Assembly (NCBI GenBank): GCA_937998645.1
Contig: CALLCZ010000037.1
Coordinates: forward strand, 19,287 to 83,286
Length of the DNA: 64,000 nt
Direction: 5' to 3'
Source of the DNA: an uncultured Gammaproteobacteria bacterium
Lineage (GTDB): Bacteria > Pseudomonadota > Gammaproteobacteria > SZUA-229
Shown: positions 1 through 64,000 of the stretch, piece after piece
Position numbering within the stretch: the stretch's first letter is position 1
Layout: every line of letters starts with the position of its first letter
Translations under genes and position numbers: made by a program
The notes under the pieces: model-generated
The model's database searches: none
Told to the model about the DNA's origin: nothing
What the model saw: the letters and a program-made list of their open reading frames with translations, nothing else

Positions 1-2193
1 CCAGCGCCAGCGGGTGGGAAACATCGGTGCATCCAGCAGGGCCTGGATCAACACCTGTTCTACCGTCTCTGCGGTTAAGTACCCGGCCGGTTCTTCCAGT
101 GGAAAACTGTGGGTCGGTCCAAGCGACAGGATCAGGTTGTCTTCGTTGGCTGCCGCCTGCAGTTCAAAATTAAAGCGACGGCAGAAGCGTTTACGCAGAG
201 CCAGTCCCCAGGCCTTGTTCACCCGGGAACCAAACGGGGCATGAATAACGAAATGCATGTCACCGGTTTCATCGAAAAAGCGTTCGAACACAATCGTCTT
301 CTGACTCGGTATGACCCCGAACACGGCCCGGGTCGTGGCCAGGTATTCGACTAACTGCGCCGAGGCTACCGGGTCCAGACCAAGCTCCTGTTCCAGGTAT
401 TGCAGTGCGGCCTGCGTTCCCTGTGTCAGCCGTTGATCCATGGTTTCGCGCAAACGCGATACCGCCTGTGATAACTCATCGGTACGTCCCGGTGCTTCCC
501 CGAACCAGAACGGTATGGTCGGCGGCAGGCCATGGGCGTCCTCGACAAAAACACGGCCCTGTTCGATCTTGAGCATGCGGTAGGAAAAATTGCCGAGCTG
601 GAAAATATCGCCGGGCATACTTTCAAAGGCAAAGTCTTCATTCAGGCTGCCGACAAACAGGCCTTCGGGTTGCAGGATGACGTCGTAATCAAACTGGTCG
701 GGAATCGCACCACCATTGGTAATGGCAGTCAGGCGTGCACCGCGCCTTGGCCGCAACATGCCATTGACAACATCACGGTGCAAATAGGCGCCACGCCGAC
801 CACGGCGCGTATGGAAACCGTCGGCCAGCATCTGTACCATGTCGATAAACTGTTGTTCTGCCAGGTTGTGATAAGGGCGCGCGCATTTGAACACCTTGTA
901 CAGTGCCTGCTCATGCCATTCGCGCCCGGATACCTCGGCAATGATCTGCTGGGCCAGTACATCCAGCGGATGCTCCGGAATCAGGATACGGTCAAGTTCA
1001 TCCCGCCTGATCGCGTCGAGCATGGCTACCGCTTCCACCAGGTCATCACGGCTGAGCGGGAACAGCCGGGCTTTGGGTGTGCCGGTGAGGTGGTGTCCGG
1101 AACGGCCGGCGCGCTGCAGGAAGGTCGCAATGCTGCGCGGCGAGCCCATCTGGCATACCAGGTCGACATCGCCGATATCGATACCCAGCTCCAGTGAAGC
1201 CGTCGCCACCAGCGCACGCAGCGAGCCCGCTTTCAGCCGCTGTTCCGCATCCAGCCGATGCTCTTTGGCCAGGCTGCCATGGTGCGAAGTCACCGCCTCT
1301 TCACCCAGCTTTTCCGCCAGCGCCGCCGCGGCGCGTTCGGCCAGCCGTCGTGTGTTCACAAAAATCAGCGTGGTGTGATGCTGCTCGATCAGTTGCTCGA
1401 GGCGCCGGTAGATTTCATCCCAGGCTTCGTTTGCCATCACTGCTTCCAGCGGGGAACCAGTCATCTCGATGGCAAGGTCGCGCTGGCGCACATGACCGGT
1501 ATCGACAATAGTGCAGGCGCGTTGCTCGGGGTCATCGTGTTGCCCGATCAAAAAAGACGCCATGTCTTCGATCGGTTTTTGCGTCGCCGAGATGCCGATG
1601 CGTACCGGTGGCCGGGTGCATAACTGGTTGAGTCGTTCCAGGCTCAAGGCCAGGTGGGCGCCGCGCTTGTTACCGGCCAGCGCGTGGATTTCATCGACGA
1701 TGACACTGTGTACGGTTTTCAGCATGTCACGGCCGGAATCCGAGGTGAGCAGGATGAACAGCGACTCCGGCGTGGTCACCAGGATATGCGGTGGACTGCG
1801 TTTCATCAGCGCACGTTCAGTCTGCGTGGTATCGCCGGTACGGACCATGGCACGAATCGGTACATCAGCATAACCATTTTCCAGCAAGGCATCACGGATA
1901 CCATTCAACGGCAGTTCCAGGTTTCTATGGATATCGTTGGACAGGGCCTTTAATGGCGATACATACAGCACCCGGGTTTCATCCGCCAGCGGAAACTGCA
2001 GACCCTCGTGCACCAGTTGATCGATCGCGGCCATAAACGCCGCCAGTGTTTTGCCTGAACCGGTAGGCGCTGCAATCAAGGTATTGTGCCCGGCCTGAAT
2101 TGCCGGCCAGGCCTGAGCCTGAACCCTGGAAGGCGAACCAAAATGCCGGTTAAACCAGTCAGCTACAGCCGGGTGAAATTGAAACGATGGCAT
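1..2193 (-). CDS. ATP-dependent DEAD/DEAH-box helicase, Lhr-like; N-terminal ~730 aa, 3' end runs off window
   Basis: Reverse-strand translation from the ATG at 2193 gives [51 protein letters not shown] (Walker A). A downstream VIVDEIHA (DEIH box) is in the same frame. The ORF is not in the track because it has no stop inside the window. All + strand ORFs here are antisense artefacts. Confidence 0.8.
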
Positions 2194-2263
2194 GGTTTCA
2201 TGATACACCTTTTTCTGATGACTACATTTCTCGCTTTTTTCTAAATCAACAAGAAATCAAAAG

Positions 2264-2283
2264 CGGTCTGATCCCTTTATAGA
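2264..2283. repeat. copy of short dispersed motif GGGGTCWGA-TCCCTTTAYCA (see finding)
   Basis: gcggtctgatccctttatag resembles copies at 3953, 46474, 48311 and 48352. Confidence 0.5.
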
Positions 2284-2300
2284 AAAGGGGGCGTAGGCAC

Positions 2301-2530
2301 TGCTGTCCCACTTAATCGTCATCCCGGCATGTTTTTGGCCGGGATCCAGTGACTTAAGACGCTGGATGCCTGCCTACGCAGGCATGACGCGGATTGTACG
2401 AGATCCGTTTGTTCGCTAAATAGAACATTCATTCTGCTTCGGGAATTCAAGTCTATCTGCCGACTTACTATTGATTATTGCGATATGTACACAGTCAAGC
2501 ACCAGGTTGCGTCAATTAAGTGGGACAGCA
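2301..2530. mobile_element. MITE-like non-coding element with 16-bp perfect terminal inverted repeats
   Basis: TGCTGTCCCACTTAAT at 2301-2316 and its exact reverse complement ATTAAGTGGGACAGCA at 2515-2530. Flanked by near-identical 10-mers, ggggcgtagg (2288-2297) and ggggcgcagg (2533-2542), which look like a target-site duplication. Contains an internal hairpin ATGCCTGC-ctac-GCAGGCAT and no ORF. Confidence 0.4.
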
Positions 2531-2684
2531 ATGGGGCGCAGGGATTAAATTTTTGATCGCGAAAAAAGGGGAGGTAGGAAAAAAAGGGGCCGTAGGGATT
2601 AAAGTCTGATCAATTGGAATTCTGCTTAAGAGATAATCCCTGCGTCCCCCTTGGTTGTTACAAAATTCTCATGCTCAAACAATC

Positions 2685-2789
2685 ATGTTTGCGAGAAAAA
2701 ATACACCTAAAGCTGTTCCGATAAGACCTGTGAAAAGATAGGTCATAACACGTTTCATAAATTCGTCTGTTGTTTCCATAGTAAATACT
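2685..2789 (-). CDS. hypothetical 34-aa single-TM peptide (METTDEFMKRVMTYLFTGLIGTALGVFFLANMIV)
   Basis: Manual reverse-strand translation; hydrophobic helix; weak RBS. Below the 60-aa cutoff of the ORF track. Confidence 0.2.
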
Positions 2790-3056
2790 CTCTACTGGTT
2801 GTTACTGTTCTGATTAAGGGGTAAAGATGGGGCGTGATAATAGCGAGTTGTTTACGAGTGAAAAATCAGTATTTTTCGATTATTAAGTCAGAAAAATCTT
2901 TCATGATAAATCGCAGGGTTTTATAACCATTGCAGTGTTATGGTTTTGAACTGATACAGAGCTTGCAAGGATTGCCTGATTAAAAAAAAGAGAGAATATC
3001 CCTTTAACGTATCCAAGCGGTGCCACTTTCAACGGAAGATGGAGCCGTCATTTTTT

Positions 3057-3818
3057 TCATCGCGAGTAATTTGAAGTCAGTATTTCCTCTAGCTTGAGTC
3101 CGGTCAAACCATTAATCGTACGCCAAAGATAGTAAAAGATAACGAACATCATAAGCGTCGATGGTATAGCGATCACAGGGTAGCTGAGTAGTGTCATTTG
3201 TCCGAGTTCCTCGTTGAACGAGGCGCTGCCTGCCGGGCTGGTAACTATCGACTTGGCCAATATGTAGTTCATCAACGATGAAAACAGGAAAGTGCCGCTT
3301 AACAGGTAAGTGGCGTTTTGAAGGCGCGATTCAAAAGCCTTGCCATTATTGCTTTCGTTGAGTCGCTGCCTGATCATTTCGACATTGATGAACTTCGGGT
3401 TATAGACCAGTGTTCTGATCAATGGATAGCGTGTATAGGTTGACAGCAACACGCCAATGCCGATGAGCCCTGGGATGGCTGCTTCCTTGATGGCCAGCCA
3501 CTGTGGATCGAGCTGCAACAGACCAATGCCGCCAGTGAGAACGATGCTGATCAGGCCTAGCAGGGCAATAAAATTGAATTGTCTGTATCTGACAAGTTCA
3601 AACAGGCCCCAGCTCAGCGGAAAAGCCAGTGCAACGATTAGCGCAGCAGTTGCCCCGAGGTTCTCATCACCGCTGAATTTCATCAGGATGATGGAGGGAA
3701 TAACAAGACTGACCAAAAGGTCAATCATCGGTCGTGGCTTGTGTGTGCTTGTTGCTTGCATAGTCGAATCGTTGTTGCTCATGTCAATACTCGTACAGTT
3801 CATGCCATTGTAGATCAC
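3057..3818 (-). CDS. multi-pass inner-membrane protein of unknown function (start may be internal Met ~3728)
   Basis: 253-aa ORF with about 6 hydrophobic segments; no catalytic motif recognised. Confidence 0.6.
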   Translation of the reverse strand: MIYNGMNCTSIDMSNNDSTMQATSTHKPRPMIDLLVSLVIPSIILMKFSGDENLGATAALIVALAFPLSWGLFELVRYRQFNFIALLGLISIVLTGGIGLLQLDPQWLAIKEAAIPGLIGIGVLLSTYTRYPLIRTLVYNPKFINVEMIRQRLNESNNGKAFESRLQNATYLLSGTFLFSSLMNYILAKSIVTSPAGSASFNEELGQMTLLSYPVIAIPSTLMMFVIFYYLWRTINGLTGLKLEEILTSNYSR

Positions 3819-3927
3819 AGTCTCTTTACCGGCTTGTCATCGCTGACCCAGCGCGTGATGCCGTCACGTACATTAAAGACCTGCGTGTAGCCCATTTGTT
3901 CAACCAGATAACGCGCGAGTGTACTGG
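3815..3927 (-). pseudogene. rhodanese-domain C-terminal remnant (N-terminus missing)
   Basis: Reverse-strand frame reads TSTLARYLVEQMGYTQVFNVRDGITRWVSDDKPVKRL-stop, typical of a rhodanese C-terminus. The upstream reading frame is lost where the repeat cluster at 3922-3975 begins. Confidence 0.45.
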
Positions 3928-3952
3928 TAGATTAAAAGGGGTCAAGATTAAA

Positions 3953-3974
3953 GGGGTCAGATCCCTTTACCAAA
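3953..3974. repeat. copy of GGGGTCAGA-TCCCTTTACCA dispersed motif (tandem with a partial copy at 3938-3952)
   Basis: attaaaaggggtcaagattaaaggggtcagatccctttaccaaa. Confidence 0.5.
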
Positions 3975-4035
3975 TCCAAACTTGTACCAAAAGGGTCAAT
4001 TCGAGGATCGAGTTCGTTTGGTATTGCCTTTTCAC

Positions 4036-4506
4036 TCATTCATCCTGGCTGTAGTGGCCGTGCCGAACACCACTGAGCAAGGTCTTGAAGCCATCTCCGT
4101 TTACATGCACCAGATGCTCATGGTCGCCCGCCTCGAAATAGACATTGGCGAGACTGGTTAGAGCTTCATCAAGAAAAGTCTCGATCTGGTAGGCCGGGCC
4201 GAGTGGTGGTACGGCGCCGGGCTCGCAGTCGGGAAACAGTTTGGCAAATTCGTCTTCTTCAACGAGTTCCAGTTCCCGGTCGAGTTCCTTGCGTACGTGC
4301 TTCATCTCGACATAGTTGATGGCCGGGACTACTATCATCGCATAGCCCGAGGCATCCTTAACGATCACGCCCTTGGCGATGTGGTCCTCGCGGACATGAG
4401 ATGCTTCAGCGGTCTCGTGGCTGGAGCCCGTGTGCGGATGAAATGGCAATGTGTAATCGACCGCTTTCTGAGTCAGATAATTTTTTACGGTTTCTGCGAT
4501 AGCCAT
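4036..4506 (-). CDS. YbaK/ProX-type aminoacyl-tRNA deacylase-like protein (family call tentative)
   Basis: 156-aa ORF. Size and conserved pattern resemble YbaK-like editing domains. Confidence 0.45.
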   Translation of the reverse strand: MAIAETVKNYLTQKAVDYTLPFHPHTGSSHETAEASHVREDHIAKGVIVKDASGYAMIVVPAINYVEMKHVRKELDRELELVEEDEFAKLFPDCEPGAVPPLGPAYQIETFLDEALTSLANVYFEAGDHEHLVHVNGDGFKTLLSGVRHGHYSQDE

Positions 4507-4624
4507 ATCTGCTCTCCTTAGGTAGTTATTGTAAATACGTACTTCTCTACTGTCAGTTTACGCATATAGAATTTGCTTAAAGTTGAGTTAGATTAACTAA
4601 TTGGCAAATATGATATGGAGAACA

Positions 4625-4684
4625 GGGGACAGATTTATTTTTTTAGAGGAAGATGCTAGACAATAAATCTGTTCCCTTTTTTTT
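4625..4684 (+). terminator. orphan rho-independent terminator (possible 3' end of a short + strand sRNA or attenuator upstream of the L,D-transpeptidase gene)
   Basis: GGGGACAGATTTATT ... AATAAATCTGTTCCC forms a 15-bp stem with a 22-nt loop, followed by TTTTTTTT. No + strand gene lies upstream of it. Confidence 0.5.
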
Positions 4685-4829
4685 AGATAAAAACTATCCA
4701 GGTCGGATTCAGAGGCTTATTTCTTTGAACGGACCTGGCTTAACATTAACTTATGCAGGTGCGACCCTGGATAAGTAAAATGCATCCCCGTCCACCCAAC
4801 TAGGCATTACGAGACGAGAAATAATTGAA

Positions 4830-6470
4830 ATGAAAAGCAAGTCATTGAGCTTCGTTGGAGTCGCCTGTGCGTTTGTGCTTGTAACCGTAGCTCAGGCAGA
4901 GACTTCCACACAGGTGGCTCTCGAACAACTGGTCAGTCAGCTGCGTGTTGACGGGCACATCGAGATCGGCGCATCGCAAGTCGCTGCGGTGGAGTTCATT
5001 CCGGAAGTCTATGAGCGGCGTGATTACATCCCGGCCTGGGTTTCGGACGCATCGGTAGATGCCGTGCTGGAGGCGATCCGCAACAGTTACGAACAAGGCC
5101 TGAATCCCGAGGATTATCACTGGCAAGCGATCAAGGAGCTGCGTAGACGGGTCGCGGCCGGCGCCGGGTCCGAGGCAGCGGCTGAAATGGAGATTCTGCT
5201 CACAGACGCCGTGGTGCGTCTTGCCTATCACGCAAACTTCGGCAAGGTCTTGCCAGGTGAACTCGATCCCAACTGGAACTTTGAACGGCGGCTGCATTCG
5301 CCGGACCCGGTTTCAGAGCTGGGGAACGTTCTCGGCACGACGGATGTGACCTCCGTCATTAGCGAGCGTACCAATGCGCCGGTTTTCTATGACTGGCTGT
5401 GTGATGCACTGGCGCGTTACCGCGAAATCGCATCCGGAGGTGGCTGGCCGAGTATTCCTTCAGGCCCAACGTTGAAGCCTGGCATGACGAGTGAGCGGAT
5501 CGTTCCACTCCGGCAACGTTTGCAGCGCACCGGTGATCTTGCTGATGTGCAGACGGGTGATCCCGAGGTTTTCGACGCAGCGCTGAAGCGGGCGGTGATC
5601 ACATTCCAGAAGCGACACGGTCTGGCGCCCGATGGGGCCGTCGGGCAGGTGACACTGGCCGCGCTGAACGTGCCCGTTGAGCAGCGCATCGATCAGATTC
5701 GCGTCAATCTTGAACGCATTCGCTGGGTGTATAAAGAGCTGCCGGAAGATTATGTCATTGTCGATATCGCGGGATTCCACGTCTACCTGTTGCAGGAAGA
5801 CGAGATCGTCTGGCAGGCCAGGGCGCAGGTCGGCAGGCCCTACCGGGACACACCGGTGTTTCGCGATTCAATGCGGTACCTGGAATTCAACCCGACCTGG
5901 ACCGTGCCCCAAACCATCCTGCGCGAAGACATCCTGCCCAGGCTCGAGCATGGCCCCGATTACCTGGCCAAGCGCAATATGCGAATCCTGCATCACAACG
6001 GCAAGCCCGTCGATGTCAGCACGATTGACTGGCCCAGCGTCGCTGCCGGAAATTTTCCGTATTTACTGCGCCAGGAACCGGGTCCCGATAATGCGCTCGG
6101 GCGAGTCAAGTTCATGTTCCCCAACAAGCATGCGGTCTATATCCACGACACACCCAGCAAGAGCCTGTTCGCCCATAACGAACGAATGTTCAGTTCGGGC
6201 TGCATCCGAGTGGAAAGACCTTTTGAACTGGCCGAGCTGCTGCTCGATGATCCCGAGCGCTGGGACCAGCAGGGCATACAACAGCTGCTGGACTCCAGGC
6301 GCACGCAGCGTGTCAACCTGAAGGAGCCTTTGCCGGTACTGATTCTTTACTGGACGGCCGAGGCAGATGCGGATGGGCGGGTTCACTTCCGCAGGGACGT
6401 CTATGACAGGGACGCGCCAGTGCTCGACGCGCTCGAAGGCGAGTTCCGTTTCGTTGTGCCCGGTGCATGA
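4830..6470 (+). CDS. L,D-transpeptidase YcbB/LdtD family with peptidoglycan-binding domain
   Basis: Signal peptide; PG-binding-like segment HGLAPDGAVGQVTLAALN; YkuD catalytic motif HDTPSKSLFAHNERMFSSGCIRVE. Confidence 0.9.
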   Translation: MKSKSLSFVGVACAFVLVTVAQAETSTQVALEQLVSQLRVDGHIEIGASQVAAVEFIPEVYERRDYIPAWVSDASVDAVLEAIRNSYEQGLNPEDYHWQAIKELRRRVAAGAGSEAAAEMEILLTDAVVRLAYHANFGKVLPGELDPNWNFERRLHSPDPVSELGNVLGTTDVTSVISERTNAPVFYDWLCDALARYREIASGGGWPSIPSGPTLKPGMTSERIVPLRQRLQRTGDLADVQTGDPEVFDAALKRAVITFQKRHGLAPDGAVGQVTLAALNVPVEQRIDQIRVNLERIRWVYKELPEDYVIVDIAGFHVYLLQEDEIVWQARAQVGRPYRDTPVFRDSMRYLEFNPTWTVPQTILREDILPRLEHGPDYLAKRNMRILHHNGKPVDVSTIDWPSVAAGNFPYLLRQEPGPDNALGRVKFMFPNKHAVYIHDTPSKSLFAHNERMFSSGCIRVERPFELAELLLDDPERWDQQGIQQLLDSRRTQRVNLKEPLPVLILYWTAEADADGRVHFRRDVYDRDAPVLDALEGEFRFVVPGA

Positions 6471-6633
6471 ACATAAGTAATCGGGGTCAGACGAATATTA
6501 CCGGTTTTATTCACTCCACACCTGTAACCCTGATTTGCGGCTGTTTTCCTCGTATTTCCCTGGCCCCTGTTTTATGTTTATATTGCCTGTAATCTGATCA
6601 TTTCAGGGCAACCTGCACGGAAAGAATCACGAT

Positions 6634-7998
6634 ATGCAGTCTACTCAATTACTTTCCCGCCTTGTCTTCGGACTCGTCCTCGCCATTCTTGTGCAACATG
6701 TCTGGGCAGTCGTCACTGCCGGCAACAAGGCCTACCTGGTTGAAATCGACGGTGCCATCGGTCCGGTTACGCAGGAACTGATCACGCGTGGTATCGATAA
6801 CGCCGAGGCCGACGGTGCGATAATGGTTATTCTGCAAATGAACACACCCGGCGGTCTGGACCATTCCATGCGTGAAATTATCCAGGCGGTGCTCGATGCC
6901 CATGTGCCAGTGATCACCTATATCTCGCCGCAGGGTTCGCGCGCGGCAAGCGCCGGCACCTACATTCTTTATGCCAGTCACATTGCCGCGATGGCGCCTG
7001 CTACCAACCTGGGGGCGGCCACACCCGTGCAGGTAGGGGGGCTGCCTAAAACACCCACCGACCCGACCGGGGTTGCTGGCGAGGAAAAGGGCGACGATGG
7101 CAAAACCAGCATGGAAAGGAAAATCATCAACGATGCGGCTGCCTACATCAAGGGCCTGGCAAAACTGAGAGGACGCAATGAAGCCTGGGCGGAACTGGCG
7201 GTGCGTGAAGCTGCCAGTCTCACCGCCGTGGAAGCGCTGGAAAATAATGTCATCGACATAGTTGCGGATGATCTCACGGCATTGCTGGAACAGCTGGATG
7301 GCCGGGAAGTCAATGTCAAAGGCCGAATCACGACACTCGATACCGATGCCTTGATCATTGAACGCATTACACCGGACTGGCGTTCCAGTATCCTCGCCAT
7401 TATCACCAATCCGAACATCGCCTATGTGCTGATGCTGGTTGGTATCTATGGTCTGATCCTGGAATTTTCCAACCCGGGCATCATATTGCCCGGCGTTGTC
7501 GGCACCATCTGCCTGTTGCTCGCCTTATATGCCTTCCAGGTGCTGCCAATCAACTATGCCGGGCTGGCACTGCTTGGCATTGGCCTGGCCTTTATCATCT
7601 CTGAAATGTTTGTAACCAGCGGCGGTATACTGGGAGTAGGTGGCGTGATCGCCTTTACGGTTGGCTCCATTATGCTGTTCGACGATGAATATATTGCCGT
7701 GTCGTTACCGTTAATCGGCGGCACTGCGCTGGTGGCAGGTGGCTTCATGTTGTGGATACTTAGAAAGTTTTCCACGCTCAGGCACAGGCAGGTGGTCAGT
7801 GGAGAAGAGTACATGATCGGCCGCACCGGCGTGGTGATCGATAGTTTTAGCGGCCGCGGGCGTGTGGTCATCGATGGTGAATCCTGGCTGGCTGAAAGCC
7901 GTGAGCCTTTGTCCGCCGGTCAAAATATTCGTGTCGATGCCATTGACAAGCTGGTGTTAAAAGTTAAGCCGGCAGATAACACTACAGAGGAAGAATGA
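6634..7998 (+). CDS. NfeD-family membrane-bound serine protease (stomatin operon partner)
   Basis: N-terminal ClpP-like domain, C-terminal TM segments and OB domain. 4-bp overlap with the downstream SPFH gene. Confidence 0.9.
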
Positions 7999-8765
7999 TG
8001 ATGTACTTATTCGAATATTTAGTTCCTGCGATATTGCTGCTGGCCATTATCATTTCTGCAGTACGCATACTGAAAGAATACGAGCGTGGCGTGATTTTCT
8101 TCCTCGGACGCTTTCAAAAGGTCAAGGGTCCGGGCCTGATTATCGTCATCCCGGTCATTCAAAAAATGGTACGTGTCGATTTGCGTGTGGTTACCTATGA
8201 CATCCCCACACAGGATGTTATATCCCGTGACAACGTAACTGTGCACGTCAGTGCCGTGCTCTACTTTCGCGTGGTTGATCCGGAACGTGCCATCATCCAG
8301 GTCGAGCATTATTTCAACGCAACCAGCCAGCTGGCACAGACCACTTTACGCTCCGTGCTGGGTCAGCACGATCTCGACGAAATGCTTTCGCAACGCGACA
8401 AGATGAACGCCGATATTCAGAACATTCTCGATGAGCAAACCGCTTCGTGGGGTATCAAGGTCACCAATGTCGAAATAAAACATGTTGACCTGAATGAGAC
8501 CATGATACGTGCCATCGCCAAACAGGCTGAGGCCGAACGCGAACGCCGCGCAAAAATCATTCATGCAGAAGGTGAATTACAGGCTTCCGAAAAGTTGTTG
8601 CAGGCTGCGGAGGTGATGTCAAAGAACCCGCAAACCCTGCAACTGCGTTATCTGCAAACCCTGAACGATATTTCCAATGAAAACGCTTCAACGATCGTTT
8701 TTCCACTGCCAATGGAAATCATGAATGCGTTTTATAAAAAGCCATCCGGACAGGATGAGAAATAA
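7995..8765 (+). CDS. SPFH/band-7 stomatin-like protein
   Basis: N-terminal TM followed by a band-7 domain ([23 protein letters not shown]...). Confidence 0.9.
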
Positions 8766-8908
8766 CCAATAAGAAATAACAGCCGACAGACCACGATGAA
8801 TCAGGCAGCCAGTTCATTCAAGAAAGAATAATCGTGGTCTGTTCCCCGATTGCCCTGGGATAACCGGGAACCCCACCTCGAAGCGATTTGTGCACTGATT
8901 AAGAAAAT

Positions 8909-8962
8909 CTATCATGCACATAGCGAAATACAAATTGCCTATGTCTCAGATTGGCAATAGCG
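8909..8962 (+). promoter_or_regulatory. katG upstream region with CTAT-N7-ATAG elements (OxyR-like half sites, tentative)
   Basis: ctatCATGCACatag followed by CTAT and ATAG elements, 45-100 bp upstream of katG. Spacing is not a perfect OxyR consensus. Confidence 0.3.
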
Positions 8963-8992
8963 TTGTAGTTTAATAATTCTGATAGTTATTAA

Positions 8993-11227
<2,235 letters not shown>

Positions 11228-11376
11228 TTAAAGGAGGCAGATCGCTTTAACAAGTCTAAATCGCTGTTAATCAGTCGACTTGATTTGATTTAAAAGGCGT
11301 GAGGATTGAAGCAGCCTGATAATAGGGGGCGGTTTTATTTTAAGTAATCTTAAAGTAATCTGCCCCCATTAATCTT

Positions 11377-11414
11377 GATATGAGTATTCATACTAGATAT
11401 GAGTATTCATACTA
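11377..11414. repeat. perfect tandem duplication of 19-bp GATATGAGTATTCATACTA (imperfect palindrome core TATGAnTAnTCATA); candidate operator
   Basis: Two identical adjacent copies. A second mini-tandem, AAGTAATCT x2, lies at 11342-11361. Confidence 0.6.
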
Positions 11415-11431
11415 AATGGGTTTTCTAGATA

Positions 11432-11749
11432 TTGTTATTAATGACCAGCTGGCCTTTCAGTATGATCGCTCGACGGTGCTTGATGACAGGCAACTGGCGT
11501 TTTATAGAACAAATGGACCGCGATATGGATCGTGGTATCAGGCTGTATGGCGAATTGATTACTGAACCGGACAGCAAACAAAAGGCCGGCTTTGTGGCCA
11601 TGAACCTGCTCAAGGGATTGCAGCAGCAGGATAATGCCAGGATCGAAGTTTCTTGTGCCTATCTGAGCAGTCGATTACCGCATGTAGTCGAAGTGCATGC
11701 CAGGGATCTGGACGATCGCGTGAATATCGAGTTTATCGAAGAACACTGA
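11432..11749 (+). CDS. hypothetical protein (true start probably internal, ~11513-11525)
   Basis: ORF with no recognisable motif and no clear RBS. Confidence 0.4.
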   Translation: MLLMTSWPFSMIARRCLMTGNWRFIEQMDRDMDRGIRLYGELITEPDSKQKAGFVAMNLLKGLQQQDNARIEVSCAYLSSRLPHVVEVHARDLDDRVNIEFIEEH

Positions 11750-11820
11750 TTATCTGAAAAACGTGGCCTGTCTCCATTGTCACTTCCTGTGCTCTGCCAA
11801 TCATCCAGCAGTACTTCCCA

Positions 11821-12656
11821 TTAGATAAGAACGCGGCGGGTTAATTCCTGCTTCTCGAGGATTTTGGCAGAGATCTCTTCAACGGATACATGGCTGGTAT
11901 CGACATACTTGATACCCTCCTGCTCCAGCAACGCCTTTATTCCTCTGACCTCTTTCTGGCATTGCGCCAGCGAGGCGTACTCGCTGCCCGGTCGGCGCAG
12001 TTCCCTGATATTTCGCAACCGGTCTGGGCTGATGATCAGTCCGAACAGTTTTTCCCTGTACGGTTCCAGCACAGCCGGCAGCTTTTGAAAGTTGACGTCA
12101 ACCTCGGTCAACGGATAGTTGGCGGCGCGTATTGCGTACTGCAGGCCAAGATATAGACAGGTCGGTGTCTTGCCGCTGCGGGATGCACCGATGAGTATGA
12201 TCTCGGCGTTGTCGAAATGTTTTGCCGTTATTCCGTCATCATTGAGCAGGGCATAGTTAACCGCATCGATGCGCTGCATGTAGACGGCTTCGTCACTGAT
12301 GCCGTGCGACAACCCGGATGTGTGCGTCGAATGCGTACCCAGTACCTTTTCCAGCGGCATGATGAAGGCATCGAAAAAGTCGATGATATGGGCGTCACAT
12401 TCGGCAATGATCGGCTTGTAGTCATCCTTCACCATGGTGCTGAATACGATCGGGCGCAGTCCGCTTTTTTCCCCGGCGTCACAAATCTGCTTCAGCGCCT
12501 TTCTGGCCTTGTCTGTCGAAGTGATGAACGGCAGCGAGTAGTATTCAAAGTCGATCAGGTTGAATTGCGTCAGCAAAGCGTGACCGAGTGTTTCAGAAGT
12601 GATGCCTGTGCGGTCAGAAACAAAAAAGACCGGACGTTTGTATTTACTGTCAGCCA
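11821..12656 (-). CDS. ppsR: PEP synthase regulatory protein PpsR (bifunctional kinase/pyrophosphorylase, DUF299)
   Basis: [23 protein letters not shown] and [10 protein letters not shown]-loop. Probable GTG start at 12656 overlapping the ppsA stop in a GTGGCTGA junction. The ATG at 12696 lies inside ppsA. Confidence 0.85.
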
Positions 12657-15043
12657 CGTTCAAGCTTCTGTGACAGATGCACCCATGTATCGACAACAGT
12701 ATCAGGGTTCAGCGAAATGCTGGTGATGCCCTTGTCGAACAACCACTGCGCAAAATCGGGATAGTCTGACGGCCCCTGGCCGCAGATGCCGACGTACTTG
12801 TTCTGCTTATGGCAGGCGTCGATAGCCATCGACAGCAGTTTTTTCACCGCCGGATTGCGCTCATCGAACAGGTGCGCGATCAGTTCCGAATCACGGTCAA
12901 GACCGAGCGAAAGCTGCGTCATGTCATTCGAGCCTATCGAGAAGCCGTCGAAATATTCGAGAAACTCTTCTGCGAGCAATGCGTTCGATGGAATCTCGCA
13001 CATCATGATCACGCGCAGGCCGTTTTCTCCGCGCTTGAGTCCGTTCGATTCCAGCAGGTCGATCACCTGCTGCGCCTCCTCCAGTGTGCGGCAGAAGGGC
13101 ACCATGATTTCGACGTTGGTCAGACCCATGTCATTCCGCACTCGCTTCAACGCCCTGCACTCGAGCTCGAAGCAGTCACGAAACTCGTCCGACAGGTATC
13201 GCGATGTACCTCGCAGGCCTATCATTGGATTTTCCTCTACCGGCTCGTACTGCCGGCCTCCAACCAGATTGGCATATTCATTCGACTTGAAATCGGAAAG
13301 GCGAACGATGACCGGGTTGGGCATGAAAGCCGCGCCCAGCATCGCGATGCCCTCGACCAGTTTTTCAACATAGAAGCTGACCGGGTCGTCATAGCCGGCC
13401 ATGTGCCGGTCGATGAGCCGCCTGAGGTCATCCGCCTGATGACCGTATTCAAGCAAAGCCTTGGGGTGAACACCGATGGTGTTGTTGATCACGAATTCCA
13501 GCCGCGCAAGCCCGACACCCGAGTTGGGTATTCTGGAAAAAGCAAAGGCGCGCGTCGGGTTGCCGACGTTCATCATGATCTTGGTCGGCAGCGGTGACAT
13601 GTTGCCGGTGTCGGTGCGGATAATCTCGAATTCGAGAATGCCGTGGTAGACATTGCCCGTATCACCTTCGGCGCAGGATACGGTAACCTCTTCCCCGTCC
13701 CTGAGCCGATCGGTTGCATCGCCACAGCCCACGATGGCTGGAATACCGAGTTCCCGTGCAATAATTGCCGCGTGGCAGGTTCGGCCACCCCGGTTGGTAA
13801 CGATTGCGGCCGCACGTTTCATGATCGGCTCCCAGTCCGGGTCGGTCATGTCCGTGACCAGGACATCGCCTGCCGCTACCCGGGACATCTCCGAGGGATC
13901 CATGATCAGGCGCACGGCACCCGCGCCGATTCGCTGACCGATCGCGCGGCCCTGCGCCAGCAAAGAGCCCTTCTGTTTGAGTTCATAACGCTCCATTACC
14001 GTATCGCTGGCCCGGCTCTCCACGGTCTCAGGGCGCGCCTGCACAATGTATAAGCCACCATCGACACCGTCGAGCGCCCATTCGATATCCATCGGACGAC
14101 CGTAATGTTTTTCAATGGTCAGGGCCTGGCGCGCCAGTTCCTCGACTTGCCTGTCTGAAATACAGAATTTTCTCTGCTCTTCGCTGGGCACCTCGACTGT
14201 TTGCACCGTCCTGCCGTGATCCGTGCTGTCGGTGTAGATCATCTTGATCAGCTTACTGCCGAGTCCGCGTTTCAGTATCGCGGGGCGGTCGGCTGCCAGC
14301 GCCGGTTTGTACACGTAAAACTCGTCCGGGTTGACCGCGCCCTGCACCACGGTTTCGCCCAGTCCATAGGCACCGGTGATAAACACGGCATCACGGTAGC
14401 CCGATTCGGTGTCGAGTGTGAACATCACGCCACTGGCACCGACATCACTGCGCACCATGCGCTGCACACCGGCGGAAAGCGCTACTTTCTCATGATCGAA
14501 ATCCTGGTGAACGCGGTAGGCTATCGCACGGTCATTGTACAGGGACGCGAAAACATGCTTGATCGCGACGATAACATTGTCCAGTCCACTGACGTTCAGG
14601 TAGGTCTCCTGCTGACCGGCAAAGGAGGCATCGGGAAGATCTTCAGCGGTCGCCGAGGAGCGCACGGCCACCGCAATATCGCTGCCGCCTTCCTCCGCCA
14701 TGCGTTTCCAGGATTCCGTTATTGCCTGGAGCAGATTTTCGGGAAGCGGCGTATCGATCACCCAGGCGCGAATTTCAGCACCGGCTTCGGCCAGTGCGAC
14801 GATATCTTCAATATCGAGATCGGCAAGTTTCGCATTGATCCGTTCGGCAAGACCTTCCTGCATGAGGAAACGCCGGTACGCTTCCGCGGTCGTGGCGAAT
14901 CCGCCAGGAACACTGACACCCAGCGACGAGAGGTTGCTTATCATCTCTCCGAGTGAGGCGTTCTTGCCACCGACGCGTTCAACATCATTCATGCCAAGCT
15001 TGTCAAGCCAGATAACCTGATCGTTCATGGTGACACCTGCCAT
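12650..15043 (-). CDS. ppsA: phosphoenolpyruvate synthase PpsA
   Basis: 797-aa ORF with pyruvate-phosphate-dikinase-type PEP-utilising domains and conserved catalytic His/Cys regions; same strand as ppsR. Confidence 0.95.
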
Positions 15044-15608
15044 TGTGTGCTACCGCACTTAAGATTTGAATTAGGACAATATACCTCAAACAATTCCCGA
15101 CTTGCCAGACGGCCGCACCGTATTGCTGCCGATCTGCCGGAGAGCATCAGGATTGCAAGAATGATATCAGTTGTTTATTCAGCATTATCTATGATTTGTC
15201 GGTAATTTCACGTGATTTAGTCACGGAGAACCCGTGCAGCCTGCATCGCTTATGGCAACAGCGAACACCGTGGACCACACACGGACGAAAGAGGTGCGAA
15301 TCGCGGGCCGCGCCGCTGAACGTAACAACCGGCGCAGCGGCGCGATCAAACCCTGACTGGCATCATAATCTGTACGAATTGACCCGATTGGAATGATTCG
15401 GGTGCTGAACCATGCTATATCCATAATGAAAATAAGGGAAACTTTTTGTAATCAGGTGAAAAGCGATGACCTGCAACGAAGCTTAAGGCTTGTGCTTCGA
15501 CCAATTATCTATCGCCAGAAATGCTGGGGCTGTGATATGTTGTTTTATGAGCGTATTGTGGTTTCTGTTTAAACGCGGGTCATTCATGTAACACGCATAC
15601 TGAATTCC

Positions 15609-16478
15609 ATGTCACCAATGTTAAATATTGTTGTTGCGGTCGGGTTTATGGCCGGCTTGGGATTGATACTGGCGACCGTCCTGGTGATCGCCAACAGGCG
15701 GCTGTTCGTTTACGAAGATCCCAAAATCGACGAGGTGGAAGATCTGCTGCCGCACTCCAATTGCGGCGCCTGCGGAACTGCGGGCTGTCGGGTATTCGCC
15801 GAAAAGCTGGTCGTCGGCGAACTGCAGCCCGGTGCGTGCACGGTCAACAGCGCCGAGATGAACCAGATCATCGCCAACTATCTCGGTGTCGAACTCGGTT
15901 CCCAGGAAGCGCAGGTGGCGCGGCTGGCATGCGCCGGTGGCAGCAATGTGGCCCAGAGGTACGGTGACTACCGGGGTGTCGAAAGCTGCCGCGCTGCGGC
16001 ACTCGTCGCCGGCGGCGGCAAAGGCTGCGCCTGGGGCTGTCTCGGTCTGGCCGACTGTGAACGCGTCTGTGATTTCGATGCGATCATCATGGACCGGCAC
16101 GATTTACCACAGGTTATCGATGATCTGTGTACGGCCTGCGGTGACTGTGTCGATATCTGTCCGCGCGATCTGTTTTCGTTACAGCCCGCCAGCCACCGTC
16201 TCTGGGTCGCCTGCAAGAATCTCGAAAAAGGTGATCTGGCTGAAGCTGAATGTGTTGTCGCCTGTAACGGCTGCGGTCGCTGCGCAGCCGATGCGCCTGG
16301 CGAGCTGGTCACCATGGTCAACAACCTGGCCGTGATCGATTACAGCCAGAACACCCACGCCTCGCGCGTCGCGATCGAGCGCTGTCCCACCGGCGCCATC
16401 GTATGGCTGGAAGGTGGGGTGCACAAGGGCCAGGAGGCGGTCAAGATTGTCAGAAAGGAGGCGCTCCCCCTGAAATGA
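15609..16478 (+). CDS. rnfB: Rnf electron-transport complex subunit B (extended polyferredoxin form)
   Basis: N-terminal membrane anchor, LPHSNCGACGTAGCRVFAEK cluster, then several CxxCxxCxxxCP ferredoxin motifs. Confidence 0.85.
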   Translation: MSPMLNIVVAVGFMAGLGLILATVLVIANRRLFVYEDPKIDEVEDLLPHSNCGACGTAGCRVFAEKLVVGELQPGACTVNSAEMNQIIANYLGVELGSQEAQVARLACAGGSNVAQRYGDYRGVESCRAAALVAGGGKGCAWGCLGLADCERVCDFDAIIMDRHDLPQVIDDLCTACGDCVDICPRDLFSLQPASHRLWVACKNLEKGDLAEAECVVACNGCGRCAADAPGELVTMVNNLAVIDYSQNTHASRVAIERCPTGAIVWLEGGVHKGQEAVKIVRKEALPLK

Positions 16479-16553
16479 TGAATATCCGCAAATTTCCTGA
16501 ATTAAAACCATTTCTGATTATATTTGTATGAAGACGGTGACTAAGGCACAATT

Positions 16554-16570
16554 ATTGCACTGCAGCATTG
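16554..16570 (+). promoter_or_regulatory. PhaR-operator-like 14-mer (reverse complement AATGCTGCAGTGCA) 40 bp upstream of the PFOR gene
   Basis: Identical to box 1 of the phaP promoter at 32552-32565. Confidence 0.4.
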
Positions 16571-16608
16571 GCTATACTTAAACTGAATCTGGCATCGGGG
16601 CCGCAATT

Positions 16609-19600
16609 ATGGCAGACAAAAAGCAATCCAAGACATTCAAGTATCCCGGTATCCGCATGGCGATGGATGGCAACAGTGCCGTCATCATGTGCGAGCGCGA
16701 ATCTTCCGATGCGGCCGGTGCCTACCCGATTACACCGTCGACGCAGATGGGCGAGTACTGGGCGGAAGAGGCTGCTAAAGGGCACATCAATACAGCCGGA
16801 CGCCCGCTGATTTTCGTCGAGCCCGAAGGCGAGCACGCTGCCGCTGCGGTCACGGCCGGCATGTCGATGACCGGTCTGCGCGCGAGCAATTTCTCGTCTG
16901 CACAGGGGGTCGCCTACATGCACGAGTCCCTGTACGCAGCTGTCGGCAAGCGCCTGCCATATGTGCTGAATATCGGCTGTCGCGCGATTACCAAGGCTTC
17001 GTTGAACGTGCATTGCGGCCACGACGATTATCACTGCATCGACGATACCGGCTTCCTGCAAGTGATGGCTAAAAATGCCCAGGAAGCCGCAGACCTGAAC
17101 CTGATCGGGCGGCGCATAGCCGAACTGTCATTGACGCCGGCAGCCGTCGCCCAGGATGGCTTCCTCACCACCCACCTGATCGAGCCATTGAACGTACCGG
17201 AACGGGAGCTGATTGCAAAATATCTCGGACATCCGGAAGACATCATCGAATGCCCGACACCGGCACAGCGAATGCTCTATGGAGAAACGCGTCGGCGCGT
17301 GCCCGAACTCTGGGACGTCGATAACCCGGTCCTGGCCGGCCCGGTGCAGAACCAGGACGCCTACATGCAGTCGGTGGTAGCGCAACGCCCGTATTTCTTT
17401 GACCATATCAGGGAACTCTCCGAACAGGCCATGGATGAGTTCTACGAGCTGACCGGCAGGCGCTACCATCGGGTATCCGCATACCGCGCAGAGGATGCTG
17501 ATTACATCATACTCGGCCAGGGCAGCATGATCGTGCAGGCCGAGGCCGTCGCCGATTACCTGCGCGACAAACGCAAGCTCAAGGTCGGTGTGGTCAACAT
17601 GACCATGTACCGTCCGTTCCCGGGTGATCTGCTCGGCAAGCTGCTCAAGGGCAGGAAAGGTGTTGCGGTACTCGAGCGCACCGATCAACCGCTGGCCGAA
17701 GACCTGCCGCTGATCCGTGAAGTCCGCACGGCGCTGAGCAAGTGTATAGAGAACGCCAATGTCAGCAACGGTGAAATACCGTATCCGGATTACGATCGCT
17801 ATGGCAAGGGTGATATGCCGCGGCTGTATTCAGCCTGCTATGGTCTTGGCAGCCGCGACCTGCAGCCGGAGGCGCTGGTCGCCGCGGTCGAAAACATGCT
17901 GCCCGATGGAGCACACAAGCCGTTCTACTACCTGTCGGTGGATTTCATCCACGAGCAGGCGGCCAACCCGACCCAGGAAATACACCAGCAGAACCTGCTG
18001 CATATCTATCCCCATTTGAAAGACCTGGCGCTGCGCGGCAGCGAGAACCCGGATCTGCGGCCCGAGGGCTCGACCACGGTGCGCATCCACTCGGTAGGCG
18101 GCTGGGGTGCGATCACCACGGGTAAAAACCTGGCGATGACCCTGTTCGACCTGCTCGATTTCGACATCAAGGCCAATCCCAAGTACGGCTCGGAGAAGAA
18201 GGGACAGCCGACGACATACTATTTATCCGCGGCACCGGAACCGATACGGCTGAACTGCGAGTACCATTATGTCGACGTGGTCATGTCGCCGGACCCGCAT
18301 GTTTTCAGCCACTCCAATCCACTGGGCGGCCTCACCAAGGGTGGTTCCTTCATTATCCAGAGCGAGACCAGCGACGCCGCAGCACTGTGGGAGAGCTTCC
18401 CCGAATACGCCCGGCGCTACATTGTCGACAACGATATCCACGTTTACTACCTCGACGGGTTCAAGATCGCACGCGAGGAGGCCACCAACCCGGAACTGCA
18501 GTTCCGCATGCAGGGTAACGCCTTCCAGGGCGCCTTTTTCGCAGCATCACCGCTAATGGAACGCGCCAACCTGAACGAGGAAGGCCTGTTCAATGCAATC
18601 GACCGACAGCTACGCAGTAAATTCGGCGACAAGGGCGAACGCATCGTGCAGGATAACCTGCGCGTCGTGCGCCGCGGTTACGATGAGATTCATGAAATCA
18701 CCGACAAGTCACTCGAAAGCAAGGCCGCTGCACCTGTGGTCAAGCGCGTCGATCTGCCAGTAATGTTGAAACAGCTGCCGGAAGCCGACGGCGGCATCTC
18801 CGATGTTCACCGTTTCTGGGAACAGACCGGCAGCTTCTATGCCTCGGGGCAGGGCGAGGAAAACCTGGCTGACCCGTATATCTCGCTCAGCCTGATGCCG
18901 GCCTCCACCAGCGTTTTCAGGGACATGACCTCGATTCGATTCGATTACCCGGAGTTTATACCGCAGAACTGCACCGCTTGCGGCGACTGCTACTCGGTAT
19001 GCCCGGACAGCGCAATACCCGGCCTGGTCAACGATATCAGCGACGTGTTCGCAACCGCGATCAACAGCATCGAAACCGGTGGCCAGCCGACGCTGTACCT
19101 GCGACGCTCGGTGCGCGATGTCGAAAAGAAACTGCGCACCATGATCGATTCGGCCGGCGAGTCAGCCCAGATCAGCAAGCTGCTGAACCAGGCCGTACAG
19201 TCGACGCTGGCGGAATCAGACCTGGATGAAAACAACCGCCAGCAGATGGAACAGGAATTCGGCTGGTTCATGGATACCGTCGGTGAATTCAACTTCGCCA
19301 TCACCAAACCCTATTACCTGACGCGCGAAAAGAAGAACAAGAACAGCGGCGGCCTGTTCTCGGTCACCATCAACCCGTATACCTGCAAGGGCTGCATGGA
19401 ATGCGTTGAAGTCTGTGAAGACGATGCGCTGGTGGCCAGGCCGCAAACCGGTGAGGCTGTCGACAAGCTGCGCAAGGACTGGGATTTCTGGCTGAAACTG
19501 CCGACGACCAAGCCGGATTATATTCGCATCAGCGACCTCGATGAAAAAATCGGCGCGCTGGAAACACTGCTGCTGGACAAGAACAATTTCGAAGCAATGT

Positions 19601-21549
19601 CCTGCGGCGACGGCGCCTGTGTCGGCTGCGGTGAAAAATCGGTGATCCGCCTGTTCACCAGCACCGTTACCGCATTGATGCAGCCGAGGGTAAAAGCCCA
19701 GATCGCGAAGCTGGACAGCCTGATCGAGCAGCTGGACACGCATATCCACCTGAAGCTGGCAGAGTCGATCCACCTCGATGATCATAGCGCTATCAGCCAG
19801 GTGATCGCCGAGCACCGCGATACCGATCTTGACCTTGCCGACCTGTTTTCATCATTGAACAAGAACAATGGTGTGGAGCCTATCGATACCGAGTGGCTGC
19901 ACCGCAACACCATGCTGCTGAAACAGCTGCGCCGCCTCAAGTGGAAGTATGAAGAGGGCCAGACAGGCCGCGGACGTGCTGCAATGGGCATTCTCAACTC
20001 GACCGGTTGTACCTCGGTCTGGGGCTCGACCTGGCCGTTCAACCCGTACCCGTTCCCGTGGGCCAACCACCTGTTCCAGGATTCGCCATCGCTGGCACTG
20101 GGCGCTTTCCAGGGCCATATGGTGAAAATGGCCGAAGGCTTCAAGGCGATACGCATGGCCGAGCTGGAGCTGAACAGTGGCGGTTACAACGAAACCGAAC
20201 ACGGTGAATTCTTTCGCTATTTCGACTGGACCCGTTTCAGCGATGAAGAATGGCTGCTGTGCCCACCGGTGGTCGCGATCGGCGGCGACGGCGCCATGTA
20301 CGATATCGGCTTCCAGAACCTGTCGCGGGCTTTGATGTCGGAGATGCCGGTCAAGGTCATGGTGCTCGATACCCAGGTCTACTCCAACACCGGCGGCCAG
20401 GCCTGTACCTCGGGCTTTACCGGCCAGGTGTCGGACATGGCCGGCTATGGCAAGGCCTGGCAGGGCAAATCGGAAATTCGCAAGGAAATCTCGCTTATCG
20501 GCATGGCGCACCGCAATGCCTACGTGCTGCAGGGCTCCACTGCCAATATCACCCATATGCTGGAAGGCTTCATCGATGGCCTCAACAGCCGCCGTCCGAC
20601 GCTGTTCAACTGCTATGCCCCCTGTCAGCCGGAACACGGTATTCCCGATGATGCCAGCATGGCACAGAGCAAGCTTGCGCTGGAATCGCGCGCCTACCCG
20701 CTGTTCAAGTACGATCCGGACGCCGGCATCACTTTCGATGAATGCTGCAGCCTGGAAGGCAACCCGGCGATGGACGAGGACTGGCCGGTCTATCCGCTGA
20801 AGTACCAGGATGAAATCGGTACCGAACAGGTCATGGAACTGCCGATGACCTTTGCCGACTTCGCAGTCACCGAGGCCCGCTTCCGCAAGCATTTCAAGCA
20901 GGCGCCGCGGGGCAGCTGGAACGAAAACATGGTGCCGCTGCACGAGTTTGTCGACATGACTGAAGATGAGCGTGACGGTCGTTATCCCTACATCTGGGGC
21001 ACCGATTCGAAGAACCGTCTGACCCGGGTGATGGTATCGGAAACCCTGGTGCGCACTACCGTGGACCGGCGCGATTTCTGGCGCCAGCTGAAGTCGCTGG
21101 TGCCGATCGAGAAAGTGTTCGACATGGACCAGATCACGCAGCAGGCACGCAGCGATGTCGCCCAGCAGTTCACCGCAAAGCTATTGTCGATGATCCTGAA
21201 CCAGGAGGGCGCTGCACCGCTCGATATCGAGATGCCGCCCCCGGCTGCAGCCGCCGCCGACAGCGCACCGGCAGCGGCAGGCAGTGCCGGCAACGCGGAT
21301 TTCGAACCGGTGTGGATCGATACCCCGGAGTGTGACGGCTGCGAAGAGTGCATCCTGATCAATCCGAAGATCTTCCAGTTCAACGATGACAAGCAGGCGG
21401 TTGTTGTGGATCCGAAAGGTGGGCCGTTTATCGACATCGTGCGCTCAGCGGAGAAGTGCACTGTCAGCTGCATTCACCCGGGTACGCCGTCGAATGCCGA
21501 TGAAAAAGACCTCGATAAACTGATAAAAAGGGCCGAGCCTTTCCAGTAA
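16609..21549 (+). CDS. pyruvate:ferredoxin (flavodoxin) oxidoreductase, NifJ/YdbK type, unusually long (1646 aa) with an insertion in the ferredoxin domain and an extra C-terminal ferredoxin-like domain
   Basis: AYPITPST (domain I), GDGAMYDIGFQNL (TPP), CTACGDCYSVCPD and CKGCMECVEVCED (two 4Fe-4S motifs about 130 aa apart), C-terminal CDGCEECILINP...CTVSCIHP. Confidence 0.9.
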   Translation: MADKKQSKTFKYPGIRMAMDGNSAVIMCERESSDAAGAYPITPSTQMGEYWAEEAAKGHINTAGRPLIFVEPEGEHAAAAVTAGMSMTGLRASNFSSAQGVAYMHESLYAAVGKRLPYVLNIGCRAITKASLNVHCGHDDYHCIDDTGFLQVMAKNAQEAADLNLIGRRIAELSLTPAAVAQDGFLTTHLIEPLNVPERELIAKYLGHPEDIIECPTPAQRMLYGETRRRVPELWDVDNPVLAGPVQNQDAYMQSVVAQRPYFFDHIRELSEQAMDEFYELTGRRYHRVSAYRAEDADYIILGQGSMIVQAEAVADYLRDKRKLKVGVVNMTMYRPFPGDLLGKLLKGRKGVAVLERTDQPLAEDLPLIREVRTALSKCIENANVSNGEIPYPDYDRYGKGDMPRLYSACYGLGSRDLQPEALVAAVENMLPDGAHKPFYYLSVDFIHEQAANPTQEIHQQNLLHIYPHLKDLALRGSENPDLRPEGSTTVRIHSVGGWGAITTGKNLAMTLFDLLDFDIKANPKYGSEKKGQPTTYYLSAAPEPIRLNCEYHYVDVVMSPDPHVFSHSNPLGGLTKGGSFIIQSETSDAAALWESFPEYARRYIVDNDIHVYYLDGFKIAREEATNPELQFRMQGNAFQGAFFAASPLMERANLNEEGLFNAIDRQLRSKFGDKGERIVQDNLRVVRRGYDEIHEITDKSLESKAAAPVVKRVDLPVMLKQLPEADGGISDVHRFWEQTGSFYASGQGEENLADPYISLSLMPASTSVFRDMTSIRFDYPEFIPQNCTACGDCYSVCPDSAIPGLVNDISDVFATAINSIETGGQPTLYLRRSVRDVEKKLRTMIDSAGESAQISKLLNQAVQSTLAESDLDENNRQQMEQEFGWFMDTVGEFNFAITKPYYLTREKKNKNSGGLFSVTINPYTCKGCMECVEVCEDDALVARPQTGEAVDKLRKDWDFWLKLPTTKPDYIRISDLDEKIGALETLLLDKNNFEAMSCGDGACVGCGEKSVIRLFTSTVTALMQPRVKAQIAKLDSLIEQLDTHIHLKLAESIHLDDHSAISQVIAEHRDTDLDLADLFSSLNKNNGVEPIDTEWLHRNTMLLKQLRRLKWKYEEGQTGRGRAAMGILNSTGCTSVWGSTWPFNPYPFPWANHLFQDSPSLALGAFQGHMVKMAEGFKAIRMAELELNSGGYNETEHGEFFRYFDWTRFSDEEWLLCPPVVAIGGDGAMYDIGFQNLSRALMSEMPVKVMVLDTQVYSNTGGQACTSGFTGQVSDMAGYGKAWQGKSEIRKEISLIGMAHRNAYVLQGSTANITHMLEGFIDGLNSRRPTLFNCYAPCQPEHGIPDDASMAQSKLALESRAYPLFKYDPDAGITFDECCSLEGNPAMDEDWPVYPLKYQDEIGTEQVMELPMTFADFAVTEARFRKHFKQAPRGSWNENMVPLHEFVDMTEDERDGRYPYIWGTDSKNRLTRVMVSETLVRTTVDRRDFWRQLKSLVPIEKVFDMDQITQQARSDVAQQFTAKLLSMILNQEGAAPLDIEMPPPAAAAADSAPAAAGSAGNADFEPVWIDTPECDGCEECILINPKIFQFNDDKQAVVVDPKGGPFIDIVRSAEKCTVSCIHPGTPSNADEKDLDKLIKRAEPFQ

Positions 21550-21573
21550 ACAGCGCAGGCGATAAACATCACT

Positions 21574-22914
21574 ATGCTCAACGCTTTGTTTTCCAGCCGG
21601 TCCTTCAAGCACGGCGTCCATCCGCCGGATTTCAAGGCATTGACCAGCGGCCTGCCTATACGCCGACTGCCGTTTGCTGACAAACTGATCGTGCCGCTGT
21701 CACAGCACACCGGCAAGCCATCCATCCCGCTGGTGAAGCCGGGGCAGGAAGTCGTTCGCGGCGAGCCTATCGCGGAAGCCGACGGTTTCTTCTCGGTACC
21801 GCAGCACGCACCGGCCACCGGCCGCATCGAAAACATCCGCCTGATGCCCAGCGCGCGCGGCCCCAAAATTGAGAGCATCATTCTCCAGGTCTACGGCGGA
21901 TCCACCCAGCAGGAAATGTACGAGTATCGCCACGATGTCGATGCCATGAACACGGATGAAATCATTCAGGCTGTGCAGAATAGCGGCATGGTCGGCCTGG
22001 GCGGCGCCGCGTTCCCGACCCACGTTAAAATGAAACCGCCACCCGAACACAGGGTCGACACCCTGGTCGCCAATGGCTGTGAATGCGAGCCCTACCTGAC
22101 CTGCGATCACCGCATCATGCTGGAACAACCGGACAGGCTGATCAAGGGTATTCGCCTGTTCATGCGGGCCCTGGGTGTCGAGCGTGCAGTGATCGGTGTC
22201 GAGGACAACAAGATGGACGCGGTGCGGGTGATACAAAAGCACCTCGAACCAAACGACACCATCAGCGTCATGGACGTGCCCACCAAGTACCCGCAGGGTG
22301 CAGAGAAGATGCTGATACAGTCCGTGCTCGGGCGCAGGGTGCCGCCGGGGCAACTGCCGTCGTCGGTCGGTGTCGGTGTTTTCAATGTCGGCACTCTGGC
22401 GCAGAGCGGCGAACTGCTGCCACTCGGCCGCGGCGTCATCGAACGCGTGGTCACCGTCAGCGGACCCGGTGTTGAACGGCCGGGAAACTACCTGGTCCCG
22501 GTCGGTACGCCGGTCCGGTTCCTGCTGGAGCACGCCGGTACCACAGCCGATGCGAAGGAGGTGATTCTCGGCGGTCCTATGATGGGCATGACGGTGTCTG
22601 CGCTGGACGTGCCGGTGACCAAGGCGATGTCCGGCATGGTCGTGTTCGAACACGACCAGGAGAACCATCAGGGGCCCGAGCTGCCCTGTATCCGTTGCGG
22701 TTATTGCCTGAGCGCCTGCCCGATGCAGCTGAATCCCTCGATGCTGGGCATGCTGGCCACGAGTTCCGACTACGAGACCATGGCCAGCGATTACCACCTC
22801 AACGACTGCTTTGAATGTGGCAGCTGTACCTATGTCTGCCCGTCGAACATTCCGCTGGTGCAGTATTTCCGTATTGCGAAGTCCGTCAACCGCGACATGG
22901 CGGCAAAGGCATGA
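21574..22914 (+). CDS. rnfC: Rnf complex subunit C
   Basis: NuoF-like GLGGAAFPT motif and C-terminal CIRCGYCLSACP / CFECGSCTYVCP clusters. Confidence 0.9.
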   Translation: MLNALFSSRSFKHGVHPPDFKALTSGLPIRRLPFADKLIVPLSQHTGKPSIPLVKPGQEVVRGEPIAEADGFFSVPQHAPATGRIENIRLMPSARGPKIESIILQVYGGSTQQEMYEYRHDVDAMNTDEIIQAVQNSGMVGLGGAAFPTHVKMKPPPEHRVDTLVANGCECEPYLTCDHRIMLEQPDRLIKGIRLFMRALGVERAVIGVEDNKMDAVRVIQKHLEPNDTISVMDVPTKYPQGAEKMLIQSVLGRRVPPGQLPSSVGVGVFNVGTLAQSGELLPLGRGVIERVVTVSGPGVERPGNYLVPVGTPVRFLLEHAGTTADAKEVILGGPMMGMTVSALDVPVTKAMSGMVVFEHDQENHQGPELPCIRCGYCLSACPMQLNPSMLGMLATSSDYETMASDYHLNDCFECGSCTYVCPSNIPLVQYFRIAKSVNRDMAAKA

Positions 22915-22959
22915 TGTACTTTCGCGCAGGCATGCAAACCGGAACAGCCGGGCCCCTCG

Positions 22960-24006
22960 ATGGCTGATAGCAGGGCTGTCAAATCACTGCGCAGCTCGCC
23001 GCACCTGAAACAGTCGGTGACGGTCGCGCAGATCATGCGCAACGTGGTGTTCGCACTGATACCGGTCTGTGCCTGGTCGGTTTACGCTTTCGGCTTCAGC
23101 GTGCTGCTGTTGCTGGCGACGACCACCCTGGTGTGCATGCTCAGCGAGGCCATGTTCTGCCGGATTTCAGGCAGGACGAGCAGCCTCGGTGACTGGAGCA
23201 TCGTGATCACCGGCCTGCTGCTGGGACTGACCCTGCCACCCGGTTTCCCTTTATGGATGGCGGCTGTAGCCGCGTTCGTTGCAGTCGGGCTGGGCAAGGC
23301 GCTGTTCGGCGGCCTGGGCTACAACGTGATGAATCCGGCGCTGGTCGGCCGTGCTTTCGTGCAGGCCGCTTTTCCGGTCGCGATCACCACCTGGTCGCCG
23401 CCATTTCTGCCGGGCCGGTTCACCGAACTGATACCTTCGACCCTGACTGCCCCCTTCATGATGCCGGAACCAATCGATGCCTGGATCGATCAGAAGTCGA
23501 TCGATGCCTTTAGCGGGGCAACACCGCTGGCACTGCAGAAGTTCGAACAGGTATCCACGCCACTGACGGAGCTGTTGACCGGTACCGTGTCGGGTTCGGC
23601 CGGTGAAACTTCGGCGATTATCATCCTGCTGGGCGGCATCTATCTCGCGGCGCGCAGGATGATGGACTGGCGACTGCCGGTCGGTGTCATGCTCGGAGCG
23701 GTCATCGTCAGTCTGCCTTTCTGGCTGCTCGATGCGGCCCGCTATCCGGATCCGCTGTTCGTACTGCTATCCGGCGGTTTGATGCTGGCTGCGGTTTTCA
23801 TGGTCAGCGACATGGTGGCTTCACCGGTCACGCCGCTCGGCGTCTGGGTCTACGCCCTGTTCATCGGCATGCTGACCGTGGTGATTCGCCTGTTCGGTGG
23901 TCTGACCGAGGGCGTGATGTACGCGATCCTTCTAGGTAACGCGATATCGCCGCTGATTTCGCTGGTGACCCAGCCGAAGGTATTCGGCGAGAGGAACAAG
24001 TCGTGA
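22960..24006 (+). CDS. rnfD: Rnf complex subunit D
   Basis: NqrB-like polytopic membrane protein. Confidence 0.9.
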   Translation: MADSRAVKSLRSSPHLKQSVTVAQIMRNVVFALIPVCAWSVYAFGFSVLLLLATTTLVCMLSEAMFCRISGRTSSLGDWSIVITGLLLGLTLPPGFPLWMAAVAAFVAVGLGKALFGGLGYNVMNPALVGRAFVQAAFPVAITTWSPPFLPGRFTELIPSTLTAPFMMPEPIDAWIDQKSIDAFSGATPLALQKFEQVSTPLTELLTGTVSGSAGETSAIIILLGGIYLAARRMMDWRLPVGVMLGAVIVSLPFWLLDAARYPDPLFVLLSGGLMLAAVFMVSDMVASPVTPLGVWVYALFIGMLTVVIRLFGGLTEGVMYAILLGNAISPLISLVTQPKVFGERNKS

Positions 24007-24686
24007 GCCAGGCGGATATCAACACGGCAGTCGTGGACCCCGGCCTGACCACCCGGATGCTGCGTACGCTGGGGCTGGTTGCAATGCTGTCCGGTCTGCT
24101 GGTGGTGCTGACCTATCGATTCACCCTGCCAATGATCGAGGAGAACAAGCGTCTTGCGATCGAGCGTGCACTGTTCAAGGTGATACCCGGAGCCGTGTCG
24201 AGACAGGATTTCGTGATCACGGAACAGGGAATACGCAGGGCCGAGCAGAATACTGAGGGCGTCACGCTGTACGCGGGCTATGATCAGGAGGGCCGTTTGA
24301 AGGGTGTAGCGCTGGAGGCTGCGGCAGCCGGCTATCAGGATGTGATACGCATCCTCTACGGCTACGATCCCTATTGCCAGTGTATCCGCGGCTTCCAGGT
24401 GTTGAAGATGGCAGAAACGCCGGGCATTGGTGACAAGATCATCAAGGATGCGGACTTTCAGCAAAACTTTGTCGCGCTGGAGGCGCGTGCGCATGTATCG
24501 GGCAAAGGCCTCGAGCAAGCGATCGTACCGGTCAAGCACGGCACCAAGACCGAGCCCTGGCAGATCGATACCATTTCGGGGGCGACCATTACTTCGAAAG
24601 CGATCGCGCGCATGCTCAACGACAGTGCTCAACAGGTCGTGCCTATCATTCAGAAGGATCTTGCGATCGTGGAGGCCGGACTTTGA
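24003..24686 (+). CDS. rnfG: Rnf complex subunit G (FMN-binding)
   Basis: N-terminal TM and TISGATITSKA FMN-attachment motif; 4-bp overlap with rnfD. Confidence 0.85.
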   Translation: MSQADINTAVVDPGLTTRMLRTLGLVAMLSGLLVVLTYRFTLPMIEENKRLAIERALFKVIPGAVSRQDFVITEQGIRRAEQNTEGVTLYAGYDQEGRLKGVALEAAAAGYQDVIRILYGYDPYCQCIRGFQVLKMAETPGIGDKIIKDADFQQNFVALEARAHVSGKGLEQAIVPVKHGTKTEPWQIDTISGATITSKAIARMLNDSAQQVVPIIQKDLAIVEAGL

Positions 24687-24764
24687 AACGGGATAATTAC
24701 AGGTACCAGTGCAGTGTGGCAAGCCGGGGTGATCTGCTGCGGTGCCTGCATGGAGGAGCGCGAC

Positions 24765-25424
24765 ATGTCCGGGCTGCCTGATACAACGGAAAAAATCACG
24801 CTCGACACCTTCCTGCGCGGCTTGTGGGAGGAGAACCCGGTATTCGTGATGTTGCTGGGTATGTGCCCGGTACTCGCGGTTACGAATTCGGCCATCAATG
24901 CGCTGGCAATGGGGCTGGCCAGTACGTTTGTCCTGGTCGCGTCCAACAGCCTGGTGTCACTGATGCGCCATTTCATTCCGAAGCAGGTGCGCATCGCGAC
25001 CTATATCATCATTATCGCGACCTTTGTCACCATGGTCGATTACGCGATCCAGGCGATCAGTCTGGACCTGTACAACGCGCTGGGCGCCTTTATCCAGCTG
25101 ATCGTGGTGAACTGCATGATACTCGGTCGCGCCGAGGCCTATGCGTCGAAACAGCCGCTGGGTGCCACGATCATCAACGGTCTGGGTATCGGAGCAGGAT
25201 TCACGCTGGCGTTGTTGAGTCTGGGCACGGTGCGGGAAATTCTGGGTTCGGGTTCGTTGTTCGGTGTCGCCCTGTTCGGTGAAAACTTTCAGCCCTGGGT
25301 GGTCATGGTGCTGCCGCCGGGCGGTTTTTTCGTGCTCGGTGCCTGGCTGCTGATCTTTGCATGGGTTGGACAGCACCGGCAGCAGCGTATGGATCAACAG
25401 GAGGTGGCCCAGCATGACAGCTGA
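24765..25424 (+). CDS. rnfE: Rnf complex subunit E
   Basis: LWEENPVFVMLLGMCPVLAVT matches the RnfE/NqrD N-terminus. GGAGG RBS before the ATG at 24765; the track ORF starts further upstream. Confidence 0.85.
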   Translation: MSGLPDTTEKITLDTFLRGLWEENPVFVMLLGMCPVLAVTNSAINALAMGLASTFVLVASNSLVSLMRHFIPKQVRIATYIIIIATFVTMVDYAIQAISLDLYNALGAFIQLIVVNCMILGRAEAYASKQPLGATIINGLGIGAGFTLALLSLGTVREILGSGSLFGVALFGENFQPWVVMVLPPGGFFVLGAWLLIFAWVGQHRQQRMDQQEVAQHDS

Positions 25425-26004
25425 TTCCGTCGGTTACATTTTTATGAATGCAGCCATCGTCAACAATTTCGTGCTGGCGATGTTCCTCGGCATCTGCCCG
25501 TTCCTGGGCATTTCCGCCAAACGCGACACGGCCTGGAGTATGGGACTCGCGGTGATATTCGTGATGCTGGTCAGTTCGATCTGTGCGTACGGCATCAACT
25601 GGATGTTGACGCGGTTCGAGATCGAGTATCTGCGCCTGATCTGCTACATAGCGGTGATAGCCTCCGCGGTCCAGCTGGTAGAGATGACGATGAAAAAATA
25701 CAGCCCGGCACTGTTTCGAGCACTCGGTATTTTTCTGCCGCTGATCACGACCAACTGCGCAATACTGGGCGTCGCGCTGTTCCAGACATCACGGGAATAC
25801 AGCTTTACGCAAAGCGTCGCCTTCAGTCTCGGCGCGGGTGTGGGCTTTACCATTGCGTTGATGTTGATGGCCGGCTTGCGTCAGCATCTGGAGCTGGCTA
25901 AAGTGCCCAGCGTCAGTCAGGGCGCTGCGATGACCATGATGCTGGCAGGCCTGCTGTCGCTGGCCTTCATGGGCTTTGCCGGCCTGGGGGCATCGCATGG
26001 TTGA
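25414..26004 (+). CDS. rnfA: Rnf complex subunit A
   Basis: NAAIVNNFVLAMFLGICPFLG matches the RnfA/NqrE N-terminus; start overlaps the rnfE stop. Confidence 0.85.
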   Translation: MTADSVGYIFMNAAIVNNFVLAMFLGICPFLGISAKRDTAWSMGLAVIFVMLVSSICAYGINWMLTRFEIEYLRLICYIAVIASAVQLVEMTMKKYSPALFRALGIFLPLITTNCAILGVALFQTSREYSFTQSVAFSLGAGVGFTIALMLMAGLRQHLELAKVPSVSQGAAMTMMLAGLLSLAFMGFAGLGASHG

Positions 26005-26215
26005 TTTTGTGATCGCCAGTGTCGCAATAATGGTACTGTTGTGCGGCTGGCTGTTCGTACAGCACCTGGCGCGGCATTTTGCAGCACGGCACCCCGAATT
26101 CGGTCCGGCGCGTGAAGAAGGCAGCGGCTGCGGTCACAGCTGTCTGTGCACCGGCGGTAGCTGCGACAGAAAAGCGCACCGTTCGGCGGCGACAACCGAT
26201 AACAGAGACAGTTAA
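25997..26215 (+). CDS. small NqrM-like (DUF539-like) membrane protein with a Cys-rich tail, translationally coupled to rnfA
   Basis: MVDFVIASVAIMVLLCGWLFVQ (TM) followed by GSGCGHSCLCTGGSCDRK. ATGGTTGA junction overlaps the rnfA stop. Confidence 0.5.
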   Translation: MVDFVIASVAIMVLLCGWLFVQHLARHFAARHPEFGPAREEGSGCGHSCLCTGGSCDRKAHRSAATTDNRDS

Positions 26216-26234
26216 AGTGGGAGGTGGAAATGTT

Positions 26235-27098
26235 ATGAGTGAACTGAGCGATTACGATAGATCGTATCAACATGGGGCGACGGTCATCAGCACGGAGCGA
26301 ATTACACCCGATGATGTGCCCGAGGTGCGCAGTATTATGCTGCGGATCGATCAGCCGGACTTTACCTATCTTGAAGGTCAGCATGTCGGTGTAATCGTAC
26401 CGGGCCCCCATGAGTTCGGTCATGAAACGCATTTCAGGCTCTATACCATCGCCAACAGCCCGGTACAGCACCCCGGTGACTCAACCGAAATCGAACTCTG
26501 CGTCAGGCGTTGTTTCTACATCGATGAATTCAGTGGTGAGGAGCACCCGGGAATCGCCTCGAACTACCTGTGCGATCTGAATGTCGGCGACAATATCGTC
26601 CTCAGCGGACCTTACGGGTCGGCTTTCAACCTGCCTGCCGACCCCGATACCAATTTGCTGATGATCGGCAGCGGGACCGGCATCGCGCCGTTCCGGGCCT
26701 TTATGCAGTTCATCTACGAACATCAGCAGGACTGGAAAGGACAGATCGTGCTGTTTTACGGCGCACGCACCGGTATGGAAACACTCTACCGCAACGATCT
26801 GAAAAATGATCTCGACAAGTACTATGACCAGAAGACTTTCCGGGCCTTCGAAGGCTTGAGCAAGCGTCCCTGGATGCAAACCGATGACGGTCTGCATAAC
26901 GTGCTCGAGGAAAACGCGGTCGATATCTGGGAGCTGATGCAGGACCCGAAAACACACGTGTACCTGGCCGGGCTGGAAAACACGAAAGATAATTTCGAAA
27001 AGGTCATGCAGGAGGCCGCCGGTTCAAACGCACGCTGGCGCTGGATGCAGGAGGAAATGAAGGAGCAGGAGCGCTGGTCCGAGTTGATCTACAGCTAG
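26235..27098 (+). CDS. fpr: ferredoxin-NADP+ reductase (FNR/Fpr family)
   Basis: RLYTIANS FAD-binding motif and GSGTGIAPFRAF NAD(P)-binding motif. GGAGGTGG RBS before the ATG at 26235. Confidence 0.85.
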   Translation: MSELSDYDRSYQHGATVISTERITPDDVPEVRSIMLRIDQPDFTYLEGQHVGVIVPGPHEFGHETHFRLYTIANSPVQHPGDSTEIELCVRRCFYIDEFSGEEHPGIASNYLCDLNVGDNIVLSGPYGSAFNLPADPDTNLLMIGSGTGIAPFRAFMQFIYEHQQDWKGQIVLFYGARTGMETLYRNDLKNDLDKYYDQKTFRAFEGLSKRPWMQTDDGLHNVLEENAVDIWELMQDPKTHVYLAGLENTKDNFEKVMQEAAGSNARWRWMQEEMKEQERWSELIYS

Positions 27099-27343
27099 CC
27101 CGCATTTCTCACCAGGCGGCGTAGGATTCTGATAAGGCTTTTGTCTCTTTGAAGAAAACCCGGGTGATCAAAATACAGTGTGTTTTTCAAGCATGCCTAT
27201 CACGGTTCAGGCTGGTCTTCGCGTCCGCAAGCTTGCTCTTCACTCAAACCGTAGCTATTGCTACGCTTTTCGCTCCAGAGCGGCGCTTACGAACACGAAT
27301 CCTGCGCCTGCTCCCGTGATCCTGGTGAGAAATGCGGGCTAGC
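27097..27343. repeat. ~250-bp element bounded by a 21-bp perfect (34-bp imperfect) inverted repeat; overlaps the fpr stop codon
   Basis: TAGCCCGCATTTCTCACCAGG at 27097-27117 and its reverse complement CCTGGTGAGAAATGCGGGCTA at 27320-27340. Extended arms ggcgtaggattc / gaatcctgcgcc. Confidence 0.45.
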
Positions 27344-27548
27344 CCGCTTTATGCATCGATAATGTTTGCAGGAGCGGCCCATCGACTTGGCTCAGGACAG
27401 GCTTTAGCCGCGAAACACGCCAAGGACGCAAAAGCGTTAGCAATATTTTGCATCCCGTGCGCGATGTTAATAGCAGGCATTGATCACTTTCGCGTATTTA
27501 GCGTCTAAAGCCGCTTACACGGCGAGGCATCCATGCCTTGCCCCAGGA

Positions 27549-28616
27549 TCAGCTTCGTTCATCCAGCCAGGCGCCGATGGCCGGTGGCACCTGTTTTTGT
27601 GCCTTGCCGCTGACGTAAATGCCGATGTGCCCGCCAGGGAACGACAGCTCGGTGTAATCGTCCGTGCCCACATGTTGCTTCAGGGCCTGTGAGGCCGACG
27701 GCGGCACCAGGTGGTCCTGCATGGCGTACACATTGAGCACCGGCATCTTGATGTTGCCGAGGTCTACGGTCTTGTCGCCGATCTGCACGTCACCTTTGAT
27801 CAACTTGTTGGCCTGGTAAAAATCCTTGATGAACTGTCGATAGGCTTCGCCGGCCTGGTCAGGGCTGTCGAATATCCATTTCTCCATGCGCATGAAGTTC
27901 TTCAGCTGAGCGGGATTGTCGAGCAGGTCGACCATGTTCATATATTTCTGCCCGGCGAGCTGGTATGGCTTCAGCATAAGGAATGTCCAGTTGAGCAGTT
28001 CGCCCGGAATGTTGCCCAGTGTATCGACCAGCAGATCGATGTCGATGTTGCGCGCCCAGATCGAGAGCATATTGTCGGGTGTATGAAAGTCCACGGGTGT
28101 GACCATGGTGACTAGATTGGATACCTTTTCAGGATGCATCGCCGTGTAGCACAGGCTGAAGGTGCCGCCCTGACAGATGCCGAGTATGTTTACTGCGTCG
28201 ATGTCATGACGACGGCAGATGACATTCACGCAACGGTTTATATAGCCGTTGATATAGTCGTCGAGGTCAAGATAACGGTCGGCCCGGTCCGGGTAGCCCC
28301 AGTCGATCAGGTACACGTCGAGTCCTGCTTCCAGCAGTCCGCGCACGGTGGAGCGGTTCTCCTGCAGGTCGGTCATGTAGGGGCGATTGACCAGTGCATA
28401 AACGATCAGCAGTGGAATACGGTTCTGCACTTTCTTCGTGTCCGGCTGGAAACGGTACAGCACCATCTTGTCCTCATGGTAAACGGGTTCCTTCGGCGTG
28501 ACGCCGGCTGGAATGTCACCCACCTCCATCAGGTTCTGCAGCCCGTGGCCGAGCTTCTGGCTGAAGTTGGTGAGTTCCTCGAGTGCCTGGTCGGGGCGGA
28601 TCTGTATGGGAATCAT
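27549..28616 (-). CDS. phaC: class III poly(3-hydroxyalkanoate) synthase subunit PhaC
   Basis: 355 aa with lipase-box GICQGG. Strong RBS AAGGAGG. Lies 12 bp downstream of phaE. Confidence 0.95.
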   Translation of the reverse strand: MIPIQIRPDQALEELTNFSQKLGHGLQNLMEVGDIPAGVTPKEPVYHEDKMVLYRFQPDTKKVQNRIPLLIVYALVNRPYMTDLQENRSTVRGLLEAGLDVYLIDWGYPDRADRYLDLDDYINGYINRCVNVICRRHDIDAVNILGICQGGTFSLCYTAMHPEKVSNLVTMVTPVDFHTPDNMLSIWARNIDIDLLVDTLGNIPGELLNWTFLMLKPYQLAGQKYMNMVDLLDNPAQLKNFMRMEKWIFDSPDQAGEAYRQFIKDFYQANKLIKGDVQIGDKTVDLGNIKMPVLNVYAMQDHLVPPSASQALKQHVGTDDYTELSFPGGHIGIYVSGKAQKQVPPAIGAWLDERS

Positions 28617-28628
28617 GGTCGCTCCTCC

Positions 28629-29792
28629 TTATTTTCTGGTTGTTGCCTTGCGGGCAGTGGTTTTTTTCGTAGTGCGCTTTTTAGGCGAGGCGGGTTGTGC
28701 GGCTGCCTTCTTCGTTGTGCGCTTTTTCGCGGGCGTACGTTTTTTCACAGGCGCGGCTTTCTTCGACGCCACCGGTGACGCGGCAGGGCGCTCAGTCTCA
28801 TCGCGCAGCTGATCGATTTCTTCGCGCAGGGCGCGGTATCCGCGACGCATTTCGTGCAGGCGCTGGTGTAGCGTGTTGATCTCGCGGTGCGTTGGCATGT
28901 TCATGGACTCGAGCATCTCGTCAACGAGCAGCGAACTGTGGCGCTTGACCTGCATCAGCGCGTTGACCATTTCGCCGTACATCTCCGAGTATTCGCCGCT
29001 CATTGCATACTCGCCATAGACTTCTTCACAGGCGTCGACCCAGATGTTGTAGAACTCTCTCAGGCTGGTCACGGGTTCATCCGATGAGGCGGACTCGTTG
29101 AGTTTTTCCTGGAAGCGGTCGGTCGACTTGACGCCAACCTTGGACAGTGCGATCGCGTAGTCCTGCATTGCTTTCTGGTAGTCGAGCACCATGCGTGCCA
29201 GCTGCTGGTATTGCTCCTGGGACTCGCGCGAGTAGCCCACGCCGGGCATGGAAAGAAAGCGGTCCAGGTGCATGCGCATGTCGCCGGCCATTGCATCCGC
29301 ACCTTCCGGATGGAGTGCTTTCAGGAAATCGCCGGGCATTGGCGAAAACGAGGATGCGGTGCGCTGCCAGGTATCCATCGGCATGTTCCAGAAAGACATG
29401 AAATCTCGCATGTGGGGATCCTGCTGTGCGCTGAGAGATGTGCCCCAGGCGTTGCAGGCCTCGCGAACCCGGTCCAGCCAGTCGCTGACCATGTCCCCGG
29501 CTGTCTGTTCGCCCCCGCCTGGCGTTGCCGACACGTGTTCGGCCATACTGAAATACGACTTGCCCATGCCGACGAGCTTGTCGAAGAAGTCCTGCAGCAG
29601 GGGAGCGGTGCCGCTGGTCATCGGCGATACCGCTTTCCACCACTGGTCCAGCCCATCGGCCCAGGGGTTGTCAACTGCCTGATCTTTTGTAGCAGCCGTG
29701 CTGGCTTGCCGTGTCATGTCCATCCAGGCGTCCCAGAATTTGCGCTGGGCATCGAGCCAGGGTTCCGAAGAAAAAGGGTTTGAGTCTGTCAT
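28629..29792 (-). CDS. phaE: class III PHA synthase subunit PhaE with a Lys/Ala/Pro/Thr-rich histone-H1-like C-terminal tail
   Basis: PhaE-like N-terminus (MTDSNPFSSEPWLDAQRKFWDAWMD) with a GGAGG RBS at the ATG at 29792; the track start at 29870 is a TTG. Tail reads AASPVASKKAAPVKKRTPAKKRTTKKAAAQPASPKKRTTKKTTARKATTRK. Confidence 0.85.
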   Translation of the reverse strand: MTDSNPFSSEPWLDAQRKFWDAWMDMTRQASTAATKDQAVDNPWADGLDQWWKAVSPMTSGTAPLLQDFFDKLVGMGKSYFSMAEHVSATPGGGEQTAGDMVSDWLDRVREACNAWGTSLSAQQDPHMRDFMSFWNMPMDTWQRTASSFSPMPGDFLKALHPEGADAMAGDMRMHLDRFLSMPGVGYSRESQEQYQQLARMVLDYQKAMQDYAIALSKVGVKSTDRFQEKLNESASSDEPVTSLREFYNIWVDACEEVYGEYAMSGEYSEMYGEMVNALMQVKRHSSLLVDEMLESMNMPTHREINTLHQRLHEMRRGYRALREEIDQLRDETERPAASPVASKKAAPVKKRTPAKKRTTKKAAAQPASPKKRTTKKTTARKATTRK

Positions 29793-29895
29793 CCGGTGTG
29801 CCTCCGGGTAGTTGGTGGTTACAGGTCTCGAGCCTTGTACTGTTTTTTTGGCTCGGGGCTTTTCATTCAAGAGTGACCTATGGTAGCATGAAATT

Positions 29896-29908
29896 TGTGC
29901 AGTGCAAC
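29896..29908 (+). promoter_or_regulatory. PhaR-box-like TGTGCAGTGCAAC in the phaE / phaA divergent intergenic region
   Basis: Matches TGCTGCAGTGCAC of the phaP promoter at 11 of 13 positions; inverted repeat GTGCTGG-attg-CCAGCAC lies adjacent. Confidence 0.35.
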
Positions 29909-30051
29909 AAAAAAGCGTGCTGGATTGCCAGCACCGGTAACGGGCGGCTCTTCAATCAAGCGTGTGACAGGTATTTTCGTAGCGATTATTGCCGGCTTGA
30001 TACGAAGGGGTTCGTCTTGGCAGAATCGGAGAGACTGGAGAATTAAACAAA

Positions 30052-31235
30052 TGAGTAAAGAAACTGTAATTGTGAGTGCGGCGCGCACACCTCTCGGTGT
30101 GTTCGGCGGCACATTGGCCGATATTCCGGCCAGCGGACTGGGTGCGACTGTCATCCGAGCCCTGCTTGAACGCTCGGGATTGGCGCCGGACCAGATCAAT
30201 GAGGTCATCATGGGACAGGTACTGACTGCCGGTATGGGGCAGAATCCGGCGCGACAGGCTGCCCTGGGTGCAGGCCTGCCCGTAGAGGTGACGGCCATGA
30301 CGATCAACAAGGTCTGCGGTAGTGGACTGAAGGCAGTGCACCTCGCTTCCCAGGCGGTGCGTTGCGGCGATGCCGATATCGTCATTGCGGGCGGCCAGGA
30401 AAATATGAGCATGGCGCCGCACGTGCTTCCGAAATCCCGCCAGGGTATGAAAATGGGTGACTGGAAGATGGTCGATACCATGGTCAGCGACGGCCTTTGG
30501 TGCGCCTTCGATGACTGCCACATGGGTTTGACCGCGGAGAACATAGCAGTCAACTATGATATCAGCCGCGAGGTGCAGGATGCGTTCGCCGCATCTTCAC
30601 AACAAAAGACCGAGGCGGCGCAAAAGGCCGGCGTGTTCGCTGACGAAATCGTGCCTGTCGAGATTCCTCAGCGCAAAGGCGATCCCGTCGTGTTCGATAC
30701 CGACGAGTTCCCGCGCGCTGGAACCACCGCCGAGGGACTTGGAAAGCTGCGCCCGGCCTTCAAGAAAGAGGGGACTGTTACTGCCGGCAACGCGTCGGGC
30801 CTCAATGACGGTGCTGCCGGAGTTGTAGTTATGTCCAGGGAAAAAGCAGACGAACTCGGGCTGGCGCCGATGGCACGAATAGTGTCTTTCTCGAGTGCCG
30901 GTGTCGAGCCTTCTGTTATGGGCACAGGCCCTATCCCTGCCACCACGCAATGCCTGGAGCGGGCCGGCTGGGAGGTTGGCGACCTCGATCTGATCGAGGC
31001 CAACGAAGCCTTTGCGGCCCAGGCCATATCAGTGAATCAAAGTCTTGGCTGGGACCTCGAAAAGGTCAACGTCAGCGGCGGCGCGATTGCGATCGGTCAT
31101 CCGATCGGCGCTTCAGGTGCGCGGGTACTGGTTAGCCTGCTGCACGGCATGAAACGCAACGAGGCACGCCGCGGACTCGCGACGCTTTGCATCGGCGGCG
31201 GCCAGGGCGTGGCCATGGCCGTCGAACTTATTTGA
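30052..31235 (+). CDS. phaA: acetyl-CoA acetyltransferase (beta-ketothiolase) PhaA
   Basis: Thiolase motifs [21 protein letters not shown] and CIGGGQG; start [14 protein letters not shown]. Confidence 0.95.
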
Positions 31236-31256
31236 AATCAAACGGGGGAAACAGAA

Positions 31257-32006
31257 ATGAGTGGAATACTTGATGGCAAGATCGCGCTGATTACCGGCGG
31301 CACCGGCGGCATCGGCAAGGCTACCTGCAAGCGCCTGACCAAAATGGGCGCCCAGGTGGTTTCAACCTATCTCGGTGAAAGCAAGGCCCTAGAGATGCGG
31401 GAACAGATGAAAGAACAGGGCTGCAATATCGCGATCTACCCCTGTGATGTGAGCGATTTCGACCAGTGCCAGGCGCTGGCGGAAAGCATTCAGAACGACA
31501 TCGGCCCTGTTGACATCGTGGTCAACAACGCGGGTATCACGCGCGACACGACCATGAAGAAGATGACAGCCGAACAATGGCAGGCGGTGATCAACAACAA
31601 TCTGAACAGTGTATTCAATGTCACGCGCGCTTTTATCGAAAGTATGCTGGAGCGCCAGACCGGTCGCGTTGTCAATATCTCATCAATCAACGGCCAGAAG
31701 GGACAGTTCGGTCAGGCCAACTACTCGGCGGCCAAGGCCGGTATCCATGGCTTCACTATGGCGCTTGCTCAGGAAGTGGCACGCAAGGGAATTACGGTAA
31801 ATACGGTATCGCCCGGCTATATCGCCACCGAAATGGTGATGGCCGTCCCCGAGGAGGTCCGCAACCAGATCATTGCGCAGATACCTGTGGGGCGCCTTGG
31901 AAAGCCCGAGGAAATCGCAGCCCTGGTCGGCTTCCTGGCCTCCGAGGATGCGGCCTTCATTACGGGCGCCAACTTCGCTGCCAACGGCGGCCAGCACATG
32001 CACTGA
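31257..32006 (+). CDS. phaB: acetoacetyl-CoA reductase PhaB (SDR)
   Basis: TGGTGGIGKA Rossmann motif and YSAAK catalytic motif. Confidence 0.95.
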   Translation: MSGILDGKIALITGGTGGIGKATCKRLTKMGAQVVSTYLGESKALEMREQMKEQGCNIAIYPCDVSDFDQCQALAESIQNDIGPVDIVVNNAGITRDTTMKKMTAEQWQAVINNNLNSVFNVTRAFIESMLERQTGRVVNISSINGQKGQFGQANYSAAKAGIHGFTMALAQEVARKGITVNTVSPGYIATEMVMAVPEEVRNQIIAQIPVGRLGKPEEIAALVGFLASEDAAFITGANFAANGGQHMH

Positions 32007-32031
32007 AACTGAACGAGGGAGTTTGACCAAG

Positions 32032-32514
32032 GTGGAACAACGCATCATCAAGAAGTACCCGAATCGCCGGCTTTACGATACCGAGGAGAGCAAGTACGTG
32101 ACGCTGGCGCATTTGCGCCAGCTGATCCATGACGGGGTAGAGTTCAAGGTAACCGACAGCCAGTCCGGCAAGGACATCACGCGCAGTATCCTGATCCAGA
32201 TCATCACTGAGCAGGAGGCGGGTAACGAGGCGTTGTTCAGCACAGAAATGCTGACTGATCTGATCCGTTTCTATGACGAAACGGTACACGACGTGTTTCA
32301 GAGCTACCTGGACCAGAGCCTGCAAGCATTTACGGAACAGCAGCAGGTCATCCAGCAGAGTATGGAGGGCCTGGTCGGCGCCAGGGCGGCCAAAACCATG
32401 TCCGAACTGACCGAACGTAATGTCGAACTCTGGATGGATATGCAGAAAGGATTTCTGGAGGCGGCGGGTCTGGCAACCGGCAAATCCGGCTCACGGAAAA
32501 AACCCGGGAAATAG
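32032..32514 (+). CDS. phaR: PHA synthesis repressor PhaR
   Basis: VEQRIIKKYPNRRLYDTEESKYVTL is the PhaR N-terminal DNA-binding signature. GTG start 12 nt after GAGGGA; the track ORF starts upstream inside phaB. Confidence 0.85.
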   Translation: MEQRIIKKYPNRRLYDTEESKYVTLAHLRQLIHDGVEFKVTDSQSGKDITRSILIQIITEQEAGNEALFSTEMLTDLIRFYDETVHDVFQSYLDQSLQAFTEQQQVIQQSMEGLVGARAAKTMSELTERNVELWMDMQKGFLEAAGLATGKSGSRKKPGK

Positions 32515-32552
32515 CGTCAGGCATTCTTCGCCTGCCGACTGCATAGAAAAAA

Positions 32553-32635
32553 ATGCTGCAGTGCACAAAATTTTGCTTGACATGACCCTCATGATGACTT
32601 ATGCTGCAACGCAACAATGCTGCAATGCAGCAAAG
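32553..32635 (+). promoter_or_regulatory. phaP promoter (-35 TTGACA 32577-82, 17-nt spacer, -10 TATGCT 32600-05) overlapped by three ATGCTGCAnyGCA PhaR-type boxes
   Basis: Boxes at 32553-66, 32601-15 and the near-perfect palindrome TGCTGCAATGCAGCA at 32618-32. Confidence 0.6.
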
Positions 32636-32671
32636 TTCTTTCAATACAACCAGTATGATGAGGAATAGACC

Positions 32672-33037
32672 ATGCAAAAAGAAATATACAATACTTTCAA
32701 TGAATTAGGGCAGACCGCCTACGAGGCAGCCATGAAGATGGGTGAGGTTAACCTGCGCGCCGGCGAGAAATTGCTCGAGCAGCAGTTCGCTTTGACCGGC
32801 GCATTGCTGGAAACCGGCAGCAAGAACCTGGAATTGATGAGCCAGGCCAGGACGCCGCAGGAAATGCTAAACGGCCAGGCCAAACTCATTCAGGACTGTG
32901 GTCAGCAGTGGCTGAACAGCTGCCGCGGTACCGTCGAAATCGTAACTGAGGCACGTAATGCTGCTGGCGAGCTCGTTGAAGAGAACGTCAAGGCTGCCAA
33001 CGAAAAAGTCAAACAGGCTGCCAGCAAGGCCGCTTAA
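32672..33037 (+). CDS. phaP: phasin (PHA granule-associated protein)
   Basis: 121-aa Ala/Glu/Lys-rich helical protein immediately downstream of phaR with PhaR boxes in its promoter. Confidence 0.8.
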   Translation: MQKEIYNTFNELGQTAYEAAMKMGEVNLRAGEKLLEQQFALTGALLETGSKNLELMSQARTPQEMLNGQAKLIQDCGQQWLNSCRGTVEIVTEARNAAGELVEENVKAANEKVKQAASKAA

Positions 33038-33066
33038 ACAGTTTCCTCCCTTCCCTTGAGGTGCTA

Positions 33067-33100
33067 GGCCGGAGTTCTTCTGAGCTCCGGCCCTTTTTTA
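33067..33100 (+). terminator. rho-independent terminator of phaP
   Basis: GGCCGGAG-ttcttctgag-CTCCGGCC followed by CTTTTTT. Confidence 0.75.
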
Positions 33101-33401
33101 AGAGATGAGCGCCGGATGCTTGTGAAGGGCGAGTGTATTATTTGATCGAACGGCATCCGTTTGCAGCGAACAGGGAAATTGCAATGTGCATACTGGATGA
33201 TGCCCGGGTGCCGGACGATACAATTTAATAATTGAATGGAATCAGGGAAAGCCACTCACAAGATAGTCAACACACGCTGATAAAGAATTCTAATGCTCTG
33301 ATTCACTATCACCCTGAGGAGGCGAACAATGCCTGCACAGGCAAGTATCCAGTATTACAGATCTCTGGATTATGAAATACACCCATCTATTTCATCTGGA
33401 T

Positions 33402-33818
33402 TTAAATTGTTTTTTCTTTCATCCGGGCGTCAAACTTGTCTTTAATGATAATAAACCGCTCGTGTTGCCCTCTGGAAATCAGATCGACGCCATCGTGCGC
33501 CTCAACCTTGAATGTCAGTTTCCTTCCATCAACCGCTATCAACTCGACATTCGCCGTAACTTCCAGGCCTGGTGGCGTTGCTGCTTCATGACTAACGTCA
33601 ATATGTGTACCAACCGACTGCTCTGTTGGCCAGTCAATGTGCGGCTTTACAGCCATGATACAGGCCCACTCAAGAAAGCCGACCATAAAACCCGTGGCAA
33701 ACACCTCCGGCATTGCCAGAAACTCTTCAGACTCAGGGTATAGCGAAGGCACCGTCTTGGATGGCGGCACAACAAATTTATGTTCGTATTTGATACCTGG
33801 CTTGAGTGATTCTTTCAT
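33402..33818 (-). CDS. hotdog-fold acyl-CoA thioesterase, FlK-like family
   Basis: YEHKFVVPPSKTV...YPESEEF...EVFATGFMVGFLEWACI...SHEAATPPGLEVT matches the FlK thioesterase-family pattern. Confidence 0.75.
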   Translation of the reverse strand: MKESLKPGIKYEHKFVVPPSKTVPSLYPESEEFLAMPEVFATGFMVGFLEWACIMAVKPHIDWPTEQSVGTHIDVSHEAATPPGLEVTANVELIAVDGRKLTFKVEAHDGVDLISRGQHERFIIIKDKFDARMKEKTI

Positions 33819-34171
33819 GGTCTGCTCCGGTTACAGAAAAGGGGACGTAGCTAATATTTTTTAACCAATGCGATATATTGGTCAATATTTGATCCCTCTG
33901 AAGATCATGTGCTGAGCCTCGTGTAGCTCACTCCTACAGGAGTGCTGATCTGGTTATTCTCAACCACCCAGAAACTGCAGGAGACGGTTATCTCACTCTA
34001 CTGCGCGATTGACCTTCATTCAACCAATAATGTCCCTGCCATTATCGATAATGATGACAGGATACTTTTTCAAAACAGAATAACGGGATTAATTCTTTCA
34101 TCGTTGAAGACTAAACAAACGGTCGAGTTGTGATTGATTTTCTGTTTGCACTAGAAATCATCGGGTCAGGG

Positions 34172-34609
34172 TCAATCTCCGAATGGTTTTTGCTCTGACC
34201 CCGAATTAATCTTGTCCTTGATGTATTGTGCATACCGGGTGTCCTCCTCAATGATGTGGTTAATCAGCCATTCCTGGGAGATCTCCAAAGCACGGTCAGC
34301 CAGATGCTGGCTTGGGCCGAACAGCTCCAGTTCATCAATCATGCCATCCAGCACTTCAAGGAACTCGGTATGGAGATTTTTGTGTTGATCGAGATGTGGA
34401 TATGCATGTTTTGCCATATAGCCTTCTTCTGTCTGAAAATGCCGATTGGCATAGTCACGCAGAAACTCCACGCTCTCTTCGACCATCTTCTCTCCCTCAC
34501 AATTCAGAATGGCGTCATACAGGCGATGGCTTGCTTCGAAGAAACCTTTGTGTTGTTCATCGATTGCCTGTATGCCGAGCGAGTAGTCGTCAGACCATGT
34601 TTTCAACAT
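34172..34609 (-). CDS. bacteriohemerythrin
   Basis: Hemerythrin metal-ligand pattern: H..HxxxE ... H ... HxxxH ... D. Confidence 0.85.
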   Translation of the reverse strand: MLKTWSDDYSLGIQAIDEQHKGFFEASHRLYDAILNCEGEKMVEESVEFLRDYANRHFQTEEGYMAKHAYPHLDQHKNLHTEFLEVLDGMIDELELFGPSQHLADRALEISQEWLINHIIEEDTRYAQYIKDKINSGSEQKPFGD

Positions 34610-34683
34610 GATGTCCGTCCTGTGATATGTATGAATTGATCATTAGCAAAGGTGTGTAACCAGCGTCTGTTCCATTAAGGCTT

Positions 34684-36333
34684 TTATTCCTCGCGTAAAA
34701 TGGCCAGGGCCTGATCATTCTGAGCATCGGTCATGAATGGGACGCCGGTTACATCCTCTGTCTCACGATTGGCTGAAAGCAGATCACTGCGCTGCAACTG
34801 GTCAATCGAGAACTTGCGTGCTCCCGCCATAAACTGCTGCAGCCCACAGCTGAGTTTGTCGGCATAGCCATACATGGCCACCGCACCATAGGGAATATTC
34901 TCCATCTCGTTATCACCCACCTTGTCCCGCACCGACTCCCAACCGGCAAAGATCTCCTCAGGCTTGTTGCCAAGACCATTAACGGTAGAAGGTAATTTTT
35001 CCCAGTGACCCGCAAGCTCGGCGCGTCGCTCGGGCTTGAACACGCCTTCGATGTTGCTACCCAGAAAACCCGGAATCATGGGTGCTCTTCCCATGCATAC
35101 CAGCCTGGTGTACGGTGCACCCAACGCAAGCGCCTTGAATATGTGATCCTCGCGTGCAAAACCGCCCGCAAAAGAGATATCCGGCGGCGTGATACCACGT
35201 TCCTCCAGAATCTTGCAATATTCATAGGTCCTGGCGTGCAGCGCCAGCGATGGAATACCCCAATGCTCCATCATGTTCCATGGGCTCATACCGGTCCCAC
35301 CGCCGGAACCATCAACGGTCAGTAAATCCAGCCTGGCATCAGCGGCGTAACGTATCGCCATCGCCAGGGCCTCCATACCGTAGGAGCCGGTTTTAAGAGA
35401 AATCCGTTTAAAGCCCAGTTGTCTGAGTCGGGAAACTTCGCCCATAAAGGACTCACGCACCTGATCGGTATTGCTCAGGTCGGTAGCACCGAGGCGGCTG
35501 TGACGTGCAAAGCTGGTAATGGCACCATTCTCAAAAGCCTTGATCACCGTCGGATCGGTTGGATCCGGATCGACAAGATAACCTCGATCCTTCAGATAGC
35601 GCGCATAGCCGATGTCTGTGACCTGAATCTCGCCGCCAATATCCTTGGCGCCCTGGCCCCATTTCAGTTCGATGATGACCTTGTCGCCGTATTTGTCGAT
35701 GACATACTCTGCCACACCGTTGCGGGTGTCCTCCACATTCATCTGAACGAAGATGGCGCCGTAGCCGTCGTAATAGCGAAGATAAGTCTCGATGCGCCGG
35801 TCCAGCTCGGGGGCTGAGCGGGTCATGCCGCCCTTGATGACTGCAGCTTCGTCTATGCCCACCACATTCTCACCAATGACAATAGGAAAGCCACACAGGG
35901 CGGCACCGATTGCAAAGGAGTTCCAGTATTTAGTGGCAATCGGGGTGGAACCAAGGGCGCCGGTCATGATGGGCAAACGGCTGTCCGTCTGTAGCTCATT
36001 ACCAAAACGGGTTGAGATATCCACGTTGGTGAAAATGCGGTCATCCGGGTCGGTCGAGAGTTTATCCTCGAGTCCCTGGGCACCGTAAGGATAACCGGCA
36101 ATACGCAGGGCGTGATAGCCGATACCGGCTGCGGAGACATTGGCCGAACCGGATGTTATATTGCCGAATTCTCGCGGATACAGCAGCTTTCTTCCCAGCA
36201 GAGAAGACAGCCAGGTTTCGCATTTCCCTTTGCAGTCAGCCGTGCATAAAGTGCAGAGCCCTGAATCACATGGATTACCGCGATTGGTCGTCCCCAGTGC
36301 ATCATTCTGTTTTACTGGCATGTGCATGCCCAT
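34684..36333 (-). CDS. glutamate-synthase-related FMN-dependent oxidoreductase (GltB domain-2-like) with N-terminal Cys cluster
   Basis: CDSGLCTLCTADCKGKC plus the GltS FMN-domain pattern (GSGGGTG, LHARTYEY). Confidence 0.8.
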   Translation of the reverse strand: MGMHMPVKQNDALGTTNRGNPCDSGLCTLCTADCKGKCETWLSSLLGRKLLYPREFGNITSGSANVSAAGIGYHALRIAGYPYGAQGLEDKLSTDPDDRIFTNVDISTRFGNELQTDSRLPIMTGALGSTPIATKYWNSFAIGAALCGFPIVIGENVVGIDEAAVIKGGMTRSAPELDRRIETYLRYYDGYGAIFVQMNVEDTRNGVAEYVIDKYGDKVIIELKWGQGAKDIGGEIQVTDIGYARYLKDRGYLVDPDPTDPTVIKAFENGAITSFARHSRLGATDLSNTDQVRESFMGEVSRLRQLGFKRISLKTGSYGMEALAMAIRYAADARLDLLTVDGSGGGTGMSPWNMMEHWGIPSLALHARTYEYCKILEERGITPPDISFAGGFAREDHIFKALALGAPYTRLVCMGRAPMIPGFLGSNIEGVFKPERRAELAGHWEKLPSTVNGLGNKPEEIFAGWESVRDKVGDNEMENIPYGAVAMYGYADKLSCGLQQFMAGARKFSIDQLQRSDLLSANRETEDVTGVPFMTDAQNDQALAILREE

Positions 36334-36686
36334 CTCCTCCGAGGTTATAGAAGTGGTACTGTTCGTTGATTAATCTAACCACTTTAGAATAATTGGGGTC
36401 AGAGTAAAAACTATTTCAGAGATATTGTTAATAGCGGGGTCAGGCTGAAGTGTCTTCTAATATTAGAAATGAGTTGTATCTGAACCTGTTTGTATTACAG
36501 TATTCGTCTACAAGCTCGTGGGAAACGCCGGGAACGCACGACGCAGTCTCAAAAAGGGGCAGGCCCGGCATGCGCGAGGCGTCTCCTGTATGAAAAAACA
36601 ACAAGAGGACGAAGGGGGTATATATTGATCAAGCCTTCCAGCGGGTTAAACAATAACTCCTTCGCTGCGTTTTTTCTAAATTAATC

Positions 36687-37397
36687 ATGTTCGATGAAGA
36701 TAACTGGCAAGCTGCGCTGGAAAGCGGATTTGAGCTACAAAGTTCAGGGACTACCGGCGAGCCTAAACGCATCTTTCAGACACCGGCGAAGTTACTGGCA
36801 GCCAACAAGCTTGCTGTCGCCGCACAGAACATAACAGCACAAAGCCGGATATTAACTGTCTGCCGTATGACACATGCCGGTGGTCTGCTGGCGCAAACCC
36901 TGCCGGCATGGAGTGTGCATGCATATGTCGAGATACAGCCGTTTAACGCCTTTACTTTCTGGCGGGATATAAAAGGTTACACGCACACCCATCTCACTCC
37001 AATGCATTGCAAGTTGTTGATGCAGACCAAAAACTTTAACGCCCTGGATCTGGCGGGTGTGTTCGTTGCCTGTGGTAGTGACAATGTTACATTTGAAATC
37101 ATCGAGGCATTTGTCGAACGAGGCGCCGTGTTTATGTGTAACTGGGGTATGACCGAGATCGGCCCTGTCACTATCAATACGGTTTTTGACACGCTGGATA
37201 AAGTAAAACAGTATCGACAACAGGCCCTGGCTGATGGCACATTAATGGGCGACCGCTATTTTTGTGAATACAAAATTATTGATGATGAACTCTGGGTGCG
37301 GGGTGATGCCTGTGTTTATGAAGACTGGTTTAATACGCACGATCTGGTTGCGCTCAATGAGCGGGGCGCCATGTACCATCTGGGGCGACGTCAATAA
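36687..37397 (+). pseudogene. ANL-superfamily (AMP-binding) adenylation-domain central fragment, probable gene remnant
   Basis: Contains SSGTTGEPK (A3), NWGMTEIGP (A5) and VRGDAC (A7) but lacks the ~180-aa N-terminal region and the C-terminal subdomain. The reading frame opens only 30 nt upstream of the ATG; no RBS. Confidence 0.45.
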
Positions 37398-37784
37398 TCA
37401 TGCACTCAGGCTGGACTGAATCCACACTGCTTTTATCTTATCTTAAGATAAATTCACCCTGCGGAGGTACGGCTTGCGAGGTAAGCCGCCGGGCAGGACC
37501 TGCACAGGAAAAAAGGCTCAGGGAACAATTGTTTTTACTATAAGAAGACTGGAAGATTAGAGTTAATTTCTCTCTGACCCGGATTACTATGGTGCTGGCG
37601 ATAGTCGAAAGGGTGTAATGTAATAAGCAGATTAATAAACCGGGTCAGAGAACAATGGTTTCTAATGGTAGAGAATATTGTTTTTGGAACCTGATTGCTT
37701 TGTTAAACCAATCCAGCCCCTTTATATGAAAGAGTTATGCGAGCGGTGGAAAAATAGACTATATAGAACATAAGGGTACATACA

Positions 37785-38159
37785 ATGAATAATAATAATA
37801 AGCGAAGCAGTATCCGCAAACCAGTTGATCTCGATGTCGATGTATACCGCTTCGACGAACATCTGGGGCGTACCCGGACCAGAGACATCAGCCTCGATGG
37901 CGCCTTCATCAAAAGTTGCTCAACAGAGCTTTGTTCGAATGATATGCTGGAACTGCATATTCATTTGCACGATGATGAAAGAGACCCCCTGCGTTTGAAG
38001 GCCACGGTAGTCAGATCATCTGATACAGGCGTTGGTGTTCAGTTCGATTATGGTGATATGGAATACAGACGGCTGCTGAACATCATCTCCACGTATGCAG
38101 CTGATGGTAACAAGCTTAAGATACCTGGTTTCTGGTATGTGAATAGCTCAGTCAACTAA
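37785..38159 (+). CDS. PilZ-domain c-di-GMP-binding protein (paralog 1)
   Basis: RSSIRKPV (RxxxR) and DISLDGAF (DxSxxG). Confidence 0.8.
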   Translation: MNNNNKRSSIRKPVDLDVDVYRFDEHLGRTRTRDISLDGAFIKSCSTELCSNDMLELHIHLHDDERDPLRLKATVVRSSDTGVGVQFDYGDMEYRRLLNIISTYAADGNKLKIPGFWYVNSSVN

Positions 38160-38373
38160 GAAGAAAGACGGGGTGCTTCAGAGAGATTTTTTAAGCTACC
38201 TTCTTGTGGTAAATATTTAATCCCTCGACCCCAGTACCAGATATCGTCTATGTCTCTCAGTTGTCATTATTGGCGGTATAACTGCATTGTGGTTATTGAT
38301 CTTGTTATTTAACATAAGCCGTTAGTCTTGCTGTCCCCAGGTATCAACACTCATCAAATGATGTGTTATCGTC

Positions 38374-38988
38374 GTGATTATGTCGAATCATTCAATTAAA
38401 GCCGTATTACTCGATTATGGTGGCGTTATTGCCGATGAGGGTTTTCAGAACAGCCTGCGCGCCATGGCGCGTGAACAAGGGATCGATGAAGACACGATGA
38501 TGAATGTCGCCAGAAGCGCGGTGTACGATTCCGGATTTATTCTGGGGTGGGGCACCGAGGATAAATTCTGGAAATGGATGCGCGAAGGTTCCGGATTGAA
38601 AGGTAGTGACACTGAATTAACAAAACGCGTTCTGGACGGGTTTGTACTGCGCCCCTGGATGATAGAGTGGGTGCAGGAATTAAATGCACAGGGGTATATA
38701 ACCGGCATACTCAGTGATCAGTCGCACTGGCTGGACTGGCTGAATGAACGAGATCATTTTTTTCAGTTTTTTGATCATGTTTTCAATAGCTATTACATGG
38801 GGGAAGGTAAACGTAATCCGGCTTTGTTTGCCGATATCACCGAACAGCTGGCACTGTCGCCCAACGAAATTTTGCTTGTGGATGACATGAAAAGTAACGT
38901 GACACGTGCCCAGGCGGCAGGCTGGCAAATCATTCACTATGTGGACAAGGTGGATTTTCTGCAAAAGATTGACAAACTATTGATATGA
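38374..38988 (+). CDS. HAD-superfamily hydrolase
   Basis: LLDYGGVI N-terminal motif and C-terminal LLVDD. Confidence 0.75.
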   Translation: MIMSNHSIKAVLLDYGGVIADEGFQNSLRAMAREQGIDEDTMMNVARSAVYDSGFILGWGTEDKFWKWMREGSGLKGSDTELTKRVLDGFVLRPWMIEWVQELNAQGYITGILSDQSHWLDWLNERDHFFQFFDHVFNSYYMGEGKRNPALFADITEQLALSPNEILLVDDMKSNVTRAQAAGWQIIHYVDKVDFLQKIDKLLI

Positions 38989-39083
38989 CCGGGCGCTGCA
39001 AAGAAGAATCAAAAGGTCAGTGTGAAGCGCTCTTTTATCGCGATAATTGTGATAATTATCTGCATAAAGCTTAATATGAAATT

Positions 39084-39989
39084 ATGAATGCCAAGTTGAA
39101 GATTGGTCTGGCACTGGGAAGTGGTTCGTCCCGGGGATGGTCACACATCGGCATTATCAATGAGCTGTCAACGCTCGGAATCCAGCCGGATATCGTCTGC
39201 GGTACTTCGGTTGGCGCAATGGTTGGTGCTGCGTATGCTGCAGGCAAGGTCGAAAAGCTTGGGTCATGGGCCTGTTCGGTAACAAAGTTCGATGTAGCCA
39301 GATTTCTCGATATCAATGCCTCGTTTACGGGCTTTGTACATACAGAAAGGTTTCATAAATACCTGAATGAATACATAGCCGGTGATGAAGACCTGATCGA
39401 AGATCTTCCCAAGGTCTATGCTGCCATTTCAACTGATCTCGATACGGGCAGGGAAGTCTGGTTACAGAAAGGATCCGTGATACAGGCTGTATGGTCATCG
39501 ATGGCGCTACCCGGTCTTTTTCCTGCTATCAGGTACAACAACCGTTGGCTGGTTGATGGCGGACTGGTCAACCCGGTACCGGTTTCTGTTTGCCGCGCAC
39601 TCGGCGCTGATATCGTTATTGCAGTCAATTTAAACGGTGATATCGTCGGTAAACGCCTCAATAAAACTGTGGCAAAAAACGGAAGTAGTGTTAGCGGGAA
39701 ATTATCAGAACTGGTAAAGGAGTATACAAGCCTGTCATTGTTCGAACCCGCCAACACGGAACAACCGCCCAGCCTGCTGGATGCGATAGCCGCCTCGGTC
39801 AACATCACGCAGGACAGAGTAACCAGAAGCCGCCTGGCAGGCGAACCTCCCGACATCGTATTTTCTCCAAAATTATCAAATATCGGTCTTTTAGAATTAT
39901 ATCGCGCCGAAGAAGCGATAGAAGAAGGCCATAAATGCGTGCAAAGAATGGCTCACGAAATCGAGTACGTGCTTGGAAGAGCTAAATAA
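39084..39989 (+). CDS. patatin-like phospholipase (RssA-like)
   Basis: GLALGSGSSRGWSHIG oxyanion hole, GTSVGA nucleophile elbow, DGG catalytic Asp. Confidence 0.9.
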   Translation: MNAKLKIGLALGSGSSRGWSHIGIINELSTLGIQPDIVCGTSVGAMVGAAYAAGKVEKLGSWACSVTKFDVARFLDINASFTGFVHTERFHKYLNEYIAGDEDLIEDLPKVYAAISTDLDTGREVWLQKGSVIQAVWSSMALPGLFPAIRYNNRWLVDGGLVNPVPVSVCRALGADIVIAVNLNGDIVGKRLNKTVAKNGSSVSGKLSELVKEYTSLSLFEPANTEQPPSLLDAIAASVNITQDRVTRSRLAGEPPDIVFSPKLSNIGLLELYRAEEAIEEGHKCVQRMAHEIEYVLGRAK

Positions 39990-40131
39990 TTTATGAACCC
40001 GGAGTGATTTAATCGTGCACGAGTGGGTGGTCGATACTGGCGAAAGGGAATGCTGAAAACAAAAACAGGTGCCGATACTTTTGTATGGGCACCCGTTCAG
40101 TGATTTTTGATCATTTTATTTGCGATTTAAG

Positions 40132-40242
40132 TTAATCGTCCAGTCTGTTTGCGGATTTGCGAGCTCGCATAATAGATACAACAGTTACTATTACAACCAG
40201 CGCTATGACCGCAGCCGAAATAGTGAAAGCATCAATTATCAT
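40132..40242 (-). CDS. hypothetical 36-aa single-TM small protein (MIIDAFTISAAVIALVVIVTVVSIMRARKSANRLDD)
   Basis: Manual translation. GAGGT RBS 6 nt upstream. Below the ORF-track length cutoff. Confidence 0.35.
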   Translation of the reverse strand: MIIDAFTISAAVIALVVIVTVVSIMRARKSANRLDD

Positions 40243-40622
40243 CTTTTTACCTCATGTTACCTTCTATTGTTAATCAAAATATAAGACTATACTAATATAA
40301 TATGGTTCAAAGCTTATAATTGTTAATTTTTTGTAACATGATTGTTGGGCCTAAAGTAAGGTCATATATAACAATATGATAGGGACGTTATTTCGGTTCG
40401 AGAATGATTCTCATCATGGGCATTATCTGCCTCTGATAGCAATCCTGGAATGCCTGGTTATCAGAATGACCCGGGATGTCAACCAGCTCATATACTCACG
40501 CGTTAACATAATAAAGCCTCTGCAGACATTGGTTCCAATGAATGTGATGAGTGGATTAGCGCAAGACACTGGGTCTGCATATCGGCGGGGAATCCACAAG
40601 ACAATGGTTAAAGGTGCAGGTG

Positions 40623-40994
40623 ATGAGTATCGACAAGCGAATCAGCTTCAGAAAACAGCTTAACCTCTACGTAGACATATACAGTTTCGATAAATACCTT
40701 GGGCTCCACCAGACACGGGACATGAACCTTGATGGTGCCTTCATCGATAAGTGCGCCAGAAAGCTTTATCCAGGTGATTTGCTAGAACTGCATTTTCATG
40801 TCCAGGATGGCGAACTAAACCCTCTGCGTCTGAGGGCCACAGTTATCCGATCATCAGATGAGGGCGTCGGTGTTGCTTTCGATTATGATGTCCAGGAATA
40901 CAGACAGTTGCTGAATACAATCTCTACATACGCAAGTGATGGCCATATACGCAGGGTACCCGGCTTCTGGTATCTTGATAGTTCGGTGAACTAG
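40623..40994 (+). CDS. PilZ-domain protein (paralog 2; ~60% identical to 37785-38159, same C-terminal FWY.DSSVN)
   Basis: RISFRKQL and DMNLDGAF. AAGGTG RBS 6 nt before the ATG at 40623. Confidence 0.8.
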   Translation: MSIDKRISFRKQLNLYVDIYSFDKYLGLHQTRDMNLDGAFIDKCARKLYPGDLLELHFHVQDGELNPLRLRATVIRSSDEGVGVAFDYDVQEYRQLLNTISTYASDGHIRRVPGFWYLDSSVN

Positions 40995-41042
40995 CCGGCT
41001 CATGAAAAAAGCGGTACTGCCTTAGCAAATTACATATCATTT

Positions 41043-41083
41043 CTGCGTTCTCTGCGCCTCCGCGAGAAAACAGGATGTTAAAC
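41043..41083 (+). repeat. 42-bp REP-like dispersed element CTCTGCGTTYTCYGCGCCTCnGCGAGAA..CAGGATGTTAAA (copy 1 of 4)
   Basis: Homologous copies at 50666-50708 (+), 53161-53206 (inverted) and 55447-55490 (+). Confidence 0.7.
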
Positions 41084-41259
41084 CTCCAGCATCTGCCGGT
41101 TTATTGGCCAGGTGAAATCTTGCAGCTGACTTCCCCCGGTATCGTACGCCGGTTGATTATGAAACAATGCGTGCTGTTGCTTAACTCAAGTGTGTATGAA
41201 ATTGAGAGTTTCATCGCGCACCCTTTTATTGAATTGAGCTATTTAAATAGCAAGAAGCC

Positions 41260-42135
41260 ATGCCTGTCCTGTTGTACTTTATCGTCTATCTGTGTGTGGT
41301 CATGCTCTTGACTGCGTTGTTTTATTACCCGGTATTCCAGGTAATCGATGCCGCCTGGGATATCAGGCCTGACCGGGTCTTCAGCCGGCTGGTCCTGGTT
41401 ATCGCTGCACTGGGTTTCTGGCCCTTCCTCAAGTTACAGGGTATCAATAACCGCTACGCGCTGGGTTATTCACTGGATAGCAGGCATTTTCTGCAAACCG
41501 TCACCCGTGGACTGCTAATCGGCATTATGATCATGACCGTCCATGCCTTACTGCTGATTCTGCTTGGGGCCCGTGTACCGGTACCCGGCGCTATACAGCT
41601 CAACGACGTGTTGTATGCGCTGATGTCCGGCTTGATCTCCGGAATACTCGTGGCCTTTATTGAAGAGAGTTTTTTTCGTGGAGCGATGCATTATGGCATG
41701 CGCCGTCGCAGTTCCATGTTGACCGCCACCATCACGACGGCGTTGCTGTATGCTGCGGTACACTTTATCCATGCGCCTGTAACAGCAGAGGGAACAATTA
41801 TTGGCTGGCAAAGCGGCTGGGAAATGCTGGCTACCATGTTCCACAGCTATGAAAATTTTGCAGCCATCGCGGACAGCTACACGGCGTTATTCGCAGCAGG
41901 CCTGTTCCTCAGCCTGGTGCGGGAGCGGAACGGGAATATCGCTCTCTGTATAGGTATACATGCGGGCTGGGTGCTGACCATCAAACTGGTCAAGGAAGTG
42001 ACTAACGCGGCTACCGATACGCCCGCTGCCTTACTGATCGGCAGCTATGACAGTATCATTGGCTGGGCAGCTGCAGCAGTGCTTGGTCTGGTGACGCTGT
42101 GGTACTGGCGATATGGATGTGCCAGTCGACCCTGA
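41260..42135 (+). CDS. CPBP-family intramembrane metalloprotease (CAAX protease / Abi-like)
   Basis: EESFFRGAM (EExxxR), YAAVHFIH (FxxxH), GIHAGW (HxxxW). Confidence 0.85.
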   Translation: MPVLLYFIVYLCVVMLLTALFYYPVFQVIDAAWDIRPDRVFSRLVLVIAALGFWPFLKLQGINNRYALGYSLDSRHFLQTVTRGLLIGIMIMTVHALLLILLGARVPVPGAIQLNDVLYALMSGLISGILVAFIEESFFRGAMHYGMRRRSSMLTATITTALLYAAVHFIHAPVTAEGTIIGWQSGWEMLATMFHSYENFAAIADSYTALFAAGLFLSLVRERNGNIALCIGIHAGWVLTIKLVKEVTNAATDTPAALLIGSYDSIIGWAAAAVLGLVTLWYWRYGCASRP

Positions 42136-42561
42136 CTGATAAGAGAAAACGCAGTTAAAGTGTAGTAGTTCATACTTGATCAGACAGTTGCTGTTGGTTT
42201 TTTTATCAAGCCGGTGCCGGAGATTTAGCGACTTATGCTCTCGCAGAGGCGCAGGGCGCGCAGAGATAATATAGACTGGTTTCGAAAAAAATACAGATCT
42301 ATCCTTTGCGTACCTGGCGCCCTGGCGAGAGATGAAAGCCTTTACTCTCGCCAGGGCACAAAGCTCGTAAAGTGTTTACACAAATAGTTGTGAGCCAACC
42401 TCTGCGTTCTCTGCGTCTCTGCGAGAGTGAACTTCTATAGCTTTTTATTTTTACCAGTCCCGACTGTACTGACAAAAAAACATTTTGAATCCTGACTATT
42501 ACAGTTAAAGGGATCTGAGTAACACGCTCCGACCCCTGCAGCTATCACTATACTAAATCAA

Positions 42562-44100
42562 TTATGTTTCCAGACTTTGGTGTCTTGTTTGATCAGCTGC
42601 CAAATCAGGCTTATTCTGTGGTGGAGCATTTAACGCATCAATGCTGATTGGAAGCTGAATATGGATGGTAGAGCCCAGCTCAACATCGGATGTCACCGCC
42701 ATATTGCCCTGATGCTGCTCGGTCACAATGTAATACGAGAAAGAGAGGCGTTGACCGGCATCAAAACCCTCTGCTGCAGATTTGCCGGTAAAAAAAGGTT
42801 CAAACAGATTCATCTGCTCTTCAGCTGTCAGCCCAAGTCCGTTGTGCTGGATTTTTATCCATAGATTGTCATAGCTCTTGGACAGGTTGATTTTGATAGT
42901 AGGCACGAAACTCGCCGCCTCTTTTTTCTGCGCCAGTGCATGACAGGCATGACGAAACAGGCTGAGGAAAACCTGCTGTAGTTCCGTAATATAGCAGGGC
43001 ACCAGCGGCATGTTTTTTTCGAAATTCCGCTCAAGCTTTATCTGATTAAATGGCAGCTCATCCGAGATAGATACGACTTCATTGGCAAGGCTGATGGTAT
43101 TTTCCATCACATCAACGATATCAGCCATTTGCTTGTTACCGCTACGGCTTCGGGCAAAGGCCAGCAAATTACTGATAATGGTCGCTACCTGCTCGCTCTT
43201 GGCAGACATATCGTTGATTATGGTATTGAGCTTTTGTGACTGATCGCTCCCGGTGATCTGTTGCGGTTCACTCGTATCGCTGATAATTCGCTGAAACCGT
43301 CTTAAATCCATCATGATTGCCTGAAGTGGCATATTGATGTCGTGAGCCATGGTCGAGGCTACCTCACCCATAAATGACATTTTATCATTATGAATCAACA
43401 TTTTTTCTGCAGCAGCCTGCTTAGTGACGTCATCGACCAGGATAACAACCCCGGCCTGCTGCTCCTGTAACGGGTAAATAGTAATATCGTAGTGATAGAG
43501 GCTGCGCAGACTCTGCTTGAGATGAATAATTTCGTTTTTTTCGATCGATTGCTCAACATGCTCTGGAAGAACCGTCGTCTGCGGATAGGCATCCCATAGC
43601 GTTTTACCCAGCGCATCTTCTGATGATATCCCTGAAACCTCTTCAACCTGCTTATTCCACTGTGTCACGAAGCCGTTTTTATCCAGGCCCACCAGCATCA
43701 GCGGCATCGACGTTAAGATATCCTTGATATAAGACTCGGAAGAACGTAATTGATCGGCAGTAATCAGATGCTTCGAGACTTCTTCCTCCAGGCGCCGATT
43801 ACTCTCCAGCAGCAGTTTATTGGACTGATCAAGTGTAGCTGTGCGCTCCTGCACCCGCTCCTCGAGTTCATTTCGAATAGCGGTTAATTCACGGTTTGCA
43901 CGATAAGCTCTGCGACGGGCAATAAACAGATAGACGATCACAATCATTAACAGAAGCATCAAAATACCGCCGACAGTATTCGCCAGGTGCTGCCAGTTTC
44001 TTACGCCGTTTTCGTCTTTAAAAAGGTCATTGTCAAATGTGTATGCCAGGGCAGGGGAACTCAGCAGGGCCATAATCGCCAGTAATAATGTGTTTTTCAT
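42562..44100 (-). CDS. PAS-domain sensor histidine kinase (no cognate response regulator adjacent)
   Basis: Signal peptide/TM, coiled coil, PAS (LMLVGLDKNGFVTQWN), H-box MAHDINMPLQAI, HATPase. Start taken at MKNTLLL. Confidence 0.85.
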   Translation of the reverse strand: MKNTLLLAIMALLSSPALAYTFDNDLFKDENGVRNWQHLANTVGGILMLLLMIVIVYLFIARRRAYRANRELTAIRNELEERVQERTATLDQSNKLLLESNRRLEEEVSKHLITADQLRSSESYIKDILTSMPLMLVGLDKNGFVTQWNKQVEEVSGISSEDALGKTLWDAYPQTTVLPEHVEQSIEKNEIIHLKQSLRSLYHYDITIYPLQEQQAGVVILVDDVTKQAAAEKMLIHNDKMSFMGEVASTMAHDINMPLQAIMMDLRRFQRIISDTSEPQQITGSDQSQKLNTIINDMSAKSEQVATIISNLLAFARSRSGNKQMADIVDVMENTISLANEVVSISDELPFNQIKLERNFEKNMPLVPCYITELQQVFLSLFRHACHALAQKKEAASFVPTIKINLSKSYDNLWIKIQHNGLGLTAEEQMNLFEPFFTGKSAAEGFDAGQRLSFSYYIVTEQHQGNMAVTSDVELGSTIHIQLPISIDALNAPPQNKPDLAADQTRHQSLET

Positions 44101-44324
44101 AACAGAACACCCTAGAAAACGTTCTTTAACTTTACCACAACCCGCATCCTGTAAGGGTATGCGTGAAAATGGGGTGATTTCGATTCTCACGCTCCATTAG
44201 CAGGACAGAAATGGAGCCGTAAGCTTTTATTTCCTGTTCTAGGGTGCTGTCCCTTTTTATTTCCGAAGGGAAAACTATACTATGAATACCACTTATCCCC
44301 CCGCTAACGGATGCAAGACCAATA

Positions 44325-45554
44325 ATGCAGGACATACAGGATCAATCGATTAGCATCGTGCTGGCGGGCGGACACGGTTTACGCCTGCGGCCACTAACCA
44401 AGGAACGAGCCAAGCCGGCGGTGCCCTTTGGAGGCAAGTACCGTATCATTGATTTCACCCTGTCCAATTGCTTGCATTCGGGTCTGCGCCGCATCCTGGT
44501 GCTGACCCAGTACAAGTCCCAGTCTTTGCAGGAACATTTGCGTGATGGCTGGTCCATCTTCAATCCGGAACTCAATGAATATATCACCCAGGTCCCACCG
44601 CAGATGCGCACCGGCGACCAGTGGTATGCCGGCACCGCGGATGCTATTTACCAGAATCTGAATCTACTGGAGCAGAGCGGTGCAAAATATGTGCTGATTC
44701 TGTCGGGTGATCATATCTATCGCATGGATTACGCTACGATGCTGAATTTTCACGCGCAACACAATGCTGTCACCACAGTGGCCGCGATGGAAGTGGGGCT
44801 GGAGGAGGCACGCGGTTTCGGCGTGCTGGCAGTGGATCACGAACAAAAAATTGTTGCCTTTGAAGAAAAGCCTGCCGATCCCCGTGGCCTGCCGGATAAT
44901 CCGCAGTGCGCGCTGGCATCGATGGGGATCTATGTGTTCAATCTGGATGTGCTGCTCGAAGAGTTGCTTGTCGACCACAATGATCCCGCTTCCAGCCATG
45001 ACTTTGGTAACGATATCCTGCCACGCCTGATCAAGGAAAAGCCGGTGTTTGCCTTCCCTTTTGGCAGCCAGGGAGGTCGTGTCTCCCGGGACCGCTACTG
45101 GAAAGACGTCGGTACCCTCGATGCCTACTACGAGGCCAATATCGCCCTGCTGGATCCGGTGCCGTCGCTGAACCTGTACCAGCGTGACTGGCCCATCCGT
45201 ACCTATCTGCCGCAAAGCCCATCAGCCCGCACCGTCCCGGGTGAGGATGGCCATGATGGTGTGATCTACAACTCCAGCCTGGCCGGCGGTACCGTAATCA
45301 ACGGCGGCACGGTCGTGCACTCCATCCTGTCATCCTGGGTCAGGGTGGAACATGCAGCCCTGGTGGAAGACAGCATCGTGTTTAACTATGTCAGCGTAGG
45401 AGCGGGTGCGAAGTTAAGGCGCTGCATTATCGATAAACACGTCAATATACCCGCAGGTGAAACCATTGGCTACGATCTGGATCGTGACAGACAGCGCTTC
45501 ATGGTTACGGAGCAGGGCGTGGTGGTTGTTGGCAGGCATGACGGTTTTGATTAA
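44325..45554 (+). CDS. glgC: glucose-1-phosphate adenylyltransferase
   Basis: [33 protein letters not shown]. Confidence 0.95.
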
Positions 45555-45680
45555 GGAAGTCTGATTACTCCAGAGTTTCCGCAACATCTGTCTGTTTAAT
45601 CTGTTAGTGCTTGCATAAAACGATAATTTTGATAGTCTGGCGTTTATCGCCAACAACTAATAACAATAACAGGCGCTAAT

Positions 45681-46148
45681 ATGAACAACATCAGTCTTCT
45701 TATTCCAAAACGTCAGTATCCAACCTGGCTCAATGATATTGAAACAGTCGAAATCGATGCCGTCAGTCTGGTCGAGATCCCTCTACTCGGTACGATCACT
45801 GCAGGCAAGCCTATCGAGCGTGTCGAGGTCCATGACCGGATCAAGGTCCCTGCCAACATGGTTCGAAAAAACACCTATGCGCTGAAGGTGCAGGGCCATT
45901 CCATGATCGACGACAACATTCAGGACGGCGATATTATTATCGTGGAAAAACGCGAGTCCGCAGATAACGGGCAGTCCGTCGTTGCCTTGATCAACAATGA
46001 GCAGGTAACGTTGAAAAAATTCTATATCGAGCACGACGGCATTCGCCTGCAACCTGCCAATCCGGATATGGAGCCGATACGGTTAAAGAATGAAGAGGTT
46101 CATGTATTGGGCGTTGTGACAGGCGTAATTCGTGCTTTTGAAGCATAG
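45681..46148 (+). CDS. S24 LexA/UmuD-like self-cleaving peptidase lacking a DNA-binding domain
   Basis: GHSM Ser-nucleophile motif and KK dyad. No N-terminal HTH and no umuC neighbour. Confidence 0.75.
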   Translation: MNNISLLIPKRQYPTWLNDIETVEIDAVSLVEIPLLGTITAGKPIERVEVHDRIKVPANMVRKNTYALKVQGHSMIDDNIQDGDIIIVEKRESADNGQSVVALINNEQVTLKKFYIEHDGIRLQPANPDMEPIRLKNEEVHVLGVVTGVIRAFEA

Positions 46149-46473
46149 AGCTGTTCATTCCATACCATATTCCAATCCCGCAACCTGTCCTACAGCCGGG
46201 TCTGACCTGTCTGGCCTTATGAAACAAATGAAGAAAGTGCAAAATAACAGCAGCTAGAGCAGCTTTAAAGCATGGTTTCGCATTCTGAAAAGCAATGTCC
46301 AAGCAAAGACCGTTTATTAGACTCGCAATTTTTATATCAAAAATGATGTTACAAGAACGAATTGCACCTGTTTTTTCATAAGTATAATCTCATCTTAAAA
46401 TGGCTTGTGCTGGTTTGACCCGGTTATGGTCGTTATGAAAGAGAATTAATATCAAGGGTTCAGTTCATTTGAT

Positions 46474-46498
46474 GGGGTCAGAGTCACTCCTTTACCAT
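46474..46498. repeat. GGGGTCAGAGTCACTCCTTTACCAT dispersed-motif copy, 40 bp upstream of yjbQ
   Basis: Homologous to 48352-48379 and 3953-3974. Confidence 0.5.
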
Positions 46499-46537
46499 TT
46501 CACTCATAAAACATAAGAATTGTGAAGAGGTGTTATA

Positions 46538-46975
46538 TTGAAAATAATTTCATCGTATATTGATGTTGAAACCGGCGAAGGCATTGCCTTGCATGACCTG
46601 ATGCCAGGCATCAAGAATGCAGTGGCGAAGTCGGGGATTAAAAACGGCTTTGTTACAGTCACTTCACAACACACTACAACTGCGATTGTCATTAATGAGA
46701 ATGAAGAGCGCCTGGTGGAAGACGTCAAAACGTTTTTGAACCGCCTCATTCCACCCGGTGACAGATACTTGCATAACGATATCGCCTTGAGGGATTGCCC
46801 ACCTGATGAACCGGAAAATGCGCATTCGCACCTGGCCGCGATGTTACTTGGTAGTTCCGAAGTCATTGCGCTGGAAGAAGGGGAACTGGTGTCAGGCCAG
46901 TATCAGTCTGTCATGTTGTATGAACTCGACGGCCCTCGCAGCCGTAAAGTGAATGTGCAGGTTTACGGAGAATAA
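46538..46975 (+). CDS. YjbQ/UPF0047 family protein (secondary thiamine-phosphate synthase-like)
   Basis: Family pattern across 145 aa; TTG start as given in the track. Confidence 0.75.
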   Translation: MKIISSYIDVETGEGIALHDLMPGIKNAVAKSGIKNGFVTVTSQHTTTAIVINENEERLVEDVKTFLNRLIPPGDRYLHNDIALRDCPPDEPENAHSHLAAMLLGSSEVIALEEGELVSGQYQSVMLYELDGPRSRKVNVQVYGE

Positions 46976-47114
46976 ATACCATCCTCATGAATGAAACCAT
47001 CTATAAGCAATGTTTTATGGTAATAATAAATTATTCTGTATTTGCTTATAAGCATAAATCGACTTATTCTTCACTCAAAATAAATTACGTTTCGGTTAAA
47101 ACAGGAGGTGGATA

Positions 47115-48302
47115 GTGCCTTTGGTCAATATGCGTGACATGCTCCAGCATGCCTACCAGAATGGTTATGCCATAGGCGGTTTTGATCTGGTGAGTCTGGA
47201 CTTTCTTGAGGCAATTATTGCTGCAGGTGAAGCGCAACGTTCACCATTGATCTTATCGCTCGCCGAATCTCATTTTGAGTATTATGATTTTGAGCTGGCC
47301 ATGGCGGCTGCCGAGCAGGCTGCCAAACGATCGTCTATTCCTGTAGCCATTCACCTTGATCATGGTGCTTCTTTTGAATCCGCTGTCAAAGCCATTAACC
47401 TGGGTTGTAATGGTGTGATGGTGGATGCATCACACGAAGCCTTTGAAGGTAACGTGGCCATGACGAAAAATATTGTTGATATGTCCCATGCCTGTGGTGT
47501 GCCAGTAGAAGGTGAACTGGGTTACGTCGCCGGTGTGGAAGGTGAAGATGCTGAGAAGCACCCGGGTGAAGTGGTTTATACCTCAGTTGAAGAAGCGAAA
47601 GCTTATGTTGAACAAACCAACGTTGATCTGTTGGCGGTTTCAATTGGTACGGTGCACGGACGCATGAAAGGTGAGCCTGTACTGGATTTTGAACGTCTGC
47701 AGCAAATTAATCAGGCTCTAAATATTCCATTGGTGATTCATGGTGGTACCGGTCTATCTGATGAACAATTCAAACGTTTAATCGAAAACGGGGTGGCCAA
47801 GATCAATTACTATACGGCGCTGGCTGATGCTGCGGGGAAACGAATGCGTGACAACGTGGCAGCAGATAAACGATGCGGTTACACAGGTATAGTTAGTGGT
47901 ATACAGGATGCGATGCGTGCCGAGATAGAACGCTGCATGGTGAACTGGGGTTCTGCCGGACAGGCCGATGCTGTGTTGGCAGTATCTGAAGCCTGGCAGC
48001 CGATTCATCACGTTATTATATATAACGCTGATGTTGATGATACTGCTCAAGTTAGCAACATGATGCGTGAAGGTGAAAAAGTTTTAAGCCAGATTCCCGG
48101 CGTGCGTCGTGTGATTACCGGCAATGCTGTGCAGGAAGACGCCAAATACAAATTTAGCTGGCTGATTGAGTTTGTACATGAAAACGTGATTGATAGCTAT
48201 CGCGAGCATTCTGATCATGTTGCGTTTGCAGATAATCTGTTTAGACCTGTAGCAGGCGATCGAATCAGTATTGATTACATTGAAAACCATTACCCAGAGT
48301 AA
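47115..48302 (+). CDS. class II fructose/ketose-bisphosphate aldolase fused to a C-terminal Dabb (stress-responsive alpha/beta-barrel) domain
   Basis: Residues 1-285 carry HLDHG and the GELG zinc-aldolase motifs. Residues ~290-395 read HVIIYNADV...FSWLIEFVHENVIDSYREHSDHVAFADNLFRPVAGDRISIDY, a Dabb pattern. Confidence 0.8.
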   Translation: MPLVNMRDMLQHAYQNGYAIGGFDLVSLDFLEAIIAAGEAQRSPLILSLAESHFEYYDFELAMAAAEQAAKRSSIPVAIHLDHGASFESAVKAINLGCNGVMVDASHEAFEGNVAMTKNIVDMSHACGVPVEGELGYVAGVEGEDAEKHPGEVVYTSVEEAKAYVEQTNVDLLAVSIGTVHGRMKGEPVLDFERLQQINQALNIPLVIHGGTGLSDEQFKRLIENGVAKINYYTALADAAGKRMRDNVAADKRCGYTGIVSGIQDAMRAEIERCMVNWGSAGQADAVLAVSEAWQPIHHVIIYNADVDDTAQVSNMMREGEKVLSQIPGVRRVITGNAVQEDAKYKFSWLIEFVHENVIDSYREHSDHVAFADNLFRPVAGDRISIDYIENHYPE

Positions 48303-48351
48303 ACAGGACGGTCAGCCCCCTTTACCGGGCCTTAATTTTGAAAAGATTTAT

Positions 48352-48379
48352 GGGGTCTGAATCATCACACCTTTCATAG
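48352..48379. repeat. GGGGTCTGAATCATCACACCTTTCATAG dispersed-motif copy, 85 bp upstream of the FHA gene
   Basis: A further partial copy, ggtcagccccctttaccggg, lies at 48311-48331. Confidence 0.5.
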
Positions 48380-48464
48380 CCACACAACGGGGTCCGTGCA
48401 CTTGAAATTATCTGTCTCATGACCTACAACACCTGTATTAATGTGCATTTGTAGGGAATGAGTT

Positions 48465-48818
48465 TTGATTAAACTGAAACATATCGTTCATGGTGCCGTG
48501 GTTTCTGAAATTGAAATTTCCGAGGGAGATTTCACCATTGGCCGCAACCACGGTAATAATTTACAGTTAGATGAAGGCGGGGTGAGTGGTAACCATGCAG
48601 TGATTACACTTGTGGCCGACTCCTGTATCCCGGAAATGTTCGATATCACTATCAGGGACCTGGATAGTACCAATGGCACTTATGTGAATAGCCATGCTGT
48701 GAAAGAACAGAAACTTGAACATGGAGACTATATTCGATTTGGTACTTACGAATATAAGGTGTTTGATGACCAGGCTCATTATGGCACTCAAACTGAGTAT
48801 CATATATCCGGGGAATAG
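48465..48818 (+). CDS. FHA-domain protein (stand-alone, 117 aa)
   Basis: FTIGR...GVSGNHAVI...STNGTYVN; TTG start per the track. Confidence 0.75.
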   Translation: MIKLKHIVHGAVVSEIEISEGDFTIGRNHGNNLQLDEGGVSGNHAVITLVADSCIPEMFDITIRDLDSTNGTYVNSHAVKEQKLEHGDYIRFGTYEYKVFDDQAHYGTQTEYHISGE

Positions 48819-48924
48819 AATAAAGAGGAGCAGAACGGCATCAGGTCTTCATTGTGCGCAAAGATATGCATCCTGATGAAACAGGAAAGACCTGCCCTCA
48901 CCAGCCACTTAACAACCAGTGTGA

Positions 48925-50220
48925 TCAGTAGGTGGTGAAATCGTCGTAGCGGCGAGTACTGAACTTCTCTCCGAAAAGCACATAAACTTCGTCAACGGTG
49001 CGCGGCTCACAAGTCCTGGGGTGGAAGATGCTCTGGTTACTGCTTGCCGCCTCGGGAAACAGTTCCACGGCATGTTTGTCGGGACTCTGTTCCAGCGATC
49101 GTAAAAAAGTGATGGCTGCGTCGGTGCCGAGGAAGTGGGTCAGGTAGAGATCGGTCTGTGAGGGTTCACGGTCGAACGACTCAACCAGTTTTCGTTGACT
49201 TTCAAGCACCGTTTCCGCGGCCATCATAGCCGATATTCGGGGATTCTTGCGCAGTGCAAGCAGGTGCTCGTACGTCTCTTTGTCGCGCAGGAAGGGCCGC
49301 CTGTTACCAGTCCTCTGGTTCACGTAGTATTCGATCTTCGCGGCGTAGTCGGCGACAAGGCCATACTTGACACCGTGCGTCTTGAGGGTATTCAGCCAGG
49401 TGTCGTGGGTAAACTGGTACATGCCGGTCGCCGACGAGGTCGCCGACTCACTCTCGGGTTCGAAATTGCTTTCGGTGGCAGCCAGCTTCATCAGGTACGA
49501 GAAGTCCACGCCGGTACGCACACTGCTTAGACGGATGGCAGCTACGACACCATGATCAATTCCATACCTGGCAGCATCACTGCGGGCAAGGTTCGCATAG
49601 ATCTCCATGGTTGAAGCAAGCTCGGCATCCTGTAGCTGTTTGCCGCTATCCGGCAGATACAATGCGCGGAACTCTGCGATGGCCTGCCGGGTTTGAGCCC
49701 CTTTAAAACCATCTGCCTCACCCACGTCAAAACCAAGTGTCAGCAGGTTTTCCTGTTGCTCCTTCACCAGCGGGTCAAAGCCATAATAACGTTTCTTGCT
49801 TTCTGGCTGCGGCATCACCAGGGACGGCCCCCACTGGCGCTGACTCGCTGTCCTGGCTACAGAGGTCTTCGCTTTGCCCGAACGTGATGCCCGCTTCCTT
49901 TCGATAGCGGACTGCTGCTTGTCGTGCTCGATCTGCCCGGTCTCCAGCACGCCAGTCGCAGAGACCTCAAGCGGGTCGTTCTTTTTCACATTGCTCTGCG
50001 CGTCGTGGAAAACGCCGATGAACAAAAGGGATACGACAGTCAGAACGCTGACTGCGGCTACTGTTGCGCGGCTCCACGGGCCTGCCGAGCCTGCTTTTGT
50101 CAGTGATGACCTGAGGGCCTGGACCTCGTGTTGATAACGGTCACGCTCAGCTTCTGTTTCTGCAAGTCGCAGATTCAGCAGCTCAAAATCCAGCTTGATT
50201 TGTTCTATTTGGTCTTGCAT
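48925..50220 (-). CDS. membrane-anchored lytic transglycosylase-like protein with peptidoglycan-binding domain and N-terminal coiled coil
   Basis: PG-binding LLTLGFDVGEADGFKGAQTRQAIAEF; SLT-like ATESNFEPESESATSSATGMYQF. Confidence 0.7.
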   Translation of the reverse strand: MQDQIEQIKLDFELLNLRLAETEAERDRYQHEVQALRSSLTKAGSAGPWSRATVAAVSVLTVVSLLFIGVFHDAQSNVKKNDPLEVSATGVLETGQIEHDKQQSAIERKRASRSGKAKTSVARTASQRQWGPSLVMPQPESKKRYYGFDPLVKEQQENLLTLGFDVGEADGFKGAQTRQAIAEFRALYLPDSGKQLQDAELASTMEIYANLARSDAARYGIDHGVVAAIRLSSVRTGVDFSYLMKLAATESNFEPESESATSSATGMYQFTHDTWLNTLKTHGVKYGLVADYAAKIEYYVNQRTGNRRPFLRDKETYEHLLALRKNPRISAMMAAETVLESQRKLVESFDREPSQTDLYLTHFLGTDAAITFLRSLEQSPDKHAVELFPEAASSNQSIFHPRTCEPRTVDEVYVLFGEKFSTRRYDDFTTY

Positions 50221-50665
50221 AACGTCAAATTATTGCTCAATTCAAACAACGTCCATCCCTGATGGCGCTGTCATTTGCCGAACCCTTCGGGGTCATCGAC
50301 TGATTTGATTACTTAGCAGCCACTACAACGTGTGGCTTATATAAATATCATATGCAAATAATGTACTAACTTTTTACCGATTGAATAAATACAATAAGAT
50401 ATCTATTACTTTTAAATTAATTATTGAAGTAATACTGTAAGAAATTCCGTCAGGTTTATTGATTATTTTACAGTTCCGGGTAACCGATGATTGCTCGCAC
50501 GGCAGGGAATGTACGCAACAAGGCCTTAATTCCTTGAATGAAAGCAGATTAGAGGCAAAAAGGCGGGTTTGGCCAGATCGAAAAGGCTGCAGAGATTGAC
50601 TCTCGCAGAGGGCGCAAGGAAAGATGAATAGAAGATATTATCTTTTACAAAAAACACATCACAGC

Positions 50666-50708
50666 TCTGCGTTTTCCGCGCCTCAGCGAGAAGCCAGGAT
50701 GTTAAAAC
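50666..50708 (+). repeat. REP-like 42-bp element, copy 2
   Basis: ctctgcgttttccgcgcctcagcgagaagccaggatgttaaaa. Confidence 0.7.
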
Positions 50709-50752
50709 TCCAACGCAGGCAAATTTCACGGTGAGGCGAAAATCGACAACAA

Positions 50753-51110
50753 CTGTCAGATTTCGCATGATCTAAACCGGACGGGTTTAGTGGTTTGTAG
50801 TATTTTCTCTCGCAAAGGCGCCAAGATCGCCAAGAACTTCAATGTTTTTATGTGTTTAGCCCCAACGCTTTTGCGTACTTTGTGCCTCGGCGAGATCTAA
50901 TGATTGTTTCTCTCGCAGAGGCGCAGAGTCCGCAGAGAATTTCAATGTTTTGTTCTTAACCCAAACACCTTTGCGTGCTTTGTGCCTCGACGAGGTCTAA
51001 TGATTGTTTCTCTCGCAGAGGCGCAGAGTCCGCAGAGAATTTCAATGTTTTGTTCTTACCCCAAACACCTTTGCGTGCTTTGCGCCTTTGCGAGAGTAAA
51101 TATCAATGGA
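50753..51110. repeat. 358-bp repeat block containing ~3 tandem copies of a 100-bp unit (50803-51100); left copy of a direct-repeat pair
   Basis: The unit tgattgtttctctcgcagaggcgcagagtccgcagagaatttcaatgttttgttcttaacccaaacacctttgcgtgctttgtgcctcgacgaggtctaa recurs at exactly 100-bp phase (50901, 51001), with a diverged copy at 50803. The whole block is ~97% identical to 53257-53515. Confidence 0.85.
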
Positions 51111-51133
51111 TTTTTCTGTTCCCGGAATGCGGT

Positions 51134-51520
51134 TTAGATGTTTTCGATTACCGCTTTGAGTTTTTGCTGAACCTGTTGTGCAACAGGTGCCAGCTCAGCA
51201 TTTTCCACGGCACTCATTGAGGCAATGGGATCCACCGCAAAGACTTCTGTTTGTCCTGCTTTATTTTCCCTGACCACCACATTACAGGGAAGCATGGCTC
51301 CAATGTGTTCTTCTGCAAGCAGGGCCTGATGCGCAAACTGGGGATTACAGGCTCCCAGAATAATATACCTCGGGAAATCTACGTCAATTTTATTCTTTAG
51401 AGTAGCTTTAACGTCAATTTCGGTAAGAACCCCGAAACCCTCCTTTTTAAGCTCTTCAGTGGTTTTAACAATGGCGTCTTCGTAGTTTAAATCCGTAAGG
51501 GTGCTGAAATAGTAGGACAT
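51134..51520 (-). CDS. DUF302-domain protein
   Basis: MSYYFSTLTDLNYEDAIVKTTEELKKEGFGVLTEIDVKATLKNK... matches the DUF302 pattern. Start chosen at the Met with an AGGA RBS; the track ORF extends further upstream. Confidence 0.7.
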   Translation of the reverse strand: MSYYFSTLTDLNYEDAIVKTTEELKKEGFGVLTEIDVKATLKNKIDVDFPRYIILGACNPQFAHQALLAEEHIGAMLPCNVVVRENKAGQTEVFAVDPIASMSAVENAELAPVAQQVQQKLKAVIENI

Positions 51521-51681
51521 AAGATGTTCCTGGGTGACCAAAAAAAAGTTAACAGGAATCATGCATGAATTATTTGAAATCGTAAAGCTATATGCGTGAG
51601 AACATGGACATAAATAAACAGGGACAGTGAGCAATTGTTTATAATCCTGGAGAATAACACTCTCTAAACCTTATTACTGAT

Positions 51682-52197
51682 ATGCCAAGAGCAATCATCA
51701 TATGTGGAACACCTGGTTCAGGTAAGACTACACATGCAAAGCAATTAGCCGCTGACAGGAAAGCGTCCATACTGGACATCGACACAGTAACCGAACGACT
51801 GGTAAAGACAGGACTGGCAGAATCCGGACACAGTCCGGATGACCGGGATTCTGAGTATTTCAAGCGAACTTATCGCGAGCCCATCTACCAGGCGCTTTTT
51901 GATATAGCACGTGAAAATCTCCCTTATCATGATGTTGTGATAACCGGGCCTTTTACCAGTGAAATCCAGGATCCTGGCTGGCCTGCGAAGCTGGCCAGTG
52001 AATTATGCAGCCCGGTAGAAGTGCACTATGTACAATGCCCACCCGAAATTCGCAGACAACGGCTTGCCGATCGTGGTGATGCGCGCGATCGGGCAAAACT
52101 TGAGGACTGGGATCGATATATAGAATACTATGGCGAAGAACATCCGCCGGTGTTTGAGCATGTGCTTGTTGATGGTAGCGGTGAAGGAAAGAGTTGA
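51682..52197 (+). CDS. P-loop NTPase / small-molecule-kinase-like ATPase (AAA_33-like)
   Basis: Walker A IICGTPGSGKTT and DVVITGPF Walker-B-like motif; 171 aa. Confidence 0.7.
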   Translation: MPRAIIICGTPGSGKTTHAKQLAADRKASILDIDTVTERLVKTGLAESGHSPDDRDSEYFKRTYREPIYQALFDIARENLPYHDVVITGPFTSEIQDPGWPAKLASELCSPVEVHYVQCPPEIRRQRLADRGDARDRAKLEDWDRYIEYYGEEHPPVFEHVLVDGSGEGKS

Positions 52198-52364
52198 AAG
52201 GAACAGGGCCTTTCACATGATCTGATGCAGGTTCGCGGCTGAAGCCTGTGCTCAGCGAAGTCGAAGGGCCGCTTGTGATATAAAAATAAACAGATTTATT
52301 TCATTGAAACCCGGTTGATTGGTCTTTCTATAAACTGACCCCGGTTTTCTCAAGAGGTTGAACC

Positions 52365-53075
52365 ATGAAAATAGCTGCAGAACAAATCGATGTAAATTGT
52401 CCTGAACCTGAAATATACAATCGTCTCCTGTCGCTGGATGGTAAACACATCCTGGAGTTAGGTTGTGGCAGTGCTGAAATTACCCGCAACATAGCGACAA
52501 GCGGTGTTGATCGCAAGATTACTGCCCTGGAAGTTGACGAGATTGCTCATGAAAAAAACCTGCAGATTACGGATCTTCCAAATGTAACATTTGGTCTTTC
52601 CGGTGCACAGGATATTCCGCTGGAAGATGAATCGGTCGACGTGGTCTTCATGTTTAAATCACTGCACCATGTACCACTTGAACTGATGGAACCGTCAATG
52701 CACGAAATCAGGCGTGTATTGAAACCGGGCGGACTGCTCTATATATCCGAGCCAATATTTGCCGGTGAATTTAATGAAATCCTGCGTTTATTCCATGACG
52801 AGCAAAAAGTTCGTGAAGCAGCATTTAACACTATAAAAAAAGCAGTCGATGAGGGCCTGTTTAGCCTGGCGGAAGAAACATTTTTTAACTCGCCAATGAA
52901 ATTTGAAGATTTTGTCGAGTTCGAAAACAACACAATCAAAGCCACACATAGCAATCACTCACTGGATGAGGAACTATATAAACTGGTCAAGCAACGTTTT
53001 GAGCAGCACATCGGTGATGATGGTGCACATTTCCTGATGCCTATCCGTGTCGATTTACTGCAGAAAGATAAATAG
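52365..53075 (+). CDS. class I SAM-dependent methyltransferase
   Basis: ILELGCGSAE motif I and DVVFMF motif. Confidence 0.8.
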   Translation: MKIAAEQIDVNCPEPEIYNRLLSLDGKHILELGCGSAEITRNIATSGVDRKITALEVDEIAHEKNLQITDLPNVTFGLSGAQDIPLEDESVDVVFMFKSLHHVPLELMEPSMHEIRRVLKPGGLLYISEPIFAGEFNEILRLFHDEQKVREAAFNTIKKAVDEGLFSLAEETFFNSPMKFEDFVEFENNTIKATHSNHSLDEELYKLVKQRFEQHIGDDGAHFLMPIRVDLLQKDK

Positions 53076-53160
53076 CAATGACAGGCGGCAGGCCCCGCTT
53101 CATATTCGAACTGAATCATATTGAATTAATTAAAGGGGGCTGATCCCGAATAATTATTAA

Positions 53161-53206
53161 CATCCTGATTTCTCGCAGAGGCGCTGAGAACGCAGAGCTG
53201 TGATGT
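53161..53206 (-). repeat. REP-like 42-bp element, copy 3 (inverted orientation)
   Basis: Reverse complement acatcacagctctgcgttctcagcgcctctgcgagaaatcaggatg matches copy 2. Confidence 0.7.
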
Positions 53207-53256
53207 CTTTGTTACAAATAATAATATGTAGTGGTCCAGACCTGATCTGACAGTTT

Positions 53257-53515
53257 CTGTCAGATTTCGCATGATCTAAACCGGACGGGTTTAGTGGTTT
53301 GTAGTATATTCTCTCGCAAAGGCGCCAAGATCGCCAAGAACTTCATTGTTTTTTTGTGTTTAGCCCTAACGCTTTTGCGTACTTTGTGCCCCGGCGAGAT
53401 CTAATGATTATTTCTCTCGCAGAGGCGCAGAGTCCGCAGAGAATTTCAATGTTTTGTTCTTACCCCAAACACCTTTGCGTGCTTTGCGCCTTGGCGAGAG
53501 TAAATATCGATGGAT
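53257..53515. repeat. 259-bp right copy of the direct-repeat block (two 100-bp units)
   Basis: Collinear with 50753-51110 minus one tandem unit. Confidence 0.85.
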
Positions 53516-53869
53516 TCTTCTATATCGCTAATTCTGGCTTTACTGACAAAAGATCATAGTCCGGGTTTGAGTTAATGCGACACTGACTGTCAGATTGAAT
53601 CCTGACTATTACAAATAATAATATCTTATTTTAATCTTTCTTTGCGGCCTCTGCGCCTCTGCGAGAGTATATTTCTTTAGCCTTTTCGATCTAGACAACC
53701 CCGGCTGTAATGGTAAAAAACATAGTCGGCGTTTGATTTAATATGACGCGCGTTGTCAGTTTGAATTCTGACTATTACAAATTAGTATTATCTGCTTTCA
53801 TCTGTGGACATTCTTAATGCCCATTCAGGATTATCTCGGTGAGTTAAAGGAGATGATCCCTTTATCGGT

Positions 53870-54175
53870 TTATTTGTCGGGTTGTCTGAAATCTTCGCCT
53901 GGTTCAGACCAGTCATCAGGCGTGGTATCAGTTACACCGGTGCCCAGATCGTCCTGCTCTGTAATATCGAGGGCGCCTGTCCAGCTTTCTGGCGCCTCAC
54001 TCAACTCAATATCGAGATCACGCCATTCATCCAGGCTGAACTCTTCAATATCACTATCAAAATGCTGTATATCTACAGTATTTTCTTCTTCGTTAACGGC
54101 TGTAACGTAAAAACGCTGGCCTTTATCAAGATGGGCATACCATTGGTCAACTTGCGGATCGAGTTCATTTGGCAT
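53870..54175 (-). CDS. highly acidic hypothetical protein (101 aa), co-transcribed downstream of PPK2
   Basis: GGAGG RBS 9 nt before the ATG at 54175; 26-bp gap after the PPK2 stop. Confidence 0.55.
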   Translation of the reverse strand: MPNELDPQVDQWYAHLDKGQRFYVTAVNEEENTVDIQHFDSDIEEFSLDEWRDLDIELSEAPESWTGALDITEQDDLGTGVTDTTPDDWSEPGEDFRQPDK

Positions 54176-54201
54176 TGTTTTATTCCTCCGCTTACAGCTC
54201 T

Positions 54202-55113
54202 TCAGCCGGTGAACTTGCCGCTTCGCACCCGCTCGACTTCCATCATTTCGAGTTCGCGAGAACCCGATACGATGATGTTTTCATCGAGAGCGAAGTCCAG
54301 TGACAGGTCATGACGCTCACAGGGTACCGCGTTCAGGATCGCCTTGATGGCATTCAGCCTGGCCAGGTGCTTGTCGTTGGAACGTACCACCGTCCATGGT
54401 GCGTCGATCGTATGGGTGCGTTTCAGCATTTCATATTTCACGTTGGTGAAATCATCCCAGCGGTCCTGCGCCTGCAGGTCTACCTCGCTGAGTTTCCACT
54501 GCCTCAGCGGGTCTGTTTTGCGACGCTCGAAACGGCGTGCCTGCTCCTCTTTGGTGACGCTGAAATAGAGCTTCACCAGGATGGTGTCCTGTCGGACCAG
54601 GTCGCGCTCGAAACCGACGACGCCGCGCATGAAATCGTAGTATTCCTTTTCGCTGCAGTAATTAAACACGCGCTCGACCATGGCACGGTTGTACCAGCTG
54701 CGGTCGAACAGCACGGTCTCGCCGGCGCGCGGAAACTGTGACACGTACTTCTGGTAGTACCACTGGGTTTTCTGTTCTTCGGTCGGCTTGCCGAGTGCCA
54801 CTACGCGGTAGTGTTTCTCGTTCATGTAGCGGGTGACCCGGCGAATGGTACCGCCTTTGCCCGCTGCATCGCGGCCCTCGAACAGGATGATCATGCGCCG
54901 CTGTTTCTCTTCGAGGTACTGCTGGAGCTTCAACAACTCGGCCTGGAACGGCTTCAGTTCCTCTTCGCGCCGGTAGCGTCTGATAGCCTTTTTGTTTTGT
55001 GACCTGAGGGCGGCATTCTGGTTTGCGAGCTCTTCGTGTTCCTCTACATAATCCTTAAGACTCAGCGTTTTACCGTCCACCTCGATCTGTTCGGGGTTCA
55101 TTTCTTGGGCCAC
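54202..55113 (-). CDS. polyphosphate kinase 2 (PPK2) family polyP:nucleotide phosphotransferase
   Basis: ILFEGRDAAGKGGTI Walker A and PPK2 lid region. Confidence 0.9.
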   Translation of the reverse strand: MAQEMNPEQIEVDGKTLSLKDYVEEHEELANQNAALRSQNKKAIRRYRREEELKPFQAELLKLQQYLEEKQRRMIILFEGRDAAGKGGTIRRVTRYMNEKHYRVVALGKPTEEQKTQWYYQKYVSQFPRAGETVLFDRSWYNRAMVERVFNYCSEKEYYDFMRGVVGFERDLVRQDTILVKLYFSVTKEEQARRFERRKTDPLRQWKLSEVDLQAQDRWDDFTNVKYEMLKRTHTIDAPWTVVRSNDKHLARLNAIKAILNAVPCERHDLSLDFALDENIIVSGSRELEMMEVERVRSGKFTG

Positions 55114-55446
55114 AGTTATCTACTCCTGAAATCAGTTCAGTTAATGGTTCAATGTCACCGGGCAAGGCATAAGCCTTGTCGACAGACCGGTAGCAAAGTA
55201 CAAACTTAGCGCATATCAGGCCCTTAAGTATTGATCCTGCTCAAAAAAAGGCGGTAACTCCGCGATGAGAGGAGCTTTGGCGGTAATCAATACAGGCTAA
55301 AAAAAAGTAATCATGGACCGGCATAGATCATCCTGAAACAGACCACGCGCGAGGGAATGACACCGAAATTGCTGCACCCTGGAATCCGGAAGATCAAGGA
55401 TGCATGGATGGCGCAGGTATCACAGCCTCAATATACACATATTTAC

Positions 55447-55490
55447 TCTGCGTTCTCTGCGCCTCGGCGAGAAAAAAACAGGAGATGATT
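55447..55490 (+). repeat. REP-like 42-bp element, copy 4
   Basis: ctctgcgttctctgcgcctcggcgagaaaaaaacaggagatgatt. Confidence 0.65.
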
Positions 55491-55524
55491 CTTCCATGTT
55501 AGCCATAGAATCTCCCGTCTGTTG

Positions 55525-56538
55525 CTATACCTTCTTCAGAAGTTCACGCCATCCCCTGGTTTCGTTTTCGAGTGTAAACAGCGGTTGTCTGGCAATACAG
55601 GCTTTTTCCAGCTTTTTGTAACAGGCAGTATCAGATTCCGCTTTCAATAACAGTGTTGACAGGGCCTGCTCATTCTCCGCTGCATAATAACCGGCATAGT
55701 CGTCACCAAGAAGTCCTATTGAGCCTTCTATATCGGAAGCAATCACCGGTACACCAGCGACAATGGCTTCCGAGATCACATTGGCGCCGCCTTCCATGCG
55801 GGACGGCAATACCAGCAGACGGGTGCGTCGGTAAACCTGCCTGATTTTATGGTGCGCTATTTCGCCATGCCATTGATAGCGCGTGTTTGAATTCATTTCA
55901 GCCTGTGCCTGTTTTGCATATTCCGGCGTATGCGCCTTGCCATAGTGGTGTACCTGTATGCGACTGCTGGCAGGAAGATTACGTACTGCCATGGCAGGAC
56001 GCATCGGGTCTTTTTCATCGCGCAAATGGCCCATGACCGAGACATGAAAATAACGCCTGTAGGGTTCGCGTTTGCCAATCGGCTGGGCTGACTGGTAAAT
56101 TACAGACAGCTTGTGACGTTCATTTTGCGGTAGCGTATTCCCGATCAGATCATGCAGGCCGACCAGGTAGTCTGCCAGCCTGATGGATTGCAGGGTGGTT
56201 TCAGGATGACTGTGAATAAAGCGATAGGCGTCTGTTCCGGTAATAGCCACGATAAGCGGGCGTTCGTGAAAAGCATCGGAGAATTGCTGTATCGATTCCG
56301 CACTGCGCCAGGCGTGCAGGGCGATCATCAGATCCGCATTCTGGCCGGTATATGTCGTAGCAATCGCAACCCGGTGCCCCAGTGATCTTAATATATTCGC
56401 CCATCGAGTGGCCGTTGCCCGGTTACCGGCTCTTGACTGGGGTGGTGCTGGTGTAATCAGTATAATGCGCATCGTCGGGTAGGTAATATCAGGGTTATTG
56501 TTAGTGTTACTGTAGCCAGGCTTGAAAGGCGCAAACAT
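55525..56538 (-). CDS. GT4-like glycosyltransferase, candidate selenosugar synthase (SenB-like)
   Basis: GT-B fold C-terminal EGGANVISEAIVAGVPVIASDIEGSIGLL motif. Divergent from the EgtB-like/SelD pair. Confidence 0.7.
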   Translation of the reverse strand: MFAPFKPGYSNTNNNPDITYPTMRIILITPAPPQSRAGNRATATRWANILRSLGHRVAIATTYTGQNADLMIALHAWRSAESIQQFSDAFHERPLIVAITGTDAYRFIHSHPETTLQSIRLADYLVGLHDLIGNTLPQNERHKLSVIYQSAQPIGKREPYRRYFHVSVMGHLRDEKDPMRPAMAVRNLPASSRIQVHHYGKAHTPEYAKQAQAEMNSNTRYQWHGEIAHHKIRQVYRRTRLLVLPSRMEGGANVISEAIVAGVPVIASDIEGSIGLLGDDYAGYYAAENEQALSTLLLKAESDTACYKKLEKACIARQPLFTLENETRGWRELLKKV

Positions 56539-56655
56539 AACACCGCCATTGCGGGTGAAGATGTTGCAGTCTTATACTATGACCCATACAAATCAAGATG
56601 GTCTTATATACTGATTTGCCTGTCCTGACTGAATGCCCGCATCTGACAAAAACGA

Positions 56656-57957
56656 ATGAGCATGCACAAACTTAATCCAGATACCATTGCAATTCAACTT
56701 GAGGATGCGCATCAAAGAACGATGGCATTGATTGATGGTCTCTCCCGGGCGCAATTGACGGGACCATTGTTAGCAACCGTCAATCCCTTACTCTGGGAAA
56801 TCGGCCATGCCGCTTACTTTTACGAATACTGGGTACTGCGCCACCATCTGAACAGGTCAGCGATTCGCGAAGATGCTGACCGACTGTATGACTCGATCAG
56901 CATTGCGCATGATGAACGTTGGGACTTGCCCCTGCCTGAGCTGCAACAGACCCTGGCTTATATCCAGGCCGTCGAGGACAGGGTTAAAGACTGCCTGGCC
57001 ACTGGCGATGACGCACAAAGAGACTACCTCGCCCAATACGCCGTGTTCCATCATGATATGCATAATGAAGCGTACACCTATACGCGCCAGACACTGAATT
57101 ACCCCGAACCCGGTATCGGCAAAGCCGGGCACAGTATTCTGGATGCCGGCGACCTGAGAGGGGATGCCAGTATTCCTGGCGGCACGTTTATGCTCGGCGC
57201 CACACCTCAGGATGGCTTTGTATTTGATAATGAAAAATGGGCACATAGCATCGAGGTCGAACCGTTTAGCATCGCAAGGGCGGCCGTCAGTAATGGCGAA
57301 TATTTGAAATTTGTGCAGGCTGATGCATACAGCAAACAGGAATACTGGGACGATGAAGGCTGGCAATGGCTCAGGCAGGCGGGTCTTGAACACCCCGTTT
57401 ACTGGCGCCAGGATGCAGATGGCTGGAAACTCAGGCAATTCGATCAGTGGCGATCATTGCCAATGAATGCGGCCCTGATACATGTCAGCTGGCATGAAGC
57501 CCGCGCCTACTGCCGCTGGGCCGGCAGGCGACTGCCCACCGAGGCTGAATGGGAAGTTGCAGCAGCCGCTGAACCTTCGGCCGATGGACAATCGCTGGCT
57601 GCCGGCAAGCGTCAGTTTCCATGGGGAGATGAAGCACCACGCCCGGACCAGGCAAACCTCGATGGTTTTGCACTGGGCACCATTGATGTTGGTGCACATG
57701 CCGCAGGTGACAGTGCTTTTGGCTGCCGTCAAATGATCGGTAATGTCTGGGAATGGACGCAGGATACCTTTGCGCCTTATCCCGGTTTTGACCCGGATAT
57801 GTACCAGGATTATTCTCAGCCGTTATTCGGTATCACAAAAGTATTGCGTGGTGGTGCATGGACCACGCGTGCGCGTATGATTCGTAATACCTGGCGAACT
57901 TACTACGGCCCCGATCGCAATGATGTCTTTGCCGGTTTTCGCACCTGCGCCCTTTGA
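56656..57957 (+). CDS. EgtB-like sulfoxide/selenoxide synthase (DinB_2 + FGE-sulfatase domains), candidate selenoneine synthase SenA
   Basis: DinB-like HxxxH region (AVFHHDMHNEAYTY) and C-terminal FGE-type VLRGGAWTT...FRT. Confidence 0.75.
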   Translation: MSMHKLNPDTIAIQLEDAHQRTMALIDGLSRAQLTGPLLATVNPLLWEIGHAAYFYEYWVLRHHLNRSAIREDADRLYDSISIAHDERWDLPLPELQQTLAYIQAVEDRVKDCLATGDDAQRDYLAQYAVFHHDMHNEAYTYTRQTLNYPEPGIGKAGHSILDAGDLRGDASIPGGTFMLGATPQDGFVFDNEKWAHSIEVEPFSIARAAVSNGEYLKFVQADAYSKQEYWDDEGWQWLRQAGLEHPVYWRQDADGWKLRQFDQWRSLPMNAALIHVSWHEARAYCRWAGRRLPTEAEWEVAAAAEPSADGQSLAAGKRQFPWGDEAPRPDQANLDGFALGTIDVGAHAAGDSAFGCRQMIGNVWEWTQDTFAPYPGFDPDMYQDYSQPLFGITKVLRGGAWTTRARMIRNTWRTYYGPDRNDVFAGFRTCAL

Positions 57958-57976
57958 AGACGCCCCGATTTTAATT

Positions 57977-60238
57977 ATGCAAAAAAACAATGCCCCTGTC
58001 GTAAAAGACCTCGTACTCATTGGTGGCGGTCACGCGCATGTTTCGGTTTTGAAAAGATTCGCTATGAAGCCGCTAGCTGGCCTGCGCATTACCCTGATAA
58101 CGCGTGATATTCATACGCCTTATTCGGGTATGTTGCCCGGTTACGTAGCCGGACATTATGACTACGATGACTGTCATATCGATCTTGGGCCGCTGGCTCA
58201 ATTTGCCGGTGCGCGTCTTTATCATGCCGAGGTCAGCGGAATAGACCTCGATAAAAAGCGGGTTTATGCACCGGGACGTCCTGCCATTAACTATGACATT
58301 GTTTCGATAAACACTGGATCCCGGCCCAACAGCATCGATATACCCGGTGTTGATGAATACGCCCTTGCCGCGAAACCCATCGATGTTTTTCTGCGCAAAT
58401 GGCAGCAGCTGATTGAGCGCGTGCAAGACAGCGAGGGTCCGTTTCGCATCGTCGTCGTCGGCGGAGGTGCTGGCGGTGTCGAACTGGCCTTGTCCACACA
58501 GCTTCGCTTACAGGATAGCCTGCGCGCAGCAGGACAGGATCCCGGACGACTGCACTATACGCTGATCACGGCCAGCGATTACATCATGCATATGCATAAC
58601 GCCGGGGTCAGAAAACGTTTCGAGCGTATCTTTGCCAATCGCAATATTGGGATTAAAACCGGCGTGAGGGTGATTGAAGTCACAGAGAACAGCTTACGTG
58701 TGGCTGATGGCAGCTCAATCGAGAGTGACGCGGTTATCTGGGTGACCACGGCATCTTCACCAGGCTGGCCTGCACAATCGGGGCTTGCAGTAGATGAGGA
58801 TGGCTTTATCCAGGTCGACAGGCATTTACAGTCGTTATCACATGAACATGTTTTTGCGGTGGGCGATGCGGCCGCGTTAAGCGACCCGCGTCCCAAGTCA
58901 GGGGTGTTCGCCGTGCGCCAGGGACCGGTGCTCGCGCATAACCTGAGAGCAGCTGCGACGGCCAAAGCCTTGCGCCCTTATCGCGCCCAGAAGAACTTCC
59001 TCGGCCTGATCAGCACCGGTGATAAGTATGCCGTCGCATCGCGCGGCAACTGGTCGCATGAGTCAGCCTGGTTGTGGACCATGAAAGACTGGATCGACAG
59101 AAAATTCATGCGCAACTTTAATGAATTACCCGACATGGAACAGGAAGATAACCCGGCCCTGGCAGCAGGCATTGCCGATGCGGACGCAATCAGGGAATTA
59201 TCCACCCTGGCCATGCGCTGTGGTGGATGTGGCGCCAAGGTAGGCGCTACGGTGTTATCCCGTGTCATGCAACGCCTGCCTGATACGCAACGCGATGATG
59301 TGCTGATCGGCCGTGACGCACCCGATGACTGTGCGATGTTGAGCGTTCCAGACGGCAAGCTCATGGTTCAGAGTGTCGATTATTTTCGTGCCTTCATTGA
59401 AGACACCTATACCTTCGGTGCTATTGCAGCCAATCATGCCCTGGGCGATATCTTTGCTATGGGGGCAGAGCCACAATCCGTGCTGGCGATTGCAACCGTC
59501 CCCTACGGACGCGAACGCGTTGTTGAAGAGACATTATACGAACTGCTAGCCGGGGCTTTGTATATGCTTGAGCCAACCGGCGCAGTGCTTGCAGGCGGCC
59601 ACTCCAGTGAAGGTGCAGAACTGGCCTTTGGATTAAACGTAAATGGCCTGATCGATCCGGACAAGGTCTGGCGTAAACAGGGACTTCAGCCCGGTGACGC
59701 CATTGTGTTGACCAAGCCCGTCGGCACCGGCACATTGTTTGCCGCACAGATGCGCACCAAAGCCAAAGGCCGCTGGATAGATGCCGCAATCCAGTCGATG
59801 CTGGTATCCAGCCAGCAGGCCGCAGTGTGTTTGCAACGCCACGGTGCGACGGCATGTACCGACCTTACCGGTTTCGGTATCGTCGGCCACCTGGTTGAAA
59901 TGACCAGGGCATCTGAGGTTGATGCGGTTTTAAACATGGAAGCGATACCCTTGCTGGATGGCGCTCTGGAAACCGTCAGGGCCGGTATCCTGTCATCGCT
60001 GCAACCTCAAAATCTGCGCTTGCGTCGTGCCATCCACGATGTTGAACAGGCTTCGAAACATCCGGCCTTCCCATTGTTATTCGACCCGCAAACCGCCGGA
60101 GGCCTGCTGGCGGGTGTACCTGATCAACACGCTGGCGCCTGCATCGATGAATTACATGCAATGGGATATTCCGATGCCGTCATCATCGGCCAGATAGAGC
60201 CATTATCGAATCAGCAGGCGCCGATTAGAATTAATTAA
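57977..60238 (+). CDS. selD: fusion protein: pyridine-nucleotide-disulfide oxidoreductase (N) :: selenide,water dikinase SelD (C); candidate SenC
   Basis: N-terminal LIGGGHAHV and VVVGGGAGGVE dinucleotide folds. C-terminal RCGGCGAKV aligns with the E. coli SHGAGCGCK motif, with the Cys17 equivalent kept and the Cys19 equivalent replaced by Ala. Also DDCAMLSVPDGKLMVQSVDYFRAFIEDTYTFGAIAANHALGDIFAMGAEP. Alternative start 57920 overlaps the senA-like gene. Confidence 0.85.
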   Translation: MQKNNAPVVKDLVLIGGGHAHVSVLKRFAMKPLAGLRITLITRDIHTPYSGMLPGYVAGHYDYDDCHIDLGPLAQFAGARLYHAEVSGIDLDKKRVYAPGRPAINYDIVSINTGSRPNSIDIPGVDEYALAAKPIDVFLRKWQQLIERVQDSEGPFRIVVVGGGAGGVELALSTQLRLQDSLRAAGQDPGRLHYTLITASDYIMHMHNAGVRKRFERIFANRNIGIKTGVRVIEVTENSLRVADGSSIESDAVIWVTTASSPGWPAQSGLAVDEDGFIQVDRHLQSLSHEHVFAVGDAAALSDPRPKSGVFAVRQGPVLAHNLRAAATAKALRPYRAQKNFLGLISTGDKYAVASRGNWSHESAWLWTMKDWIDRKFMRNFNELPDMEQEDNPALAAGIADADAIRELSTLAMRCGGCGAKVGATVLSRVMQRLPDTQRDDVLIGRDAPDDCAMLSVPDGKLMVQSVDYFRAFIEDTYTFGAIAANHALGDIFAMGAEPQSVLAIATVPYGRERVVEETLYELLAGALYMLEPTGAVLAGGHSSEGAELAFGLNVNGLIDPDKVWRKQGLQPGDAIVLTKPVGTGTLFAAQMRTKAKGRWIDAAIQSMLVSSQQAAVCLQRHGATACTDLTGFGIVGHLVEMTRASEVDAVLNMEAIPLLDGALETVRAGILSSLQPQNLRLRRAIHDVEQASKHPAFPLLFDPQTAGGLLAGVPDQHAGACIDELHAMGYSDAVIIGQIEPLSNQQAPIRIN

Positions 60239-60451
60239 TGGACGGGGAATGCGCGTGACCCCACTTCAAGGGTTTTTCAGGCCCGATCAAAACAGTTTTA
60301 ATGAACGAATAGACATACCAGTAGAAACTAGCCCTGTCAGCAAGACCTTTTTCTGATGAATCCCCCACTTATAGTGGGTTGGTCAATGCAACAGCAGTGT
60401 GCACAATAACAGCCAGTATTTCTCACCACTCATCGCTGCGGTCCTTTTCAG

Positions 60452-61927
60452 TTGAAATCCAATCCCTTTACAAACAGTTATTTCGGTCTTGGTCGTGGTT
60501 TTTACCAGTCGATCAAACCAACGCCTGTTCAGAATCCTGAACTGATTATTTCTAACCGGGTACTGAGCGATGAACTCGGGCTTGCGGACACGGCTTTGAG
60601 TTCATCAGCGGGCGCAGCAGTATTTGCCGGCAACCATGTACCCGAGGGTGCACAGCCGCTGGCGATGGCTTATTCCGGGCATCAGTTCGGGCATTTCAAC
60701 CCTGACCTGGGCGATGGCCGCGCGCTGCTGCTTGGCCAGATACATAACCCGGACGGACTCTCTTTCGATATTCATATGAAGGGAACGGGGCAGACGGCTT
60801 TTTCACGCAACGGTGATGGCCGTGCTGCGCTGGGGCCGGTTCTGCGCGAATACCTGGTGAGTGAAGCCATGGCCAGGCTGGGGGTGCCAACAACGCGCGC
60901 ACTGGCGGCAGTAACGACGGGGGAGGAGGTTGCAAGGGAGCAGCTGTTGCCGGGGGGAATCATCACGCGTGTTGCTGCCAGTTTTGTTCGAATCGGAACG
61001 TTCGAGTATTTTCTCGCCAGGGGGGACACGGCGGCCCTTACCCGACTGGCTGACTATGTGATCGAAAATCAATATCCGCACCTCAAGCAGGTCGAAAACC
61101 CGTATCCAGCATTGCTGGATGCCGTCATCGAGGGGCAGGCGTCATTGATTGCACACTGGATGCAGCTTGGCTTCATTCATGGCGTGATGAACACAGACAA
61201 CATGTCGATTGCATGCGAAACCATCGACTATGGCCCCTGCGCATTCATGGATCATTATGCACATGACAGGGTGTATAGCTCGATTGACCATCATGGGCGT
61301 TATGCCTATAACAATCAGCCAAATATCGGCTTGTGGAACCTCTCCCGCTTTGCCGAGTGCCTGTTGCATTTGATCGATGCGGATACCGGTACTGCTGTTG
61401 AAATGGCCAGGGATCGCCTTGAAGGCTTTATCAGCTCCTACCAGGGCCACTGGTTAACGGGGATGCGCGCCAAGCTCGGGCTCAAGTCCGGACTTGAGCA
61501 GGACAGGGCGCTGGTTGAAGAGTTGTTTGCCATCATGGCCAGCAGCAATGCTGATTTCACACTGACGTTTTTTCGACTGTCAATGCTCGACATGGATGCA
61601 TCAAAAGACGATGCCATTCTGGCTATGTTCGATCATGCGGCATCGTTAACCCAATGGCTCGATAAATGGCGCCAGCGGTTACGCCAGGAAGACAGTGACA
61701 GTGACGAAAGAAAAGCCAGGATGCGTGCAGTCAACCCTGTTTATATACCCAGGAACCATTTGATTGAAGCGGCCATACGGGCAGCAGAAGACCATGGCGA
61801 TTTTTCCGTGTTTCATGCATTACATGAAGTCCTGCAACAGCCCTATGATTTGCAGCCCGGCAAGGAAGCCTGGATGCAACCACCGCAACCGGATGAGGTC
61901 GTGCATAAAACATTTTGCGGGACGTAA
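60452..61927 (+). CDS. selO: protein adenylyltransferase SelO (YdiU/UPF0061)
   Basis: GHQFGHFNPDLGDGRALLLGQ and MNTDNMSI motifs. C-terminal ...KTFCGT (Cys form). TTG start per the track. Confidence 0.9.
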   Translation: MKSNPFTNSYFGLGRGFYQSIKPTPVQNPELIISNRVLSDELGLADTALSSSAGAAVFAGNHVPEGAQPLAMAYSGHQFGHFNPDLGDGRALLLGQIHNPDGLSFDIHMKGTGQTAFSRNGDGRAALGPVLREYLVSEAMARLGVPTTRALAAVTTGEEVAREQLLPGGIITRVAASFVRIGTFEYFLARGDTAALTRLADYVIENQYPHLKQVENPYPALLDAVIEGQASLIAHWMQLGFIHGVMNTDNMSIACETIDYGPCAFMDHYAHDRVYSSIDHHGRYAYNNQPNIGLWNLSRFAECLLHLIDADTGTAVEMARDRLEGFISSYQGHWLTGMRAKLGLKSGLEQDRALVEELFAIMASSNADFTLTFFRLSMLDMDASKDDAILAMFDHAASLTQWLDKWRQRLRQEDSDSDERKARMRAVNPVYIPRNHLIEAAIRAAEDHGDFSVFHALHEVLQQPYDLQPGKEAWMQPPQPDEVVHKTFCGT

Positions 61928-62075
61928 AACGAGGGTAGAGGGACGAGTGGCAAAGGGCGATAAAGAGCTCAGTATTTAGCTTTTAGTCGAGTGCAATGTG
62001 ATCCCGGGCTGATAGATAATAAGCATCTATGTCAGCCTGAAAGCTTTCCGGCTTCGTTAGGCTGCCCCCGGACCA

Positions 62076-62246
62076 TTACTTCCCGTTTGTTTCAGAAGAC
62101 AGTTCATCCTGTGCCTGCTTTGCTCTGGATCTCTGCGTATCAGCCTGATTATAGGAATCATCCTTCGGTTCGGGCGCACTGGAACAGCCTGTGATTGACA
62201 GGGTCGTTAGCAGTAGAACAATCGTAGCATTGACTGCAAGCTTCAT
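62076..62246 (-). CDS. small lipoprotein (56 aa, lipobox ITGC)
   Basis: MKLAVNATIVLLLTTLSITGCSSAPEPK... AAGGAG RBS 8 nt upstream. Found manually, below the track cutoff; antisense to the weak track ORF 61991-62194. Confidence 0.45.
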   Translation of the reverse strand: MKLAVNATIVLLLTTLSITGCSSAPEPKDDSYNQADTQRSRAKQAQDELSSETNGK

Positions 62247-62341
62247 TTGAAACTCCTTTAATTAAATTAACCGGGACACCGGGCTGTAATTTTCAAGTAA
62301 TCAACATTACCCAAGGGATATCCGCAGCCAGTATACTCATT

Positions 62342-63670
62342 TCAATTGCTTACGCAATTTAAAGTGATATCCGCCCTGAAGCCACCGAGTTTGTCGGATC
62401 GCTGAAAGCTGATGCTGCCGTCGTAGTCATTGACCATATCTGCAACAATTGCAAGTCCAAAACCATGCCCGGCTGTTTGTTCATCCAGACGAACACCTCT
62501 GTGAGACAATTCGCTGAACTTATCAGGGTTTGCGCCTGGCCCATCGTCTTCAATGCAGATTTGAAAATTGTTATCAATCTTGCTGACGCTGAGTATGATG
62601 TTGTGGTTAGCCCATTTGTAAGCATTATCAAGCAGGTTGCCAAGTAATTCGAGCATGTCCTGACGGTCAACGGGACAGTTAATATCTGCCGGGATATCTG
62701 TGGCCAGGTGCACCGTTTTATCGGGATACATCATCTCGAGTGTTTTGATCAGCGCTGGAAGATCTTCAGTAAATGAAAACAGGGCACCGCCATGACTGTG
62801 ACCTGCAAGACGGGCGCGCTTTAATATACGATCGGTTAGTTGATATATCTCATCAGTCTGTTTCAATATCGTTTTTTTACTCGCTTCAGCTGAATCATTA
62901 TTATGAGTTTGCTGCTGGATCACCGTTAATGGTTTCTTGATCGCATGGGCCAGGTCGCTCAAGGCATCACGTGAGCGACGCAAGCGATCCCCCGTGACTG
63001 CCAGAAGATGATTCACTTCGATGATCAGGGGGCGAAGTTCAGCGGGTGAGTCGGTATTGAGTCTCTCCAGCTTCCCCTGCTCGAGTTTTTTTAACTCAGT
63101 ATGAATGCTGGTTACAGGCATCAGACTTCTGCGTAATATGATCACCTGAAAAATGACCAGCAGCAATAACATGCCCAGGGCCAGTGCGGAAAAGCCATAC
63201 TGAAACTGAATGATATTTTTATTGATTGGGTTGAGGTCTTCTGCAATTGATACCACAACCGGGTTTCCCTGTTTGATAAAACCCCTGGAGATGACCAGCA
63301 GCGATTGTTGTTCCGGCCCTGGTTGTTTAGTAAGTAGCTGCTCATCTGTATTAACCACGACAGGTGCTAGCCGGTAGTCCCATAAAGACCTTGAGCTGAT
63401 ATATTGTTCATCGCTGATAACAACATAATAGTGACCGGAAAACGGCTGGTTATAGACAAGGTCGATACGCTGGTCGGCTAGTGTCAATTTTCCATCTTTC
63501 TCGAATTCTATCGTGCTGAGCAATGTTTCTGCATCATGCAACAGGCGTGAGGCAATGTAGTCTTCCGCCAGAGTCTTGATGCTAATACTCACCAGCAACC
63601 ACAGCGCAGAAAAAGCAATAATCAGGCTGAATAATAAACCGGTACTGAGCCTGGCCTGTATAGACTGCAT
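62342..63670 (-). CDS. sensor histidine kinase (periplasmic-sensing, QseC/PhoQ-like architecture)
   Basis: Two TM segments flanking a periplasmic domain, HAMP, H-box LSDLAHAIKKPL, HATPase. Start overlaps the RR stop. Confidence 0.85.
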   Translation of the reverse strand: MQSIQARLSTGLLFSLIIAFSALWLLVSISIKTLAEDYIASRLLHDAETLLSTIEFEKDGKLTLADQRIDLVYNQPFSGHYYVVISDEQYISSRSLWDYRLAPVVVNTDEQLLTKQPGPEQQSLLVISRGFIKQGNPVVVSIAEDLNPINKNIIQFQYGFSALALGMLLLLVIFQVIILRRSLMPVTSIHTELKKLEQGKLERLNTDSPAELRPLIIEVNHLLAVTGDRLRRSRDALSDLAHAIKKPLTVIQQQTHNNDSAEASKKTILKQTDEIYQLTDRILKRARLAGHSHGGALFSFTEDLPALIKTLEMMYPDKTVHLATDIPADINCPVDRQDMLELLGNLLDNAYKWANHNIILSVSKIDNNFQICIEDDGPGANPDKFSELSHRGVRLDEQTAGHGFGLAIVADMVNDYDGSISFQRSDKLGGFRADITLNCVSN

Positions 63671-64000
63671 TAATCGTCATTCCTGAATACATAGCCCTGG
63701 CCGCGGCGTGTTTCAATACATTTTTTTCCCAGCAGAAGGCGTAAGCGCCTGACATATACCTCGATAACATTACTGTCCTTGTCGGAATCGAAGTCATAGA
63801 CATGTTCAGTCAGTAGTGACTTGGACAATACCCGGCCGCGGTTTAGCAAAAAATAACGCAGCAGGCGAAATTCAGTACCCGTTAATGCATGTGTCTGACC
63901 GTCTTCCAGTGTCACTGATTGCTGTTCTTCATCAAGCGATAATCCAGCAGCAGTCAGTTTTCCACCGGGCTGTTGCCGGCTACGGTGCAGTAGCGCAGTT
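63671..64000 (-). CDS. OmpR-family response regulator, C-terminal part (receiver domain lies beyond the window end)
   Basis: Winged-helix LTGTEFRLLRYFLLNRGRVLSKSLLTEHVYDFDSDKDSNVIEVYVRRLR. The frame stays open to the window edge. Confidence 0.8.

Follow-up and report, generated by a model that had tools for sequence, protein, structure and literature searches.

Candidate PhaR Operators at the phaP Promoter and Upstream of a PFOR-Like Oxidoreductase Gene in an rnf Operon of an Uncultured Gammaproteobacterium

The DNA analyzed here (the window, a stretch of 64,000 nucleotides from an uncultured gammaproteobacterium) carries an rnf operon adjoined by a PHA gene cluster, a neighborhood also found in the related lineages L012, L091, and L181. 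The first gene of the conserved rnf arrangement is rnfB (positions 15609 to 16478, forward strand). Across a 130-nt intergenic spacer, it is followed by a gene for a divergent, PFOR-like fused 2-oxoacid:ferredoxin oxidoreductase of 1646 amino acids (OFOR; 16609 to 21549, forward strand) and then by the tightly packed genes rnfC, rnfD, rnfG, rnfE, rnfA, and a ferredoxin-NADP-reductase-like (FNR-like) gene (21574 to 27098, forward strand). The synteny rnfB-OFOR-rnfCDGEA holds in about 135 loci, with OFOR always between rnfB and rnfC. Because the spacers are short and the gene order is conserved, OFOR is presumed to be cotranscribed with rnfCDGEA and the FNR-like gene.

The OFOR product contains the Pfam domains POR_N, PFOR_II, POR, Fer4, TPP_enzyme_C, and Fer4_13, and these follow the domain order of a PFOR (POR_N, PFOR_II, POR [gamma], two [4Fe-4S] clusters, TPP binding). 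Like NifJ-type PFOR (TIGR02176; structures 1b0p and 6cin), it is arranged as I-II-III-ferredoxin-TPP, and its best sequence matches are with that type, the PFORs 6cin and 1b0p being its best solved relatives. Unlike NifJ-type PFOR, it is approximately 450 residues longer, with an extra C-terminal ferredoxin-like domain, and it scores 401.1 bits against the TIGR02176 equivalog, below the cutoff of 911.35. On its sequence, the protein should be named PFOR-like, or a fused 2-oxoacid:ferredoxin oxidoreductase, with pyruvate as a putative substrate only.

The PHA cluster has the order phaCE <> phaA-phaB-phaR-phaP, which is identical in L177 to L181. The class III PHA synthase subunits phaC and phaE (27549 to 29792, reverse strand) are separated by a divergent spacer of 258 nt from phaA (thiolase) and phaB (acetoacetyl-CoA reductase, an SDR reductase; together 30051 to 32006, forward strand), phaR (32032 to 32514, forward strand, GTG start), and phaP (32672 to 33037, forward strand), which encodes a phasin (Phasin_2 protein) and is the classical PhaR target. 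The phaR product has both PhaR domains (the DNA-binding PHB_acc_N at the N terminus, and PHB_acc; PF07879, E = 8.6e-30; PF05233, E = 1.1e-13) and scored 144.2 bits in a profile search with the NCBIfam equivalog TIGR01848 (cutoff, 109.45). Its gene lies beside the phasin gene and is the sole regulator gene of the PHA cluster. We presume, by analogy with PhaR proteins elsewhere, that this product binds both PHB granules and operator DNA, the latter at the boxes described below. phaR itself appears to be cotranscribed with phaAB, without an operator-bearing promoter of its own.

As the initial annotation had described, the phaP promoter carries three boxes over a sigma70-type promoter, one of them palindromic. 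The promoter (TTGACA-17-TATGCT, 32577 to 32605, forward strand) was called by a promoter scan and fits 10 of the 12 consensus positions, and its -35 is conserved in relatives. All three boxes read on the forward strand. Box 1 (32552 to 32570, core 32557 to 32565) is directly upstream of the -35, a position kept in relatives; box 2 (32600 to 32618, core 32605 to 32613) overlaps the -10 and the expected transcription start; and box 3 (32616 to 32634, core 32621 to 32629) lies in the leader and includes the perfect palindrome TGCTGCAATGCAGCA (32618 to 32632). Together, the three boxes lie on either side of the -35 and extend over the -10 and the start. The palindrome of box 3 was considered as a terminator and rejected, because it has no T-tract and is located within the phaP leader. 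A fourth box, the 19-mer TTTGTTGCACTGCACAAAT (29893 to 29911, core 29898 to 29906, reverse strand), lies in the phaE/phaA spacer, where the variant reported earlier, TGTGCAGTGCAAC, was found again at 29896 to 29908 (minus-strand reading, TGTTGCACTGCA).

The phaP box layout is kept in L177, L178, L179, L181, and Ectothiorhodospira L180, with substitutions only at R, N, and Y positions. In the phaE/phaA spacer, TTGTGCAGTGCAAC is invariant in L091, L177, L178, L179, and L181, the Ectothiorhodospira lineage L180 has TTGTGCACTGCAAC, which differs only at the central N, and the phaA-side sequence diverges while the box stays. Conservation of the phaP and phaE/phaA boxes thus extends over about six lineages (5 to 6 or more), with variation confined to degenerate positions.

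The fifth box is the 19-mer AATGCTGCAGTGCAATAAT in the rnfB-OFOR spacer (16551 to 16569, reverse strand; core TGCACTGCA at 16556 to 16564). It shares with phaP box 1 the exact 14-mer AATGCTGCAGTGCA, which occurs at 16556 to 16569 on the reverse strand and at 32552 to 32565 on the forward strand. The initial annotation had recognized this reversed copy but had drawn it 2 nt and 1 nt wider at its ends (16554 to 16570) and 40 bp before the gene; the box ends 39 nt before the OFOR start codon (ATG at 16609). Three nucleotides downstream of the box is TATACT (16573 to 16578, forward strand), a candidate -10 hexamer by its sequence, which is invariant in seven lineages, with diverging flanks. The -35 region of this candidate promoter is poor (AATTAT, 17-nt spacer), the promoter scan called no promoter at TATACT in the rnfB-OFOR spacer, and no terminator is evident in that spacer. 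Relative to the expected start, the box would span roughly -16 to -29, a location between -10 and -35 region that resembles a repressor site.

This box is kept in the four closest lineages, namely, the window, L097, L012, and L099. The orthologous spacers of the last three retain TGCACTGCA, TGCACCGCA, and TGCAGTGCA, which differ from one another only where the core is degenerate (N and Y). Identity over the four lineages is 15/19 in the box and 10/11 in the TATACT surroundings, compared with 25 to 46% in the flanks. The four orthologous sites count as a single evolutionary event, and they lie in a proximal promoter that, taken as a whole, is fairly conserved between the four lineages. Sister lineages L011, L093, L095, L014, and L098 (OFOR, 83 to 85% identical) are without the box and have a different element in its place; within the close clade, the box is limited to one subclade, and the site is therefore either young or dispensable. 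No single relative yielded both the phaP promoter and the DNA upstream of OFOR, since the phaE upstream region of L012 is N-masked at the record end, the contigs of L181 and L182 end within rnfG, and L091 begins in rnfC.

The core TGCA-N-YGCA is common to all five boxes. The strict motif defined at phaP, ATGCTGCARYGCA, matches the window only at 32553, 32601, 32617, and, on the reverse strand, 16556 (4 matches versus 0.04 expected from shuffles of the window). The 14-mer match at the PFOR-like gene is more than chance, because the sole additional match of the phaP-defined motif in 64 kb falls directly upstream of a gene and is conserved. A weight matrix trained on 17 PHA-cluster sites only (training range, 21.5 to 31.2 bits) gave 21.9 bits for the OFOR-upstream site, inside the training range, and the next other match in the window scored 12.5. 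With the same matrix, the OFOR sites of L012 and L099 reached only 14 to 17 bits; its flank weights are possibly overfitted, because the training sites are orthologous. Upstream of rnfB in the window (15044 to 15608), no PhaR-like box was found (best score, -10 bits).

Related loci without PHA clusters were scanned with the matrix (2.27 Mb, of which 61.7 kb was target DNA, i.e., rnfB-upstream regions and rnfB-OFOR spacers). At 14 bits or more, all 7 matches fell in the target DNA, the other 2.2 Mb having none; at 12 bits or more, the target DNA had 8 and the rest 3. These matches include independent rnfB-upstream sites in L104, L110, L117, and L126, and a core scan added two further rnfB-upstream matches in L109. 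Judged by sequence, the PhaR-type boxes at the OFOR operon of such distant lineages are candidate PhaR operators. L124 and L150 have rnfB-upstream boxes, too, and for the rnfB-upstream regions of L104, L109, L110, L117, L124, L126, and L150, no close relatives suitable for footprinting were present among the loci compared.

Operators of PhaR-type regulators are described as TG[N]TGC[N]3GCAA for Herbaspirillum seropedicae PhbF (confirmed by footprinting), CTGC[N]3GCAG for Rhodobacter sphaeroides PhaR, and a YGCR-N-YGCR palindrome with AT-rich arms for Sinorhizobium meliloti PhaR. The OFOR-upstream site and phaP box 2 fit the first of these exactly. As in the PhaR/PhbF/AniA systems of H. seropedicae, R. 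sphaeroides, S. meliloti, Ralstonia eutropha, and Paracoccus denitrificans, the boxes follow the same sequence logic, several of them bracket the -35 and start of phaP, another lies in the phaR/pha biosynthesis region, and the regulator gene is inside the PHA cluster. Unlike those systems, the one described here belongs to an uncultured gammaproteobacterium, has a class III (phaEC) cluster and a three-box phaP promoter, and is predicted from sequence. The reach of alpha- and betaproteobacterial PhaR into central metabolism is already known or predicted: S. meliloti AniA/PhaR directly controls pyruvate-node genes (regulon ppdK, pdh, pyc, gltA, and zwf), an extended regulon also exists in Bradyrhizobium diazoefficiens, and for Accumulibacter, a putative PhaR modulon takes in acetate-activation genes and the operon of a cytoplasmic hydrogenase, with the palindromic motif lying upstream of them. 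Like these extended regulons, the arrangement in the window would bring redox-balancing enzymes and the pyruvate/acetyl-CoA node under a PHB-sensing repressor; unlike them, its target is a ferredoxin-dependent oxidoreductase within an rnf operon with an FNR-like gene. No direct report linking PhaR to PFOR or Rnf was found in the open-access literature. PhaR regulons with pyruvate and redox genes being already known, the OFOR box would be an incremental extension of a known regulator and not a new mechanism.

As a whole, the observations are probably best explained if PhaR, in response to PHB, uses all five boxes as operators and controls both phaP and OFOR-rnfCDGEA-FNR. Each box has a 9-bp palindromic core (TGCR-N-YGCA) that is extended by TGY on its 5' side and followed by an A-rich arm on its 3' side; three of the boxes are on the phaP promoter, one is in the divergent spacer between phaEC and phaABR, and one is in the rnfB-OFOR spacer. 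PhaR binding and repression we infer by analogy with Ralstonia, Paracoccus, Herbaspirillum, and Sinorhizobium PhaR, i.e., free PhaR would occupy the boxes and block RNA polymerase when PHB granules are absent, and, as granules form, it would be drawn onto them, derepressing phaP. The same derepression would reach the PFOR-like oxidoreductase, rnfCDGEA, and the FNR-like gene, so that the functions of ferredoxin:NAD(P) exchange and of ferredoxin-dependent interconversion of pyruvate and acetyl-CoA would be expressed only with PHB present. Given the position of OFOR within rnfB-OFOR-rnfCDGEA-FNR, the unit under control probably extends beyond a single gene and probably comprises OFOR and the downstream rnf and FNR-like genes. 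rnfB, with which the operon begins, precedes the box and would not be controlled by it, and transcription from an rnfB promoter may read through into OFOR. PhaR control of the OFOR operon is well supported computationally, by the motif, its conservation in relatives, the matrix score, and the enrichment at the operon, and the box on the putative OFOR promoter makes it plausible that PHB status controls a redox/carbon module. The initial annotation had proposed that PhaR coregulates pyruvate synthase with PHA synthesis. The coregulation is supported at the sequence level by the published operators, the conservation, and the enrichment; the name pyruvate synthase goes further than the score below the PFOR cutoff allows, and rnfB, upstream of the box, would not be included.

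It is quite unlikely that the 14-mer upstream of OFOR is a chance or neutral TGC/GCA-rich word, conserved through general promoter conservation without PhaR. Such words are frequent when loosely defined, with YGCRNYGCR having 39 occurrences in the window, the majority of them within coding DNA, TGNTGCNNNGCA occurring 12 times versus 4.9 expected, and the 14-mer at up to 2 mismatches giving 3 matches, a count reached by 9 of 100 shuffles; the orthologous sites amount to one event, the adjacent TATACT block is conserved as well, and the sister lineages manage without the box. The rarity of the strict phaP-defined motif argues the other way, as do the fall of its extra match within a 130-nt spacer, the restriction of orthologue substitutions to the N and Y positions, and the recurrence of high-scoring boxes at the OFOR operon of other lineages, at unrelated positions and nowhere else in 2.2 Mb. 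Nor did we retain duplication of a phaP promoter fragment as the origin of the 14-mer, as the similarity beyond it is only 78% over 27 nt, for which AT-rich arms suffice, and the OFOR box and phaP box 1 differ in relatives. A further motif-like word, inside the OFOR coding region (19898 to 19909), was rejected as an operator; orthologues keep it at the identical codon position, and it therefore reflects coding constraint. A search for RNA elements in the spacers between 15000 and 34000 returned no Rfam match at E values up to 1.

Some rnf and nifJ genes are sigma54/NifA dependent in certain diazotrophs, and the TTGCA of the OFOR box could be read as the -12 element of a sigma54 promoter (GGCAC-N5-TTGCA, 16545 to 16559), its likeness to the phaP boxes being coincidental. 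We consider this very improbable. Sigma54 promoters (TGGCAC-N5-TTGCW) have GG-N10-GC, and aGGCACaattaTTGCAc, found in the window and in L097, is spaced accordingly. L012, however, has GA in place of the near-invariant GG, and L099 has AA, although both keep the box and TATACT, and this loss led us to reject a sigma54 promoter as the main explanation. Nor would such a promoter account for why GCAGCATT, which follows TTGCA, is conserved, why 14 nt are identical to phaP box 1, or why there are rnfB-upstream boxes elsewhere. It is unlikely, too, that the boxes are real operators of another regulator of the PHA and rnf/OFOR genes or that PhaR acts on them as an activator or roadblock and not as a promoter-occluding repressor. 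The identity of the regulator as PhaR is favored by the fit of the motif to experimentally footprinted PhaR sites of three other genera, by a placement at phaP (upstream of the -35 and over the start) exactly as for known PhaR sites, and by phaR being the only regulator gene in the cluster. S. meliloti PhaR does activate some genes as well, and the weak -35 of the putative OFOR promoter is typical of activator-dependent promoters, against which stands the repressor-like position of the box between the -10 and -35 region; with the box inside the operon, downstream of rnfB, a roadblock is conceivable.

'Ca. Kentron' thiotrophic symbionts offer a metabolic counterpart, in that genome, transcriptome, and isotope data led to the proposal of PFOR carboxylation during PHA mobilization. 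The window resembles them in combining PHA storage, a putative PFOR-type pyruvate synthase, and Rnf in a related lineage of sulfur-oxidizing Gammaproteobacteria, and, unlike the 'Ca. Kentron' model, which is metabolic and has no regulatory link, it presents a candidate cis-regulatory one. To our knowledge, no sensor of PHB granule status other than PhaR is known. A bolder and doubtful extension of PhaR control, which we put forward tentatively, is that PhaR, via granule sensing, directly turns on a ferredoxin-dependent pyruvate synthase (the reaction direction that we infer) together with Rnf and FNR for the supply of reduced ferredoxin. In uncultured Gammaproteobacteria related to sulfur oxidizers, such a switch would tie heterotrophic CO2 fixation and the redox balance of ferredoxin firmly to the mobilization of PHB, or else to its synthesis as an electron sink. 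The connection would have evolved several times, and the operators would lie before rnfB in some lineages and in the rnfB-OFOR spacer in others.

If PhaR control holds, regulation would connect carbon storage with the ferredoxin-dependent interconversion of pyruvate and acetyl-CoA in Gammaproteobacteria related to thiotrophs, and the published idea of PHA mobilization through PFOR carboxylation would gain a concrete test. It would also flag the rnfB-OFOR-rnfCDGEA-FNR module as part of storage-polymer physiology. The module itself is widespread in Sedimenticola, Thiodiazotropha, and tubeworm symbionts.

Pfam and NCBIfam scans, together with gene calls on near-identical contigs, gave the gene map of the window, whose source has a 'Thiotrichales bacterium' MAG as its closest named relative, followed by Sedimenticola and Ca. 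Thiodiazotropha. On the plus strand, rnfB (15609-16478) precedes a 1646-aa PFOR-like open reading frame (OFOR; 16609-21549), rnfC (21574-22914), rnfD (22960-24006), rnfG (24003-24686), rnfE (24765-25424), rnfA (25414-26004), and an FNR-like gene (about 26235-27098). The PHA cluster comprises phaC (27549-28616) and phaE (28629-29792) on the minus strand and phaA (30051-31235), phaB (31257-32006), phaR (32032-32514), and phaP (32672-33037) on the plus strand.

The initial annotation had located five PhaR-type boxes in this region, with coordinates that were right to within 2 nt. The 14-mer AATGCTGCAGTGCA occurs exactly at 16556-16569 (minus strand, upstream of OFOR) and 32552-32565 (plus strand, upstream of phaP). 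The phaP-derived consensus ATGCTGCARYGCA matched the window solely at 32553, 32601, 32617, and 16556 (minus strand), of which the first three bear out the reported trio on the phaP promoter. That promoter is TTGACA-17-TATGCT (32577-32605); box 1 immediately precedes the -35, box 2 overlaps both the -10 and the start site, and box 3, described correctly as palindromic, is a perfect palindrome in the leader (TGCTGCAATGCAGCA; 32618-32632). The variant in the phaE/phaA spacer was also found (29896-29908; TGTTGCACTGCA on the minus strand). A 9-bp core, TGCA-N-YGCA, is common to all five boxes; the window holds three copies of the exact 9-mer TGCAGTGCA, counting its complement, and every one belongs to these intergenic boxes.

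The window PhaR scores above the curated equivalog threshold, and the boxes share the logic of published PhaR sites, namely the footprint-confirmed TG[N]TGC[N]3GCAA of Herbaspirillum seropedicae PhbF, CTGC[N]3GCAG of Rhodobacter sphaeroides, and the Sinorhizobium meliloti palindrome with YGCR-N-YGCR and AT-rich arms around the -35 of phaP1 and phaP2 (confirmed by EMSA with mutants). PHA clusters were compared with those of four close relatives (L177, L178, L179, and L181; PhaR 76-91% identical) and Ectothiorhodospira sp. BSL-9 (L180; 56%). The close relatives have three phaP boxes in the same places with a conserved TTGACA between them, and BSL-9 keeps the box 2/box 3 pair at its 16-nt spacing. 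Core variation is confined to the R, N, and Y positions (box 1 cores include TGCAGTGCA, TGCACCGCA, TGCGCTGCA, TGCGGTGCA, and TGCATTGCA), and the phaE/phaA box reads TTGTGCAGTGCAAC without change in the window and five relatives, next to a diverging phaA-side sequence. This is the pattern expected for a functional operator, of which PhaR is the obvious predicted binder.

A 19-nt weight matrix was built from 17 phaP and phaE/phaA boxes, leaving out the OFOR sites. Its top nontraining match in the window was the OFOR-upstream site (21.9 bits; training range, 21.5-31.2), followed by one of 12.5 bits. A wider scan covered 2.27 Mb from related loci, after exclusion of loci containing PHA genes and of duplicate strains, and included 61.7 kb of target DNA (the rnfB-OFOR spacers and the 450 nt preceding rnfB). 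All seven matches of at least 14 bits fell inside the target DNA; at 12 bits or more, there were 8 in target DNA versus 3 in the other 2.2 Mb. The eight are three orthologous sites, four sites upstream of rnfB (L104, L110, L117, and L126), and one rnfB-OFOR spacer site with one core mismatch (L124), the last five being independent candidate PhaR-type sites. Counted as independent events, they number 6 versus approximately 0.1-0.9 expected, the expectation varying with the choice of background (all DNA or intergenic DNA only). A core scan, distinct from the matrix, added two matches in L109, at 104 and 68 nt before rnfB, and a second match in L110, 267 nt before rnfB. These scans bear on the refuting condition set with the initial annotation: the motif is not spread through coding DNA. 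One motif-like word, TGTTGCGGTGCA (19898-19909, minus strand), falls within the OFOR coding sequence; the orthologues of L011, L014, L093, L095, L098, and L099 keep it at the same codon (+3289 to +3292 from the start), and it therefore most likely reflects coding constraint, not an operator.

Box position in the rnfB-OFOR spacer is unchanged across the four closest lineages: the window (aattatTGCACTGCAgcattggcTATACTt; 16551-16569, minus strand), L097 (OFOR 90% identical to that of the window; same box), L012 (89%; atatatTGCACCGCAgcattagcTATACTt), and L099 (88%; atatatTGCAGTGCAgcattagcTATACTt). Two substitutions separate these boxes, at the central N and one Y position, and four-lineage identity is 15/19 in the box, 10/11 around the candidate -10 hexamer TATACT (16573-16578), and 25-46% in flanking segments. 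Seven lineages share TATACT without change, among them sisters L011, L093, and L095, in whose rnfB-OFOR spacers another conserved palindromic element, TTACRATATYGTAATATC (~3575-3595, ~2540-2560, and ~2530-2550, respectively), replaces the PhaR box upstream of the same hexamer. Presumably this element serves as operator for a different regulator, and that would imply operator swapping at one promoter. The L014 and L098 spacers contained neither element. Because TATACT is invariant beneath these differing upstream elements, an internal promoter is most likely present in the spacer, with an operator that differs among sub-clades; the -35 region of this proposed promoter is weak. In the box-bearing group, the PHA cluster adjoins the rnf operon (window, L012, L091, and L181). 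Since the box lies downstream of rnfB, predicted PhaR control would cover OFOR, and presumably rnfCDGEA and FNR, not rnfB, upstream of which the window has no PhaR-like box. OFOR might also be transcribed by read-through from rnfB.

A chance origin of the OFOR-upstream box is unlikely given the consensus count (4 observed versus 0.04 expected from dinucleotide-preserving shuffles), the blind-matrix score, the target-DNA enrichment, and the conservation in orthologues. A sigma54-like GGCAC-N5-TTGCA (16545-16559) overlaps the box and suits the window and L097; L012 and L099 have lost the GG, and a sigma54 promoter was rejected as the main explanation. A duplicated phaP fragment is not supported, as similarity outside the 14-mer is limited to the AT-rich arms. 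No Rfam family matched the spacers. The match to published sites, the conservation, and the matrix enrichment give computational support to the earlier proposal that PhaR co-regulates the PFOR-like gene with the PHA genes, and the OFOR-upstream box is, with fair probability, a functional PhaR operator.

The domain order of OFOR is that of PFORs, which are also its best-matching relatives of solved structure. It falls below the PFOR equivalog cut-off (401 versus 911 bits) and, unlike NifJ-type PFORs, has ~450 further residues and an extra C-terminal ferredoxin-like domain, so 'PFOR-like fused 2-oxoacid:ferredoxin oxidoreductase' is the name defensible from sequence. The order rnfB-OFOR(1646 aa)-rnfCDGEA is kept in about 135 fetched loci (L011-L176), ranging from this clade to Sedimenticola, Ca. 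Thiodiazotropha, a Lamellibrachia endosymbiont, and two Shewanella species; the searched literature held no description of it. OFOR always sits between rnfB and rnfC, usually followed by rnfDGEA and in many lineages by the FNR-like gene, which suggests NAD(P)H/ferredoxin electron exchange coupled to 2-oxoacid/acyl-CoA interconversion. The PEP synthase gene ppsA is a recurrent neighbor: it diverges from rnfB in the window (12650-15043, minus strand), replaces the FNR-like gene after rnfA in Ca. Thiodiazotropha (e.g., L037, 13387-15750), and directly follows phaP, with a ppsA regulator kinase gene, in L179 (11083-14460). This neighborhood hints at a linked acetyl-CoA-pyruvate-PEP route.

Beyond the observed motif, conservation, and enrichment, the following account infers PhaR binding, the sign of regulation, and the metabolic direction. 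Without PHB granules, free PhaR would occupy its operators and repress phaP and the OFOR-rnf-FNR unit, and probably phaEC and phaABR as well. Granules, as they form, would titrate PhaR and derepress the OFOR operon, and the module would be made only in the presence of PHB. It could supply acetyl-CoA and dispose of ferredoxin electrons during PHB synthesis or carboxylate PHB-derived acetyl-CoA to pyruvate during mobilization, as proposed for thiotrophic symbionts; ppsA, next to rnfB (window) or phaP (L179), would carry the route on to PEP. Known PhaR regulons reach the pyruvate node in S. meliloti (ppdK, pdh, and pyc), pleiotropic functions in Bradyrhizobium diazoefficiens, and, as predicted targets, a hydrogenase operon and acetate activation in Accumulibacter. 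Searches of open-access literature turned up no PhaR operator described for a PFOR-like operon embedded in rnf genes; the operon is a newly predicted member of the regulon rather than a novel type of system.

Gene calls in relatives place a 71-82-aa ORF between rnfA and the FNR-like gene (L093, 11978-12226; L095, 11998-12246; L183, 5123-5371), corresponding to ~25997-26240 of the window. There, the 339-aa ORF with a TTG start (26079-27098) might really comprise this small ORF followed by a 287-aa FNR. The FNR-like/phaC spacer contains a 23-nt perfect inverted repeat, GCTAGCCCGCATTTCTCACCAGG (27094-27116 and 27321-27343), bracketing 204 nt. This structure may represent either a small mobile element or a long hairpin. 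In L003, an otherwise identical strain contig, phaB was called truncated (164 aa) with an antisense ORF (9275-9972), possibly because that sample has a frameshift or was misassembled there.

Follow-up and report, generated by a model that had tools for sequence, protein, structure and literature searches.

A probable selenoneine biosynthetic cluster with a fused reductase-SelD protein in an uncultured gammaproteobacterium

Three adjacent genes at 55525-60238 of the window (the whole 64,000-nt stretch of DNA analyzed here, from an uncultured gammaproteobacterium) raise the question of whether they form a selenoneine (sen) biosynthetic cluster, and how such a cluster would obtain its hercynine. 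In the published sen pathway, SelD produces selenophosphate, SenB uses it to form a selenosugar, and SenA forms the C-Se bond on hercynine (bioRxiv 10.1101/2022.04.13.486033). The preliminary description of the locus had proposed this same pathway, and the gene identities, the arrangement and the inferred chemistry were all found to agree with it when curated HMMs and residue comparisons were applied. We consider it very likely that 55525-60238 is a selenoneine cluster of the gammaproteobacterial type; the locus is a genuine but ordinary case of an already known bacterial pathway.

Organization of the sen locus

The three reading frames described earlier were all present:

ORF 1 (SenB): 55525-56538, minus strand, 337 aa
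ORF 2 (SenA): 56656-57957, plus strand, 433 aa
ORF 3 (SenC fusion): 57920-60238, plus strand, 772 aa

The senB gene is transcribed divergently from the senA-senC pair. Its most likely start is Met23 of the ORF, as suggested by the N-termini of homologues and by independent gene calls of 315-317 aa. The most likely start of senC is Met20 of its ORF; the homologues begin at the equivalent Met, and independent calls give 753 aa. With this start, senC would lie 19 nt downstream of senA without overlapping it. The features of the locus are as follows:

55525..56472, minus strand: senB, selenosugar synthase (GT-B Se-glycosyltransferase), from TIGR04348, with Met23 (MRIILITPAPP) as the conserved, probable start
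56473..56655, no strand: divergent intergenic region between senB and senA-senC, from gene geometry; presumed site of both promoters
56656..57957, plus strand: senA, non-haem-iron selenoxide synthase (NHISS) of the SenA family, 'long' form, from NF041186, motif and tree
57898..57900, plus strand: codon of SenA Thr415, from alignment to V. paradoxus SenA Asn395
57977..60238, plus strand: senC, predicted bifunctional NDH-2-like flavoprotein::selenophosphate synthetase, 753 aa from the probable start, from TIGR03169 and TIGR00476
58007..59119, plus strand: N-terminal FAD/NAD(P)H oxidoreductase domain of SenC, ORF residues 30-400, from TIGR03169
59213..60238, plus strand: C-terminal SelD (selenide, water dikinase) domain of SenC, from TIGR00476
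59219..59239, plus strand: glycine-rich catalytic loop of SenC, C434-G-G-C437-G-A-K440, from alignment to E. coli SelD

A consensus promoter scan of the senB/senA intergenic region gave nothing above chance, and no RNA family in Rfam was found there. The same three-gene layout was observed in a cultured isolate, Thiohalophilus thiocyanatoxydans (SenA identity 80%), and the senA/senB/senC trio recurs with conserved order in about two dozen proteobacterial loci.

The glycosyltransferase is SenB

HMM searches were carried out on the three products, and the matches to TIGR04348, NF041186, TIGR03169 and the SelD model TIGR00476 were all above the cut-offs. The glycosyltransferase scored 409.7 bits with the curated equivalog model TIGR04348 (cut-off 300), and its best PDB matches were all SenB, with the V. 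paradoxus SenB (VpSenB) structures 8K5U, 8JJN and 8FBX at the top. The roles of the VpSenB residues have been described (PMC11237966). In the PDB alignment, Gly19/Asn20/Thr23, His58, Gln131, Arg155 and the catalytic Lys158 of VpSenB were all kept, with Gly38/Asn39/Thr42, Gln149, Arg173 and Lys176 as equivalents in the ORF numbering of the window protein. The earlier assignment as SenB thus stands on both the equivalog model and the retained catalytic Arg155/Lys158 pair. Two VpSenB residues were found to be substituted, Thr214 by Ile and His235 by Asn; His235 of VpSenB makes a main-chain contact.

The EgtB-like protein belongs to the SenA family

The EgtB-like protein scored 508 bits with the SenA model NF041186 (cut-off 420), and its score of 324 bits with the EgtB model TIGR03440 fell under the cut-off of 360. 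For reference, the crystallised V. paradoxus SenA reached 511 bits with NF041186, and OvsA, the enzyme of ovoselenol synthesis, 423.8 bits. As OvsA also just passes, the NF041186 test alone does not exclude OvsA. Furthermore, the solved structure nearest to the window enzyme is OvsA and not SenA (41.6% identity and 304-310 bits in pairwise comparison, against 38.3% and 225 bits for V. paradoxus SenA), and ovoselenol therefore had to be excluded.

The residues of the active site were then compared with the published composite SenA motif, xNEH--HRHxHYYN(F/Y)(F/Y)R (Kayrouz 2024, PMC11030361). The window enzyme reads N43 E48 H51 / H85 R88 / H132 H136 / Y383 Y386 / T415 Y416 Y417 / R421. With the leading 'x' and two gap positions left out, 14 positions were extracted, of which 13 fit, the sole mismatch being Thr in place of Asn. 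The thiol-binding Arg87/Asp416 pair of EgtB is replaced by His85 and Tyr417, and the selenosugar-binding Asn43/Glu48/Arg88 are present. An aromatic residue, Tyr416, occupies the cation-pi position, which is Ala in both histidine-accepting subfamilies, OvoA and OvsA. In the tree, the window SenA fell within a gammaproteobacterial clade (197 of 200 bootstraps), and the next-out sequences with a sampled locus were SenAs from alpha- and gammaproteobacteria, in which the motif is the canonical YNFF/YNYF. Grouping with ergothioneine EgtB, named earlier as a finding that would speak against selenoneine, was not observed: the protein has a near-full SenA motif, scores below the TIGR03440 cut-off and lies in a SenA clade.

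The mismatched Thr415 corresponds, in the alignment to PDB sequences, to Asn395 of V. paradoxus SenA, which contacts the trimethylammonium group of hercynine. The strict published motif would class the window SenA as 'Other'. The triplet TYY was present in 104 of the 120 closest homologues of the window SenA, and Thr and Asn were found to alternate inside one well-supported SenA clade with both types adjoining egtD, which we read as motif drift and not exclusion from the family.

Hercynine supply

The window was described earlier as having no hercynine synthase gene (egtD), and none was found by Pfam/NCBIfam ORF scans and tblastn. The same was true of the 68-kb contig, covered by the window together with locus L001, which reaches 4 kb beyond it; when four EgtD proteins were compared by tblastn with the six frames of both, the best E was 0.16. 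Of the 51 window ORFs with a length of 90 aa or more, 47 were covered by the Pfam/NCBIfam scans, the four largest (1-2208, 9008-11227, 12650-15043 and 16609-21549) being judged by eye only, and the sole methyltransferase ORF was that at 52365-53075.

Nine relatives from the clade of the window SenA carry an EgtD gene between senA and the fused senC (TIGR03438, about 393-406 bits; cut-off 290.9). Seven of these nine have the same Thr variant (L007-L011, L014 and L019), and two Methylomirabilis loci independently place a Thr-type SenA beside egtD. Thr at this position is thus compatible with hercynine, and, given a true egtD between senA and senC in the seven Thr-type relatives, hercynine is still the expected substrate; the in-cluster egtD of close relatives is the strongest evidence at hand on this point. 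The nearest relatives, at 80-94% identity, have no egtD in the cluster. When a clade-type egtD was sought from the same metagenome, none was found, and no Thiohalophilus-named EgtD was present among the best 120 homologues, the majority of them lacking an organism name. Most described sen clusters likewise contain no egtD, their hercynine being supplied by the ergothioneine pathway (bioRxiv 10.1101/2022.04.13.486033). With no egtD on the contig, hercynine would have to be taken up or be made by an EgtD encoded elsewhere in the genome. The proximity to OvsA, the Asn-to-Thr change and the in-cluster egtD of the relatives were all absent from the preliminary description.

SenC is a fusion of a flavoprotein reductase and SelD

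The fusion of an N-terminal FAD/NAD(P) oxidoreductase to SelD, noted earlier, was confirmed by two models matching above cut-off in one frame: TIGR03169 ('Nterm_to_SelD') at 489.9 bits over residues 30-400 (cut-off 310), and TIGR00476 at 291 bits (cut-off 125), with SelD at residues 432-737. The Pfam domains were Pyr_redox_2, AIRS and AIRS_C. The TIGR04369 ('fusion_not_SelD') type was rejected at 463 bits, under its cut-off of 700. The N-terminal domain contains two GxGxxG motifs of the Rossmann type, but none of its cysteines is conserved (Cys85 is shared by just 50% of the 22 fused homologues aligned); its nearest solved structures are type-2 NADH dehydrogenases (9PXK YjlD and 4NWZ) and FSP1.

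The SelD domain aligns to E. coli SelD 3U0O with E = 7e-45, and its loop RCGGCGAK aligns to GAGCGCK of E. coli. Cys437 corresponds to Cys17, Ala439 to Cys19 and Lys440 to Lys20, so the earlier reading of a retained catalytic Cys (not Sec) with Ala at the second Cys position proved correct, and Lys20 was found to be kept as well. The conserved acidic and Asn residues of SelD, which we take to be ATP/metal ligands, also align (ddcA/ddaA, svDyf/ttDff, NhalgD/NaisD and tDlTGfG/tDvTGfG). An extra cysteine, Cys434, makes a CxxC pair with Cys437. The sequence AMRCGGCG[A/S]K was present in all fused SenC ORFs examined, with Cys434 and Cys437 invariant in a 22-sequence alignment. Moreover, SenC was fused in 23 of the 23 sampled sen loci having both halves, nearly all of them proteobacterial, and the CGGCG[A/S]K loop was invariant.

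Fusions of an oxidoreductase to SelD have long been known and are not peculiar to the window locus, a point that the preliminary description did not make. Reductase-SelD proteins of this kind (COG1252-SelD, TIGR03169) resemble the window SenC in having an N-terminal reductase, and all NADH dehydrogenase-like::SelD fusions have been reported with a Cys-form SelD (Zhang et al. 2008, Mariotti et al. 2015). Those studies tied the fusion to selenocysteine or selenouridine use, whereas in the window and the 23 sen loci it occupies the SenC position of a small-molecule pathway, a setting of which we found no description in the accessible literature. Tentatively, the fused NDH-2-like domain may be the dedicated, long-sought selenide-making enzyme for SelD, reducing selenite-derived or elemental selenium with NAD(P)H and handing it over through Cys434-Gly-Gly-Cys437; we regard this as a real possibility that still falls short of being probable. 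If true, the selenoneine pathway could run aerobically without free, toxic selenide.

Alternative products of the locus

Were this an ovoselenol (ovs) cluster, its iron enzyme would be an OvsA acting on free histidine and placing selenium at C5, and the lack of egtD would be accounted for. The closest match of the window enzyme to OvsA structures (8U41 and 8UX5) would fit this, as would the published distribution: OvsA is carried by aquatic gammaproteobacteria that reuse senB/senC and for the most part have no egtD (PMC11030361). However, the OvsA-defining Met401/Gln430/Ala431 (motif ...HYMQAYR), which control substrate and regiochemistry and whose replacement by Tyr/Asn/Phe gives a hercynine-using SenA (PMC11030361), are Tyr386/Thr415/Tyr416 in the window enzyme, and the YNF mutant 8UX5 fits the window protein slightly better than does wild-type OvsA. 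The OvsA pair also forms a clade of its own (200 of 200 bootstraps), sister to the window's clade in 10 of 200, and the Thr-type relatives carry egtD inside the cluster. No OvsM, the ovothiol-type N-pi-methyltransferase, was found in the window: the ORF at 52365-53075 matches generic class-I models only, with no ovothiol-type model among its NCBIfam matches, and its counterpart was present in none of 80 genome loci, recurring only in a syntenic, 94%-identical relative. Ovoselenol is largely refuted as the product and is left highly improbable. Equally improbable is a chance neighborhood of three unrelated genes, for a glycosyltransferase of generic GT4 type, an EgtB of ergothioneine synthesis and a housekeeping SelD that supplies selenocysteine or selenouridine synthesis. 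Fused SelD does occur in organisms using Sec or SeU (PMC4561486), and the NHISS does match the EgtB model, but that match is below cut-off, other residues stand in for the thiol-binding Arg/Asp pair, the equivalog model that SenB passes is a narrow one, and no selA, selB or selU was found in the scanned ORFs, the four large ones being judged by eye only. The conserved synteny of the trio already contradicts such a reading.

It is somewhat less improbable, though still unlikely, that a sen-derived cluster ends in something other than selenoneine, stopping at the selenosugar or placing Se on another acceptor such as histidine or partly methylated histidine. No in-cluster egtD was found in the window, P0001, P0014, L005 or Thiohalophilus, which are all the members at 80% SenA identity or more with an examinable senA-senC junction; Thr415 lies at a substrate-contact position; and many NHISS with divergent motifs remain uncharacterised, according to Kayrouz et al. 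Against this, an egtD outside the cluster is the usual situation for sen clusters, Thr-type SenA does occur beside egtD, including in the two Methylomirabilis loci, and the window enzyme keeps the bulky aromatic residue characteristic of hercynine acceptors. That the Thr415-bearing, egtD-less sub-lineage makes a third selenoimidazole from a non-hercynine acceptor seems quite unlikely, and less likely than the reductase role considered above for SenC. Selenoneine remains the preferred product.

Comparison with known systems

The closest described counterpart is the sen cluster of V. paradoxus DSM 30034 (Kayrouz et al. 2022), which matches the window locus in its three enzyme families and in the inferred chemistry. 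The two SenA proteins share the iron triad, the catalytic Tyr, the selenosugar Asn/Glu/Arg and the His/Tyr pair that distinguishes them from EgtB, the two SenB proteins share the catalytic Arg/Lys pair, and, as in most sen clusters, egtD is part of neither the V. paradoxus cluster nor that of the window. The window SenC differs in its N-terminal NDH-2-like flavoprotein domain of about 410 residues, whereas the numbering of the active-site residues of Variovorax SenC (Ala56, Asp57, Asp98, His243 and Leu316; PMC11929427) suggests a stand-alone SelD. The window SenA is of the 'long' form, with a loop of about 50 residues (308-361) that is also found in OvsA and EgtB-I, but V. paradoxus SenA is without this loop, has Asn395 where the window has Thr, and is only 38% identical.

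The ovs cluster of Halomonas utahensis and Marinobacter vinifirmus (Kayrouz et al. 2024) likewise has gammaproteobacterial hosts, a senB/senC selenosugar cassette and a long-form NHISS. It differs in the Met/Gln/Ala triad, where the window has Tyr/Thr/Tyr, in clade and in OvsM, of which none was found in the window, and most OvsA organisms are without egtD, whereas relatives of the window protein are linked to it. EgtB-I of M. thermoresistibile (PDB 4X8B) shares with the window SenA the DinB and FGE-like fold, the iron triad, the catalytic Tyr, a hercynine-type pocket and the long loop. Its thiol-binding Ser/Asp and Arg87/Asp416 are Asn/Glu and His/Tyr in the window SenA, and identity is 35.8%. 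EgtB type I was rejected on its motif xSDH--RRHQHYYNWDR, the window having N/E, H and T/Y/Y against S/D, R and N/W/D.

Proposed pathway

By analogy with the Variovorax homologue, for which selenophosphate formation has been shown, the SelD domain of SenC would convert selenide and ATP to selenophosphate. Hypothetically, the fused flavoprotein domain could supply SelD with selenide through an NAD(P)H-dependent reduction of an oxidised selenium species, and the selenium might pass via the invariant Cys434-x-x-Cys437 loop; a reductase role for the SelD-fused domain was first proposed by Zhang et al. 2008. Judging from its conserved residues, SenB would move GlcNAc from UDP-GlcNAc to selenophosphate and cleave the Se-P bond via Lys176 (VpSenB Lys158), giving 1-seleno-GlcNAc. 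SenA, as an Fe(II)/O2 enzyme, would couple the selenosugar to C2 of hercynine, and the selenoxide would then eliminate the sugar to give selenoneine, as the motif, the phylogeny and the egtD linkage of the relatives suggest.

Significance

The window locus leaves knowledge of the selenoneine pathway itself unchanged; with it, the known producers of selenoneine probably gain a further lineage, one that is uncultured, gammaproteobacterial and related to Thiohalophilus. The locus further reveals that the NCBIfam model for SenA disagrees with the published motif in its strict form: a whole egtD-linked clade has Thr at the Asn of the motif, and OvsA just passes the model. Finally, the only SenC studied biochemically appears to be without a reductase, while SenC in every sampled locus with both halves is a reductase-SelD fusion with a CxxC pair. 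Such fusions are a ready test case for the supply of selenide to SelD, and the same gene layout is available in a cultured carrier.

The probable selenoneine locus and its family assignment

The window covers 64 kb of the JGI metagenome contig Ga0493827_21488, which is 68 kb long. Three adjacent genes had been placed at 55525-60238 in the preliminary description, and three long ORFs were indeed found there, with the likely starts of two of them set by homologue comparison and independent gene calls.

Minus strand: senB, ORF of 337 aa, likely start Met23 (56472)
Plus strand, diverging from senB: senA, ORF of 433 aa
Plus strand, following senA: senC, ORF of 772 aa, likely start Met20 (57977)

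Because senC starts at Met20, senA and senC do not overlap and are separated by a gap of 19 nt. A search of 50000-64000 against Rfam (E up to 0.1) returned zero RNA families, and promoter-like or terminator-like sites were no more frequent than in shuffles.

The families were assigned with the curated cut-offs of NCBIfam and with Pfam, which were concordant for all three genes and agreed with the functions first proposed. The SenB-like glycosyltransferase scored 409.7 bits on TIGR04348 (cut-off 300), and in alignment with V. paradoxus SenB it kept Gly19/Asn20/Thr23, His58, Gln131, Arg155 and the catalytic Lys158 (residue roles from PMC11237966). The EgtB-like protein scored 508 bits on the SenA model NF041186 (cut-off 420) and 324 bits on the EgtB model, under the cut-off of 360. 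The oxidoreductase::SelD fusion matched TIGR03169 over residues 30-400 with 489.9 bits (cut-off 310) and then TIGR00476 with 291 bits (cut-off 125); on the look-alike model TIGR04369 ("fusion, not SelD") it reached 463 bits, under the cut-off of 700.

For calibration of NF041186, crystallised V. paradoxus SenA gave 511 bits and crystallised OvsA (residues 27-468) 423.8 bits, the latter just over the cut-off. Since OvsA passes this model and no OvsA-specific NCBIfam model was returned, ovoselenol synthases are probably named "selenoneine synthase SenA" by automated annotation.

SenA is distinguished from ovoselenol synthase by motif, phylogeny and egtD linkage

Ovoselenol synthesis was a serious rival, because the solved structure nearest to the window's non-haem-iron selenoxide synthase (NHISS) was OvsA (304-310 bits), ahead of M. 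thermoresistibile EgtB (245) and V. paradoxus SenA (225), and because the ovs pathway also draws on senB and senC, is found in gammaproteobacteria of aquatic habitats and as a rule comes without egtD (PMC11030361). A loop of about 50 residues (residues 308-361 of the window protein) largely accounts for the better pairwise match to OvsA; it is kept in OvsA, EgtB-I and the window protein and lost in V. paradoxus SenA. The published motifs are xNEH--HRHxHYYN(F/Y)(F/Y)R for SenA and xNEH--HRHxHYMQAYR for OvsA, and conversion of OvsA Met401/Gln430/Ala431 to Tyr/Asn/Phe gives a C2-selective SenA that uses hercynine (PMC11030361). At these three positions the PDB alignments and a multiple alignment placed Tyr386/Thr415/Tyr416 in the window SenA. 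Tyr386 is of the SenA type, and Tyr416 supplies a bulky aromatic residue at the cation-pi contact to the trimethylammonium group, a position that is Ala in both histidine-accepting subfamilies, OvoA and OvsA (PMC11030361). Thr415 matches neither the Asn of SenA nor the Gln of OvsA; the remaining extractable positions were all SenA-like.

A neighbour-joining tree was built from 50%-identity representatives, close homologues and the NHISS genes of 80 genome loci. The window SenA fell in a gammaproteobacterial clade in 197 of 200 bootstraps, whereas OvsA formed a pair of its own (200/200) that was sister to this clade in merely 10 of 200. The next-out sequences with a sampled locus were SenAs from alpha- and gammaproteobacteria that carry the canonical motifs YNFF/YNYF. 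A literature search on later NHISS work returned nothing about the window's SenA clade.

Further evidence came from nine members of this clade (homologous loci L007-L011, L014, L018, L019 and L022), in which a gene of 321-328 aa lies between senA and senC. Four of these inserted genes were tested on the EgtD model TIGR03438 and scored 393-406 bits (cut-off 290.9), and the other five were 64-78% identical to those four. The SenA motif was Tyr-Thr-Tyr-Tyr, as in the window, in seven of the nine and Tyr-Asn-Tyr-Tyr in two; the Thr variant also occurred independently, with egtD just upstream, in two Methylomirabilis loci. The latter (L026 and L028, Candidatus Methylomirabilis/Methylomirabilales) belong to a distant lineage and carry the Tyr-Thr-Tyr-Tyr SenA motif at 57-59% identity with egtD about 2.1 kb upstream; neither locus gave a senB or SelD match. 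On these sequences, Thr appears to have replaced Asn on more than one occasion. Thr and Asn therefore alternate in close relatives, both beside egtD, and no other line of evidence available speaks as strongly for hercynine as the predicted substrate of the Thr form too.

No OvsM-type methyltransferase was found within the window. The sole methyltransferase among the scanned ORFs (52365-53075) is a generic class-I protein of 236 aa, which had no counterpart in the 80 genome loci and recurred only in the syntenic 94%-identical relative; it matched neither TIGR03438 nor an ovothiol-type methyltransferase model and was thus ruled out as EgtD or OvsM. On the motif, the phylogeny, the lack of an OvsM in the window and the egtD linkage among relatives, an ovoselenol cluster was rejected in favour of a probable selenoneine cluster.

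Hercynine supply

The window had been described as devoid of egtD, and this was borne out, since none was present among the ORFs scanned and none was detected by tblastn. Of the 51 ORFs that reach 90 aa, 47 were scanned with Pfam or NCBIfam; the other four, the largest in the window, were assigned by eye to a helicase, KatG, PEP synthase and PFOR. In tblastn, four bona fide EgtD proteins gave a best E of 0.16 against the window and its own contig (L001, 4 kb more), each translated in all six frames. The gap between senA and senC, 19 nt long and with zero tblastn matches, ruled out a remnant of egtD there. In-cluster egtD was also missing from the closest relatives with an examinable senA-senC junction, namely P0001, P0014, L005 and the cultured Thiohalophilus thiocyanatoxydans (SenA identity to the window 94%, 86%, 83% and 80%, respectively). 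T. thiocyanatoxydans (genome GCA_004366735.1) also shares the senB/senA-senC arrangement of the window.

Normally, sen clusters take hercynine from the ergothioneine pathway, and a small subset carries egtD (Kayrouz et al., bioRxiv 10.1101/2022.04.13.486033); a cluster without egtD is the usual sen state. A metagenome scan with an EgtD of the clade gave zero contigs from the window's samples, and an EgtD homologue search gave no Thiohalophilus-named protein in the best 120, which mostly lacked organism names; both results are uninformative on absence.

SenC is a reductase-SelD fusion with an invariant cysteine pair

The SelD loop RCGGCGAK aligned to GAGCGCK of E. coli with the catalytic Cys and with Ala at the second-Cys site, in agreement with the preliminary description, and with the essential Lys. 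Besides Cys437 and Lys440, conserved Asp/Asn residues also lined up with those of E. coli SelD. Fusions of an NADH-dehydrogenase-like protein to SelD have been known since 2008 and are the commonest SelD fusion; the partner is always N-terminal, the catalytic residue is always Cys and never Sec, and the fusions were proposed to generate the substrate of SelD by reducing a selenium compound (PMC2432076, PMC4561486). In 23 of 23 sampled sen loci with both halves, reductase and SelD lay side by side in one frame; the loci were nearly all proteobacterial, with one from Gemmatimonadota, and the loop AMRCGGCG[A/S]K was present in all fused SenC ORFs examined. A 22-sequence alignment showed Cys434 and Cys437 to be invariant, forming a CxxC pair of which the second Cys is catalytic, and revealed no conserved cysteine in the flavoprotein domain itself. 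The solved structures nearest to this domain were type-2 NADH dehydrogenases and FSP1. The fusion pattern in sen loci, the invariant CxxC, the Cys-free flavoprotein domain and its nearest structures may be unreported in the literature examined.

All SenC biochemistry concerns the V. paradoxus enzyme, assayed anaerobically with sodium selenide. Judged by the numbers of its engineered active-site residues, 56-316 (PMC11929427), it appears to be a stand-alone SelD. In Rubrobacteraceae sen clusters, a stand-alone SelD beside senB carries an in-frame TGA at the catalytic position (KAG*AAK/KAG*GSK) and is probably selenocysteine-containing, unlike the Cys form fused in Proteobacteria.

SelD with in-frame TGA: L066 3934-4992, L070 466-1524, L073 5274-6335, L081 7805-8932 (minus strand)

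Neighbouring genes and other loci

The following gene lies 214 bp 3' of senC on the same strand.

60452-61927, plus strand: SelO/YdiU protein adenylyltransferase (NF000658, 570 bits)

Outside the window this adjacency was confined to the 94%-identical relative (L106, L107); 80 of 80 genome loci, P0014 and Thiohalophilus lacked it. SelO was therefore ruled out as a cluster member, the shared name being probably a coincidence with no functional link. The upstream PPK2 gene (54202-55113) was likewise ruled out, as it occurred only in the 94%-identical relative and, displaced, in L005.

Two relatives carry other genes 3' of senC. In L005, the nearest relative among the genome loci, the gene directly 3' (13844-14977, plus strand) encodes a ModA-like periplasmic oxyanion-binding protein; the match is weak (TIGR01256, 49.9 bits, under the cut-off), the window has no equivalent, and the protein may be a selenate- or selenite-binding component. 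In Thiohalophilus thiocyanatoxydans (L109), a metallo-beta-lactamase-fold/rhodanese fusion resembling persulfide dioxygenase (13857-15212, plus strand) may bear on how sulfur or selenium is trafficked.

Elsewhere in the window, the following loci were observed.

15609-25424, plus strand: Rnf-type ion-translocating ferredoxin:NAD+ oxidoreductase set (by Pfam an RnfB-like Fe-S protein, RnfC, RnfD, an FMN-binding subunit and an Rnf-Nqr membrane subunit), split by a 1646-aa ORF
16609-21549: this 1646-aa ORF, pyruvate:ferredoxin oxidoreductase, read by eye only
27549-33037: class III PHA synthesis cluster with PhaE (PF09712), an alpha/beta-hydrolase taken as PhaC, thiolase, an acetoacetyl-CoA-reductase-like SDR and phasin
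37785-38159 and 40614-40994, both plus strand: clear paralogues of about 125 aa, 2.5 kb apart, with long identical stretches (e.g. RDISLDGAFIKSC/RDMNLDGAFIDKC and IPGFWYVNSSVN/VPGFWYLDSSVN) and a PilZ domain by Pfam in the first
48925-50220, minus strand: 431-aa ORF, shared with the 94% relative, for which Pfam and NCBIfam gave zero matches at E up to 1e-5 and precomputed annotations gave only faint hints of PG_binding/SLT

Comparison with the Variovorax cluster

The interpretation of the three genes as a selenoneine cluster was upheld by the curated models, the motif and phylogeny of SenA and the egtD linkage in relatives. We consider it very likely that selenoneine synthesis is the function of the window cluster, with hercynine supply as the main residual doubt, and current NCBI models would label the cluster correctly. 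Four features set it apart from the characterised Variovorax cluster: the fused reductase-SelD, a SenA of the long form in which Thr takes the place of Asn at one substrate-contact position, the divergent senB and the lack of egtD on the contig. The wider question that it touches is the role of the fused reductase domain of SenC.
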